From NCBI GenBank assembly GCA_004431415.1, contig QPMI01000666.1:75118-139117 (forward strand): a DNA stretch of 64,000 nucleotides. The letters run 5' to 3'. Every line of letters starts with the position of its first letter. The stretch's first letter is position 1. Under the pieces are notes generated by a model. That model did no database searches. It had not been told where the DNA came from and worked only from the letters and a program-made list of their open reading frames with translations. This DNA is from Cyanophora paradoxa CCMP329. Its lineage: Eukaryota > Plantae > Glaucophyta. The translations under genes and the position numbers were made by a program. Of the stretch, positions 1 to 64,000 are shown one piece after another.

Positions 1-1753
1 CCTCCCGAGCACTGCGCGGCGCGGCGTCGGCGGGGGCCGCGGGGCGGGCTGGGGCCGCTGGGCGGGGCGGGGCGGGGCGGGCGGGGGCACCGTCGGTGTT
101 GGGGACAAGGCGCTGGCCCCCGCGGATGGCGGCCTGCGGGGAGGTGAGCGGGCCGGAGCGGGGCGGGGCGGGACGGCGCTGGCCAGCTCCTCCCGGGAGA
201 GCTCCTCGACAGCGCGACCGAACTGCCTGGGGACTCCCACCTGCTCCGGCCGCAGGTCTGCGCCCCGTCAGCGTTGGGCCCCGGCACACCACGCTCCAGG
301 TGGCACGCACGAACAGTGCGGTGAGGGATGGCGGCGCGCTCGGCGCGGGAGAGCTTGGGCTTCTTCTGCGGGGGCGTAAGGGGCGGGTGGAAAAAAAGCA
401 GGCGGGGTGGGGGCGCCTTGGCGGGTTTGGGCTCGTCAACGAGGACCGGTCGCCCGACGCGGAAGGCGACCCTCAGCTCTGTGCCCCCAAACCGCAATAC
501 GTCCCCGAATTTGACGGGGCGGCCTTCCGTCGACGCCTGGCCCCGCTTCAGGCCCCCGCGAGGCCGGCTGGGTGGGGCGTGGGAACGGGCCTTGCGCTCC
601 TCTGTGAGGCGCTCGCCGTTGAGAAAGGTGCCGTTGAGGGAGCCGAGGTCGCGAAGCTCGTAGCGGGGCCCCGCCTGCACAATCCGTGCGTGCTGCGACG
701 AGATGTCTGGGTCCGGCAGGTGCAGCTGCCACCCGTCAGCTCGCCCCGCTCGCCCCCGCTCCTCCCGCTCGCCCCGGCTCCTCCCGGCTGCCCCGACCAT
801 CGCACCTCTCGCACATGCTTGTGGTGCGCCGCCACCAGCCCCGACCGCTTTATCGTCACACCCTCCGGGGGCACCTCGAATCGCTCCCCCTGCATCACCC
901 TCAGCCCCGCGCAAACGTGCCATTATACCCATTCGCACCTCGTGCCGTCCTTTGACTGCTCGAGGCAGGGGTCTCAGCGCGGCGCCGCGGAGCGCAGGGC
1001 GGGTCGGCGCACTGGCGTAGAGGCAGAGGATCAGGGACTTGCCCTCGCTGACAGCATAACTCCCGTCGGCATCCCGCGGCAGGTCGTCCGTGAGCGCCGC
1101 CACTTCCGCATGGAACAGCTTCAGCTTCCGCTCCTTTTCCGCCTCCCTGCGCCCCCGGCCACAGTCGGGCCGTCATTCGGGAAGCCTCCCGCGGGGGCCC
1201 CGAGGCAAAGCTGTGCACACGAATCGGAGCTAGAGCTCGATGACGATGACAGCGACCTTTGCCGCCGCCGCCGCCGCTCCCAGTAATCCTGCCGAACGCG
1301 TGGTCGCTCGTCGGCAAAACGCAAGAGCTGCGGGCAGCAGCGGGCAGGCACGCACCTCCTCATCCTCGGAGCTGTAGGCATCGTGGAAGCCGTCGTGTTC
1401 CCATCTGCAGGCGCGTACGGATGAGCACTGTGTAGCTTGACGGCTCGCACTGGATGAACGTACCGGCGCTTCGCATCAATCTCTTTCGCGCGCCGCCGCC
1501 GACGGGCTGCTTCCTTCCTTCTTTCCGCAGAGCTAGAACATGAGCTCGAACGGGAGCGACTCCTGGAGCGGCTGCGCCTTCTTGACCGACTCCGGTTCCT
1601 GGACCGCGCTCGGCGCTCTTGTGCGCCCGGAGATCGCGACTTCGAGCGGCCTTTCCGCAGGCGCCGCGGCGATGGAGAGCGTGCGCCGGGCCTGCGAGGC
1701 GGCGAAGCAGAATGCTCGCGCTGACGAATCCGCACAGGACTGCGGTCCGCCAT
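1..1753 (-). CDS. Arg/Ser-rich (SR-like) protein, intron-containing, apparently runs off the left edge
   Basis: ATG at 1753 opens MADRSPVRIRQREHSASPPRR...RSRSRRRSRSRSRSR; downstream coding-like blocks are separated by short intron-like gaps; family not recognised. Confidence 0.5.
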
Positions 1754-2043
1754 CGAGAAGGCGCTTTGTGATGAGTCCTCTGCTGCCGTTCGCTGTGAAC
1801 GCTTTGTGAGCGACGAGCCTTGTCTCAACGCTCCGACCGATGAGCCCTGTCTGAACGATGACTGCCGCCGAAGCGCGCGCTAAACCTGGCTTTAATGCGG
1901 TGCGCTGCTGTCTGTATGTGCAGCAAGAGCTCTTGGAGTATGCTGGAGCAACAGGAGCGACGGCCCCCCCGCCCGGCGCCCCGATGAACTGGGGTAGAGG
2001 TGTCTTCGTTCGCGACCCCGTTCGCTCGTCTCGAGAATCCGCA

Positions 2044-4072
<2,029 letters not shown>

Positions 4073-4226
4073 TCCTCCTAGCTAGTTTCAGCTTCGCTTC
4101 TTTCAACACCTTTTTTAGCTGTCGCAAACCGCAAACCGCAAAACTGTGCTTCGAATTTAGCTTCCGGTTTTGAACTTCCGCTTCCGCGTTTCATTCGGGT
4201 GTAGGGAAAAACACCAGAACTGACTT

Positions 4227-4345
4227 AGATACAAGTCGGGTTACAAGTGTGGGATGTACACTGCAGTCGTTGCAGCAGCGGGCCCAGCTGCAGCCCACTA
4301 TCGAGCTGGCCGCGGCTGGGCCTGCATGGCCCTGCGGCCCTTTAA
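4227..4345 (+). repeat. Dispersed ~140-bp repeat family A, degenerate copy
   Basis: Shares the core TACAAGTGTGGGA(A)TGTACACTGC...GGGCCCAGC...GAGCTGGCC with the copies at 8683, 13148 and 31289. Confidence 0.75.
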
Positions 4346-4762
4346 CGCTGGTTGGACGCTTCCGGGGTTAACGTTAACGCACCACAACAGTAAATGAAAC
4401 TCAATTGTGCAATTGCATTTCAAGTTTGCATTTGTGCTTTTGCATTTAATTTGCAATTGATAGCTATAGTGACACGTGACATTTGTTAGCAGCTAACTAG
4501 CAGCACATATGCATCTGTCATCTACGTATATATATACGTATACGTATACGTATACGCCAAGCGACAATGAGTACCCTGCTGTCGAAATCGAAACCGAGAT
4601 CGATTTTGCACTATCGGTTGAGTGCAGCCCTTGCAATTACCTTCTCCCGCCAAAGGCTCGGCTGTTCAGCCACGGGACCTTAAGAAGGAGCAGCGTGACT
4701 ACAAGGTTTTGAGAACAGCAATGAGCAGATCTATGTACAGTACACTAATTGGAGCTGGGTCT

Positions 4763-5949
4763 CTATGTTTCCGTTTCGAAATTTGCACCCTCCTGTGTTG
4801 TTTCCCACCCTGGAACACGGTTCCAAACCGCTTCTCCTCTGGATTTGATGGTTTCCTCGTAAAAATTCTGCCCAATAGTATATGCCTGGTTCCAAAGGCC
4901 GCCGATAGAGAATGCCCGATATCTTGTGAACGAGTTCCCTGCCAGAAAGAACGTGTCACGTGGCTGCTCGAAAAAATCCAACTCGTGATCGCACCATACG
5001 AAGTCAAGTACTTCCCGGCTTTGTCAGTGCCCTTCCACGCAAGGTATATCTAAAAACAACAAGTTTAGAAGAGTGTGATGAAGGTTGGGAGAGGCTGAGG
5101 ACCTTGGGATCACACTTCTCCAATACACCAGTTGTTCCGCACTGCGATGCCGGGACACCGCAGTTGCCACCTGAGCCGTCTGCTGATTTTACACAGTTGT
5201 CGATGGCGCATGTGTCACAGCTGTCATCCCAGTTAATGTTGACGACACGTCCATTCTCAAGCTCAACAATCGCTGTCCAAAACTGGACCTGCATCACGGA
5301 AGCGACGTCATCAGAAACATATTGAGAGCAGATGATACGAAACTTACTCACTCGAACGTTGGACGACGATGCATACACTCGAGGCTGGGACCTGAAACCA
5401 AGCACCTCGATTTGGATGGAAGAACCAACTCTGAGCCCTGCAGCAACTGCGACGAAGGGCGATCTATCATCGGAGAGCCTGCGAGTCGGGAACCAAATTT
5501 CGTGCACCTCCAGTGATCTCCAGGTTGGCAAACACGTCTGCTTTTACGCAGAAGACGGCTTGGACGTACGAGACTTTCGGCTGGTAACCAGTGCAGGTGC
5601 AATCTGCAGTGAATGTTTCATTGTTGCCGGTAGGGCACGTGAAGTTCACGCAGGTGTAGATAGACGAGTTCGCCTTCCGAATGCTGAGGTCACTGATGGG
5701 GATGAGGACGCGAGCGTAGGCCTCGTCGAACCGCGAAAGCGCGGGGCAGATAGCAGTCTTTCCTGTGGCCGCCAGACCGTTGACATCGAAGTACGTCATG
5801 TTGCTCCCGCCGGGATAGCGGCAAGCGTTCGTGCACTTTACGCGCGTGAGAGTCTGTGCATTCGCTCCGCAGGCCAAGCCGGCTAGCAACAGGAAGAAAG
5901 ACAGGGCCCGTGCACTTGGCGTCCAACAGGACCCCCTGCGCGCGGCCAT
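4763..5949 (-). CDS. Secreted Cys-rich protein resembling plant Expp1-like (At3g44150-type) proteins; 3' end approximate
   Basis: Signal-peptide-like start (ALSFFLLLAGLACGANA); spliced C-terminal blocks WTAIVELENGRVVNINWDDSCDTC...CDPK|IYLAWKGTDKAGKYLTS...RYRAFSIGGLW match the remembered family pattern. Confidence 0.55.
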
Positions 5950-6846
5950 GAGAAGACGCGGCTCGGAAAGCAGCTCGGAAGGTAGCTCACATGACCGGTC
6001 GCGGAGCTCGTGCGCCCGCGCCGAGCAGCGTTCACGGTTTGTGAGCGCAGAACGCTGTGCACAACGAGGCGAGTTGCGCCCGAGGTCACTGCAGGCCCGT
6101 ACCCGAGCGCTCTGCTGAGCCCGAGCAAGAGCGTCGCTGCTGCGTGCCGCCTGAATTCGTGCCGAGGCGACGCTGTAAAGCTTCCAGATCTGCCTGTGGG
6201 ATGCTCACAAGACGACGTCTACGGTCTACGTTCAACGTTTGCAGTTCAAGACCGCTTGTTTTTCGGCGCAGCCGATTCTGAGTCGTTGATCATGACGGAA
6301 ATCCGCCGCGCGGCGTGGCCGGATCCTAGGCCTAGGCCTATAGCTATATAGCTAGTCCGATATATATATAGCTACTCGGAAGCCCGGAAGTTAAGATCAT
6401 GATCAGTGCGATGCTGATTGACTCGAACATCATGGCATGTACGTACGCGTATACGTATATATACGTATACGCGTATACCGTAGTACGTATACGTACACAT
6501 GCATATGTGGCCATGCATATGGCCATGAACGTCGACACGTAATATAACTAGCTATAGTAACGCAAAAAGACGCCCAACCTTAAGCCGTCCTACTCGTAAT
6601 CGCAATCAAAGACGTCGACGTCCTACCTAGCTTCGCCGACCCCTGGGAAAGTCTGGATCCCTTTCCTTTTCCTGCGACTGACGCACTCGGAAGGGTCCCA
6701 TAATAAAATCGGGGATTTCTGGGTTGGTTAAGACTTCAAGTATTTTTGCTGCAGATTAATTGTTCGATGGTGGATTTATGAAATACAGCGGAGGGGGCAA
6801 CGTTTCCAGAAAGAAGGGGCAGTTTACAGTAAAGGAGAGACCATGA

Positions 6847-8132
6847 TCAGTTGTTGGCGTCCGTGTCCCTGGACATTGACCTGCTCGCACGCTCTCTCCG
6901 CTGCCGACGAGCAGCTCGCGCCTGCTCCCTGCGCTCCACGGCCTCAACCTCTTCAATGGCAAACTGCTTCACCAGCACAGAGGAGATCCATGCGAAAACG
7001 GCAGCGTTGAAGGCCGTGTGAGCCCCAATCGACACTGCGAGGCTCTGTCCTTGTGTGTCGTATAGGACGGAGAGATATGCGGAGATGCCCATGCTGAGAA
7101 GTGCTCCTGGAAGTGTTCCCATATACTCCAGGGCGGCAACAACGATAGCAGTCCCGCCAACTCCCTGCAACATGCGAGGCGTTTGAAGGCCGTCGAAACT
7201 GAAGAAAGAACAGACGCACCCCCACCCAAGAGAGGTCCTGAGAGAAGCTGTTTTGCAGGAACCCACGATAAAGAATCTCCTCGCCAACGCCAAACACAAG
7301 CCCAAGTGCAGCACAGTAAAGATAGCCGAGCACGCTGAGATTGGAATACTGTCAGCGAGGACAAAGCTTGAGAATACAACAAAAAAAGCGCGCACTCCAT
7401 CCGATCGGGGGCAAACATCGCCCACCGGCTCCGGCACGCACGCACGAAGCCAGCCAGCGGGCCGTTCTCGCCAGACTTTGCAAGCGCGAGGACGAGGCCC
7501 ATAAGCGGGAGGGCGCCAACCACGCCCTTGCCGAAGTCCGCAGAGTTCATCAGGACAGTCTGAACGAAGGCGAGCGGAAGGTCCGCCATCCGCTCCAGAG
7601 GCGCCACACGAAGCACAGAGTCCCAGTCGACTTTCCCGGGCGTTGCAGCCTGCATCAGAAGCGAAGCACCGCGCATTAGCGCCGGCCAGCTAGCCAGGCC
7701 GCACCGCCGCACCTTTGATACACTGATGGCAAGCTTGTCAACAAGAACCCAAGCAAACGGCATGGCAAAGAGCTGCATCGCCCGCCCGCCAATATCTTGC
7801 TGACCGAACTGCGAGGTATCGATATCGGCCGCGCGCCGCTGCGGCCGCAGATCGTCGTCGTCCTCGACAATATCGAGGTTCAGTTCGCTAGCGATCGGCT
7901 GCGGCGAAGAGCAAGGCACAAAAGAAAAGGCCTTGCTACAATCGAACTGCCGCCGGCAGCGCGCAAGCCCTGCGGACGAGCTGCAGCCGAAGAACGTGCG
8001 TGCCGTGCTGACCGCGACGCGCGCGGTCTCCGTGGCCGCTGGGAGGCGACACATGCATTTTGCCGTGGCACACGCATGCCGGGCAGCAGCCGACGTTGAA
8101 GGGAGGGACGGCGCGGGGGCCACGAAAGCCAT
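6847..8132 (-). CDS. Plastid-targeted CPBP (CAAX type II/Abi) intramembrane metalloprotease
   Basis: MAFVAPAPSLPS transit-like start; EEILYRGFLQ (EExxxR) and AHTAFNA (HxxxN) motifs; hydrophobic segments; several short introns. Confidence 0.85.
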
Positions 8133-8682
8133 CTTCCTGGGGTACTGGATCTGGAGTTCAGCTTGGGGTACGGCTGGGCTAATGCTCCTTCGCATTTGGA
8201 CACGCATTTGGACTCGGGGGACCTTCATGATCATGATCAGCTTTGATGGGCTCGAGCTCCTCAGGGACTTCAGCATTGATGAGCGCATACTACTAGGCTA
8301 TGATATGCCATGATGCGAACTTGAAGAAGTGAGCCTTAAAAAAAATCCTTGTTGAGCTCATGCTCATGATCAAACCAAAAACGTACGCGTTAACCGCACG
8401 CTTTTGATCAAACCGCAAATCATGATCAAAAAATTAAAGCGGCTTTCCACTTTAATTTGAAGCTTCCGGATCCTCCTCCCGAGTCCGCTCATAATTAAGC
8501 TTTCGACTTGATGGCTAACGTTTGCATCATTCTTCTGCTCAGCGGCTGCTGGCCTTCCAAAGTTCAAGCTTTCGAATTCCGAAGTTCAGCGAGAATCCAG
8601 GTTCTCCTATGGTGAATAACTTAGTAATGAAAGTGATGATGAAAAACAAGAAGAAGAGTAATTCAGCCAGCTGTACGTATAC

Positions 8683-8760
8683 GCATTTGGACACGTACTA
8701 AAACGCAGGTCCGGGCTACTAAGTGTGGGAATGTACACTGCGGCCGCCGCGGCCGCGACA
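8683..8760 (+). repeat. Repeat family A, partial copy
   Basis: GCATTTGGACACGTACTAAAACGCAGGTCCGGGCTACTAAGTGTGGGAATGTACACTGCGGCCGCCGCGG. Confidence 0.85.
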
Positions 8761-8994
8761 GAGGTGTACGTATGTACGTATACGGTTTTGACGAAAGGCG
8801 AAGGACTCGAAGGCCCCAGGCACAATCGATCACGACAGTGAAGCAGCAAGACAAGGGGCGGAGCAAATTGAACGCCTTACGGTCTAATATCACAGGATGG
8901 TGTATCTTATACATACTCTTCTTCTTCTTATGGACTGAGTCATACATGCAGACACGGAACGCCGGCCTCACGGAGCATGCTCGTTCATTTAATT

Positions 8995-11900
8995 TTACGC
9001 TGAGATGACACTGGCGAAAGCCTGGAAAGCATCTCGGATGCGTGTATCAACGTCGCTCGTGAAGAGCAGGTTCTGGAGCGTCGATAGGAATGGCTTCAGC
9101 TCTTCTGCATGCTGCAGAGGTACATAAAAGCATGAGTTGCGAGTCACAGAGAGCAGAAGATGGGGCAGACCCTGCGGCCTGTTGCTTTCAGAAAGCCAAG
9201 GATTGTGGAGAACAGGTGCTCAGTCTCCTCTTCTGCGCTTCCTTGCCCGTTCTGAATGCAAGTTAGGGGGAAATGCCAAATAGTGCTGAAGTGGTGTCAG
9301 GAAAAGAGGGGCACACCTGAGCAATTTGATCCGTGAGGACAAGAACAAAGCGCTGAACATGCACGTGAGTAAGAGTCAACAAAGGTGTGGCTGTCATGAG
9401 AAGCAGAACCTGGAACAAGATGAGGAACATAGCCTTCTGTTCACGCAATACAGCATCCAATGTCTCCCTCATTTGCCTCACCCTGATCTAGGACAAAGGT
9501 CAGCAGGGGCATTTGAGGAATACTGATGACAAGAACAAACTTCCGGAGCTTGCTTGGATGAATCTGCTGCGGAGCCTGATGCGAGCTCCTCCTCTGCTTT
9601 CTGAAAGTCTGCCCGAACCTGCATTGCGAGGACAGTTAGATGCAGTCAATCCAGACACACGAAGGGGCTCACTGCTGCTGTTCTTGCAAGCGTTTTTGAA
9701 ATTGTGTTGTGCAAAATCTCCCACACGTGGCCAGAGCACATTTGTGGGACAGAGCGATCGGAGAAAAGATGGTTTATGATAGCTGAATTGTCCACGACAC
9801 GATACGTCATGAGCTTCTCAAGCAAAATTACTTGCTGCTGCTTGCAATTGCGCCAGAACGACGACACAGCACTTTGAGTGACAGCAGAGTATCAGAGGGA
9901 GAACTCGAACAAAAAGGCAAAAAAAGACGACAGACCGGCAGACAAGGGTGCGTGGCTCGGCTGAATCCTTAGTCAGTGCCTGAAGCACGGAAACATACCT
10001 GATGGAAATTGTTAGCTAGAAAAGTATCTCAGAACGCGAGCCGGCCAGATGTCATACCTTTCAGTTATAGCAAGCATGTGCGAAAAAGACTTTGATCCGA
10101 GGGAGAACATTGCGTGCAACAGCACATCAAGTCGCTGCTGGCTTGTTAGCACAGAATCCTCAGACTTCGTCAACTGCACAGCGATCTCTGGAATTTGAGG
10201 TGGGATTGACTCTGTCAAACGTGATTCTCTGACCTTGGACAGGAACACATCGGCACCCAGACGAGACCGCATGGCCTCTGTGATCTCTTGGAACAATGCA
10301 CATGCTGCCTTCCATGATGACTCCTCCAAAGCTGCCCCCGCGGGACCTTCCTGCAGACGAGATCGGGAGAAAAGATTAGATGGGAAAAACCAGAGTTGAG
10401 CAGCTGCGAGTGACCTCGTTTGCACTTTGTGCATCTTGGAAAGTTATGGTGTACTTCGGGAATGGTGTGGGGCGTGCTGGCACCAAGGGCAAAAACTCCT
10501 CCGGTAGTGTTTTTTCAATTCGCTCGTGATATGAGAGCCGCACCATCCTCTCAATAACCTGTGTTGAAGAGATTCAGGACGCGGGCATTCCACGAGAGGG
10601 CACACATAGATGCACTTCTTGCAAGAAACGGCGACGTGAGGGGTGCTGGCCAGAAGCCAGTGCGTAGGACCAAACATTCCAGTTCCACTGCAAGCCGGTT
10701 TTTTGGAATCAACAAGACTGGAGTAATGTAGTGTCTGCACCGTGAAGTCCACATTGGAGAGGTGATGGGCAAACCACTCCGCGAGGCGCATTGAAAGCTG
10801 CGGGTTGAAATCAGCAGGTCCGTTGTGCTGCAGCAAAAGTTCACATGGAACCTCTGCATCAAGAGTGGGCAATCGCTCGAAGAGGTTGTCCATGGCGTCA
10901 CACAACACTGGAGAAATCGTGCTTGCTCCCTTCACGAGGTTTACAAGGACAGCACTGTAGTACACAATCTGCCGAGAGTCGGCCAACACACAATCGCCAA
11001 ACGAAGACTTGGAAAAAAACCTTGTGTTGCGGAAAAGGAAGGCGAAGGATGTGCACAAGCAATCCTTCCACCAGAGCATGCTCGTACGCAAATGAAACAG
11101 GGATTGCAGCAAGCTGTTTTGCAGTCTCTCGGTGGGACCCTGCAAACGCGGCAAGGATGTCTCCAACATACTCGTCCAGAATAGTCTGCTCCACTGGGCT
11201 AGCCTCCCGCTTCTGGTCGCGGCCCTCGAACAAACCAAGCGCAATCGGAGGGAAGAACTGAATTCGCCCCCTGCGGCCCTCCACACGGATTCCTGCATGC
11301 AAATGAGTCCAAAAAAATGAGAGACACAAGCAGTCACGCGAACTTGGCATCAAATGCGGAGATGCGACAGTGAGACGGTTCATGAACGGCTTGTACGGGT
11401 TCAGAATAACTTTGCATCCCATGCTATTGCCACAGTAAGAATTGCAAGAATGTGAGACAGGAAGGGCACTAGATTGCCCTTACCCATCATCACGCCAAGC
11501 GAGCAACCTTGACCAGGCAATTTCTAGCCAGTCTTCTCGATTGTCCCTGCTTAAAAAATCAGGAGAAATCTCTTCCACAGAGGTTGCAGGTGTTCCAGTG
11601 TGCTCACGAAGTCGATTGGAATGGCTGGATGGCCCGGGTGTCTGCCCGTTGACGATGATCCATATAACGAGTGAGACGTCCGAAGAGTTCTCTCCACTGA
11701 CCATCCTCGGCAGCTGGTAGGCATGCTTGATTCCGCGGCAACACTTCAGACGCACATAGCGTACCAGCAAGCTCCCGGCCACACCAGGGAATCGTCAGCA
11801 TCACGATGTACGCAAATGCATCTTGCCGAACCGCCGATGGGCCCGCCCCTCGCCCGTCTTCTCCGGCAGTTTCACTGACCATATCCTAAAGAAAGGCGTC

Positions 11901-12637
11901 AGGGAGGGAGGAAGACGACACAGCAAAGTACGCACCTCAAAGAGATCGAAAAGCGAGTGCATGTGGAGGGCGTGGCCCTTGACCAGCTCGCCTGTAATAT
12001 ATCGTTCAAACGAGCGCCATGGGCCCCGACGAGGATGGGCTGCACCCGCGAAACGAACAAGAAGCTTTAGCTTCTGATACTCGTTACCATCGAATGCCTC
12101 CTGAAGCGCGCCCTGGAGGCGAGAGACGAAGCGTTGCCCGAACGTGGGTTGGCGCGAGTTCAGAAGGCCCACGAGCGCCCCGTAGACGGGAGTCTTCGTT
12201 GGAAGGTAGGTTGCGCATTCCAAGATCGTCGTGAAAATAAGCGCTTGATGCTTTGCGAGATCACCCTCGAGCGCTTCAGCGAGGCCCTGCATACGCTCAC
12301 ACAGTTGCGCGTTCCGTGTGGTAAGAGCGGGCTGCGGACCTCGAGCATTTCACTCATGGAAGACGTCGCGGACCGATCCCCGACACGTACGATGAGCGAG
12401 CGGAGACGCTCCTCAAGATCTAAGCATATTTAGCTATCATACACTGGGTCTGCGGGACGCTACGCGGAGACTAGCATGTCTCGCGGAGACTAGCGCACCG
12501 CCTGTTTCGTCATGACGTGCGCGCTTCACCCCGCGTTCCCCCGGGTCTGACTCTCGCCCACGACGAGGGGGCCCGCCTCCGCCGCCGTCGGGCCGAAGCT
12601 CGCGCGCCGAGTCGTACGCACGCCGGGGTCCTTCCAT
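8995..12637 (-). CDS. NCBP1: Nuclear cap-binding protein subunit 1 (CBP80), many introns
   Basis: LEERLRSLIVRVGD; QGLAEALEGDL; CATYLPTKTPVYGALVGLLN; RLAEWFAHHLSN; LGSKSFSHML; C-terminus LQNLLFTSDVDTRIRDAFQAFASVISA*. Confidence 0.93.
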
Positions 12638-13147
12638 GTCGATGTCACGGCGCGCAATAAGCTAACGAGCTCCCCTGTATTTTTTTGGTACCCGGCTCGT
12701 TCGTTTGTGACGGTTTGTCCGGACGGCCGCGCTGTGTACTCGATCTTGGATTCATCCTTGCCTTCATTGTCACCTGGCGTAGACCACAGATGTGCTGAGA
12801 GCGAGCCGCTAGCGAACAAAGAAGAGGGTGCCACGGTGAGATCGAAACTTGACTAGCCTAGTAGTACTCCGAGCTCGAGGCTCAGTAAAAGCCCTGATCA
12901 TCATGCATATATATATGGCATCGATATCGGACCCGGCCGCGGGATTTCGCGATCGCAATCGATCGCGACGGCGAACTCGCGATCGGAAGCCAACTCAGTG
13001 ACTTGCAATCATTTTTGAATTGGCAATGCCATCCTGATCATGATGGAACGCACTCGAGCTCGATCGAAAACGACGTTCCTCCAACCAAATCAATTGCAAG
13101 ATCTACGTATACGTACTACGGTATATATAAAAATAATATTCGGGGTT

Positions 13148-13288
13148 CGCATTTGGACAAGCACTAAAACGCAGGTCCGGGCTACAAGTGTGGGAATGTA
13201 CACTGCAGCTGCGGCCGCCGCGGCCGCCGCGGCGCGGGCCCAGCCCACCAGCGAGCTGGCCAGCCGGGCCCTGCGTGGCCCCCTAATC
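13148..13288 (+). repeat. Repeat family A, full copy
   Basis: Near-identical to 31289-31418; ends GGCCCTGCGTGGCCCCCTAAT. Confidence 0.9.
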
Positions 13289-13289
13289 T

Positions 13290-13412
13290 AGATCAAGGAC
13301 GCCCCAGCTAATCGTAATCGCAGACAGATCAAAGCTTAGACGTCCTAATTACGATCGTAATCGCAGATCTAGATCAAGGACGCCCCAGCTAATCGTAATC
13401 GCAGACAGATCA
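13290..13412. repeat. Local ~43-bp direct repeat, two copies
   Basis: TAGATCAAGGACGCCCCAGCTAATCGTAATCGCAGACAGATCA at ~13290 and ~13370. Confidence 0.85.
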
Positions 13413-13740
13413 TCGTTTGCTCGTCTCACAGCTTCAAAACGCTGCTGGAACCTGTAAATCTCGAAGTGAGAAGTTTCGATTTCGAAATAATCTGGCCCGT
13501 GATCATGATCTGATTAATATTTCGCGACCCTGCATCTAGGTGCCGGGGAGGGCGCACTCCCCCCCTCAAGGGGGCCTTTCTGGGCCCGGCTGACCGAAGC
13601 CGCTCCGGCGGTGGATGGCGGGCTGTGCGCTCTTCGTGGTCCAATCTTTGTGCATGGTCGCATCAACTTGGGAATATACTCTTTTAAAAATACGGAAGGG
13701 GATGGGGCGGAGGTCAGGGATCGGAGAAAAGCGAAGAGGT

Positions 13741-14461
13741 TCAATTAAGCTTCTCAATCAGGACCTCGGGGGAGATTTCCTGCTGGTCACCCACGAAGTC
13801 GTTGTCGGGAGTCAAGAAGAGCTGGCATACAGCACGTGTCAGCTCACTGGACGCGCGTGTCTGCGCGTGATATAGTCTCGTAGCGCACCATGCAGTGGCA
13901 CTCTTTGCGCTCGCGCATGGGCACGCAGGGGCAGTTCCAGAAACCGTTCTTCACCTCCGCCTCCTTATCCTCGTAGTGCCGGCAGGGGCACAGGGGCGAG
14001 CCCAGTGTATCCTGCAATGCTAGCGTAAGTGGCAGAAACAGCGAAGAACTTGGCAGGCAGCACCTTGTGCTCAGCTAAGCCACGAATGACGACCGCAGTT
14101 ACAGAAAGGTCGGAGCAGAAGTACGTCCCGGTCCGCTTGGCATACTGTTCAGAGAACTTCCTGCGCTTGACAACATGAGAGTCGGTTGTTGCGGGGGCGT
14201 GGCGACGATCCGACGGCGGACCGCATGACTTCGAGGCTCTCGGGCGTCGCTGCGGTGCGATCAGGGGTTGTGAAGGCAAGAGAATGAGCGACAGAGCTCC
14301 GGAAACGGCGAACCATCCTCGGCCCGCGCCTCGAAACGAATCGGCTGCGCGCTCCGGATCGAACGCAGCGGACGGATCTTCGACGAGCCGGCCAGGAAGC
14401 TGCTCGAGGCCAGCGCATCACCGCCGCGCAGGGGAACGCAGCCGCCGACGAAAGCCGCCAT
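13741..14461 (-). CDS. ftrB: Ferredoxin-thioredoxin reductase catalytic (beta) subunit, nuclear-encoded with transit peptide
   Basis: Spliced: MAAFVGGCVPLRGG... transit peptide, then SLEVMRKFSEQYAKRTGTYFCSDLSVTAVVIRGLAEHK|DTLGSPLCPCRHYEDKEAEVKNGFWNCPCVPMRERKECHCM|LFLTPDNDF (CPC, CPC, CHC motifs); not assembled by the ORF track. Confidence 0.95.
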
Positions 14462-14949
14462 TCTGATTATGCGCACTTCAATCCCCCTGCGGCGCGCGGG
14501 TACCCCCGCACATGGTACCCCGCACGCACATATGCCGCAGTGCGCGCATACTATGATACTACGCAGTACGTACACATGCTCATTCGCATGCGCGCGCGCG
14601 CACGGCGTAAACGTATATATTCGTTAAGTTGATTATAATGTAAGTTCATGATCATTAGATATTATTGCAATTATCGACATCTGATCCCATTCCCGTCGAC
14701 ATCGTGAATTCAGGCTTGTAGTTGTAGTAGGGTCCACACCCACCCCTCACGAGTCCCACCCCTACTCCTCGAGCAAATTTGTGTTGAAGGCCCCACATGC
14801 TATGTCAGGGCGTAGGGACTTTGAGAACCTGGTTAAATATTGTTGCAATTGTATGCATAAGATACGTATATATATACATATACGTATACGAATACATATA
14901 CGCATATGAGCTCAGCAGCTCGAGGATGCTGGTGTTGACGTTGCAGACC

Positions 14950-15230
14950 CGGCTGGTGTTGTATAACTCGGGCGGGTTGTAGTGGATCCCGAATGAAGAT
15001 CACGGGCCCGGGGTCGCAAGTACTGCCCTGCGATCTGCTTCTCGATGTGGCGCTCCCTTGCCGCCTCCCGGGGGGGGTCCTTTGCAGGCAGGTAGCCTCC
15101 TTTGCCACCCCAGCTGCACAAGATCCCGTGCTGCCAGTCGTCGACCTCGACCACCACCACACGGTTGGGCCAGACGATCAAGCTTAACATGTCCGTCCAT
15201 GCACGTTGGACGCTGATGCACATGACTTAG
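14950..15230 (-). pseudogene. Degenerate PD-(D/E)XK (DUF559/Vsr-like) endonuclease fragment
   Basis: TDMLSLIVWPNRVVVVEVDDWQH...REAARERHI...(frameshift)GPVIFIR resembles the D..VIVEVDExQH...E..R..I...PVIFIRFNP endonuclease pattern. Confidence 0.5.
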
Positions 15231-15954
15231 TGCGGCCGCAGGTCGACCGTGCAGTCGTAGAAGACAAATAGGAACATGGATGCCGGCAGCGTCGTGAAGA
15301 AGGCGGTCAGGAACGACAGCGGCAGCGTGGTGAGGAAGGCGGTCAGGAACGCCAGCAGTGGAGAGATCTCGAGGAGAAGGAGCTCGAGAGGACAAGGCAT
15401 CGTCTCGAGATAGATCTAGAGGAGAGTCTGGAGGCTAGAGGTCTGGGGTCAGTGGCCAATCTCGCGCCTCCCTCCTCTGGCGGGACCCCGCGGCCGCGCG
15501 CCCGAGCTTGACACATTGATAGGCTCAATGTTCATCCTCGACCAGCTGGCACAGACAATGTCCAGCCCAAGAGATCAGACAAGGTCTACCACAGCTGAGC
15601 ACAAGATCAGCTCCGGGGGGCGATGGGTCTCCCACGGCACATCTCCCACTTGAGGTCTCGGATTCTGGCCTCGGCCTCGGCTGCGGCCTCCCGCTCACGC
15701 TCCGCCTGCTTCGACCATGACCATGACCATGACCCTGAATCGAATCAAATGAACTGACCATGTAGGGCCTGTGTGGGAAGAGCTTGAGCTTCTCGGGCAG
15801 CGGCTCGTAGCCCTCGTAGCACAGCTCCACATACTCGCACTCCGGGGGTGCGCCGTCTCCAGGACGCGCTTGAGAGCCGTGATGAGAGTCGCCGTGTCGG
15901 GGCGTTGGGGCTGCGAGTCGGGCGTTGCGAGTCGAATCATGCACATGAATGTAA

Positions 15955-16262
15955 TTTGTTGGCTTCCCGTAGACCTGCTCGTCTGCCTCTGTGCTCGGAC
16001 TCAATCAGGAAGCCTGCGAGCATGAATCGTACACGATCCGCAGGACCTGCAAGACATTGCCCGCGCCGTGCGCGAGCGCCCAACGGTGCGCCCACTCGTA
16101 AAGCTCGTGGCGAACAATGAGCTCGTCCGACGCGCCGCTGCCGGGCGGGGGCGTGCGAGCGGGGAGGCCGGGCGCGGGCAAGAGATCGACGATGCCCTGG
16201 GGGAAGGAGCGCGGCGAGCGCTTCCCTCCTCTGCTCGGGCCCCGCGCGCCCGAGCTTGATGT
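15955..16262 (-). repeat. Dispersed ~300-bp repeat family B, copy 1
   Basis: Reverse complement is near-identical to 40110-40419. Confidence 0.92.
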
Positions 16263-16626
16263 AATTGATGGGCGCGATGTTCATTTTTTTCCACCGGGCT
16301 ACACGTGAAAGAGTGGAAGTTAGTGGCCAAGTACAAGCAGGGGTATTCAGTTCTCGGACGAAAAAAGAGGTGCGTGTGAACTCCCGCCTCGTGCCATGCC
16401 CCTGCGCTCTGGATAGGCCGGAAGGTTGGAAAAGCGATGCGCGCCGTGCGGCGGGGCACAGCTAGCGGGCAATCTCAGCCGCACCCGTCGATGCCGCGCT
16501 GCTGTGGGCTGAGGCCGTCCCAATTCTGGATGTCGCTCGCTAGTAGCATAGAGCTGCGGGCCTGAGCGGTCGCACAGCCACGCCGGCCGCCGCCAGGGTC
16601 TCACGATCGCATGTGGTTCGTGCAGA

Positions 16627-17416
16627 ATGTCGTCCGACGAGGAGCATCTTGATGAGGTGCGAAAGCCACAGCGATCTTTCTGCCCAGACGTTCGCGAATC
16701 GGCCCTTACGGCCGTTCTAGGCGCACGACTTCAACGCGGAGCGCGCCGATGCGGGCGCGTCCACGACCATACCGCAGCAGGCCGGCACCATCCGCAAGGG
16801 CCACTTCATCGTGCTGAAGGGCCGCCCGTGCAAGGTCAGCAACGCGCGGGAGGAATGGAGCGCCTGTCGCCAGCTCAAGCGCTGTTCCATTCCAGGTCGT
16901 CGAGACCAGCACCTCGAAGACCGGCAAGCACGGCCACGCCAAGGTCAACTTCACCGGCATTGATATCTTCAACGGCAAGAAGTACGAGGATATGTGCCCG
17001 ACCTCGCACAACATGGACGTCCCGATCGTCAAGCGTGACGAGTTCGACGTGCGCCCGCTCGCGTGGGGCACCCAGCGCCAACACGAGTTCGATCTGCGCG
17101 TAGGTTGTCGACATTGACCACGATGGCTTCGTCAGTCTGATGGACAAGAAGGGTGAGATCAAGTCTGACCTGAAGGTGAGCGGGCGATCTCAAATGCGAT
17201 CGCCCGGGACGTGTGGTCTGATCGGGCGCCTCAGCTTCCCGACAACGAGATCGGCCAGCGCCTCAAGGCTGCGTTCGAGGAGGGCAAGAACCTGATCGCT
17301 GTCGTTCAGGAGGCGATGAACGAGGAGGCGATCATTGATCTCCGCGAGGTGACCTTCCCGGCGCGGGCACTACCGCACCCCGCCGACGGATCGTTTGCGC
17401 GCAGGCCACTAAGTAA
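16627..17416 (+). CDS. eIF5A: Translation factor eIF5A (5 introns)
   Basis: [30 protein letters not shown]|[17 protein letters not shown] (hypusine motif)...[10 protein letters not shown]; stop 17414-17416. Confidence 0.97.
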
Positions 17417-17470
17417 GCAACTCGCGCGGCATGAGGGGCAGCATCGACACCCTTCCACTGCTCCAGCTCA

Positions 17471-22535
<5,065 letters not shown>

Positions 22536-22739
22536 GAGGCCGGCCGCCGTGCGAGAGAACTCTCCCCCCAGTCTGAATCTCCGCCAGCGGGATCCGAACT
22601 CGTGTCACGTACGTGCATCCGGCCCGGGTACCGGCGTCGCACCAGCTCGACGTCTGCCGGGCGCCGCGGCGCCGGCCCGCCGGCGCCCGGCCCGGCCCGC
22701 GGCCGGCCGCACCGCGCGCGCGCGGCGCTCTCAGCTCAA

Positions 22740-23286
22740 GAATACTGATCCGATGCTTGCCTCCGCACTCGTGCCCGTCTACCTCCGCGTGGCCGAAGAC
22801 GACGCCGAAGCGCGCAGCCTCGACGATCGTCCGGGCACGTATCCGCGACTTTGGGTCCTCCAAGGCGTTGCCCCGCAATCGCTCGAACGAGACCTGATCC
22901 GAGCGCTCGACCTCGACCCCCGCCGCGCCCCCCGCACGGCCAAACGCGTACGTCAGATGCTAATCGAACGCGCGCGTCGACTCTGGGCCAGCCGGTGCGA
23001 GGTCAACGCAGCGTGGGAGCGGGACTGTCGCATCTCTCAAGTCTCCAAACGACGCCCGCGCCCGCCCCGCACAGGAGCTCGAGCTAAGGAACGCGTCCGC
23101 GGCCCCCGCGCCCCGATAGAGCTATGCACCACCTGCGGCGGACCCATGCACCTCCACAACGACCTTCGCGCAGCCCAGAATGCAGACTGCCCGCAGGAGT
23201 ACTTCGGATGGAAAGCAGCACCACAAGCCCAAGAGATCTACGACATCACCAAGGTTCGCCCCTGGAGTTCGTCCCCCCTCGATTAA
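22740..23286 (+). mobile_element. Probable 5'-truncated non-LTR retrotransposon ORF2 C-terminal fragment
   Basis: Intronless frame with LQGVAP...LWASRCEVNAAWERDCRISQVSK and a CxxC..H..H..C cluster, like the W..RC....WE tail of L1/Tx1-type ORF2; no RT domain visible. Confidence 0.4.
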
Positions 23287-24438
23287 CTAGCTAGCACCCG
23301 TGGGGGAGGGGGGGGGAGGGGCTACAACTGGAGGAGACGCGGAGACTCCATCACCAAGACCCACCTGTGACGACCTCACTCTTAGCCTATCACCTACGGC
23401 CGCTCGCCGGGCCCTCGCGTCCGCCGCCGACCCGCCGCTGCCTGCGCGACATGCGCTGTCATACCGCTCCCGCTCCCGCCGACAAGCTCGCTTCACGCCG
23501 CCGCCGCCGCTGCCGCCCACTCTGCCCCCTCTCTTCCGTCACCCTGGATGCTCGACCCCTCGGCCGCACCCCTCCCCCCCTGCCTCTGCCCGACCTGCTG
23601 ATTTCCCGCTGCGCCAGGGAGGGGACGGGCTGCCGGACGGAAGGTCGTCTGTCGGCCGCTGAACCCACCTGTACCTGCCCCGGCCACGAGCCAGGCCGGG
23701 GCGGTCAGACCGCCGCGGAGGGGGGCTCGTCATTGCCCGTGGCCGGGGGGAGTCGGTCGGCGGGCGGCTGGAAGCCCGGCGGAACGCAGGCGCCACTGGA
23801 ACCTCCCTCTCCTCGACCGCGGCCGCCCGACCCGGTCCTCCCCCGCCCCTTCCCACCGCCCCACGCCCTCCCATGCCGTATCCCCCGCCCCCCTCCCCCC
23901 GACCAAATCTTCCCCGATGCTCTGATCCTGGCGGCTCCACCAGGCTTGCTCTCTGACAAGCGAGCCCCCGGCCCGCACCCGCCATGCCGACGACATGGCG
24001 GGCCGTACCCTAGCGTGTACAGAGTGGTTTAGATTATAGAGTGCCTTCCCGGAGGCCCTAGCTAACTATGCAATTAGCTAGCCGCTGAGCTGAGTCTTGC
24101 AATTGATATCGACCGTCACGGCGTTCCGAAGTTCAACGGTTCCAGTTGCAAATTGTCACCATTACGTGTGACTCAGTGAGCCACTGACTCAGTGAGCCTC
24201 GGAGCCACACATTGAATTCGAATTCAAATTCGAATTCGAACTCGGAAGCCGTTGCTCATGATCTGATTATGAGCAGCAGTGCTAGCCAGTGCAGCTCCAG
24301 ACATGCTATTTTGTGCATCAAAATAGATGGACATGATAGGATCTGAAATATTCCAGTATATTAAAATCTGTCCAAATCAATTAGGGGGCTGGTAAACTAA
24401 CTGAAACACGATTCACTTAAGCGAAAAGCAAAAGATGC

Positions 24439-27131
24439 TCAGCGACTGTAGCTATCTGTCCCGCCGAGATGCAGTCCGGGGTCCAGCTGCGGAGGTACCG
24501 GTTGGGGTGCTGCGGCCTGCGGAACGGGAGCCAGCTGCGGACGCGGGGGTGCTGCGGCCGACGGTAGGGGTGTGGCGGCCGCCACGCTGAGGCGTCTTGG
24601 GGCGGGGCAGCAGCTCATCGCCGCTCGCGGAGCTTGCGGAGCGACCATAAGACCCTACCCTGCCGCCACCCGCCCTGTGGGCATCCCGCGAGGCGGCGTC
24701 TGATTCACTCCCCTCGACAATCTGGCTCTCCTCATCGCTCCCCGCCCGCGTTCGGCGGGCCCGCGCCTTCACCGGAGTCTTGATCGGCGTCTGGCGCCCC
24801 CTCACAGCGCCCACTCCCCCTCGCTTCCCTGCCCCCGGCGACGGGTCAGCAGCCGCAAGCAGATCGACGTGCAGGCGTGTTCGTCACCTCCCGAGGGTAA
24901 GTCCTCCTCCTCCTCGTCCTCGTGTTCTTCTTCGTCCTCCAACTCGGGCGGCCCCCGCTGCTGCTTCCGTCTTGGCCCCTTCGACTTGGAACGGCCTCGA
25001 GCCGCATCGTCCCCCTCGCTCTCCTCCTCGTCCCGTTTGCGTGCTGCAGCGGCGACGCCCCGCCCGCCCTTTCCACAGCGCTCCTCCTCCTCCGTGTCTC
25101 CATCCTCGCTCCCGTCGGCCTCCTCACCTTCGTCGCTGTCCGTCCCACGCCAGGTAGCCCCTTGGGCCCTCCCGCCAAGCTTTTCGGGCGCCAGCCTTCT
25201 CCGCCCTGGCGCCACGCCGGAGCCCTCGGCGGGCGGCTCGCGTTTCGGGCGCCAGCCTTCGCCGCACTGCGGGGCGCGGGTGTCGGAGACGGGGAGCAGG
25301 GTGGGCGGGCGAGGTGCGCACGGAGGGCCCGAAGATGGCCTTGAGGAGGGGCAGCGGGGGCACGGAGCCCGGCGGCGGCGCGGCGGGGGCCTTGGGTTCC
25401 TTGATCTCCTCGTGGACGTGAAGGAGGGAGAGCGGGGCGAGGGCAAAGGGGTCGACCTGCAGGGCCGCCCCCGCCGCGGAGGCCGGCGACGCGAGCAGGT
25501 CCTCCGACGCCACCACCGACGCCCCCTGCGCCCCGCTCGACCCCGCGTGGCGCGGCGCGGGGGGCGGCGGGCCTGCGAGCTGTGCCACTGGCCGGAGAGA
25601 GCGTTGAGCTTGCGCAGCACGCCCACCGGCACCTGCGGCGGGGCTCGGCGGAGTCCGGCGGGCGACGGAAGGGGCCCCGCACGGGCTTCTCCTCGACCTC
25701 GTCGGGCCGGATCGAGAGGAGGAGCTGCTCGATCTGCAGCGTCGAGAGGTGCGGGCACACGCTGTCCCGCACGTCCCGGTCCACCTGCCGCCCGCTTGCC
25801 CTCCGCACGCAGACGTGTGGGGCAGCGAGAAGTCGCACGAGCTTGGCTCGCTCCAGGATGAGAACGTTCAGGCTCTCCCAGGTCCGCGTAAGCCGGGCCC
25901 TGCGGCCGCCACTAGGGCTCGGACTCGCGCGGGGGCGCGGGGGGAGGGCGGGGGTCCGCGGCTGCGCACGCAGGGGCGTCCAGGTCGAAGGCATTCTTCT
26001 GGGAGCGGATCCCTGCGGTGCGTGAGCGAGGCCGGCGGGGCGGGGAGTCCCGGCGCACAGTCAAGGATGAGGGAGACGTTCAGGCGGGCGGTGAAGGCGG
26101 AGGCGGGGGAGCAGGTCTTGCCGCCCCGCGTGAGGAGCGCGTTGAAGAGGGAGGCGTCGAGGAAACCGAACAAGGCATGGAAGAGCTGTGCGTTGTCCAG
26201 GGGTCAAAAGGCGCATAGGAAGATTTGAAAGGGGCGCCACCTGCCGCAGCACCGAGCCCGGCAGCCGCCCCTTCTTGCACGCCTGCAGCACCGCCCCGAG
26301 CAACTTCAGCAGCGTGCGCCGCACCGTCACCTCTGCCCGAGGTGCCTTCCCCTCCCTGCCGGCAAAAGGCCTAGCTTAGCGCTTGGCGCGCGCGGACGAA
26401 GCCGGGGCATGGGCGGGGCGGGCCGCACGAGGGAAGGTCGAGCACGGCGTACTCTCCGCCCTCCTGCTCGAAGACGCACTCGGCGAGCATGCCGGAGAGG
26501 CCGAAGGTCACGTTGCGGGCGAGGGCGACGTACGCCCGCCCGCACGCCCCCGTCACCTCGCGTATCGCCGCCCACAGCGGCTCCCCGAACCCCTCCTGCG
26601 CCCCCCAGTCGCGAAACCGGCCCCCAGTGGCGAGGGCACCTCGCCTTGGGACCTGCCCCGGGGGCGTCGTCCGGTGGGGGCCCGGCAGCGTGGCGGAGGA
26701 GGGCGACAAGAGTGACAGTGTGCGCTAGCCAGTACACCAGCTCCTGCGGCGGGACCCGCTCGCCCGGCCCGGCACAGGAGCCGGCTGCGGGCCCCTCGCA
26801 CCTGCGTGTCGTAGCAAGCGCGCTGCGGGCGGAAAGCGTCAGGACTGGCGTGCATGGCACGGGGTGAGGGCTCGCCTGCACGGCCTCGTCGATTGCCCCA
26901 ACGGCACCCAGCACGAAAGGCTTGAGCGGAGCGGCGCCCGTCTGCAGCTTGCTGGCACACCCCGCGGGGTGCCGGCTTTCCTGCGCAGCGCACCTTGCTC
27001 ACGTGCGCGATGCTCCTCGCGAGGAGGGCAGCCGAGAGCGGCACGGTCCCCGCCCCCGCCCACCTGCTCTCTTTGGCGACGCGCAAGGGTTGGTGCAAGG
27101 GGAAGGTACCGGTCGGGGGAAGGGGGAAGAG

Positions 27132-27163
<32 letters not shown>

Positions 27164-27290
27164 CGAGAATGCGGGCAGGGGTCGCGCGAACCGGGACCGA
27201 GGACTAGGGCGCGCGCTGCCTCCCGCGCACCCTCCTCGTCCACCAGAGGTTTCCCTGCACCAACCCGTTACGTTCAACCTCGGCTGGCCC
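24439..27290 (-). CDS. Dilute (DIL) domain protein with a low-complexity tail; ends approximate
   Basis: LVYWLAHT; QLFHALFGFLDASLFNALLTRG..CS...ARLNVS; LNVLILE; CPHLSTLQIEQLLLSIRPDE are myosin-V/AF-6 DIL hallmarks. Confidence 0.75.
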
Positions 27291-27498
27291 CATCGGTCTC
27301 GATACGCCTCCGCTTGTCCCGTTAGAGCAGCCCCGCCCTGCTAGCGCTCTCCCGCTGGCCGTTCACGTATGGGTCTGATGTGGATTGTGGGGTACAGAGC
27401 GATTGAGTCTGGAGCGGGGGTTGGCCCTCAGCCCCTGCCACGCAGGCGAAGGCGGCCAAAGAAACCGGCTGCGTGCCTAATGAGCGCTCGCAGGGCGT

Positions 27499-29173
27499 CT
27501 ACCGTTCTCCCGGCCGCCCACCCGCCCCTCGCGCACCGATCGATTTGCCTGTAGCGGATGCCGCAGGCGGGTTGCTGCTGCGCGCGCCCGATCCCGCCCG
27601 CGCCAGCGGTCGCGGCGCCTCGCTCAGCCCCTCCTCGTCCTCATCATCATCATCATCCTCGTCGTCCTCGGCGTCCTGCGGGGCGAATCGGCCGGCGTCG
27701 GCAAAAAAGGGCGGGAAAGGGGCGGGACGGGGCGGACGTCGACGCCGCGGGCGACGTGCCAGAGGGTCTCGATGAGGGAGAACGCCTCGTCCCGGAACAG
27801 GAAGGAGGTTAGGAAGTGCTGCGGGCCCCTCAGAGGCCGCCAACGCCCTGGGCGCGGCTGCCCTCGCCTTGGCGCCGTCGGCCATCGTGATCTCGATGGC
27901 GTTAGGTACGATGAGCGCCGTGTTCTTCTTCTCCACCGCCGTCACCTCCCGCAACGCCATCGTCTCCTGCGAGCGCCCCTCAGCGCCCCCCCCTCATCTC
28001 GCCGGGGCGGCTGCGGCGGCAGGCGCGCCGTGGTGTCGCCGAATACGGTGGAGCGGAAACCGAGGAAGTTCTTGAAAACGAAGAGCTTGCCATGCAGAAG
28101 CACCTTCTTCTGAATCGCACAGCTGTACTCTGCGCCGCCCCGTGTGAGCACCGACCGCGCCGCCCCTCTTTGAGCCGCCCGCCTGTCGTCAGCCGCTCTG
28201 CGACGGGGAGGTTGAAGATGCGCTGAAAGTTGGCGTCCCGCTCCTCCTCCGCCCGTTTTTCCTCCTACCGCCGCACTCGTCAGCCGCGCGAAAGGGGAAA
28301 GGGAGAAGAGGGGAAGTTGGACCTTGGCGTGGCCGAAGTGGTCGTCGATGCGCCTGATAGCGTTCTCGGCCCGCTCCTCCGGCGTCGCGAAGACCTCCAG
28401 CACGTCAATCGCCTGCGCGCCGCCCCGCTCATCTCCCCTCCCGCCGCCGTCGGCCGTACCCCGGGTCACCTTCACTGTCTTTGTTCCAATCTGCAACCAC
28501 AGTAGTTTCTTAGTCTTAGCAAGGGGCTTCCCCAGGTGGCCGAACCCGCGCACCTCAGATACTCGCTGAGCGGTTTTGATGCCGGCGTCCTTCACGGCCT
28601 GGGCCGCAGTATTCACAGCCTGCGGAGAGTGAGGCGGTGAGACGGGCAATGTGTTCATCGCTTGCGGCTGCGGCGACGGTGGCAGGCCTCGACAGGGATC
28701 ATGACGGCGTTCCTCGCCATCACCAGCTTGTCCCGAATCGAAGAAGCCGCTCGCGCAGGCGGCGCAGGCCTTGAAGACGCTGCCGAATCACTGGCCGCGT
28801 CTGATCTCTGATCTGCAAGATACTCTCCTGGGCTATCCGGTGGGGGAGCCGCCAGCACTGGTTGTGAGGCGTCGTCCTCTGCGGCAGCGCTCCTCGTGCC
28901 CCCTCTCCTAGCTGTCTTCGAGGTCTTTGCGGCAGTACGCGCCCGCGTCTTCTTCGGCGGCCCGTCCTCCTCAGGCGCTGGAAGGCTCTCCAGTGCTGCG
29001 CGGCCCTTTGGAGCAGGCGCGGCCCTTTCGTCTGCATCGTCGTCTCGGGCCGCAGCTCTTCTGCTGGAATGTCGAGCCGGCGGCGGAGGGCTCGAGTCGC
29101 TGCCGTCGTCCTCTCGAAGCGCAGAGCGACGCGGCCTCTCCGGCGTAGCGCGCGCCTTCTGTCGCAACGACAT
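27499..29173 (-). CDS. GRAM-domain protein
   Basis: YSCAIQKKVLLHGKLFVFKNFLGFRSTVFG...VEKKNTALIVPNAIEI...HFLTSFLFRDEAFSLI. Confidence 0.85.
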
Positions 29174-29274
29174 GCGCTAAGTGGATGCTCCTGCGCTCCT
29201 CTAAATCCGCGCTGCCGCTGCTCGAAACGACTCCGGAGAGACTGTACCCCCCGCTCAGCGGGTACAGTCCCAAA

Positions 29275-29320
29275 AGCGACAAAGCGGCACGTCGCCAAAG
29301 AGCGACAAAGCGGCACGTCG
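29275..29320. promoter_or_regulatory. 20-bp direct repeat in the short divergent GRAM/QCR10 intergenic region
   Basis: AGCGACAAAGCGGCACGTCG at 29275 and 29301, ending 7 nt before the QCR10 ATG; function inferred. Confidence 0.4.
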
Positions 29321-29327
29321 AATCACC

Positions 29328-29558
29328 ATGTTCAACACGCCCATCGGATTCGTGATTCGTCTGTACAGCCCCAAGAAGGTCGATTTCGCAGCGGCCGCGC
29401 GCTGGGGCACTCTTGGTGGGGGTCTGGCGTTGTGGTGCGCCGTCTCCTGCGCGTGCATCGGCAGTGCTATCAATTGCTGAAGCATTCTCAGGTACATCCA
29501 GCCGTGGGACTTTCTTTCGAACCTCGTGGGCGCCAAGAAGGAGGGCGACAAGGCGTAG
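29328..29558 (+). CDS. QCR10: Cytochrome bc1 complex small subunit QCR10 (plant UCRY-like), one intron 29435-29491
   Basis: Spliced MFNTPIGFVIRLYSPKKVDFAAAARWGTLGGGLALWYIQPWDFLSNLVGAKKEGDKA*; matches the plant pattern DxxAAAxWGxxxxxxAxWxxQP; absent from the ORF track. Confidence 0.75.
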
Positions 29559-29706
29559 GCCGATCGTCCAGGAGCCCAAACTAGCGCGGCGCGGCCTTCT
29601 CTGCCGGCCGGCTAGAGTAGCGTAGCTCGTAGTACTTCTCAATTCACTCAATTCAGTAACTCTTATTATCTCTCGTTATCCTCTCTCGCATCCCCTTGCG
29701 TCAACG

Positions 29707-30973
29707 ATGTTTATGGACATGTGCGTCAACGCCTCGGGCGAAGCCGAGCTACGCCTGCGGGATACCGTCGCTCTTCTCGTGAAACGTGCGCTTTTGGCAC
29801 CTCCGCCGCGCATGTTCGTGCGTTCACTGCGCACACTTCGTGCAGTTGGCTATGACGGCTGCGCTCTGAACACAACTGTAACTGGCAAGATCGGCCCGCA
29901 GCATGTTCGTCTCCAGAGAAACTTGAACGCGTATTTCATAACAGTACATGTGCTCAGATATGCAACCTCGCGCCCGTCCTGGTTGGCGACGCTGGCAGAG
30001 CAGCGCTTGCTGTCAGCGGCGGCCAACCGGTCGCTGGGTTCCGGCAGCTGACCCGCATTACTGTCGTTGTTGATCAGCCTGCTGATGTGTACCAGTTGGT
30101 ACGTATCCTCCCAGGTAGGCCTGCGTTGCACCCCGCCAACCCCCACTGCAGAACCCCGGCAATCAAGCCGTGCGTTCGTACGATCTTGTGGCAGTCCGAC
30201 CCACGTCCGAAAAAGCTTTTCAGGTCAGCATATGTCTTCTTCAGATTTGCGTTCCTTTGCGTCACACGATCTCCCAGCTCGCGTGTGCGTCAGCTGACGT
30301 GGATATCATTTCGCTCGACATGTCAGCTCGCCTTCCATTCACTCTTCGGCACCAGATTGTATCCCAGGTCTGTTCCCATCGACGTGTAGCTTCGTGGCTG
30401 GTTCTAAATGTCATCCCAGGCTATCGATCGAGGTGTCTTCTTTGAGATCACAACAGCACCCGCCTTGAAAGGTGGGACATACGAGACCCTCCAGCAGTGT
30501 GCTGCGACGATTACTCATTTCTCTCGATAGATGCAACCGCCCGGCGCTACGTGATCTCGAACGCAATTGCTCTCTTCCGTGCCACAAGGGGGAAAAACCT
30601 GGTTCTATCTAGCGGTGCAACTCTACCAATCGACATCCGAGGGCCTTACGACCTTATTAACCTGTATGGCCCACTCCTTGTTTTTTTTTTCTGGTGGCTT
30701 TTCGCGCTGCCTTGACACTTCGGTATGTGGCAGGGGCACAGTCATGGGGATGAACCACGAGAAATCGAAGAACGCAATATCCACAAGCTGCCGCTCAGCT
30801 GTCATTCATGCAGGTGCTGCAAAACACTGTGCTGGGGTTCTGTTTCCCTATCTCACAGCAATCGTTTCCATGCAGAAACGAGGAAAGTGCATCGGTCCAT
30901 GGTCCGGGTGGTGGAGTCATCAGCCGCAACGGTCGAGGAGGCTCCATCAAGCCGCAAGCGTCAACGAACGTGA
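29707..30973 (+). CDS. RPP30: RNase P/MRP subunit p30 (Rpp1), intron-containing
   Basis: GYDGCALN; QLTRITV; YDLVAVRPTSEKAFQ; DVDIISLD; GVFFEI; RATRGKNLVLSSGA...IRGPYDLINL. Confidence 0.93.
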
Positions 30974-31288
30974 CGATTCATATTATCGGTTTTGGCTAAG
31001 CGATGCTCGTCTGCATAAAAAAAGCTTGAGAGGCTCGCCGAGAGGCCAACGCAGGCACGCATGTGCAGGGCCCGATTGGCGATGCTGCACTCGTCATATG
31101 GGGAGGCGCATGCATGTTACTCCCTTTGAGGCCACCGCATGCACACATGCACAGGGCCCGGCTGGCCAGCTTGCAATTGCCTCAGCTATCGTACCAGCTG
31201 CAGTGGGCTGTGCGGATGTGCCAGCGCCGGTGTCGGCGTCCGCAGCTGTGGCGACAACGCTAGGCTGCAGTGTATATTTCGCATTAAT

Positions 31289-31418
31289 ATTTGCACACGT
31301 GCTAAAACGCAGGTCCGGGCTACAAGTGTGGGAATGTACACTGCGGCCGCCGCGGCCGCGGGCCCAGCCCACCAGCGAGCTGGCGCCGGCCGGCCGGGCC
31401 CTGCGTGGCCCCCTAATG
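31289..31418 (+). repeat. Repeat family A, full copy
   Basis: Near-identical to 13148-13288. Confidence 0.9.
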
Positions 31419-34149
31419 AGAGTAATGCGCCTCCCCGCGGACACTCTGGCTAGCTAGAGCTACGTGTGCCCGCACGGCGTGGTGTCATCGCGTCTTGAAG
31501 CGGCCGGGGTCATCTCGGGGCGGTGGCGGGAGCCCCTATAGCTACGGGCCCTGGGGAGGGGGGGGGGGGGGGGCCGACATGTACATGGAGTCGACGGAGT
31601 CGCCGCGCGCCGCGCGCCACGCGCCCGGGGCCCCGACCCGCCCCGCCCGCCGAGCCGCGCCGCCGCGCCGCGGCGCGCCGCGCCCCCGTCCCACCTGCCG
31701 AGCTGCGCCGCCGCCTGTCGCGCCTGGCGAGCCGCGCCGACCGCTGCCCGACCATCCCGCCCGTCACGGCGCCGACCTCGCGTCGCGCAGCCGGCCGCTG
31801 CGCGCTCCCGCGTGCCGCGCCCGGTTAGCACGGCGAGTCGACGTCGACGTCGCGGAGGGCCAGCTAGGACCGCGCGGGCCAGGCGCGCGCGGGGACACGC
31901 GTACGTATACGTATACGCGTACGGGAGCTCGAGGCCTAGGGCGGCGGCGCGCGCGGCTCGCCGGCAGAGCGGCTGCGCGATATCGATCATGCTTAGCTGC
32001 ACGCTGCAAGGCTGTAGGCTGCCGCGGTGCAGCCGCGTCTGCATAGCGCCCTCGCTATCGCTAGATCTAGACCTAGATCGCATGCCGCAATGCCGCGCGC
32101 CTGGGTTCTGGGCGCCACTTCTGGCATGTTCTGCAAGCCTGTGTTGCCCCGGTGTTGGCGGACTCCAGGCGGACTCCTGGCGGAGCCGGGCCGGGCTACA
32201 GCAAAAAGACTTTTGCCGACGGAAAAAAGACCGACTTGCGAACTGGCCGACTTGGACAGCGTGACAGACAATCCGACGGGCCGGGTAGCAAGGGGGGTTT
32301 GAGCAGTTGACCCCCCCTTGCAATATATACGTACTCACCCAGGAAATTAAAGCCCTGCTTAGTTAACGTTCATCTTCCTGCGCTCTTGCTTTAATTTGTG
32401 AATGAGAATGCGACGCCATCGATATATATCCCGTACCCCTCATGAGCATCATGATCATGATCAACCACCTTGGCCCCCCCCACAACTGGCTTGAACCTGC
32501 AAATTAATGCAAATTACACAAAGTTAAAGCACTCGCTTTAGAGAGTTGCAATTGGGACATGTACAGCCTGGCAGAGCTCGAGTAGGTGCGTAGCGCCTTG
32601 AAGCTGTACATGTGCAGAATTGAGCGTATTTCCTGTCATTGTTCACCCCCCTACCAACCGCGCGCCACCGGTGGGTAACTTAGTAACAGTCAGCGGGCGC
32701 CGGCCCCGGCCCACCAACCGGTACTGGCCATGGGTGCCCCGGGGTTGAGGTCGACTGCCAGGCTGTGCCCAGCCCTATATATATCCATGGCCAGGTTCTT
32801 GAAGCCCCTACACCCTGGCATAGCATGTGGGGCCTTAGCCCCAGGTCTGTTCCCATTTACATAATACTTAGCCCAGACGTCGACCTTATAATTATAATTA
32901 ACTTATATTAGAAAGCTTGGCCATGGGCGCCGGCCCCGGGGACGTCGATGTGAATTCATGGCCATGGGCACGTTGACGTCGGCGTCCAGATATATCGATA
33001 TCGATATCGATATCGATATAGTAACAATATATTAATAATGCTAAGCTTGAGCTCCCCTTAATTCCAACCTCTAGATCTAATCGTGCGCTCGTGCTAGCAA
33101 GGCCCCGGCCCGGTTATCTTAAAATTGTTTTAGCGCGGCGAATTCGAAACTGGATCACAATCGATATCGCGCTTATCTTAGGTCAGGGGGGTACAATCAC
33201 GCGAGACCCGAAGAAGCCGCGGCCGCGGCGCCAGCTGCAGCTGCAGCTGCAGCGAGCCTCAGCAGCTAGCTCCAGATAACGTGCTACGTGCTCTAGCTAC
33301 GTGCTCTAGATAACGAGCTAGCTCAGTGCCAGGAACCAGCGCTCGAGCTCCTAGGTCCGGCAAGAGTAACATGGATTCGACAGCGCAGTCCGTGAGATCG
33401 GACGCGCTTGCGAAGTCCTCGCCGCACCTGGCTGGCACGCTCAACATGACGGGAACGCTCTCAGCGAGCACCACTCTCCGCCAAACCTTTACCGTGCGCC
33501 AAATTCGTATCGCCGCTCAATGAAATCACTGAACGCACGGTCAGATCGGAAAAGACTGTAAGCAGAGCTCCGTGCGACTACCTGTGTTCAATGCGCTCGA
33601 CTCATTGTCTTCGTAGACGATGCAGCTTTTTTCAAAGAAAGAAGCCTGCGGGGAACAGATCCAGGGCGAGCCCCGGTTATCTTCAATTTTTTTTGTATAT
33701 CTAAATCAGATGCAGGAGCATGCTGTCCGCGCCTTACCATGCGCCTCGAGCGGGCTACCGCGGTCTGGCTCAGATTCCGAACCCATACGAAAGTCTTCCG
33801 TGCACATATGCAGGTCGACAAGGTCTGTCGTTCTCCGTGGCCTCGCAACCTGACTGTTTTTTCAGGAACAAAATGGAATCTCATGGACTCGGAAGATGTC
33901 CGACCTGGTTTCGTTGCTTCGCACCATAGCATTCGTATGTTCGCCCCCATAACTATCCGCACTACATCCTGATGTACCCTGTCAGCTTGGCACAAAACGA
34001 TGACACAGCAAATGCGAGAGTTCACCAACGATGACACAAAACCTCTGTAAAAGTTTCCAAACAGTTTCAGAACTGTTCAGAACAGTTCCCAAAAGCTTCT
34101 GATCTTTCATGCCAAATAGCTAGCTAGGCTACTTGGCTAGAGCTATGTA

Positions 34150-34291
34150 GCTAGTAGCAGCTGAGTTCAAGAGGGGGGGGGGGGGCGGGGGGGATCAATG
34201 GAGGGCGGGGTACATGATCTCGAGCTAGTAGCAGCTGAGTTCGAGAGGGGGGGAGGGGGGGATCAAGCTGGAGGGCGGGGAACATGATCTC
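34150..34291. repeat. Local tandem duplication of a ~73-bp G-rich unit
   Basis: GCTAGTAGCAGCTGAGTTC.AGAGGGGGG...GGGGGATCAA..GGAGGGCGGGG.ACATGATCTC twice. Confidence 0.75.
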
Positions 34292-35359
34292 AAGGCGGTG
34301 CGTGCCCTTAAGCTTGCAAGCTTACGGGGCCGGTGTACAGTGTATGTCCCTGAGGGTGAGGGCCAGGGCTAGCCCTGGCCATGGGTCGCTGACACAGCAC
34401 TTCAGCGCCGCGTTTTGCGCCGAGTTTGATTGTCTGGGGCCGCATGATGTCAGCATGATGCCGCAATGATGAAAAGTGATGCTTGTATGGAAATGGCCGC
34501 GTTTTGCGCACCAGGCAAGCGAGAGTCAACCATCTCTCCTGCAGGGAGTCAATCCAAGAAGCTTCGGCCGTCGTCGTCCGACGGTCACTTGTACCCCGTC
34601 GTCGCCGTGCCCCCGGCGTGCTCGGTTGCCAGTCGTGCCTTCTTCCTGCGTTTCTTGTCTCTCTGCGACGGGCGCGATGCAGCGCAGAGAGGCGCTTGTC
34701 GTCAAGGATAAGGTGCGCGTCGCCATTCTGTACGAGCTCGAGCGCTCTTCTGAGGTGCAACAGGTCACGGTCCAGTTGAAGGCCACTGGAATTCGAAATG
34801 CGCCGGCGCCAGCCCTCAAACAGACCAGGTTCAAGATAAATGCGAGTGATAACTTAGTAAGTTCGCCGTGCTCATCGAGTTTGTCCGGAAACGAGTGCAG
34901 CGCTGCAAAAAACGCCCGTGAAGCGCTGTGTGAGTCGGGCCAGGGCGGGGCCTGATGGCGTTAACGTTGGAGATCATCGGATCTAGATCTAGCATCCGAT
35001 CGAAGCTAGCGTCACTGGGGTCTAGAGCTCATGCAGCCCACCAGCAAGCTAGCTAGGGCTGTAATTGGTCAGGGCAGCTAGCAGCTGGCTATGGAGTCAC
35101 AGTTCCGCCAGCACTGCAGCTGGCCATGGTGTCACAGCCCCGCGCTTTTTCAACCAAATTTAACGACAGCCTGGTGAATGCCGTTTTCTGCCTTGCGATT
35201 CTGAGCAAAGTTGCAGCTCGATCATACAACACGAGTGCTACCATAAGAAAAATTCCCCGAACTGGGAGGACTGGTTTGAGACTCTACAAAAAGGCTACAG
35301 AAAGCCCGTGGTGAGGAAATGACTACCTTCTCTAATAACGCCCTCCGGTCGACGGGGGC

Positions 35360-38300
35360 TTACACGCGGGTGGGCGTGCCCGTGATGTACGAGCTGCCGC
35401 CAGTGTATCCGCCAGTCACGACCTGCTGGCTGGACATCTCGTAGGTCGACTGGCCGGTGGAACCGCCGACGTACACGTTGCGCGGGCCCTCCGCGGTCGC
35501 GCTGTGCCAATTGGTCAGACTGAGAAGACCCGGAGCCCAATTTAATGGAAAGAGAAAAGACCCACCCGCCGGGGGTGTAGACGCGGAAGAGGCGGACGGA
35601 CTCGCTCTGCTGGCCGCCAGCAGCACCGGTCGCGACCGCGCCACCCTGGGTGCGGGTCTGCACGAAGCGCGGGGGCGAGCCGCCAGTCGCGCCGCCAGTG
35701 CCAGCGACACCGCCGCGGGTCGACACGTAGACGTTGCGGGTGGTGTTGTCCGACATGTAGGTCGGGAACTGCGCAAGGCAAGGAATGTCGTCAGGCGCGG
35801 GGGCGAGAGTGACAATCAAGGGCCGAGGGAAGAAGCGGACCTCGTCCCAGACAGAGCGGGTGTTGTGGCGGAGGCCGAGGTCGAGCTCGTACGGCTTCAT
35901 GATGCCGAAGCGGCGGGTGAAGAAGTGCCACCGGTACATGAACAGGTTGAGGACCAGGATCCAGATGAAGGAAATGATCATAAGCGCCCAGCTGGCCGGG
36001 CCCATCATGAAGTAGTTCCAGTAGGCGCCGGTCTGGGCGCCCGCGCGGATGATGCCGATGAGGATCAGGTCGATCATCTCGATGATGGTGTTGGTGATGT
36101 CGAGGATGTTGCCGGCGGTGTCAACGTACGGGTTGACGATGAAGAGGTACGCAAGGTCGATGGCCTCGATGATGAGGAGGAGGGCAATCTGCCACCAGAA
36201 GGTCGCGTTGCTGCCCATTGCGCTCCAGAAGGCGCCGAAGACGACACCCATGGCGTACAGCTTGGTGAGCTTGAGCGGGTGGTACAGGTACGCCATGCGC
36301 TCCTTCTTGAACTTGCGGAAGAGGTAGCCGTGGTTCTTCATGCGCTTGCTCACGGTGCCCTTCTCGGCGCGGGTGTCGATCCACTTGCCAACCTTGCGGC
36401 AGCACGGGTAGCACTCGGGCGAGGTCTTCTCGATCTCGGGGTCGCGGAGCGCCGGATCCGACGCGTAGGCAACCTCCTTGAAGTCGATCTCGCGGGAGCG
36501 GCCGACGCGCGAGACGAGGCCGGCGAACAGGAAGATGAGCCACAGGAACATGACGATGAGGATGAGGCAGGCGACCGGAGTCTTGTACGAGTGGCTGACG
36601 AGGCCGCGGACCGAGTACCACAGAACGCGCGACGAGTGGGCGACGGCGCCGAAGAGGGTCATCTGGAAGGCGATGTAGAGGAGCTTCCAGAAGCCGAGGC
36701 GGCCAGAGCCGCGCTCGAGGCTGAAGCAGTAGCGGATTAGGATGACGGCGATCGCGGCGGCGATCATGCCGAGGATGACAACCAGAGTCCAGAGGGCCGA
36801 GTTGGGGAACCAGGTGTACAGGTAGTCAACCGGGCAGGACTGGGCCTCGAGGGGCGGCACAGGGTGCTGCCACGAGAAGATGTGGCCGCCCCATGGGGTC
36901 TTGATGGTCTCAGTGGGCAGGGTGAACTCCCAAGTGAAGGGGAAGTGCAGGACGCTCCAGGACAGGCCATCACGGAACTGGTGCCACTCGAACGGAGTCG
37001 CGATGTCGAGGGCCAGGAGAAGGGCAAGGAACTGGACGAAGAAGATGAGAATCTGCAGAGCCGGCGTGAGTAGAACGCGGGTAAGGTGGGCCTGACAGGA
37101 GAAAAGAAGAACGGGCGCACGAACTCGTTGCCCGACTTGTAGCCGATGATGGTCATGATGATCGCGCAGAAAATGGAGATGACGATGAGAACGGTGGCGA
37201 TCGCAGCAAGAATAGTGGAGAGGGTCCAGCGCTCCCACTTGATGTTCCAGCGGGTGTCGACGACGCTCTGGAGGTCGGTCGTGGCGAAGCTGTACATGTA
37301 CGCGCCAACGTTGCCGGGGCACCAGTCCTCGTTCGGGTCGGTCGGGGCGGTGCGGCGCAGGTAGGCGTTCGCGGAGATCTCCGGGGTGTTCGCATCCAGG
37401 ACCGGCGCGTCCGAAATCTGGGCGATGTTGGCCGCCATGGTCTTGGGCATGAAGGGGTAAACGGTGTGCTGCCACTTGCGCCAGTAGTAGGTGTTGAAGA
37501 TCGCGGGGAAGCGGCGCATGTAGCCGTACACGCCCTGGGTGGTCGACTCGAACTCCTTGAGGCGGACAAACTCGGGGATGTAGGTGTTGTAGCCGACCGC
37601 GGCCTGGCTGATTTCGGTGTCGGTCCAGCCGCGAACCGAAGCGCGGATGTCGCCATCGCTGAAGCCATCGACGGCGCTGCGGGTCTTCGCATCGTTGTTG
37701 CACTTGCACTTGGAGCCGTCCTCCTCGCACTTGGCCTGGGCAGTGTCGTCGTCCTTCTGGCACTCGCCGCACTTCTTCATGCACTCGTCCGGGTTCGGGT
37801 ACGGGCAGATGCACTGGGCCTTCGGCGGCGGAACGCAGTGGGTGGCGTAGATCGAGGCCGACTTGTCGGGCTGAAGGGCGAGCGCGTGAGATCCTATCAC
37901 GCGCGGCTGCGCCGACCGAAACACCGCACCAGGATGAAGCCCTGGAAGCAAGCGCCGCAGACGGCGTTCTTGCCCTGGTTCACGCACTCGCGGTTGACGC
38001 ACGGGTTGCGAGCGTCGCACGGCTTGACTGCCCGGACAAGTGAGCGGCGAAATAATGTGCCGCGGTTGAGCGCGGCTCACCCTCGACGACGGTTGTGCCG
38101 TAGTGCACGTAGCTCTCAGTGTGGGTCTTCGACGACACGATGATGTCACCGGGGCCAGTGGTCGTGCCCGGGCCGGCCGTGATGGTCAGCGAGCCGGGGG
38201 TCGCGCCGTCGGAGACGGACGCGCGCCAGCCCTGGACGGAGACCCAGTCAACATCGCCGGCGCCAGTGTTGAGGTTGTTGCCCTGTGCGTAACAGTCAAT

Positions 38301-40025
38301 AAGCGAAACAAACATTTGCGAAAAGAGGTAGTAACGTACGGTAATGACGACGACGTCACCCTTGATGATGGAGAGAGCACCACCCTCCTGAACGCGCTCA
38401 GTGGAGACGGACACGCCAGTGATCACACCCTGGGCCACGATATCGACGACGTTGCCGACGTTGTCAATGGCGAAGAGGTGGCCGGACGCGCGATGGAGCG
38501 CGAGACCGATCGGGCCGTTGAACGGCAGACCGGAGGCGAGGACCTCCTGCTTGCCTGCGGAGCGTTCAGGGTTCGGCTCTTGCTGCTCTCTAGACGCGAG
38601 CGGACACACCGCTGCGGAGAACGCGGTAGATCTTGTTCTCGCCAGGGGCCGCAACGTAGACGGTGCCCGAGAACGAGTCGACGGCGATGCCGTGGGCACC
38701 GTTGGTCGTCTTCAGAATCTCGCGGTCCTCGCCTGTGCGTGCGGAGTATCAGACACGCGCGAGGGCGGACGCCAGCGGCGTGGGCGAACCCGCAGTGAAG
38801 GTCTCCACCGGGGTCTCAACCAGGCGGCCAGAGCCGTCGAAGCTGTAGGAAACGAACAGGGCGCTGGTGGCTGTCGCCGAATGCTGGTGAGAGGGGGCAG
38901 GGCAGAGCAGGTCCCTTCGGGGCGTTGGGCGGGCGAACCCTGGCCGGTGTTAAGCGCGAACACCTTGTCGTGAGTCGCCTCGTTCGGGTAGTTCGCGGTG
39001 TACAGCAGGATGTTGCGCTTGAAGTTGTACGCCATCGAGGTGATGGTGAACGCGCTCTTCGCGTAGTCGGCGGACAGGTCCTTCAAGAGGACAGCGCGCT
39101 CTGCAACGCTATCAGAAGACCTGCAAAGGCTCTAAACAGAGCACATGCGCACGCTGGGTGTCGATCATAACGATGCGCGGGCCGTCGGCGACGAACACAA
39201 GGCCGCGGGCAAAGCCGATGGCCATGCCATCGATCTTATCGAACTTCGCGCTGGTGGCCGGAACGCCAGACGCGGAGGGCACGGACGAGCCGCCGCCACC
39301 GTACGCGGATACGGTGTTGGCTGTCGTGGTCCCGGGAGTTAGCGACCGCTGGTAGGTCCAGCGGCGGGAGACGCGAACGCACTGTCGGTATCGATCTTAC
39401 GAATAAGCTTCGTGCCAACATCAGCGACGAAAAGGTCCTTCCCGTACGGGAAGAAAGCCAGGTACGTCGGCCTGGTGAGAACCGCAGCCGTTACACCGAG
39501 CTGACAGCACAGAGCGCGCTAATCGGGCGCACTTGTCGAAGGTAGCCGAGTACAGCGCGCCGTTGCTGGAACCAGAGGCACCAGTGCCGGCGTAGTCCTT
39601 CAGCTCCTTGGCTGACAGGTGCAAATCCGTTAATATCAAAGAAAACGCCCGCAGCGACGCCTCGGCGCGTCCCGCACGCACAGATGAGGTTGAAGCTCTT
39701 AATCTTGTTCTCCTGGGGCACAGCGACGAACAGGGTGGTCCCGGTGGCATCCGGGGTCACCCACGTCGCACCTGCGACGAGCCGCGCGAACCGGGCCGCA
39801 AAACATCAGCACGGCGACTGCAAAGGAGTGTTCGAATGCTTATATTTAAATCGGAGACGCTGCGGCAAGGCCGACGCCGCGACGAAGGCCGGACGGGCGG
39901 AGGTTCGCACCATCGACCTTCCCGGCGCTGTTGATGGTTCCGATGGGCGAGTCATCGGCCAAGACCAAGGGCAGCACCAGGGCCAGGGCCGCCAGCGCGG
40001 CGACCGCCCGGAACCGCGCCATCAT
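35360..40025 (-). CDS. Large membrane protein: signal peptide, NHL-like propeller repeats, IPT-like and Cys-rich segments, TRP/Flc-like multi-TM domain
   Basis: MMARFRAVAALAALALVLPLVLA; GMAIGFARGLVFVAD and GLPFNGPIGLALH repeats; FFVQFLALLLALDIATPFEWHQFRDGLSWS; HGYLFRKFK..Y; IVNPYVDTAGNILDI. Confidence 0.7.
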
Positions 40026-40109
40026 CTTTTTTTCCGGTCGAACTTAGAGCACTAACTTATTTGGTCCTACCCCCATTGCTCCGGCGAGTCACAATGCACA
40101 CCTCCGGCA

Positions 40110-40419
40110 ACATCAAGTACACGGGCGCGCGGGGCCCGCGCGGAGGAGGCAGGCGCTCGCCGCGCTCCTTCCCCCAGGGCATCGTCGATCTCTTGCCCGC
40201 GCCCGGCCTCCCCGCTCGCACGCCCCCGCCCGGCAGCGGCGCGTCGGACGAGCTCATTGTTCGCCACGAGCTTTACGAGTGGGCGCACCGTTGGGCGCTC
40301 GCGCACGGCGCGGGCAATGTCTTGCAGGTCCTGCGGATCGTGTACGATTCATGCTCGCAGGCTTCCTGATTGAGTCCGAGCACAGAGGCAGACGAGCAGG
40401 TCTACGGGAAGCCAACAAA
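40110..40419 (+). repeat. Repeat family B, copy 2
   Basis: Inverted near-identical copy of 15955-16262. Confidence 0.92.
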
Positions 40420-40439
40420 GTTCAGCAAAGATCGAAAGC

Positions 40440-40705
40440 GCCCGGGTGCATGCTTCTTTCGCGTTTGTCCTGCTCGCAGACTTCCTGAGCACTTCGTCGC
40501 AGACTTCCTGATTGAGTTCGAGCACTTCGTCCTTGTGGTGGAGGTGGACGAGCGCGGCCACGGGCGCACCAACGTCTTCGCTCGGCGCATCATGAGCGCC
40601 GCGCTCCGTTACAGGCGCTCCGCGGAGCGCGTTCGGATGCTCAAGCTCTACGAGCAGATCCTTGAGGTTCGTCTGGTAAGAGGCGCAAGCGGGAGGAGGA
40701 GATAA
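40440..40705 (+). pseudogene. PD-(D/E)XK (DUF559/Vsr-like) endonuclease fragment
   Basis: FVADFLIEFEHFVLVVEVDERGH...YRRSAERVRMLKLYEQI. Confidence 0.6.
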
Positions 40706-40714
40706 TGCGGGAGA

Positions 40715-41042
40715 GACGCAGGCGGGAGGAGGCCAAGGCCGCAGCCGAGGAGCGCAGGCGGGAGGAGGCCAAGGCCGCAGCCGAGGAGCGCGAGGCGAAG
40801 AGGAGGAGGCGGGAGGAGGCCAAGGCCGCAGCCGAGACCCGGGCCAAGGCCGAGCCAAGACCCGAGACCCGAGACGCGGAGCGGGAGGCGGAGCGGGAGG
40901 CGGAGCGGGAGGCGGAGCGGGAGGCGGAGCGGGATGCGAGGAGGCGCCGCGCGCGGGAGAAGCAGTGGCAGCGGGAGGCGGGGGCGGGAGGCGGGAGGCG
41001 GGGGCGGGAGGCGGGAGGCGGGGGCGGGAGGCGGGAGGCGGA
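40715..41042. repeat. GC-rich minisatellite block
   Basis: GGCGGGAGGAGGCCAAGGCCGCAGCCGAG x3 and (GCGGAGCGGGAG)n. Confidence 0.85.
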
Positions 41043-41754
41043 CCGTGGCAACCCATAGGGGCTCGCTGAGTTGTGGTAGACCTGTGGATCCTACACTGTG
41101 GAAAGAAAAAACGCGCCGCTCCCTGTAAAGAACTAGTTTGCGTCCGCAATTGCGGTCCGCAATCAAAATCGGTGCGCTCCGAGGCCCCGCCATAGTGCTG
41201 GACCGACGCATGCGTGTAATACAACGGTGCGGGGACCGGGGCGCCCATCACTGCACTGCGCATGCGCATGCGGCAGCCGCTGAGCTGGGCCAAGCCAAGT
41301 TTGAATTCGAATTCACCAGTGACTGCCGCAGTGCGCGCGCGCGCGGCGCTGGTACAGCTCATTTGCATGAGCATATGCATGCAGCTAACGCTAGTGCGTG
41401 CGAACTAGTTAAAGTGCGGCGGCTGATCGCCGAGTCGGTAGCTTCACACCGATATCGATCGCGAGTCACATGCATGCGCATGCGCACTGCAGGGCCGCAT
41501 GCCGCAGTGCGCAGGGCACCGATTCAGGGCCCGGGGGCACTGCAGTGCCACGGTGAGCAGGGCACCGCAGGGAGCTCCTACGGGCTCTGCAGCTGGGGAC
41601 TGGACCCGATCGCGACCAATTGCAATTCACGCAAGGCCTTCGAATTGTAGATCTAGATCTAGATGGCCACCTCGCCCAAATTAAATCCCATCCAACCAAA
41701 AACAACCCTCGCATCGCATCTGGCATTCAAGCTCTAGACATCTAACGGAATGCT

Positions 41755-44113
41755 TCAAGGATTGCTGGTGTTCGTTTTCCGCGAGCGGCGGCCCTTCGCA
41801 GATTCCTTGACCTCCTCAACCACCTCGTCAAGCTGCTCCTCAAGGGTTAGAGGGGCGCGATTGGAGCGGGCTCCCATGTGAAGAATGCCTTGCTCGTCCT
41901 CCAGTGCCCAAACCTGCTGACTGGTGATCAATCATGAAGGGAGCACGAGTCTGCCATACAGACCTGATTGTGCGCAATGAAAGACGCAGCAGATGAAAGC
42001 ATGAGGAAGCCAAAGCCAGCATAGACTAGCGGAATGCCAGGGTCATCTTTGATCTGTAGCTTCTTGTTAGATTATGTTCGTACTTTGATGCGACGTGCAG
42101 ACCTGAAGGCCTGTGGCACCAATCATCTCCTTGAACTGCACATTAATACCATCGAGCTGCAAGCAAGAAGTCACTATTGCCGAAGCCATTTACAACGGTT
42201 GGGCTATGATATTGCACCTCGAGATTCATGCCAGGGCGGATGACGCTGTTCATCGACCCCTGCAGCCGCGAATCATTTCCATGACAGTCCGGAAAAAGAT
42301 GTCAAAGAGAAACTGACATCTTTGTTGTACACAAAGATGTTGATCATGTCCTTCGCCACGATGGGATAGCCTTCTGACATGTCAGGCTGAACAGCGCTAG
42401 TTAGAGATAGCCAAGACGACTTCAAGACTTCAAAGCCCCTTTTCACCTTCGTGGGCAGGAAGCCTCCCCACACTTCGGCCTTTTTCCCAAGAGCCTCGAG
42501 GCGGGCCATGGGAATGAGAAGGTCGGGGGAGTTGTTCAATTTCACAACGATTCCATAAAGGCTCCAGCTTGTCTGATAGAAAGTCATGCCCTGGTACCTG
42601 TTAAGGAAACAATTAATCAGTTTGATGCCGCAGAGGTAATGAGGCCGTACCGCATGGGTTTGTTAACGTGAATCTCTTCCTGGCGAACTTCCTTTCCATC
42701 CTTGTCGAGGGCAGAAATAATCGAGTGGAATTGGTCCACACGCCCATCGTCGGCATAATCGATCCAGAAGCGGTTGGCTCGCATGATGAGGCCATTCGGA
42801 AGCCGACCCTCTGCAAGCGGGCCCGCGCTTACGATGTTATCAATGGTGAAATCCAGACCGGCAGGGATAAGCTCTGTGGCTCGGGTCAGACGTCCAGCAC
42901 AACAGACCAGAGATGCAGTGCTGAGCGCACCCTGTGCCATCCAGCCGAAAACAGACCCGCCGATGGCGCCAGCAAGGACGAGGAGCATACTTATGTGCAC
43001 AAAAATTGGAGCGACCTTCCCGATGACTCCCTTTGTACCATACAGCACGCTGCCTTCTTGGTGCACCTCGTACCCGCGCTTCTGCAGAGCTGCGGCAAGG
43101 TCCTCTTTCGCGCCGTTCTCGATGCGAGCCGCCAGCGGGTCTAATCGCCTGAACTGCTCAGGGCGTGTGTAGTACTTCCACTTGCGGGCGAGCCTGCCCA
43201 TAGTATGAAGGCTGTGGGCCCCTTCCAGGCGGCAAAAGGAGTCTCACTTGAGAGCCGGAAGCTGTGTAGTGAAAGAGCAGGCAGTGAGGGAGGAGCCGAA
43301 GAGGATGAGCAGACCGAGGAACCACCATGTGCTATAGACGTGGTCCAGCCCCGCACCAAGGACCACCTACGCTCGAGGAATGCAATGAGGAAAGCAATCT
43401 ATTTTGTAAATAGACAGTTGTGAGAGATAGGTACCTTCCAGGTCAGGAAGCCGTACAGGGCCGGCGACTCGGGGAAGTTCTGCACGTAGAAGTCTGCTGC
43501 TTGCTCCTGCACGCAACGCGATTCGGTATGCCATACGCAAATCGATACACAGTACGCGCGACAATCCCTGCACCTGCGTGATGATGGTGCCTAAACTGCT
43601 GCATGCCGCTATGAGCACCAGCTCAGCGATGGCGAGGCGGAGATCCGCAAGGCGCGGGACGATCTGACGTCGACCAAACGATACAAATTTCTCAAGAGGC
43701 GATTCCTGCGAATTTTGGGGGTTAGCCGGCCACAACGAGAGAAGTAGCTAAAAACACGGCCAGCGAACCGAGGACGGGGAGACGCAGAAGACGGACGGCA
43801 GCGCCAAGGAGCCTCGCTGTGTTCGCATCCTATGTAAAGCAGGCTGCAATACCGCGAACTTTCGGAACGACAGCCGGGACCCGTGCACCGCTTGCCGCCC
43901 GAACCGCTCGCTCTTCTGAGAACAACTGGGGACGGCGCCGATAACTCTGTGATCCGCGCCGGTGAGCACAACATGCGCCGCTGTCGCTGGTGCGCAGTGC
44001 GCCCGCCAGCTCCCTGCCGCCCGCGCTGAGGCAGCCAGAGTGATTGGTGCGACGGCGAACGCCGAGGCGCGCCGGCGCGCGGCCGCCGCATGACTCGACT
44101 CCGCGAACGACAT
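41755..44113 (-). CDS. CCS1: Plastid cytochrome c biogenesis protein Ccs1 (CcsB/ResB), intron-containing
   Basis: MSFAES... presequence; [26 protein letters not shown]; [24 protein letters not shown]; [12 protein letters not shown]; IHVNKPMRY|GMTFYQTSW. Confidence 0.93.
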
Positions 44114-44465
44114 CGCGCGGCACACTAGTACTGCAGCTGTGGCAGATCTAGATCACAGCTGCAGTCGACGTCGACGTCGACGTCAGGCTGCAAGTTAGAT
44201 TTTCTGGGGTACACAGGCCAGAAAATGTTGCAGTTCCACGAACTATAAGCCTTCCTATATACGTGGGCCTTTGTGAAGCGTTGAGCTCTCGAGCTTGCCC
44301 CTTCGCTGTCAATGCATTGTTAACCCTCGGAGGTTGCATGAGTCACGCGTCGCGGAGGTTTGGGTGTTATATTGCGATCAGGTACACGCTGCACTAACAG
44401 GGGGGCTAGCACTAACCGACGCGGGGAGTAACAGCCGGTGTACCCCTCGGGGGGCCTCCCGGCCT

Positions 44466-45244
44466 CTAACGATGCTCAGGCTCTAACTGAATGCTGTACC
44501 CCCCGCTGTTACTGCCCGAACCTTCCGAACTTGCGTAATTCGGCCTCGCCCTGTACCCAGTGGCTGGTGTCGTCCATCCATTCGCGTACCTCCCTCTGAC
44601 GCTTGAGTGACTCACGCTGCTCGGGGGTAGGGGAGGGGGGCCTTCGAGGCGGGTGGGGAAGGGGTACGGTGGCAAAATTCAGCCACTCGGGGGTATGCCG
44701 AATTCGCCGTGAACGATCCTCTGCGGTGTGAAATACCGGTCGCTGCTCACGGCCAAGTGGAAGAACGCGCTCCTGAGCCCGGAGAGGAAGCGTGGTTGCA
44801 TGAATGGCTGCTGGAGGGACTCGTCGCGCCAGGGGGCTACGAAATCAATGATACGCTGCTGTACCTGCGCGGGCAGGGCAAGGATCTGGCTCTTGCGGTT
44901 CGCAAAGGCCGTCCACAGCGCTTGCAGGTCGGCCCAATCGCCGTTCAGATCCCTGCGTTCGCGCCTCAGGTACGATCTCGGGTTCTCTGTCATACCCATC
45001 AAGCCCGCGGCCCTGATCATCTCCCTGTCCGGGAGCTCTCGCTCGTCGTGGAATTCGTCTCTAATCCAGCGCACAAGGTAGAGCACGCGCTCCATGAAGT
45101 TCTCCGCCGGCGAGCCGCCCCTGAGGACGTGCGCCTCCCCTCCAGCACTGCGTTCGCATCCTCCAAGTCCACGTTCCGCTGTCGAATCTCCCCGTCCAGG
45201 TCGCCGTTGTTGTACAGCACGTCGGACTCGCGTGTTCGCGCCAT
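44466..45244 (-). CDS. Viral hypothetical protein, paralog of 45279-45974 (apparent frameshifts)
   Basis: MARTRESDV.../FMERVLYLVRW...ALPAQVQQRII...LSGLRSAF.../Pro-rich tail. Confidence 0.6.
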
Positions 45245-45278
45245 GCTCGCGGCTCGGTGAGAATTTATACCTGTACCC

Positions 45279-45974
45279 CTACTCGCGGTCGGGGTACCTG
45301 TCGCCGGGCATCAGCCTCGCGCGCTTCCGCATCTCCGCCTCCCCGGGTAGCCAGTTCTTCGGGTCGTTGCTCCACTCCTCCCATTCGCGTATGTCCCGTC
45401 TGACGTCACGCGGGGCGGGGCGTTTATCGGTGGGCGGGCGGGGCTGGCAGGGCCTGGCGCGGGGGTTGAGGCCCCTGTTCCACGAGTACTCGGGGTACTC
45501 TTCCCATCCCAGGGGTACCAGATTCATCGGAATTGGCTCAACTTCGAATTGGGGCTTTTTGACGTGATAATCATAGTTTGTGACATACGCCGTCACAGCC
45601 GAGCGCAAGCGCGAGAGGTCGCGCAAATTTACGTCGTCCCATTGCGAGTCCCTTGCCTTCGCGTACCACTCGAGGATTTGCATGCGAATGTGGTCCGGGA
45701 GGGTCGAGAGTATGCTGAGCTTGGAGCCCAGGGCGAACCAGATGCGCTTGAACTCGTCGATAATCCTGCCCTCGTCGTGGCTCCGAACGTAAAGGGCCCC
45801 GCCAGAGTTGTAATGCGTGTCTAGCCACCCTGCCCGGGCCAGCTCTAGCACCGGCCAGGGTTGGCGCTGTCGATTCGGTCGCGAGGCCTGCTCTACCACC
45901 CAGCGTCTAAGGTCCTTGACCTGATCTATGAACTGTGCGATCACGTCCCTGGGCGCTTCCTCTGCATCCGACAT
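45279..45974 (-). CDS. Viral hypothetical protein
   Basis: Intact intronless ORF from MSDAEEAPRD; upstream AATTTCTTG motif. Confidence 0.7.
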   Translation of the reverse strand: MSDAEEAPRDVIAQFIDQVKDLRRWVVEQASRPNRQRQPWPVLELARAGWLDTHYNSGGALYVRSHDEGRIIDEFKRIWFALGSKLSILSTLPDHIRMQILEWYAKARDSQWDDVNLRDLSRLRSAVTAYVTNYDYHVKKPQFEVEPIPMNLVPLGWEEYPEYSWNRGLNPRARPCQPRPPTDKRPAPRDVRRDIREWEEWSNDPKNWLPGEAEMRKRARLMPGDRYPDRE

Positions 45975-46024
45975 TTGCAATTGCACACATCAAGAAATTC
46001 TAAACGCTACTGCGAGGCTACGCT

Positions 46025-46681
46025 ATGCATACCGATACAAATTGCGAGACTTTGCAACAGGGGAGCGCAGCGTGGCACGCGGCGCGCCGTGAAAAACTAA
46101 CTGCATCTAATTTTGCGGCTGCGTGCGGCATAAACCCCTGGAAATCCAGGGCCCGCCTGTGGGCGGAGCTAAGCGGGATAGCGGAGGAAAACAACTTTGA
46201 CAACCCTGCCCTAACCTATGGGCATGACTATGAGCCCCTCGCGGTCTCTCTCTACAAGGCACTGAACGATAACGTGGACATTCAACACACTGGACTGCAC
46301 GAACACAAAGAAATGCCGTTCCTCGCCGGGAGCCCCGACGGACTGATAGGAAATGATAGGATTTTAGAGGTGAAATGCCCTTACAAGGGCGAACTTTACG
46401 ATAGCGTTCCTACCTATTACATGACTCAACTTCAGGGCCTGCTGGACATAACGGGCCGCGAGTGGGCCGAACTTTTTTGCTTCACTCCTCTGTGCGTGCA
46501 AACGTGGTACGTCAGACGGGACGAGAGGTACATCGAGCTCATGCGGCGGTGCTTACATCTATTTTGGATGCACGTGAAGGCTGGAACTCCGCCCGAGCCC
46601 TACAGCGATCGAATGAAGTCAGAGAACCTCAGCGAGGAGCAGGCGGCGCTGCGCGAGTTTAAGTCGTACGCCCTCCTCTAG
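46025..46681 (+). CDS. YqaJ/lambda-type exonuclease
   Basis: QGSAAWHAARREKLTASNF; YGHDYEP; LAGSPDGL; LEVKCPY; YMTQLQG. Confidence 0.95.
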   Translation: MHTDTNCETLQQGSAAWHAARREKLTASNFAAACGINPWKSRARLWAELSGIAEENNFDNPALTYGHDYEPLAVSLYKALNDNVDIQHTGLHEHKEMPFLAGSPDGLIGNDRILEVKCPYKGELYDSVPTYYMTQLQGLLDITGREWAELFCFTPLCVQTWYVRRDERYIELMRRCLHLFWMHVKAGTPPEPYSDRMKSENLSEEQAALREFKSYALL

Positions 46682-47015
46682 TGTCCCGACCCTCTCAGAT
46701 ATTAATTTAAAGATCTGGGAGGGTCGGGACACGTCTCTTGGTCAGACTACTTATGTACGCCCTCCTCTAGTGTCTCGACCCTCTCAGATATTAATTTAAA
46801 GATCTGGGAGGGTCGGGACACGTCTCTTGGTCAGACTACTTATGTACGCCCTCCTCTAGTGTCTCGACCCTCTCAGATATTAATTTAAAGATCTGGGAGG
46901 GTCGGGACACGTCTCTTGGTCAGACTACTTATGTACGCCCTCCCTCCTCTAGTGTCCGGACCTTTCCAATAATCTATAAAGAAAGTAGGGAGGGTCCGGA
47001 CACGTCTCTTGGTCG
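46666..47015. repeat. Tandem array of 89-bp units (3 near-identical plus 1 diverged), each with an AT-looped palindrome; candidate replication origin
   Basis: GTGTCCCGACCCTCTCAGAT-ATTAATTTAAAG-ATCTGGGAGGGTCGGGACAC at 46681, 46770 and 46859 (one left-arm substitution in the last two); variant at 46952. Confidence 0.92.
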
Positions 47016-47298
47016 GACTCACCGTAGCTTGGTGTAGCTCAGGCCCAGGCGGGGAAGGCGAGTCTGCAATGAATCAGACCCCACAGGATTTGGTTGAGCT
47101 GCTCTTTGCAGGGGGGCAGGAAGGCGGCCGCAGAGGGCTAGGGAGACTAGATCTAATTAGTAATCCCACACCGCGCATGTGCAAGCGACAGAGAACGAAG
47201 TGAGTAAATGCAGATCGATGATACGGCAATCATGAGTTGTTCAGAAAAGGTCGGGACACATAGAGAGTGCATGCCCTCACTCTCGTCCGCCCTCGCAA

Positions 47299-47348
47299 TG
47301 TCCCGACCCTCCCAGATCTTTAAATTAATATCTCAAAAGGTCGAGACA
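47299..47348 (-). repeat. Single palindrome unit in reverse orientation, downstream of the helicase
   Basis: Reverse complement of 51216-51265 with one mismatch. Confidence 0.9.
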
Positions 47349-47449
47349 TTCATTGATCATATGCATGACGTCACTTGAATTCGCACGTTCGTATTTACAC
47401 ACTGGCACGCGCATCCCGTTCGCGAAGTCCACACTGTGACATCCGACAA

Positions 47450-50400
47450 TCACACGCGCCTGTGAATGAGAGCATAGCAGTCGGAGAAAACGTTGTAAAC
47501 CTCTGGGAAGCTTGGCGCCATGCCTGCCCTTGCCTGCTTAGCCTGGCGCTCTACTGCGTCGTCGAGCATGTCTTCCTCCCACGTGATGTAGCGTCGCTTT
47601 CGGCTGCCCATTTGCCCTCCGTCCGCGTCGGAGAAAGCGCGTCTCACTCCGAGGTACTTCTCCAGCAGGTACTTGATGACTTGCCAAGACTGCTGCGAGA
47701 GCCGCTTCTTCTCACCGTCCGCTGCATCGAAGCGGGGCGCGCGCTCGTCCAGACTCTGCAGAGCCGCGTACGCCTCCCGACCCTCCGGCGACGCCAGGGC
47801 CGCGTAGGCTTCGTCCGACCACAGAGCACGCCCCGCGAGCTTTCCATACCCCGCCAGCCGAAGAGTTTCTTGAACAGCGCGACGACCTTCGATACCTTGA
47901 GGCGCTCAGCAGTAGGCACGATCTCGGCAACGTCCGCGCCATGCTTCAGCACCAGCGTGACCACGGCAGTGAGCGGGATGGAGTAGAACGAATCCCACAT
48001 CCAGGCGACGTCTCCTTCGGTCAGCTCGCTCGGATCCTTGGCCAGGAACGCGGCGATCGACGTGCGAGCAAGCGAAGCAACCTTCTCGATGTCCAGCTTA
48101 GCGAGAGACTCGCGGGACTGCCTCCAGGCCAGCACCGTGCTCCACAGATCGACGGGCTCCAGCGCGCCCGCCTCCAGCACGCTCCTGATCTCGCGCAGCC
48201 GCTGCTCCTTCTCCTGCTTCGGTCCGCTCGGGTTTTGATCCTCCGTGACTTGCACGTTCATCAGCGCGCAGGTCGACATCAGCCGCAGGCGCGCTGCCAC
48301 TGCGAGGCGCCGAGTGGGCATGCCGGCGCGGCGGCTCCCGCGGTGGCTAGCCTTCAGGTCCAGGTAGCGCTGCATGTCGTCCGAGCTCTCGTCGTCGTCG
48401 CTCTCACGCCAGTGCGCAGCCGCCGCGCCGACCGCAACCGAGGGCGTCCGGTTCTTGCGCACGGCGACGAGCAGGTGCTCCCCGTCGGGCGTGCTGCGTT
48501 TGCGCAGCCTTCTGACTCGAAACAGCAGCTGCACGATGTCGTCCGCCTCCAGCTGCGCGGGCTCCGCCTGGAACACGCCGTAGACCTTGTCAAAGTGCGC
48601 GTCCGAAAAGTCCACGCCTGCCCCGAGCGCGGAAGTTGCGATGAGCACGTCGCAGGCCTTGTACGCGCCCTCCTCAGACACATCGATCGACACGATGCCC
48701 ACAGATCGACGGGCTCCAGCGCGCCCGCCTCCAGCACGCTCCTGATCTCGCGCAGCCGCTGCTCCTTCTCCTGCTTCGGTCCGCTCGGGTTTTGATCCTC
48801 CGTGACTTGCACGTTCATCAGCGCGCAGGTCGACATCAGCCGCAGGCGCGCTGCCACTGCGAGGCGCCGAGTGGGCATGCCGGCGCGGCGGCTCCCGCGG
48901 TGGCTAGCCTTCAGGTCCAGGTAGCGCTGCATGTCGTCCGAGCTCTCGTCGTCGTCGCTCTCACGCCAGTGCGCAGCCGCCGCGCCGACCGCAACCGAGG
49001 GCGTCCGGTTCTTGCGCACGGCGACGAGCAGGTGCTCCCCGTCGGGCGTGCTGCGTTTGCGCAGCCTTCTGACTCGAAACAGCAGCTGCACGATGTCGTC
49101 CGCCTCCAGCTGCGCGGGCTCCGCCTGGAACACGCCGTAGACCTTGTCAAAGTGCGCGTCCGAAAAGTCCACGCCTGCCCCGAGCGCGGAAGTTGCGATG
49201 AGCACGTCGCAGGCCTTGTACGCGCCCTCCTCAGACACATCGATCGACACGATGCGCACTGGGCCCTCGTTCGTGAAGCGCACGCTCTTCTCCTTGGCCT
49301 GCCCAACGATGAGCCCGATCGTGAACGGTGCGCCGCTGCCGTCCTCGGGCCCTGCCTCGAGCTGAGTCACGTACTGAGCGCCGCCCAGGCTGAGCTGCTC
49401 CAGCGCCTGCTTCGCAATCTTCTCCTGCAGCTCGATCGCCTTGGCCGGCGTCTCCGCGATGATCATGGCCCGCGAGCGCCCAGGTCGGCACTGCACCATG
49501 ATGTCCGCCTCGACGTGCGCCGGGCTGTCTGACACGCGCATCTTCCAGTCGCAGGTGCGATGCGAGTTGTACAGGAGCCCCAGGCGCGCCCCGACCTCCT
49601 GCGCCGACTCTGCCAGGTACGCGAGATCGACCGACCGAACGAAGCCGTCCATCGCCACGATGCGCGATGCCTTCATCACGCCGCGCCATAGGCCCACGCA
49701 GCGCGCGTTTCGAGGCACTGACCGCATACCTAGGTGCAGGCCGGTGGGCTCGAGGGTGCCGCTCGAGGTGAGGTGCTTCGTGAGGGAGGAGAGCTCGTCC
49801 AGCACGACCAGTAGCGGCGCCGTCGACCAGCCCTCCCAGTCCTCGAGCACCTTGTGCAGCGAGTCCCATGTGATGACGACGCACCTGCACTCCTCATGGC
49901 GGAAGCCCCACTTGCCATGCGATCCCTTTGAGCTCTCCGGTGGCTTCTTGATGTCCATGTAAAGCACGGCGTCCTTTGACAACTCCGCAGCATCAATGCG
50001 ACGCTTGAGGTCGCGGGAGAAGGCCCGGCGGCAAGTCACGAGGATCACTCGCCAGCCGCCTGCGAGGGCCGGGTCCAGGTACGCATCGATCAGCGCCTGC
50101 GTCTTCCCCGTGTTGAGTCCCGAGCAGATGACGTCGACCTGCGGCTGAGCGGATCTCGGGTTCTGCTCCAGCGCCCCGAATGCGGAGGTAAGGATCTTGC
50201 ACGAGAGGTGGCGTTCATCCACTGCATTGACGCAAGCCTCCAGGCCCGTCGACTCGAGCGCGATCAGGAGGGAGGGGAGGGCAATGTCGAAGGCGACAGG
50301 CTGCGAGGGATCGGTCACATAGCGGGTCTGTGCCACGCTGCCCGACTCCCCTCCGGTCCCCTCCCCTCGAGCTCGACTTCAATACCGTGCGCCTGGATGG

Positions 50401-51125
50401 AGATTCGAGCCGCCGGCGCCCCCGGCTGACTCCCGCCCAGGACGAGGGTGATGGACCCGTCGGGCTCGACTCCAAGGTGCTGAACGCGGCGGGCGTCGTG
50501 CAGGCCAAGGTCCGCGCGCAGCTCTGCCCCCGCCTTCCAGATCTCGTCCCTCACCGCCTTGTTCTTGCGCAGGCGGTCCAGGAGCCGCTCCAAGGCCGGC
50601 AGGCTTGGGCTCGAATCCAGGAGAGCGCCCGGCTCCGGGATGGGCTTAGCGCGGGGCGCCGAGCTTCTGGATGGAGTGGGGAGGAGCTCCGCTCGCGGCC
50701 CGGGCGCCGGCCCCGCAGAACGTAGCCCCCGTGCCATCCACACCGAGCTCCAGGCCGCTCGAGCTCCCAAAGAACCATGCCATGAGATCGCAAGCCTCCG
50801 GGCTCTGTAGGACGTAGGCAGCCTTGAATCCATTATCCAAGGGGCGAGAGAAAGTGAAGCCTCCGAACTTGGTTGCAAAGGCGCAGGCTGCCGCGGTGCT
50901 CGTCTCATCCTCGGCACCCGAGAAGTGGCTGGGGGTGATGCAGGGCGGGTGGAAGACGCAGAAAGCCGTCCCCAGGGTCGGGCTGCAGGCCTTCTGGACT
51001 TCGACGAGAGGGAATCGAACGAAAAAGCTGCACTCCTGCTCGCTCAGATCTATCTGCTGTACCCCGGGCCCGGGCATACGGGCCAGGAAGGCGTCGACGT
51101 CGAGAGACACGCGTCCGGTTGCCAT
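47450..51125 (-). CDS. Herpesvirus UL9-like replication origin-binding SF2 helicase; interrupted by frameshifts and a 557-bp duplication
   Basis: SGLNTGKT (I), VILVTCRRAF (Ia), VVITWDSLHKV (Ib), VVLDELSSL (II), VAMDG (III), IATSALGAGVDF (V), QLLFRVRRL (VI); the N-terminal ~270 aa are unassigned. Confidence 0.85.
48142..49255. repeat. 557-bp tandem duplication inside the helicase (48142-48698 / 48699-49255)
   Basis: Both copies start CCACAGATCGACGGGCTCC and end GACACGATGC; the ORF track shows duplicated peptides. Confidence 0.95.
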
Positions 51126-51215
51126 GGTCGTCTCTCTATAGCTAGGCTTGGAAAATTCTAGATCTACTAGGCTAGTCAACGTCTGTTGGCTAGCTATAGT
51201 CGACGTCTGGACTGC

Positions 51216-51265
51216 TGTCTCGACCTTCTGAGATATTAATTTAAAGATCTGGGAGGGTCGGGACA
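51216..51265 (+). repeat. Single palindrome unit upstream of the helicase
   Basis: TGTCTCGACCTTCTGAGATATTAATTTAAAGATCTGGGAGGGTCGGGACA. Confidence 0.9.
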
Positions 51266-52231
51266 GGCTTTGGTCCGACCTTAAGCGCTCAACTAGACCC
51301 GGTTGACACCGTCTTGATCTCTCCTTCTTGGCGCAGCGGACGATGTGACGCGCAGACCGTCGGCCCGGCGGACGGGGAGGCGCGCGCGTAGAACTTCGGA
51401 AGCGCTAGCCCCTTGCTTGACCGAAGCTTAGAAAGTTTTGAGCGCACGCGAATGCGACACGTGTAGAGAGAAGGCAGAGCGCGCCGGAGCTAGCTTGCGC
51501 GGCCGAGCGCTCGACCGCCTTTGCTCCTAAGCTCAGAAAGTTTTGGGCTCACGCGGTTGCTCCACGTGTTTCGACTCAAAACACAGTACCCCAACCCGAA
51601 AAAAAGCGCCCGGGCAGCGCATCTCGCAGCGCCCGGGCCCAGCGCTCCTTGCAGCACTTGCCAGAGGCACTAGCTTGCATTCCGCTCAGCCCGGAGAGCC
51701 GCCGCCTCGCTCCTTTCGATTCGGAGGTGCGCCTCACTTCGCAACCTCTTTCTCCGCACCACGGCTAGCTCCGGACCTCAGATTTTGGGCGCTGGAAAGC
51801 TCTCTCGACGCCGCACTCACGCCGCCACGCGCAGGGTCGCTCGCGCCGGCCGCGGACCTTCGAAAGCTCGATGGCGCCCGAGCCGGAGCACTCCGCCGCA
51901 TCCCGCAGGTGCCAGCTCGCTCTCTTGCCGCTCTATCCCTTGCATTTAGCACCTAGAACATGCCCCGCAACCTCGCGCTCGATTCGCCCGCGTCCGCTGA
52001 CATTTGGTCTCTGAGCAGGTGCCGAGATTGGCCGCCGCGCCTTCCGCAACTCGAGCCGACGTTCGCGGCGACTTGCGCACGCTTCTAGATCTCGTTCTCA
52101 AGCCCGCGCATCGATTCGGCGGCTCCGGCTCGCCTCCCCGCGCCTCCAGCCCCGCGCCCCACACCCGTTCTTGTCCTAGCTAAGCCCTCCCTTGTCCGCG
52201 GCCAGTCGCGGGCTACGCGCATCGCGGATAG

Positions 52232-53565
52232 CATCAGTGGAGCTACGTTTCAGCGCTGGACGCAGGCCCGCCCGCCCAATCCCTCCCACCTCCCGCTCGC
52301 AGCACGCTCACTGGGCCGCAGGCAGCTTCGCGGGGAGCCGCTGGATTCGAAGCCGCGCACCTTCCCCGCCCGTCCCGACGTCGTACGCGCTAACGTCGCC
52401 CGCGCCGCAGGTGGCCGCCAGGCCTCCTGCATCCAGGCCTTCGAGCCGGTGTGGCTGCGGGAGAAGCGCCTCGCCTTCTGGCAGGAGACGGCCTCCTGCC
52501 CCCTCACCCGCTTCATCATCACCCACTGCGTCGTCGACCCCACCACCTTCCTCGTCGGCTCGGAGACGGAGGGCTGGATGACGAGCGTCGCGGGCATCGT
52601 CGAGTACATCGCGCGCACGGAGGGCCCGGACACCTCCGCCGCCGTCGGCGCTGACATCGAGAACGGCCGGCTGGACGAGACCCTCGCCGGCTTCGGCTCC
52701 TGGTGCCGCCCCTACTCCTACAAGCTCGGCGGCGTCTGGCAGACCTACATCCGCGGCATCGTCCCCAAGGCCCCGCTCTCCCTCGGCGAGAGCCAGCCGG
52801 CGCTGGAGGCGATCGCGATCCCCGTCGCCCAGTTCAAGGACCCGGCGCCCGACGTCGGGCCCTTCCTCGTCAAGCCCCACACCAAGGGCAAGGGCAAGCG
52901 CACCCGCAACTCGGCGCCGGCCTTCCTCCCGCCCCAGCCCCCCGCCACGGCCCCCCAGCAGCGCCCCGGCCAGCAGCGCATCGACGAGATGCTGCCGCGC
53001 CAGGTCCGGCCCCGCGTACCCCCGCCTTCCCTCCCGTACCCCCCTCCCCCGCCCCCTCCTGATCCAAGGGCAGGGTACCCCGACGAACGGCGGCGCGGGC
53101 CCGAGCGGCTACGGGAGCTCGGCCTCCTCCGCGAGCGCCGACGGCCCCAGCCCCCTCCCCGGCCCCGGCGCCGTCCTCACCGCGATCCAGGGCTTCGGGG
53201 CCCAGCAGGAGGCCGAGCGGCGGGCGCTGGCGGCGCGCCAGGCGCGCGAGGCGGAGGAGCGGCGCCAGGCCCTCTGGGCCCAGCGCCTGCAGGAGGCCAC
53301 CGCCTTCCGCGCCGAGCTGGAGGCGGGCTTCCGCGCGGAGCGGATGAGCGCGGCGGAGGCCGTGGAGAGCTGGCGGGCGTTCGAGGACGGGACCGTGGAG
53401 CTGGCGAAGGGCCTCGGCTACAGCTACCGGCGGGCGCCGGTGCCCACCTCGTACGCAAGGCGGGCGGCGCGCGAGGCCTCGCGGGCAAAGATCGACGCGG
53501 CGGAGGAGCAGGCGGCGCGCGAGGAGGCCGAGGACAACGCGCGCTTCCGGCACCTGCACCACTGA
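52232..53565 (+). CDS. Intron-containing hypothetical protein within the element (coiled-coil C-terminus); 5' end unresolved
   Basis: A GT-AG intron at 53004-53073 joins ...EMLPRQ in frame to GTPTNG...QQEAERRAL...RFRHLHH*; probable GC-AG introns at ~52266-52321 and ~52352-52410. Confidence 0.6.
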
Positions 53566-53613
53566 GGCCCGAGGCGGTATTTTTTCTCAACCCTCCCTCA
53601 ATTCGGTCCCGCG

Positions 53614-53802
53614 ATGGCCTTCGAAGCTTATCCTGCCCACTACTCGCTAGGAGCCCTCGCCGCGACCCTCACCTGGCTCCTCGGCGGCACCCCCACGGCC
53701 TCGGCGGTCATCGGCGTGGGCTTTGGCTACGCCGCCAAGAGCCTCTACGCCCCCGGCTGCGCCTCGCAGGCGGCGGCCGGCATGCGCCCCGCCGGGCGCT
53801 AA
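53614..53802 (+). CDS. Small hydrophobic viral protein
   Basis: 62 aa with two hydrophobic stretches; upstream TTTTTTCTCA motif. Confidence 0.6.
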   Translation: MAFEAYPAHYSLGALAATLTWLLGGTPTASAVIGVGFGYAAKSLYAPGCASQAAAGMRPAGR

Positions 53803-53897
53803 CTTTTCAAAGTTCATTCTCCCCTCCCCCTTTTCCGAGTTCCGAGTCCGTTGGCGTTCCCTTTTAAATTTTCTTCATTCTCGTTACACGTTCGAAG

Positions 53898-54377
53898 ATG
53901 TCGAGCGCGGTAGAGAAGCTGCTGTGCACCGTGTTCAAATCGGATTCGCGATGCAGCAAGATCGGCGAGGCGGCGAGGGCTAAGGGTGGGGCGGCGGCGG
54001 AGGGGCCCAGGGTGAGGGCGGCGGATCCCGCGCCGCCGTCGCTGAAAACGATCAAGGGGGCGGGCAAGGGCAGGAGCGTGGGGGCGCTGCCCCTCGTGGC
54101 GATCGCGCCGGGGCAGAGGGAGGCGGCGCACGCGGCGACGGCGGCGCTGGCCGCGCGGCGCCAGGCGGAGGCCTACCCGTGCCTGGGCCGGGGGCTGCAC
54201 CCGCCGGCCGGCCGCCCCTACGCCGTGAGCGCCTACTTCGACGAGGCCAACCGGCTGAGCTGCCAGGAGCTGTGCGACAACCGCATGCGGCGCGCCGTGG
54301 ACGGGCACCTGCCGCTGCTGGTGGCGCTGGGCGGCTCGCTCCTGATGGTCTGGTACCTGCGCGGCCTGGTCATTTAG
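53898..54377 (+). CDS. Viral protein with C-terminal TM helix
   Basis: LPLLVALGGSLLMVWYL; upstream motif. Confidence 0.65.
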   Translation: MSSAVEKLLCTVFKSDSRCSKIGEAARAKGGAAAEGPRVRAADPAPPSLKTIKGAGKGRSVGALPLVAIAPGQREAAHAATAALAARRQAEAYPCLGRGLHPPAGRPYAVSAYFDEANRLSCQELCDNRMRRAVDGHLPLLVALGGSLLMVWYLRGLVI

Positions 54378-54414
54378 ATAGTTTTTCGAAACCCCGGTTG
54401 GAAGCTAGCCAAGG

Positions 54415-54741
54415 ATGAGCTGGCTCGATGCGCTGCTCACGAAGACCTTCGGCCCCAAGGGCCAGCCGCGCCTGCAGTTCGGCGAGATCAACGCGGCGAT
54501 TGGCGCCACGGTGGAGACGAAGAACCGAGAGAACGTCCTGCGCGGCGACGGAGGCGCGTGGGCCGACATTGCGGCGGGCGCCCTGGGCTCCGCGCTCACC
54601 GCACCGGGCAAGGCGGGCCGCGCGCTGACGGACGGGGCCGAGCGCTTCTGGCACTGGCTCAAGGTGGCCGTTGTCATCGCCGCAGCGGTTGTGGCGGGTC
54701 TCCTGGTGCTCGAGGCTCGCGCGCTATTTTCTAAACGCTAG
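54415..54741 (+). CDS. Viral protein with C-terminal TM helix
   Basis: WLKVAVVIAAAVVAGLLVL; upstream motif. Confidence 0.65.
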   Translation: MSWLDALLTKTFGPKGQPRLQFGEINAAIGATVETKNRENVLRGDGGAWADIAAGALGSALTAPGKAGRALTDGAERFWHWLKVAVVIAAAVVAGLLVLEARALFSKR

Positions 54742-54757
54742 GTAAACCGAGCGAACC

Positions 54758-55130
54758 ATGCGCGGCGGCTCTTCCCCCGTGTTTCCTTCGCTGAGAACCC
54801 GGTGGCGAACGCAGTCGCCCCTACCCCCTGGAGCCCGGAGTGAAGCTGGAGCGTGCGAACGCAGTCTCCGTCAAGAAGGCCAAGCGCACGCTGGCGCTGG
54901 AAGTCCCGGTCGCGGAGGATACGGAGAAGGTTGCATTCAACAAGCGCAAGACGTACAAGGCGATACGCGAGGGACAGCTGCTGCCCACGGACTCGGTTCC
55001 CGGGCTGCCGGGCACCACGGCCGGCGAGCTCCTAGTGCGCAACCTGCGCCTGCAGTACGTCTCCCGCCTCCGCCGCTCCAAGGCCAAGAAGGCGCGCCTG
55101 GACTCGGGCGATAGCAGCTCTAGCTCGTAG
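54758..55130 (+). CDS. Basic viral protein (one apparent frameshift near the 5' end)
   Basis: ATG 54758 follows ATTTTCTAA; main frame KLERANAVSVKKAKR...RRSKAKKAR. Confidence 0.55.
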
Positions 55131-55157
55131 GGCTCTGTACTGTTGTATTCAATGCCT

Positions 55158-56130
55158 TTACCAGTTCCTGTTCCTATCCCAGAGCACGACTCGGGTGAAG
55201 GGCACGGTCATAGCGAACATGAACTCGGCGAACTTGGCAAAGTTCATCAGGGTTCCCAGGCGGGGATCCTCCAGTAGATCGCCTCGCGCAGCGCCTCGTA
55301 GACGCGCATGAGGGAGCGCTCGTTCTCCGTCGCGAAGGCGTCGCCGGGCTCGTCGGGGTCGGGATCCGTGAGCTCGGAGTACTCGTCCGAGCTGCCCGCG
55401 CTCTCGGCACCTGCGGCGGGGTCGGGCGAGGGGTCGGGCATTCTTTGCTGGTAGAAGGGCTAGAAGAGGGACCAGAAAATCACTAGCAATCACGGGCGCC
55501 GGAACTCCATCGAGTCGCCGCGCCAGTACTTGTTGCCGGAGGCGAGCAGCTTCATCGGCTCGCCCGTCGAATCGTGCTTCCAGGCCTCGCCGTCCCAGAG
55601 GGCCGTGCCGCCGTCCTCTAGCTTGAGGCGGTGGCCCGGCTCGAGCCGGTTGCCGTCGAGCATGCGGCCGGCCATGAGCGCCAGGTCCCACTCGGTGAGG
55701 TTGCGCTGCTCTGCGGGGGTGAGGCCGCGCTCGACGCGCTCGGGCTGGCGCGCCTCGCGCTCCATGCGGCTGAGGCCCACCAGGAAGAAGATGGGCAGGG
55801 CAAAGGCCATGAGATCTAGCAGGGCCTCCATTGAGGAGGGACTTAGAAAAGGTTCCGGACCAGGCCCGAGAGCTGCGGGCCCAGGCGCCGGGCGGCGTAG
55901 TAGAGCGCGGCCGCCGCCGCCGCAAGGATCAGCAGGCGCGGCGGGCCGCGCGCCGGCTCCTCCAGCGTCAGGTCCACGGTCTCCGGCCCGCGCGCCGGAG
56001 CCGCCAGGATCTCGGGCTCGGAGCAGAGGGACTTGGGCCCACGGCGGCGGCGCTGCTTGGGCGCCGAGGCGGCGGCGGTGAGAAGGTCCTCAGGCTCCTG
56101 CTTGATACCTGCGCAGTCAGTAAAGTCCAT
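55158..56130 (-). CDS. Cluster of four small viral ORFs (55843-56130, 55490-55831, 55247-55441, 55158-55247), two with TM segments
   Basis: Tightly packed; the three larger ORFs follow the upstream motif; TGATG stop/start overlap at ~55247. Confidence 0.55.
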
Positions 56131-56899
56131 GCTTGCTGGGTACCTTGGAAAATTGTGGGAGGCGTCCGGAGATTGCGAACGTAGGAGGGGGGAGAAATGA
56201 CGCGGACGCAAAAGATTCCGTCATGGGTTTTCCGTCATGGGCTGGAACTTGGACTCGGGACTCGGCCGGGAATTCTCCTGGTAAGTTCGAGACTTGAACT
56301 CGGCGGGGTACCCCCTATGTCCAAATGCCCTAGTGTCCCAGAGTCCTAGTGTCCTAGTGTCCTAGTAGTACTAAGTAGTACTAAGTAGGTGGTATCGATA
56401 TCTAGCTAGCTAGCGCTAGCGCTTGCTTAATTAATTACCTGAAAGGTTGCGGAGGTTGCGGACGCGTCACAATTCCGTCATGGGTTTTCCGTCATGGGCT
56501 GGAACTTGGACTCGGGACTCGGCCGGGAATTCTCCTGGTAAGTTCGAGACTTGAACAAGAACGACGTACCCCTCCTATGACCGTTCTATACTACATTAAA
56601 GTATTCATTGATTGTGAATAACGATAATGTCATAGCAACTTCAGTATGATGTCATAGCAACTTGAAATTACCTTCAAGTCGAATAGAGGGGTACAGAGTC
56701 GGTACGTTAGACTTGACAAAAACACGTGTATTTTTTTACGCCGAGTTTTGCGGCCGAGTCCCGAGTCCAAGTTCCAGCCCATGACGGAAAACCCATGACG
56801 GAATTGTGACGCGTCCGCAACCTCCGCAACCTTTCAGGTAAATGTCAGGTAACTTCAGGTTAATTAATTAAGCAAGCGCTAGCAAGCACTAGCTAGATA

Positions 56900-57328
56900 T
56901 CACAGCTCTACCTTGCCCAAGTTGATGGTATCTAGCAAGGCCTGCTCCTCCAAGTCTGCACCACCACCGCCTCCCAGCGCTAGCGCTAGCTCGATACCGC
57001 CTCCGGCCTTGATCTCCCTTGGCTCCAGCCACCTGAGAGGCTCAGGCCACCTCCTCCTGGTGAAGCCGGTATCGTTGCTCTTGTCCAGCTTGAGGTAGCG
57101 GTAGGGCGCCGGCGCCGGCCAGTCCGGCCTGTGGCCGCTTGCCTCCTTGGCTATGTCCTTGGGCCTACGCGGTCGCAGGTCCGCCTTGGCCTTCGCCCTC
57201 TGCAGGGGGCCCAGCGCCTTGAACTTCGGTGCCTTGGTCGCCGGCAGGGCCTTGGGCTGGGGCTTCTGGGGCTTCTGCATCTTCACCGCCTTGGGCTTCG
57301 GCATCCTTGGCTGCTTCGATTTCGGCAT
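56900..57328 (-). CDS. Lys/Pro/Arg-rich basic protein, candidate DNA-condensing core protein
   Basis: MPKSKQPRMPKPKAVKMQKPQKPQPK...; TTTTCTCA motif upstream. Confidence 0.55.
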   Translation of the reverse strand: MPKSKQPRMPKPKAVKMQKPQKPQPKALPATKAPKFKALGPLQRAKAKADLRPRRPKDIAKEASGHRPDWPAPAPYRYLKLDKSNDTGFTRRRWPEPLRWLEPREIKAGGGIELALALGGGGGADLEEQALLDTINLGKVEL

Positions 57329-57566
57329 ACTTCTTGCTCATAAATGAGAAAAGCGCCTCAAAGTCTGCCTTTATCTCCTCCTTGGACCAGGATGTCATCT
57401 GATCCGGGTCACCTGAGAACGGCGCATCGAACGCCACGTGGAGCGATTTGCAGGCCTGGGCAATCATTGGCTCGGGCCATGCCAGCTCGATCAGCTGAAG
57501 GTAGATGTTGAGGGCCTTGTCGAGCTTGGCGCCCTGGGAGACCAGCTGGGAGATGGCGGGCTCCAT
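57165..57566 (-). CDS. Viral hypothetical protein overlapping the basic ORF
   Basis: MEPAISQLVSQG... preceded by ATTTTCTGA. Confidence 0.5.
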   Translation of the reverse strand: MEPAISQLVSQGAKLDKALNIYLQLIELAWPEPMIAQACKSLHVAFDAPFSGDPDQMTSWSKEEIKADFEALFSFMSKKYAEIEAAKDAEAQGGEDAEAPEAPAQGPAGDQGTEVQGAGPPAEGEGQGGPATA

Positions 57567-57721
57567 GGTGGGTAGACTAGCATCAGAAAATGGCGCCAAG
57601 TTCGAATCTATTTTTTTACCGGGAGAGTTTGGGCCCGAGTCCCAGGTCCAAGTTCCAGCCCATGACGGAAAAACCCATGACGGAATCTTTCGCGTCCGCG
57701 TCACTTCTCCCCCCCCCCTCC

Positions 57722-57795
57722 TCAGGTGAGCGCTCACCTGAACCTCACCTGAACGGCCTCTATAAGCACGCGGCACGCGGCGTTCCCCTCACACT
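57722..57795 (+). promoter_or_regulatory. Pol II-type core promoter: 20-bp palindrome, TATA-like box, initiator-like CACACT
   Basis: TCAGGTGAGCGCTCACCTGA (57722-57741), TATAAG (57761), CACACT (57790); same layout before the next two genes. Confidence 0.6.
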
Positions 57796-57827
57796 CTCAA
57801 TCTCTCTCAACGCAACCAGCAAGCAAC

Positions 57828-58301
57828 ATGGCCCTTGTTGCCCAGTTCTTCGTCGAGGAATACACCGTGCGCGTGATCGGCGAGCCCATTGACCGCGAGG
57901 TGGAAGTTCTCAAGGACGGCAAAGTAGACGACTGCAAGGACTGCCCCGGTAAGATCCTCCTCATGAAGCTCTCCGACGATGGCTTCTCCTTCACCCTGGT
58001 CTCCTGCGCCAAGACCCAAACCGGACAGACGGCCTACATCGTGACCTTCTCCGCGGGGCGCCTGAACTGCACGCATGTTCAAGTACCCGAGTGGGCCTCG
58101 TTCTGCGCGGCGATCTCTCCCTCAGGCCGCTCCCTCGCCTACACATTCTTTGAGGGGTATCAGTGCAACATCTGGGTCTTGCGGAGGCAGATGGGCTCCC
58201 CCCAGATGAAGGTCGATCAGCTGCACCAGCAGTGCGGCTACCCCTTTAGCCTTGACGATAGGATGATTTCCTTTGATCTTGATGGCTCTGTATCCCTCTG
58301 A
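57828..58301 (+). CDS. Viral hypothetical protein
   Basis: 157-aa intronless ORF after a TATA/Inr-like layout. Confidence 0.7.
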   Translation: MALVAQFFVEEYTVRVIGEPIDREVEVLKDGKVDDCKDCPGKILLMKLSDDGFSFTLVSCAKTQTGQTAYIVTFSAGRLNCTHVQVPEWASFCAAISPSGRSLAYTFFEGYQCNIWVLRRQMGSPQMKVDQLHQQCGYPFSLDDRMISFDLDGSVSL

Positions 58302-58408
58302 AATTGAACGCGTGTTTTCTGACTTCGTCTGAAGCTCACCTGACGCGGGGCCTTAAGAGGGGCACGGGGCCTCGGTTCCTCACACTTTAACCGTAAGCCA
58401 ACGAGAGA

Positions 58409-58698
58409 ATGTGCGCCCCAAGTACTTCACCTGCTGCCTGACCTTCGGCATCTTCGAGTACGAGGCCATGGAAGAGGATCTGGACGAGAACGGCGAGATC
58501 TGCTTCAACTACTGCAGGCTGCTGCGCAACATCTCGCTGGAGTGCCGCAAGGGCGACTGCTTCCAGCACATCATGCTCAATCCCGCCAAGAACGAGATCA
58601 CCCTGTACGCCGTCGCCTGCCCCAGCGCCAGATTTAGACTCTCGAATATTCGCGTAGCCGCGATCGAAGCCCTTCCCCTCCCCAGTGAGACGAATTGA
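58409..58698 (+). CDS. Small Cys-rich viral protein (probable 5' frameshift)
   Basis: ATG 58409 is out of frame with the body KYFTCCLTFG...; promoter layout upstream. Confidence 0.55.
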
Positions 58699-58802
58699 AC
58701 ACGTGTTTTACCTGAATCACCCGAGCGCTCAGCTGAAGTCAGGTGGGGCGCCCTTTAAATATTTTCTAGCGCTAGGCTGATCGCACACTAAGCTCAGACA
58801 AC

Positions 58803-59580
58803 ATGGCCACCGTCCGCAACGCCAACGAGATCGACCCCGCCAAGCTCGCCTTCGAGATCGACGCCACCGGCCGCATCAAGGCCAAGTACGACGGCCTGCA
58901 GGGCCTCATGATGTACGCGCCGCCCATGGTCACCATCAACCCCTGCATCAACACAGAGCAAGGCAAGGCGTGGAGCGACGAGAAGAAGGCCTTCGTCATG
59001 GAAGAAAACGGCGGATTCTACACGCTGGACCTCACCGATCTCAGCGCCGTCGACGGCCAGACGAACCCCGCCGCGGACGAGTTCCTCAAGCTGCTCGAGG
59101 CCCTGGACGCGAAATTCTGCGAGTTCGTGCAGCAGAACCAGGCCAAGCTCAAGGTCTCGCCCGGCCGCTCCTCTCCAAGGACCAGATCTCGGTGCTGCAG
59201 ACCCCCAGCGTGCGCATCAAGGTCGACAAGGAGTCGGGCCAGGCTTCTACAAGTACCTCAACATGCGCATCCGCACCCAGACGATGGCGGGCAAGCGCAA
59301 GACCATCCCGTCGTCGACATGTCCAACTACCTCATCACCGAGCGCGCCACCATCGGCACCGGCGACCTGGTGGCCGCCCTCGTCAAAATCGACACCGCCT
59401 ACGCCATCCCCGAGGGCAAGTTCGGCCTCAAGTGGTCCTTCCTCGCCGTGCAGCAGTGCAAGGTCGGCGCCTTTCGCTTCGCCGGCGCGCCCCCGAGCTG
59501 GCCTTCAAGCCTACGACAACGAGGCCGATTTCGAGCCCTACCTAAACCCCGAGTCTATGTACGCAGCCCCCATGCAGTAG
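58803..59580 (+). CDS. NCLDV-type (DUF2738/T7 gp2.5-like) single-stranded DNA-binding protein, frameshifted
   Basis: YAPPMV...YTLDL...FLKLLEALD..F; IGTGDLVAALVKID....GKFGLKWSFLAVQ; acidic/aromatic tail. Confidence 0.7.
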
Positions 59581-59633
59581 CTCGGACGAATAAATTGTGA
59601 ATTTTTGGTGCAATTGATTACAAGCTTTTACAC

Positions 59634-60436
59634 TCAAAGGCCGTTGAACTTGCCGCCCACCGCCTTGGGCTCCGCCGCCGTCGAGGCCGCCGCCTCCGTC
59701 ACCTCCTTCATCACCTCCGGGTTCGCGTTCGCCGCGTGCACCGCCAGCACCGTCTGCACCAGGGCCATCCCCAGGCGCGCCTCGGGCCCCAGGGTCACGT
59801 AGCGCGAGTACTTAATCACCAGCTCCTCTAAGATCGGCTGCACCTGGTCCATCGAAGAGAGCGTCGCCTGCCCGAGCCCGTCGAGCTTCAGGCCGATCGG
59901 ATCGTACGCCTTGTTCAGGTGCTCCAGCGAGTGCATGCCCGCGATCAGAAAGAGGCGCGCCGCCTCCAGCGAACCCCGCGTGCTCAGCTCGCGCTGAATC
60001 TCCTCGTACTCTTCCTTCAGCTCGTCCAGCGGCGTCGCCAGGCTCAGCTTCTTCGTGGACGTAAGCTCGCCCCGAACGAGCGCCTGTACTGCGCGATCTG
60101 CCGCAGAACCTGCTTCTTCTCGTCCACGTCCACCTGCGCCTCGTCGCGCGGCCTCTCCTGCAGGTCGATCCCCAGCGCCTTCTTCACGCTCTGCTCCTTC
60201 TTCTTCGTCATTTCGATGTGCTCCTGCACGCTGAAGCTCGCCCCCTTGCTCGGCGCCGTCGGCGGCACCGTGGGCCCGTCGCCCGGCAGCGCCGTCTTGT
60301 CGGCCTTCGGCGCCTTCTCGCCCTTTTCCTTGCCCTCCTTCGCGGGGCGGCCCTTCTTCCGGGGCTGCGGGATTCCCACGGGGTTCGGCCCGTCCACGGC
60401 CAGCGCCTCGAAGCCAAGCATCGCCGAGGGGTCCAT
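59634..60436 (-). CDS. DUF5767-like conserved NCLDV protein (one frameshift ~60060)
   Basis: LDELKEEYEEI...LIAGMHSLEHLNKAYDPIGLKLDGL...ILEELVIKY...GPEARLGMALV...VHAAN. Confidence 0.65.
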
Positions 60437-60465
60437 CCTTTACGCCTGCCCCTTAGAAATATTTT

Positions 60466-60793
60466 TCACTCCGAGGTCAGCTCGACGAAGAGCTCGATGT
60501 AAAGCCAGAGCTTTTCGCGCAGCTCGGGCCCGCTGCCGTAGAATAGCGAGCGCACGGCCGAGGCGTACTCCTGCGGCAGCCTCTCGAAAACCGAGTCGTC
60601 CTTCGCCTTGATCAATTCCGCCTCCGCGTTGATGTGCCTCCTGAACAGAACGATGACCGCCGTGGCCCTATGCCGCGCAGCGACTGGATCTGCGCCCGCA
60701 CCCCGGGCTCCTTGGCCTCCGGCTCCAGCAGGTCGAGGAAGCGGCCCAGCGCGCCTCGATCTGCTCGCCCAGCGTCGCCTCCGTCGCAGCCAT
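60466..60793 (-). CDS. Viral hypothetical protein (frameshifted)
   Basis: MAATEATLGEQIE...LFRRHINAEAELIKAKDDSVFE...REKLWLYIELFVEL*; not assembled by the ORF track. Confidence 0.55.
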
Positions 60794-60815
60794 GTGCTCG
60801 CGTGGGCCTCAGAAA

Positions 60816-61934
60816 TTACTGACCGAGTCGGAGCGCCTGGGCTGCTTGGTCGAACATCTCCGCCTTCCGGGCGTTCGTTTCCGCAAGCATGGCAATCTGG
60901 TTGTTCTCCGTGTTCCGGACGATGGACTGGAAGGCTGTCTGAATTGCAGTCTGCGATGCAGCGGACATACCTGCCACCGTTCCTTTAGCGCGGAGCTCTA
61001 GCATGCGTCCTTTCTGGAACGGCGTGGCAAGTTGATTGCCCTGCAGCGCAGGGAGCGGGTTGACGACGCGGGGCAGCAGGTTCTGGTCCGCGTAAGGCAT
61101 GGCCGTCGCAGGGCCGGGCCGCGCGTCCCCGCTGATCGAGGAGCATCGCCCCAAACGGATTGCCCCGGCTGAAGTCCACGTCGTTGCGGCCGTAGGGCTT
61201 GTTGACGGCGCTGCTGATGTTGGCCGTCTGCGCGTTGAACATGGGCGATAGATCGGGGGTGTAGCCCGCGCGCAGCCCCTGGGGGTTCGCCTCCGTCTGC
61301 CCGTAGCGGCCGGCCGGCCGAGCAGGTTCTCCTTCTCGATCTCTTCCATCGTCTTGATCCAGCCGCGCTCGCGCGCCCACTTCATGACGAGATCATCGTA
61401 GTTCATCGGGAAGAAAACCTTCTGGTACTTGTCGAAGCGCTGAATTTCGATATCCTGCTCGATCATGTTCGTAATTCGCTCCAGCAGCTCGGGGTAATAT
61501 TCCTCGAGCATTTTGGCGACGCCCGGCTGCTTCAGGTCGAAGGCCGTCATCGCCCACTGGTCGAAATCGCGAATCATGATTTCCTTCCGCAGGCTGAACG
61601 CGTTCTCCACGTCCTCCTCGTTGATCGTGCGACCGGGGTTCGCGTTCTGCAGCTGCTGTCGGATGCCCATCCGCATCAGCTTCTCCATCGAGGGCGTGTA
61701 CTTCATCGCGGGCAGGGTCTTCGTTTCCCCCCGCTGAGCCCAGGCCCCGCGCCTTGTCCTCGGGCGTGTAGACGTCTGCCTTCGTTCCATCTACGACGGG
61801 CACCTCGGGCATGATCGTGCCGGAAGGAACTTGTTCACGATGCCGTCCATGTCGGCCTTCAGGTCGTTCTTCAGCGCCTGGCGCTGCTTCTTAGAGCCCT
61901 CCCCAATGTCCATCATAGAGTGGCCCTTCGTCAT
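60816..61934 (-). CDS. Probable structural-module protein next to the capsid gene (frameshifted)
   Basis: Core FDQWAMTAFDLKQPGVAKMLEEYYPELLERITNMIEQDIEIQ...DDL..W...G.I, reminiscent of a conserved protein of small NCLDV relatives (from memory, unverified). Confidence 0.55.
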
Positions 61935-62012
61935 CGTGCCTCGGTTAGGATCCCAGTGGGAAAATTTATTGTTCACATCGGCCTACCAAGCACACCCTGG
62001 CTAACAAGCAAT

Positions 62013-63376
62013 CTAATGGAAGCGGCGGTAGGCGCCGCCGTTGGTGAAGGTGATCTCGTTGTAGTAGCGGCAGTAGATGTCGGCCACGGGCTTGTCCGCG
62101 CCGTAGGTCTTGAGCGTGGTGAGCGTGAGCTCGATGGTCTTGAAGGCGCCCATGTCGAGGCCGCCGAACATCTTGGTGTTGTCGGCCACGTCCGTGCCGA
62201 AGGGGAGCGAGTAGATGAACTCCGTCCCGAACTGGCCCACGTTGCGGGGCTGGATGTCGCTGCTGTGCCCGTCGTGGGTCGCGAGGGTCGTGGGGGCCGT
62301 GTCGTTGCCCGACCACGGGTGCGGGTGCAGCGCGTCGGCCACGTCGGCCGCCGCCGTCCCGTCCATCGAGGTCACGCCCCGCAGCAGCTCGAGGTGCTTG
62401 CGGGCGGGGGCGTGCGTGTGCTCCTTGTGCGCGATGGCCGTGCGCAAGAAGTGCGCGTCGTGGTTCGAGCTATCGAGCACCTTGATGTTGTCGCACTTCA
62501 GCTCGATCTTGTCGAGCGGGCGGAAGCGCCAGAAGTGCTCGCCGTTGTCGGTGTGCGGCTTGTCGCGCACCACGATGATCAGCTCGTAGCAGATTCCGGT
62601 GAAGGGCAGGCGGATGGCCTTGCCGGACTCGAACGAGACGTGGTAGTGCTGCACGTACTTGCGGCCCACGTGAACGAGTTCGGGTGCAGCGCCAGCTCGC
62701 GCGAGTCGATGTGCACGTAGCGCAGGATGAGCTTGGTGTCCAGGCTGACGGTGCTCGTCAGGTTGGTGTTGGTGTGCAGGCCGCCGTCCACGAAGGAGGC
62801 CGTCACTCCTTCTGCGAGGCGTACGTGATCTGCAGCTTCATGTCGTTTCCGGAGCAGCGGAGCTTGTGGAGCGGCACGGCGAACTTTCGACCGTGGCCCG
62901 TCGCGATGCGAATCGGTATGTACAGCGTGTTCGGGGCCTTGCCCCGGCGGCGCAGCGGCTGGTGCGCCCAGAGGTTGTTCACCATGTCGACGTGCTGGAC
63001 GACGGACTTGTCGTCCTCGACTCGCCGTAGATGGCGTCGTAATGGCCGTCGTACTCGTGGATCAGCTGCGCGCCCACGAAGATCTTCACCTTCTTGAGCA
63101 GCACGTAGCCGGCCTTCGGGATGTAGAAGTGGTCCGCGTTCGTCAGCGCCGCAGCGTCACTTGAGCCAGGAGTCGTTGAACATCGGCGCGAGTGCGGGAT
63201 GACGATGTCGACGGTCTGGCTGAAGCTCAGCCCGACTGCACGGGGCTCACCTCGAGCACCTCGTCCACGAACGGCATCGCCGTGTCGAAGGTCTCGTGCA
63301 CGTGCACCGACGCGTCGGAGCTGCGCAGCGAGTGGTGCAGGGCGGTCGAGGGGGTGGAGATGAGCGCGGAAGCCAT
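62013..63376 (-). CDS. Double-jelly-roll major capsid protein, NCLDV-like (several 1-nt frameshifts)
   Basis: SFSQTVDIVIP; GYVLLKKVKIFVGAQLIHEYDG; LYIPI...FAVPL; IRLPFTGICYELIIVVR; FIYSLPF...GGLDMG...IELTL; YYNEITFTNG. Confidence 0.85.
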
Positions 63377-63569
63377 GGTTTAGGGGTGCGTTGAGAAATT
63401 TTGTGGATGGGCGCCTATGCGTCCACAAACCTCCAAAAATCGATGTCGGGTCCGTCCCCGAGAAATAATCTCGTAGCAGCTGCGCAGGCACGTTGGCAAT
63501 AATCTGCCCGGGCACGCCTTGGCCGTGTGGTACCGGGAAATCGCAATTTCCGCGAAGCTCCCGAGGTCT

Positions 63570-64000
63570 CGTCATTGTTTCCGAAGCGCCTCTGTATGTC
63601 TTTGAGCGCCTTGCTGTAGGCACCCTGGATCTTCGCGCTCTTTGATCCTCAAACCACCTGCGCCGCTCCTCCGCGTCAGGGTTGCCCGCGAGAAACGCCG
63701 AAATCTGAGCTGCATCGGGGCCGACGTCCCATCGCTGTTTGCGGGCGGGAGGGGGCACGCTGGGGGGCGCACTGGGCCTGCGGCGGGTGCCGGCATCACC
63801 TCTCCCGTGGGGCCAATGTCCCACCGGCGCCTGCGTGTGCGCTCGCCGCCTCTCGAGTGCCCGTTTACGTACCTCAAGCGTCGCCTCTGCCTCCATCACG
63901 TCCGCCTGCAGCCGCTCCGTCTGGATGAACTCCGAAACGGTCGCGAGCTCGCTTTCGGGGGCCGCATCGGCCGCCACGTCGGTGATCAGCTGTCTGCGCG
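63570..64000 (-). CDS. 3' part of a further viral ORF entering from the right edge
   Basis: Open helical frame ELATVSEFIQTERLQADVMEAEATLEVRKR; end uncertain. Confidence 0.45.

Follow-up and report, generated by a model that had tools for sequence, protein, structure and literature searches.

A sharp-ended, multi-copy endogenous virus of Cyanophora paradoxa, a glaucophyte, encoding a capsid protein of the Nucleocytoviricota type

The host-virus junction and copy number

The right-hand part of a 64,000 nt stretch of Cyanophora paradoxa DNA (the window) raises the question whether its packed ORFs belong to a virus residing in the algal chromosome, and if so, to what kind of virus. The preliminary description had proposed an endogenous, small NCLDV-like virus in a probably glaucophyte chromosome, starting at position 44400. 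Both the chromosomal location and the glaucophyte host were borne out, while a depth step and flank joints moved the start to 44255, from where the element, an endogenous DNA virus, runs to the window end at 64000, so that its left 19.7 kb are visible.

The depth step at 44255 was present in four out of four runs, and in all four the single-copy host contigs continue into the element, stopping at 44284/44285. Junction contigs reach 31 letters past 44254 in three of these runs, with bridging at the limit of 30–31 letters, and the host-virus contig was identical (0 differences) across the four runs, which represent four different samples dated 2012–2024. Long unrelated flanks also join at 44254–44265 (at least three per run in X1, X5 and X14, two in X7), meeting the element at 44254/44255 with one variant joint at 44265. 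The neighbouring host exon, matching ResB/Ccs1 in Pfam at 42620–43201 (E 1.4e-23), sits on a 3.2–3.3 kb contig of single-copy depth with 0 differences, and GC content is flat across the border (0.613 host, 0.634 viral). A covalent host-virus junction was thus reproduced in independent data, in every run and with several flanks at one end, and the junction is real, not a chimera. The first 82 bp of the element are approximately 1.4–1.5 times deeper than the next contig, and are possibly a terminal repeat.

Viral contigs were 18–42 times deeper than the host flank over the helicase gene and 21–38 times near the element end, although contig depth does not equal copy number and these ratios differ twofold between runs; the C. 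paradoxa gene models include 32 capsid gene models on 30 named contigs. We estimate roughly 20–40 similar copies in C. paradoxa with one sharp end in common, and active integration by an enzyme not yet seen is therefore likely. The preliminary description mentioned neither the family of copies nor a defined terminus, and it did not cover the repeat architecture.

Twelve of 77 indels were listed, all single added bases in run contigs and most at full depth. Extra bases were present at 45117 (contigs of four out of four runs), at 60069 in the DUF5767 gene (four out of four runs), and at 59243, 59306, 59483 and 59509 in the putative single-strand DNA-binding protein (SSB) gene, while a 557-bp duplication (48142–48698) within the helicase gene was skipped by an X14 contig. 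The listed indels and the duplication look like assembly errors: contigs of four runs contain the bases absent here and are free of the duplication. Many database gene models of C. paradoxa are shortened or fused, with intact capsid models of 456–485 aa also present, and CpG sites are not depleted (o/e 1.08).

Gene content and the major capsid protein

The features of the element are listed in Table 1. Packed genes were indeed present, but the earlier count of about 25 ORFs fell to approximately 21–23 genes after merging of frameshift pieces, with non-coding stretches at about 51.3–52.3 and 56.15–56.9 kb. The ORFs at 52392–55130 (52.4–53.56 kb, frameshifted; 53614–53802; 53898–54377; 54415–54741; and about 54.76–55.13 kb) gave no Pfam match, and the transmembrane label given to small ORFs was based on hydrophobic stretches seen by eye.

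Table 1. Features of the left part of the element and its host flank
Position	Strand	Feature	Basis or remark
42617..43201	-	Non-viral flank, an exon of the host Ccs1/ResB gene (cytochrome c biogenesis)	Pfam ResB
44255..44336	.	Left terminus of element	Depth step, flank joints, branch at 44336
44545..45244	-	ORF, frameshift-split in assembly, 3' end approximate	Translations
45279..45974	-	231-aa ORF, multi-copy	Cluster of 6 members; 90% identical to P0080
46025..46681	+	Predicted YqaJ-like (PD-(D/E)xK) exonuclease/recombinase	PF09588 E 1.7e-28; phrog_434 E 4.8e-39
46666..47019	.	Tandem array, 89-bp unit, 3.9 copies	Repeat search
47299..47348	.	Inverted copy of 50-bp hairpin, 3' end of helicase gene	98% complementary to 51216-51265
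47450..51125	-	UL9-like SF2 helicase (origin-binding protein family), ~1040 aa	PF02399 (Herpes_ori_bp)
51216..51279	.	Hairpin-unit copy upstream of helicase	Repeat comparison
52392..55130	+	Five or six ORFs, several with hydrophobic ends	Translations; two clusters, with 7 and 4 members
55158..56130	-	Three short ORFs of 94, 113 and 95 aa	Clusters, gene models
56184..57717	.	Four ~85-100 bp repeat copies (two per orientation) and nested inverted arms	Enclose ORF pieces 56900-57566
56900-57566	-	ORF pieces between repeats	Translations
57828..58698	+	Two ORFs, 157 aa and ~100 aa	Translations
58803..59580	+	Putative SSB, frameshifted in assembly	Resemblance
59634..60436	-	DUF5767 protein	PF19071 E 8.6e-14 at 59637-60071
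60469..61934	-	Two ORFs downstream of capsid gene	Translations
62013..63376	-	Major capsid protein of Nucleocytoviricota type, predicted double jelly roll; host has three types, this being type A	Pfam, fold, gene model P0001
63415..64000	-	3' part of 265-aa ORF (P0020), start beyond window; element continues	Gene model P0020

Five frame pieces in the major capsid protein (MCP) gene align to the intact 456-aa model P0001, with the C-terminal 215 aa 100% identical. P0001 matched Pfam Capsid_N (PF16903) with 32.2 bits (cutoff 24), and this family was above cutoff for three of the four intact MCPs tested. The hhalign comparison gave 96.9% to an NCLDV MCP, and Nucleocytoviricota were commonest in all ESM Atlas clusters listed (score 0.97–0.98), at a recognition value of 1993, which is under the 2300 mark. 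The AlphaFold model aligned with the faustovirus MCP (Z 25.4, rmsd 3.3, 322 aligned) and PBCV-1 (Z 22–24), with lower scores for Sputnik (16.7), mavirus (15.2) and adenovirus (11.5); its mean pLDDT was 52, and it leans to the NCLDV fold because 38 of the 44 alignment rows were NCLDV-like, an unbiased model reaching a pLDDT of 33. The MCP is thus predicted, from sequence and modelled fold, to be a double jelly-roll protein of the Nucleocytoviricota type, in agreement with the preliminary description and the fold check that it proposed. A virophage-type MCP was ruled out by the Sputnik and mavirus scores against 22–25 for NCLDV, together with the Capsid_N match on the bare sequence. Identity to the NCLDV-like alignment rows was only 15–23%, and in a tree with Megaviricetes-like references only, without mriyavirus, PEV or PLV capsids, the branch leading to the Cyanophora clade measures approximately 10 changes per site. 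No Yaraviridae or Gamadviridae MCP was named among the best 50 BFVD rows, several of which are nameless.

The host has three capsid types, which are 59–69% identical (types B and C being 67% and 59% identical to type A), around which accessory genes are >90% identical, in a single syntenic slot as judged by gene numbers, not DNA. On 10 of the 14 contigs listed, the 113-aa gene and an MCP are 7–10 gene numbers apart, and identity of the 113-aa gene stays at 92–93% where the neighbouring capsid is of type B or C. Such capsid-type swapping suggests selection on the particle. The larger of the two ORFs downstream of the capsid gene is fused to the MCP in model P0005.

Replication genes and repeats

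Among 150 of the 151 stop-to-stop frames of at least 75 aa in the visible part, only YqaJ, Herpes_ori_bp and DUF5767 families were matched in Pfam, a scan which is insensitive to frameshifted genes, as the broken MCP pieces were also missed. The YqaJ, SF2 helicase and DUF5767 assignments made previously were therewith recovered, as was the lack of pPolB, RVE integrase or tyrosine recombinase in these frames. The same frames gave no DNA or RNA polymerase and no metabolic gene, and there was no match to an ATPase, VLTF2/3, RuvC or HUH protein in the visible 19.7 kb, the remainder of the element lying to the right of 64000. The SSB label was not confirmed: this product, a putative SSB by resemblance, had no Pfam, PHROG or PDB match.

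The Herpes_ori_bp match of the helicase covers 48357–50318 (E 6.9e-9) and is also supported by the ESM Atlas, and its best PDB matches were herpes origin-binding proteins (E 0.03). Its N-terminal region of approximately 270 aa, frameshifted here and in the place where SF2_hel mriyaviruses have an AEP primase, gave no Pfam or PHROG match, and is much shorter in a 53% identical paralog (P0041).

Each 89-bp unit of the tandem array downstream of the YqaJ-like gene holds a 50-bp hairpin with a G+C stem and an A+T loop (−21.1 kcal/mol, z −8.9), with none of 200 shuffles being equally stable, and the array is a candidate replication origin. The hairpin unit upstream of the helicase gene is tandem in other copies, with a back-joint of 51277 to 51214 in three DNA-type runs, and an opposite-strand joint (56424/56891) was found in X5 within the inverted repeats. 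A WTTTC motif was present within 50 nt upstream of 15 of 16 ATG starts, compared to 40 of 410 other ATGs, the pattern having been picked after viewing the starts, and a CTCA(C/G)CTGA..TATA-like..CACACT motif precedes both ORFs at 57828–58698. A 73-nt GT..AG segment (55411–55483) was skipped in one contig of X15, presumed to be an RNA run, with the joint (55407–55481) absent from X1, X5 and X14.

Nature of the element and alternative explanations

We consider this element probably to be one of approximately 20–40 chromosomal copies of a virus with a Nucleocytoviricota capsid, sharp-ended and likely a small Mriyavirus-like, actively integrating provirus, with predicted nuclear replication by host polymerases. 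It could instead belong to, or form a new group beside, the PLV-sized Mriyavirus-related viruses (Zora/VC102, VC134, VC218, Zephyr), with a 20–30 kb genome that encodes an RVE integrase or tyrosine recombinase towards its right end, spread in the manner of a Polinton-like virus and perhaps a helper giant virus. The sharp end, the many flanks and the deeper first 82 bp are as expected of terminal repeats, the accessible description of those groups gives them NCLDV-like capsids and often integrases, and C. paradoxa has 366 PLV-type MCP matches. We nevertheless regard this as rather unlikely, with 19.7 kb already spent without ATPase or integrase, with six C. paradoxa PLV-type MCP representatives being unlike the element MCP by eye and not returned by the MCP searches, and with a UL9-like helicase, YqaJ and DUF5767 that lean to Nucleocytoviricota.

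The absence of PolB, RNA polymerase and metabolic genes from the visible part, the low MCP identity to NCLDV-like rows, and the difficulty of fitting some 30 copies of several hundred kb into a genome of at most 100 Mb make it improbable that this is the end of a larger Megaviricetes-type GEVE of over 100 kb with polymerase and transcription genes further right. That reading does draw on the fold and family matches to large NCLDV capsids, on the MCP tree lacking small-virus references, and, in the available text of two studies, on YqaJ being common in Nucleocytoviricota (PMC11253617) and on C. paradoxa clusters being called GEVEs (PMC12344493). Segmental duplication of host DNA that spread a decayed relic with real frameshifts would account for the broken frames and the shortened or fused models, but is very improbable given the missing bases carried by contigs of four runs, without the duplication (12 of 77 indels listed), the intact MCP models, flanks that differ at a single base position, and the undepleted CpG. 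Mis-assembly of a free culture virus with host DNA, while fitting the high depth of the viral contigs, is scarcely credible when four runs share one junction contig and several further host-like flanks meet this end; a free form may nevertheless exist beside the integrated copies.

For the actively integrating provirus that we favour, the genome would be inserted at a defined terminus starting C-TATATAC by an integrase or recombinase specific for that end, which would either be a product of the right half or act in trans. Replication may start at the 50-bp hairpin arrays next to the helicase gene, which the UL9-like helicase would bind and open in analogy to UL9 at the herpes oriS. YqaJ and the putative SSB would drive recombination-dependent replication as well as exchange among the copies, and this would account for a single slot holding three capsid types. 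Host RNA polymerase II may read the genes from the common upstream WTTTC motif, with some splicing, while CpG methylation would hold down most copies and intact copies could still make virions.

A bolder proposal, possible but doubtful, is that this lineage of small Nucleocytoviricota relatives is new at family level and forms the first temperate virus system defined in a glaucophyte, with precise ends without RVE or tyrosine integrase, herpes-like hairpin origins bound by a UL9-type helicase, and three capsid alleles swapped among dozens of intact proviruses, inducible from a standard laboratory alga. In the literature available in part, it is proposed that no living viruses are closer to the giant-virus ancestor than the mriyaviruses, of which only Yaravirus is described as isolated. 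An apparently intact, precisely integrated family in an axenically culturable model alga would, if true, open the mriyavirus life cycle to experiment, from induction and virion structure to the use of origins and the enzyme of integration, and glaucophytes would gain one of their first defined virus-host systems. Viral rather than algal gene models are present on some tens of C. paradoxa contigs.

Comparison with known systems

The element is a likely candidate for membership of the Mriyaviricetes, which are recognised by an MCP grouping with Yaraviridae/Gamadviridae, a 35–45 kb genome, an A32-like ATPase, VLTF2, VLTF3 and RuvC, a HUH endonuclease, an SF3 or UL9-like SF2 helicase, a PDDEXK nuclease, and no DNA or RNA polymerase. 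Of the helicase alternatives, the UL9-like form (PF02399) is present here, as in a subset of Yaraviridae according to the accessible text of Yutin et al. 2024 (PMC11253617). The earlier reading as a small NCLDV relative stood insofar as the capsid is nearer to NCLDV than to virophages and the helicase is of this kind. Shared with the SF2_hel Yaraviridae are the double jelly-roll MCP, the UL9-like helicase, a PD-(D/E)xK nuclease, a putative SSB, the lack of PolB and RNA polymerase in the visible part, and mostly ORFan genes. The element differs in its integration in approximately 20–40 copies with a sharp end, in YqaJ proper and DUF5767, and in having no intact AEP domain recognised. The accessible parts of PMC11253617 state that the PDDEXK nuclease of mriyaviruses and YqaJ are not orthologs, the latter being common in Nucleocytoviricota; DUF5767 is not named in the accessible mriyavirus supplement. 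The precise end fits badly with Mriyaviricetes, since mriyaviruses are described, in the text available, as lacking integration genes. Our searches retrieved no environmental relative and no sequence relative from Mriyaviricetes.

The host link is not new, since the accessible text of a preprint (bioRxiv 10.1101/2025.04.19.649669) mentions regions related to Mriyaviricetes that are embedded in an assembly of Glaucocystophyceae, the same host and viral class as here and, judged by that text, probably the same family. Its two sentences give no anatomy, and it considers Nucleocytoviricota insertions that have no mobility genes to be largely accidents, whereas the end found here is precise and repeated. 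Methylated Nucleocytoviricota-like gene clusters were described in the same species by Sarre et al. 2025 (PMC12344493), where the accessible text treats them as giant-virus insertions without analysis of capsid, terminus, copy number or classification, 'capsid' occurring 0 times. The earlier suggestion of a possibly undescribed lineage is thus only partly true, both having been reported; the accessible literature on these elements gave no account of a defined end, of copy number or of swapped capsids. Phaglo-G and PEV of the 'Gamadviridae' (bioRxiv 10.1101/2022.07.28.501842) are, in the text available, likewise small, NCLDV-like and found in algal assemblies, with approximately 61–63% GC. Zora (VC102), VC134, VC218 and Zephyr (bioRxiv 10.64898/2026.06.19.733378, whose accessible main text does not mention glaucophytes) are 20–30 kb, many with integrases, unlike the visible 19.7 kb here, but share with this element an NCLDV-related capsid module, and their terminal repeats compare with the candidate repeat at its left end.

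A multi-copy endogenous virus with a precise end

The element is a real, multi-copy endogenous virus with a precise end. At least half the words of 42500-52000 were contained in 20 public sequencing runs of one organism, and in four runs a single contig of 3.2-3.3 kb extended from the Ccs1 region to 44284/44285, which confirmed the host-virus junction proposed in the preliminary description. This contig had single-copy depth and no differences in the four runs, with three of the four reaching 31 letters beyond 44254, which is the bridging minimum, and the depth rose stepwise at 44255 in four runs. Among the flanks listed, further long flanks were joined at 44254/44255 and were mutually unlike (consensus agreement 0.5-0.6), and a variant end was present at 44265. 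Single viral contigs over the helicase gene had 18, 36 and 42 times the depth of the host flank, and those near the element end 21-38 times, with the first 82 bp of the element approximately 1.5-fold deeper again, contig depth not being a copy number. Independently of depth, 32 gene models for the major capsid protein (MCP) were counted in the proteome, distributed over 30 named contigs, with the non-capsid fragment P0023 excluded. The terminal 82 nt lacked a special hairpin (z 0.57), and a 10-mer common to the terminus and the 56-kb repeats had 12 matches, a number reached by 5 of 100 shuffles and not clearly above chance. Repeats rich in TACGTA/TATATAC were present in the host part, and their similarity to the sequence with which the viral terminus opens (CTATATACG) makes a TATA-like target preference for insertion a possibility.

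Features of the host flank and of the visible part of the element
Position	Strand	Feature
4511-4567, 6428-6498, 14851-14919, 31890-31922		Host TACGTA/TATATAC-rich repeats
8682-8757, 13136-13230, 31274-31368		Dispersed host repeat, ~95 bp, three copies
15950-16252 / 40122-40424		Inverted repeat pair, 303 bp, 98% complementary, 24 kb apart
19266-22421	-	Pieces of presumed DEAH-box helicase gene
35298-38185	-	Long GC-rich host ORFs
40349-41380		Low-complexity coiled-coil ORF
42620-43201		ResB/Ccs1 exon (Pfam)
44255		Left end of the element
45755-48358, 54869-55519		High depth in presumed RNA run X15
46025-46681		YqaJ (Pfam)
46666-47019		89-bp tandem array with 50-bp hairpin
47299, 51216		Further hairpin copies
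47450-51125	-	UL9-like SF2 helicase gene
48142-48698		557-bp repeat
48357-50318		Helicase Pfam match, herpes origin-binding type
55411-55483		73-nt GT..AG segment
55490-55831		113-aa gene
56184-57717		Inverted-arm repeat family, 85-100 bp, four copies, opposite orientations
59637-60071		DUF5767 (Pfam)
62013-63376		MCP gene, five frame pieces

Host flank

The host side had been recognised from a Ccs1 gene, and a ResB/Ccs1 exon was indeed found by Pfam; the proteome with matching proteins is labelled Cyanophora paradoxa in cluster names, which bears out the suggested glaucophyte host. The GC content was 0.613 left of the border versus 0.634 right of it. Further into the flank, the 303-bp inverted repeat pair is probably a host transposon or repeat, with its 40-kb arm located next to the coiled-coil ORF, and the dispersed repeat has GCGGCCGCCGCGG units at its end. 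The DEAH-box pieces, which we take to belong to an intron-rich gene of the Prp22 type, gave no Pfam match at E 0.01 for the one fragment scanned, while the long GC-rich ORFs had a weak TRP-family match (E 0.006, below cutoff) and probably encode a membrane protein.

Reading frames and gene content

The breaks in the viral reading frames appear to be assembly errors. Contigs from the runs supplied the missing bases, as the frameshift correction proposed earlier had anticipated: each of the 12 indels listed (of 77) was a one-letter insertion of G or C, in most cases supported at full depth by several runs, and a contig of run X14 bypassed the 557-bp repeat. Open frames hold for the family as a whole, and presumably for the window's own copy.

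The viral part has 151 frames of at least 75 aa; the 150 scanned with Pfam (all but 44152-44394) matched only YqaJ, Herpes_ori_bp and DUF5767, in agreement with three of the initial gene assignments, with the SF2 helicase being of the herpes origin-binding type; the SSB label was unsupported by Pfam, PHROGs and PDB. The frame scan overlooked the broken MCP pieces, and is therefore a weak test for the absence of an integrase or pPolB. Scans of the visible part for Walker A, HUH, RuvC and CxxC motifs gave only off-frame or unconvincing matches, Rfam had no match within 41000-64000, and rightward extension via fused gene models ended at singletons. The same proteome contains, on another contig, a second UL9-like helicase (P0041, 872 aa, 53% identical, short N-terminus), a sequence which hints at a further virus subfamily.

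Pattern scans for the MCP in contigs from viruses, metagenomes and prokaryotes, and further ones for the helicase and DUF5767, found no environmental relative, a method which requires exact peptides and is weak for distant kin; tblastn against phages also gave no match.

A very divergent NCLDV-type capsid protein

The gene described earlier as a capsid gene maps, with all five of its frame pieces, onto the intact 456-aa model P0001, and its product is a very divergent NCLDV-type capsid protein. P0001 scored 32.2 bits with Capsid_N against a cutoff of 24, with the database proteins P0002 and P0006 also above the cutoff and P0003 slightly below. The ESM Atlas clusters listed for the MCP were all commonest in Nucleocytoviricota (0.97-0.98), at a recognition of 1993, under the 2300 mark. 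All six matches of the C-terminal half in a 50%-representative library came from the same Cyanophora proteome, and the sole match outside it was P0018 (E 6e-8), an NCLDV MCP with 96.9% across 171 columns in profile comparison. P0018 is annotated on a 14-kb contig of a cyanobacterial MAG (Allocoleopsis sp.), probably a viral contig binned into that MAG, and the 58 Megaviricetes-like loci reached through it were used as outgroup only.

AlphaFold reached a pLDDT of only 33 with six Cyanophora MCP paralogs, and of 52 after addition of 38 NCLDV-like rows. Searches of BFVD and PDB with the latter model retrieved NCLDV capsids, with Z scores of 25.4 for faustovirus, 22-24 for PBCV-1 and ~19 for vaccinia D13, versus 16.7 for Sputnik, 15.2 for mavirus and 11.5 for adenovirus, a ranking that leans on the input alignment. 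With that dependence, the model is closer to NCLDV than to Sputnik/mavirus capsids, in line with the NCLDV-type motifs noted at first. In a quick tree that combined 17 Cyanophora models with P0018 and 37 locus ORFs, the Cyanophora MCPs formed a single clade (SH-aLRT 100), approximately 10 changes/site from the 38 NCLDV-like rows; this tree contains no mriyavirus or PLV and cannot place the family.

Three capsid types

The MCP models fall into types A (23 models, including P0001), B (6) and C (3), with 59-69% identity between types. In gene numbering, the 113-aa gene and an MCP are 7-10 positions apart on 10 of the 14 listed contigs. These include one of type B and one of type C, on which the gene retains 92-93% identity; the adjoining 94-aa gene is 94% identical on another type B contig, and the gene upstream of the MCP varies among copies (P0020, P0030 or P0007). 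Judged from these gene numbers, the simplest reading is that capsid modules are exchanged on a common backbone. Alternatively, the capsid types may be paralogs inside one element; two type A models do occur on a single contig, at a distance of five genes.

Repeats and expression signals

The 50-bp hairpin has a G+C stem and an A+T loop (z -8.9) and occurs on both sides of the helicase gene, with other copies of the element also having the hairpin tandem at 51.2 kb. With herpes oriS and UL9 as a model, the hairpin arrays are a likely candidate replication origin. A separate nested transposon consisting of the helicase and inverted hairpins is considered less likely, as its depth ratio is in line with that of the rest of the element. 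The inverted-arm repeats could represent an invertible segment or a second origin, and an opposite-strand joint was present within them in one run.

A WTTTC/AATTCT motif, a pattern chosen after inspection, was located ≤50 nt from 15/16 ATG starts versus 40/410 other ATGs; two mis-set, non-ATG starts were omitted, and 16/18 carry the motif when they are included. Three plus-strand genes have a TATA-like upstream block in common. The GT..AG segment was skipped in one presumed RNA run and not in three DNA-type runs, which hints, weakly, that the host machinery transcribes and splices the element. Two regions had X15 contig depth far above the rest of the element, a lead at most, since such depth cannot rank genes.

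Proposed working and comparison with known viruses

We propose that the genome would be inserted by an end-specific enzyme lying outside the visible part, and would be copied and transcribed by host nuclear polymerases, with the helicase opening the putative hairpin origins, as in the herpes analogy. YqaJ and the putative SSB may serve in recombination, including capsid exchange. Most copies may be silenced by methylation, as is reported for viral gene clusters of C. paradoxa (Sarre et al. 2025, PMC12344493).

Mriyaviruses, as defined by Yutin et al. (2024, PMC11253617), are 35-45 kb in size, encode MCP, ATPase, VLTF2/3, RuvC, HUH and a helicase that is either SF3 or UL9-like SF2, and lack polymerases. 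The element agrees with Mriyaviricetes in MCP type and helicase, and its YqaJ and DUF5767 do not clearly match mriyavirus genes. Related PLV-sized groups carry integrases, which mriyaviruses lack according to the same preprint of 2026 (bioRxiv 10.64898/2026.06.19.733378). Of the 366 PLV-type MCP hits reported in C. paradoxa (Bellas et al. 2023), the six representatives, compared by eye, looked unlike the element's MCP. Mriyaviricetes-related embedded regions were described in a Glaucocystophyceae assembly, with such insertions deemed mainly accidental, in a preprint (bioRxiv 10.1101/2025.04.19.649669) the figures and supplements of which may include the Cyanophora family. In the literature searched, with sparse coverage of subscription papers, there was no description of the ends, copy number or capsid types of this family. 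The element probably works like a temperate mriyavirus, with membership of Mriyaviricetes likely but unproven; the link with a glaucophyte host had already been noted in outline, and the anatomy of the element appears to be new.

Follow-up and report, generated by a model that had tools for sequence, protein, structure and literature searches.

In an endogenous DJR-capsid virus of the glaucophyte alga Cyanophora paradoxa, we found six copies of a 50-bp palindrome set around the gene of a UL9-type SF2 helicase, and, judging from sequence comparison and structural models, these palindromes probably constitute the cognate, oriS-like origin of this primase-less initiator. They are likely replication start sites because the helicase core and the predicted C-terminal end of the protein resemble the origin-binding protein (OBP) of herpes simplex virus (HSV). 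The features of the window, that is, the whole 64,000-nucleotide stretch of DNA that was analysed, are collected in Table 1.

Table 1. Positions, strands, and particulars of the features of the element in the window.
Feature	Position	Strand	Particulars
Multi-copy endogenous DJR-capsid virus	44285..64000		left edge ~44285; right edge probably past the window end
YqaJ/lambda-type exonuclease gene	46025..46681	+	PF09588 E 1.8e-28; TIGR03033 above cut-off
GT-AG intron of minus-strand RNA, antisense to YqaJ	46600..47022	-	loose end in run X15; joint in run X18, from another study
89-bp tandem array, palindromes 1-4	46666..47019	+	46682-46731, 46771-46820, 46860-46909, 46953-47002
Lone right half-site of the palindrome	47249..47258	+	overlooked by the first-pass annotation
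Palindrome 5, inverted	47299..47348	-	102 bp past the helicase stop
UL9/CyRepA1-type SF2 helicase, predicted winged-helix C-terminal domain, no AEP primase motif	47450..51125	-	~1040 aa in the dominant form; stop 47450, ATG 51125
557-bp exact tandem duplication in the helicase gene	48142..49255		48142-48698 = 48699-49255
Palindrome 6	51216..51265	+	91 bp upstream of the helicase ATG
Frameshifted ORF, presumably the SSB of the first-pass annotation	58803..59580	+	identity putative
DUF5767 protein	59634..60452	-	PF19071 E 4.1e-13
Major capsid protein, NCLDV type	62013..63389	-	frameshifted in the window

The element is multi-copy: in three DNA runs the host contigs stop at 44284/44285, and contig depth passes from 180, 18.7, and 5.3 before this edge to about 3200, 670, and 224 over the helicase gene, while on the other side the element may extend past the end of the window. 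Its NCLDV-type major capsid protein (EukProt model P0013, 100% identical to the capsid ORF over the matched part, gives PF16903 at E 9.7e-8) places it with the Nucleocytoviricota-like DJR viruses, and Pfam revealed none of the HUH endonuclease, VLTF2/VLTF3, and packaging ATPase genes typical of Mriyaviricetes, whose genomes measure 35-45 kb, in the 19.7 kb of the element seen. The YqaJ exonuclease named earlier is borne out by its PF09588 match, and its stop codon is directly adjacent to palindrome 1. The viral SSB also proposed earlier is unconfirmed, given that the putative ORF, which we take to resemble NCLDV SSBs, has no significant match in Pfam, PHROGs, or Atlas; the Atlas searches with this ORF and with the N-terminal helicase region gave no usable match, which proves neither absence nor novelty. 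Close homologs of the helicase and capsid were found in the gene set of one eukaryote only, with no relatives of either in the viral contigs and none of the helicase in the metagenomes.

The six palindromes with GC-rich arms and AT-rich centres reported in the first-pass annotation are real, though imperfect, with 34-42 of their 50 positions self-complementary, and the coordinates bear out the arrangement it described, with four in tandem and one on each side of the helicase gene. Three of the array copies are 98-100% alike and the fourth only 64%, the centres are 81-94% AT, and the half-site in Table 1 is a possible Box-3-like extra site. A degenerate pattern of the palindrome matched 10 times (five copies on both strands) vs. 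0 in 100 shuffles, and a scan of the 64 kb that was blind to the arm sequence returned six hits at strict settings, all of them known copies, and seven at relaxed settings; under the strict ones, the 44 kb of flanking host DNA contained no such palindrome. Other element copies carry palindrome 6 as tandem repeats with an 86-bp unit, read from a joint leading from 51277 to 51214 with 22 letters between (runs X1, X5, and X11), and variant units there keep left and right arms complementary at 10 of 11 positions, as seen in two separate loose ends. Given that just 2-3% of the contigs over the palindromes continue into unlike sequence (two DNA runs, contigs only), there is no sign of the genome-wide scatter that would have spoken against a tie between palindromes and element.

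The helicase gene of the window is broken by four one-base gaps (47848, 50362, 50710, and 50725) and by the 557-bp duplication, which is either an assembly artefact or confined to this copy, since it is bypassed by one X11 contig and two X15 splice joints and is absent from the helicase sequence P0002. In all four runs, the contigs that dominate are free of the one-base gaps, and contigs of two runs bypass the duplication, so the usual gene is intact, with about 1040 codons, and a pseudogene is rejected because its breaks are missing from the dominant read contigs. The helicase core belongs to the UL9 family: PF02399 matches at E 4.3e-9 (35.5 bits against a cut-off of 20, profile positions 48-161 only), and the CyRepA1 profile NF042913 matches at E 3.6e-16, below its curated cut-off of 200 bits (59.2 for a 560-aa piece from the window and 55.1 for P0007, which together with P0008 and P0011 makes up a 51%-identical subfamily). 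P0002 has no sequence match in the PDB, and for a low-confidence model HSV-1 OBP ranks first in both Foldseek (E 1.9e-6) and VIA-align (Z 15.3). The model of the whole protein reached a pLDDT of 44 and is hardly informative on the C-terminal domain. In a tree of the helicase core, the closest relatives are the giant-virus AEP-helicases, with support of 98/97 and a long branch. The N-terminus carries an additional ~300 aa, which may be a decayed AEP; in residues 1-330 of P0008 and P0011 there is no aromatic/hydrophobic-DxD motif of an AEP and no Pfam or Atlas match.

The C-terminal 258 aa, when folded alone (pLDDT 77, pTM 0.71), give a model with a helix and a beta-hairpin, whose best match among 48,161 chains is the HSV-1 origin-binding domain, 9HGI_A at residues 547-825 (173 aligned, rmsd 4.7, and Z 6.1, middling by the tool's own scale), while the other 49 matches listed align at most 131 residues. 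According to the text available from PMC12543377, the origin-binding domain of UL9 comprises residues 536-851, and the winged-helix domain of the algal protein is thus predicted to share the fold of its HSV-1 counterpart. Foldseek returned nothing for this model at E<=0.001, the profile comparisons of the domain were not significant, and an RVKNL-like motif was found in 0 of 4 homologs. Compared with UL9 and oriS of HSV, the algal locus is alike in its SF2 helicase core, in the predicted fold of its C-terminal domain, in the lack of a primase domain, and in the layout of its site, where an AT-rich centre lies between inverted arms some 49-50 bp apart: from Box 1 to Box 2 the outer span is 49 bp and includes an AT run of 18 bp, as counted on the printed oriS sequence, vs. 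50 bp here. It differs in that its arms are unrelated to the herpes box (none of the GTTCGCAC-type occurs in the palindromes), in the missing RVKNL motif, in the ~300-aa N-terminal region, in the tandem arrays beside the helicase gene, and in its setting in the DJR-capsid endogenous virus of an alga. The proposal of a UL9-type helicase with a cognate AT-centred origin is partly supported, namely by the core, the predicted fold, the span, and 8 of 17 phage and plasmid lineages (see below), but not by the herpes boxes or the RVKNL motif.

In the mechanism that we propose, the C-terminal domains would bind both inverted arms of 10-13 bp, the AT centre of 16-18 bp, about two turns from each arm, would be bent and melted, and unwinding by the helicase would start there. 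Because the helicase has no AEP motif, either the host or a further viral gene must supply priming and synthesis. Tandem amplification on both sides of the gene may have provided several origin units, comparable to the hr arrays of baculoviruses. The hrs are tandem repeats with imperfect palindromic cores, present at more than one site and serving as origins or enhancers, and they resemble the algal palindromes in being repeated in tandem at several sites, but they are dispersed around the genome and bound by IE1 instead of a UL9-type helicase.

An unlikely alternative is that the palindromes are RNA hairpins marking transcript ends by termination or polyadenylation, as in the mimivirus hairpin rule, for YqaJ and the helicase, whose genes converge, and for an antisense RNA. 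Copy 1 directly follows the stop codon of YqaJ, that of the helicase is 102 bp away from copy 5 (267 bp from the wing-tyrosine codon), and folding is strong in copies 1-2 (z of -8.9, -8.2, -5.1, -2.1, and -5.5 in five copies), but palindrome 5 folds weakly on the + strand (z -2.1), the arms are conserved while the centres are not complementary, and no such hairpin is found at the other gene ends in the 19.7 kb of the element. Contig depth falls across palindrome 5 from ~1190 to 210 in X17 and from 614 to 4.7 in X18, and across palindrome 6 from 267 to 23 in X15, whereas DNA depth across palindrome 5 is flat (2402 vs. 2392 and 4007 vs. 4099); this drop fits a role in transcription, with the RNA nature of runs X15, X17, and X18 being a guess, as none of the runs listed is recorded as RNA. 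However, contigs break at repeats, so RNA ends are not visible from them, one RNA crosses the array and then splices it out whole (intron 46600..47022), and the bacterial counterparts sit within coding sequence.

A spliced antisense RNA also spans the helicase gene (GT-AG in 7 of the 7 + strand joints listed), and reading it as a new protein gene is unsupported, its longest frame without a stop having 178 codons within 1223 nt of spliced sequence. This RNA, together with palindrome 6 only 91 bp upstream of the helicase ATG and the hypermethylation of viral regions in C. paradoxa described in the accessible part of PMC12344493, would suit palindromes that are helicase-bound operators or enhancers of this gene and its neighbours, or origin relics in silenced elements, but the AT-rich melting centre and the oriS spacing suit unwinding better than repression, and the dominant form of the gene is intact, making this decidedly unlikely.

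Palindromes 5 and 6 bracket the helicase gene exactly and are 98% complementary to each other, and the size of all six comes close to that of protelomerase sites, as would be expected if they were sites of recombination or resolution for a recombinase or telomere resolvase whose gene lies in another part of the element, or if they were inverted termini of an exchangeable cassette holding the helicase. PLV-like viruses often exchange replication modules, according to the available part of 10.64898/2026.06.19.733378. Nevertheless, this explanation is very improbable, given that no recombinase or resolvase match was found within the window, that the flanks have no evident target duplication, and that the joints listed (15 of 50) include no inversion or excision at copies 5/6. 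Tandem arrays are, moreover, unusual for sites of this kind.

Returning to the palindromes as an origin, the co-occurrence with homologous helicases that the first-pass annotation suggested checking was seen in some of the phage and plasmid lineages but not at five giant-virus loci. An AT-centred inverted repeat spanning 42-56 bp occurs within the final 400 bp of the UL9-like rep gene in the majority of members of 8 out of 17 phage and plasmid lineages, compared with 46/1550 control tiles (3%) and with 3/17, 2/17, and 0/17 lineages for other span classes, with the criteria fixed after the first loci had been inspected and the lineages not being independent. Counted per locus, the feature is present in 17 of 87, with 1/20 and 1/42 in two large cyanobacterial clusters. 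An unbiased batch gave 4/72 at strict settings, one phage family 15/15 at relaxed settings, and giant-virus homologs 0/5 near the gene end. Left out before counting were 12 of 84 loci that lacked a closed ORF of full length plus flank, 13 of a set of 15 phage loci that were nearly identical, L135 for its short gene, and L033, which had been found via the pattern itself. The span spectrum of 6-7-bp inverted repeats in 37 representatives is only slightly enriched at 44-52 and 58 bp. The outer arms alone matched 103 metagenome loci in 46 families (four AT-centred, and 43 of the 103 from a single unrelated family of palindromes), and viral contigs contained no match to the arm pattern. Among the 103, only L033/L060, one of the four AT-centred cases, encode a UL9-like protein, with the palindrome inside the UL9/CyRepA1-like gene (PF02399 2.5e-8, NF042913 7e-53) and a 13-bp arm in common with palindrome copy 1, which may be chance, because L033 is no close relative; its profile comparison with the helicase was not significant.

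UL9-like helicases have been described in giant viruses, mriyaviruses, and bacterial plasmids; in the available portions of the literature they figure as primase-helicases, and no cognate site is given for them. The AEP-UL9 helicases of Nucleocytoviricota and mriyaviruses (ASFV pF1055L, mimivirus R8, mriyavirus SF2_hel, and SmDNAV) are the nearest in the core tree and share the DJR-capsid setting with YqaJ, but they have an intact AEP primase, whereas the algal N-terminal 330 aa lack the DxD motif, and none of the five giant-virus homologs has a nearby palindrome, nor do the accessible parts of their descriptions mention a cognate origin. The CyRepA1 plasmid Rep and the RepA of linear plasmid-prophages (VP58.5, HY01; NF042913, phrog_4913) are homologous helicases, their family profile matching HSV OBP at E 3e-24, and resemble the algal locus in the AT-centred palindromes at the gene 3' end in the 8 lineages above, but they are bacterial, carry a primase domain, and have a single palindrome within the coding region. 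Older work reportedly mapped origins inside repA of N15 and PY54. Our literature search, with most subscription papers outside its coverage, found no report of such palindromes beyond herpesviruses.

In summary, we tentatively suggest, with somewhat less than even confidence, that the oriS/OBP module is an ancient portable replicon and not a herpes invention, consisting of a UL9-type winged-helix helicase and an AT-centred palindrome of 46-53 bp situated at the 3' end of its gene, either inside it or shortly beyond, and common to bacterial plasmids, linear plasmid-prophages, and an undescribed glaucophyte family of endogenous DJR viruses. The locus brings to light an intact, multi-copy viral family; with its 50-bp site defined and its 258-aa domain foldable, binding can be tested directly, and candidate origins are indicated in cyanobacterial plasmids used as vectors. 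If true, such a portable replicon would locate the unmapped origins of many CyRepA1/RepA replicons, and the palindromes of C. paradoxa would for the first time pair a UL9-like protein of a DJR-capsid virus with its cognate origin.

All six of the 50-bp palindromes that the first-pass annotation had described around the helicase gene are present where it placed them, and they are imperfect, with 34–42 of 50 positions self-complementary, the arms pairing and the centres mostly unpaired. A sequence-blind scan of the 64 kb (10/11 outer bases paired, a span of 40–60 bp, and an AT-rich centre) returned exactly these six, and a pattern search gave 10 strand matches vs. 0 in 100 shuffles; there is also an additional half-site. 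A tandem repeat of copy 6 is found in other copies of this endogenous DJR-capsid virus as well, and in variant units from those copies the left and right arms, which lie on separate loose ends, are complementary at 10/11 positions. Such units and the copy 6 flanks are among the 23 loose ends listed (8 further ones are unlisted), some of which could not be placed. Because just 2–3% of the contigs of two DNA runs continue into unlike sequence at the array region, this continuity, as contig evidence rather than a genome count, argues against palindromes scattered genome-wide.

Features of the window, with positions in nucleotides
Feature	Position	Description
Palindromes 1–4	46682, 46771, 46860, 46953 (array 46666–47019)	89-bp tandem array starting at the YqaJ stop codon
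Half-site	47249	
Palindrome 5	47299	inverted, 102 bp beyond the helicase stop
Palindrome 6	51216	91 bp upstream of the helicase start
YqaJ gene	46025–46681 (+)	
Helicase gene	47450–51125 (-)	
Antisense RNA	47386–51260 (+)	spliced
Small structural-looking gene	54415–54741	
Second repeat system	56184–57717	48-bp inverted ends, 85-bp direct repeat, 91-bp inverted pair; 10-bp word in eight copies, paired
Host inverted repeat pair	15950–16252, 40122–40424	303 bp, 98%
Host dispersed repeat	8682–8757, 13136–13230, 31274–31368	about 80 bp, three copies

The module is alike to HSV-1 oriS and its origin-binding protein (OBP, or UL9) in geometry and predicted fold. Counted by hand on the oriS sequence available from PMC12543377, the span from the outer edge of Box 1 to that of Box 2 is 49 bp, with an AT run of 18 bp inside, vs. 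the 50-bp span of our palindromes, whose arms are, however, unrelated to the box sequence. When the C-terminal 258 residues of the helicase were modelled alone (pLDDT 77), the best of 48,161 chains was OBP residues 547–825 (Z 6.1, a middling score, rmsd 4.7, 173 aligned), the origin-binding domain comprising residues 536–851 in the available text of PMC12543377; Foldseek did not recover this match to the C-terminal model. HSV-1 OBP was also the rank 1 structural match of a low-confidence model of the whole helicase; more telling is the model of the C-terminal domain, which matches the protein, and the half of that protein, that one would expect. The OBP recognition motif RVKNL is absent from the helicase. 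Since the box sequence and the recognition motif differ, the module would operate like oriS/OBP without being a strict member.

The window's helicase gene contains one-base gaps at four points and a duplication of 557 bp. Since the gaps do not appear in the dominant contigs from four runs, and contigs from two runs bypass the duplication, the gene in its usual form has about 1040 codons. Its core matches PF02399 over the N-terminal motifs and the plasmid Rep profile CyRepA1 under the cut-off. Searching 1.84 billion representatives gave 6 matches at E ≤ 0.001, four of them the helicase's own family and two weak ones resembling AEP-helicase fusions, and a tree built from 31 helicase cores places the protein on a long branch on the giant-virus side (98/97), separate from bacterial proteins. 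UL9-like helicases of giant viruses and mriyaviruses carry an AEP, as far as the accessible text of 10.1101/2024.02.29.582850 and 10.64898/2026.08.29.747986 goes, whereas no AEP motif was found in the window helicase.

Whether such palindromes accompany homologous helicases, a check suggested in the first-pass annotation, was examined across 87 loci with UL9-like rep genes, drawn from plasmids, phages, and genomes, in 17 lineages (60% identity clusters). In 8/17 lineages, most members have an AT-centred inverted repeat of 42–56 bp within the last 400 bp of the gene, vs. 46/1550 control tiles, other span classes giving 3/17, 2/17, and 0/17 lineages; the binomial p of 1e-8 overstates this enrichment because the criteria were adjusted after the earliest matches. 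By locus, the feature occurs in just 17/87, with 1/20 and 1/42 in the two largest cyanobacterial clusters and 4/72 in an unbiased batch at strict settings, and in 0/5 giant-virus homologs, the nearest group. Arms starting with TGTCAC are common to three distant lineages. CyRepA genes are required for replication, and the word "palindrom" appears nowhere in the available text of the same papers (PMC10899382, PMC10079941, PMC9978351). A separate metagenome scan for the outer arms only gave 103 loci in 46 families, with an AT-rich centre in four, one of which (L033/L060; L033 is excluded from the rep set) lies inside a 1175-aa gene with a primase and a UL9/CyRepA1-like part and has a 13-bp arm in common with copy 1; as its helicase is not closely related to ours in the tree and the locus was chosen by eye, this match is a lead only.

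Several other palindromes were observed alongside. In a phage family with a primase-helicase (IMG/VR contigs of 18–32 kb), a conserved 46–50-bp AT-centred palindrome overlaps the last 20–25 primase-helicase codons in 15/15, and a Microcoleus locus has one much like it, though the tree places the Microcoleus protein apart from that family. The rep genes of the Vibrio phages VP58.5 (L113:4682-4733) and HY01 (L114:4959-5010) contain candidate origin palindromes, as do those of plasmids from Pseudanabaena, Nostoc, and Tolypothrix, where they lie about 245 bp (L133/L137) or 230 bp (L130/L134) upstream of the stop. Three metagenome loci (L006, L007, L009) and 40 more, on contigs of 38–46% GC, carry one unrelated family of near-perfect palindromes of 48–52 bp with the same outer word, and a UL9-like gene was not found nearby.

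Up to about base 44,200, the window consists of host DNA from a photosynthetic eukaryote, including genes for ResB/Ccs1, ferredoxin-thioredoxin reductase, and enolase as well as two repeat types that are probably small mobile elements. Host contigs end at 44284–44285. In three DNA runs, contigs cover the helicase at about 18x, 36x, and 42x the depth of the host flank, a ratio not equal to copy number. The element, which probably extends past the right end of the window, has genes for YqaJ, a DUF5767 protein, and a capsid protein of NCLDV type in the part covered; database searches (Pfam, PHROGs, Atlas) did not confirm the identity of the viral SSB named in the first-pass annotation. The helicase and the capsid protein have all their close homologs among EukProt models, in 12 clusters each, with a single naming style that we take to be that of Cyanophora paradoxa; searches of viral contigs for both proteins and of metagenomes for the helicase turned up no relatives. 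One model (P0001) fuses the small structural-looking gene to the helicase, which suggests either a different gene order or a deletion in other element copies, or else a wrong gene prediction. Many ORFs are frameshifted across 44285–64000; since read contigs fill twelve listed one-base gaps in 44285–58500, these gaps resemble errors of long-read assembly, and most of the element may be intact. Reads at the second repeat system show strand-switch and back-joints, and this system might represent a terminal junction, a further cis element, or a small element that has inserted there. Giant-virus-like regions of C. paradoxa are reported to be hypermethylated in the available text of PMC12344493, their genes not being described there.

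In a run that we guess to be RNA, all of the plus-strand joints listed across the helicase (7/7) correspond to GT-AG introns 49–117 nt long, indicating a spliced antisense RNA across the whole gene; no long open frame was found in the part examined, and host silencing or read-in transcription may lie behind this RNA. A minus-strand intron, seen in two studies, takes out the entire palindrome array. The palindromes might instead act as terminators, given a loss of depth across copies 5 and 6 that RNA-like contigs show and DNA contigs do not, but this drop is a weak hint because contigs cannot reveal RNA ends. The most likely reading, which we hold with reasonable though not full confidence, is that the palindromes are the cognate origin of a primase-less UL9-type initiator, in which a winged-helix domain would bind the arms, the AT centre would be melted, and priming would come from another viral gene or from the host.
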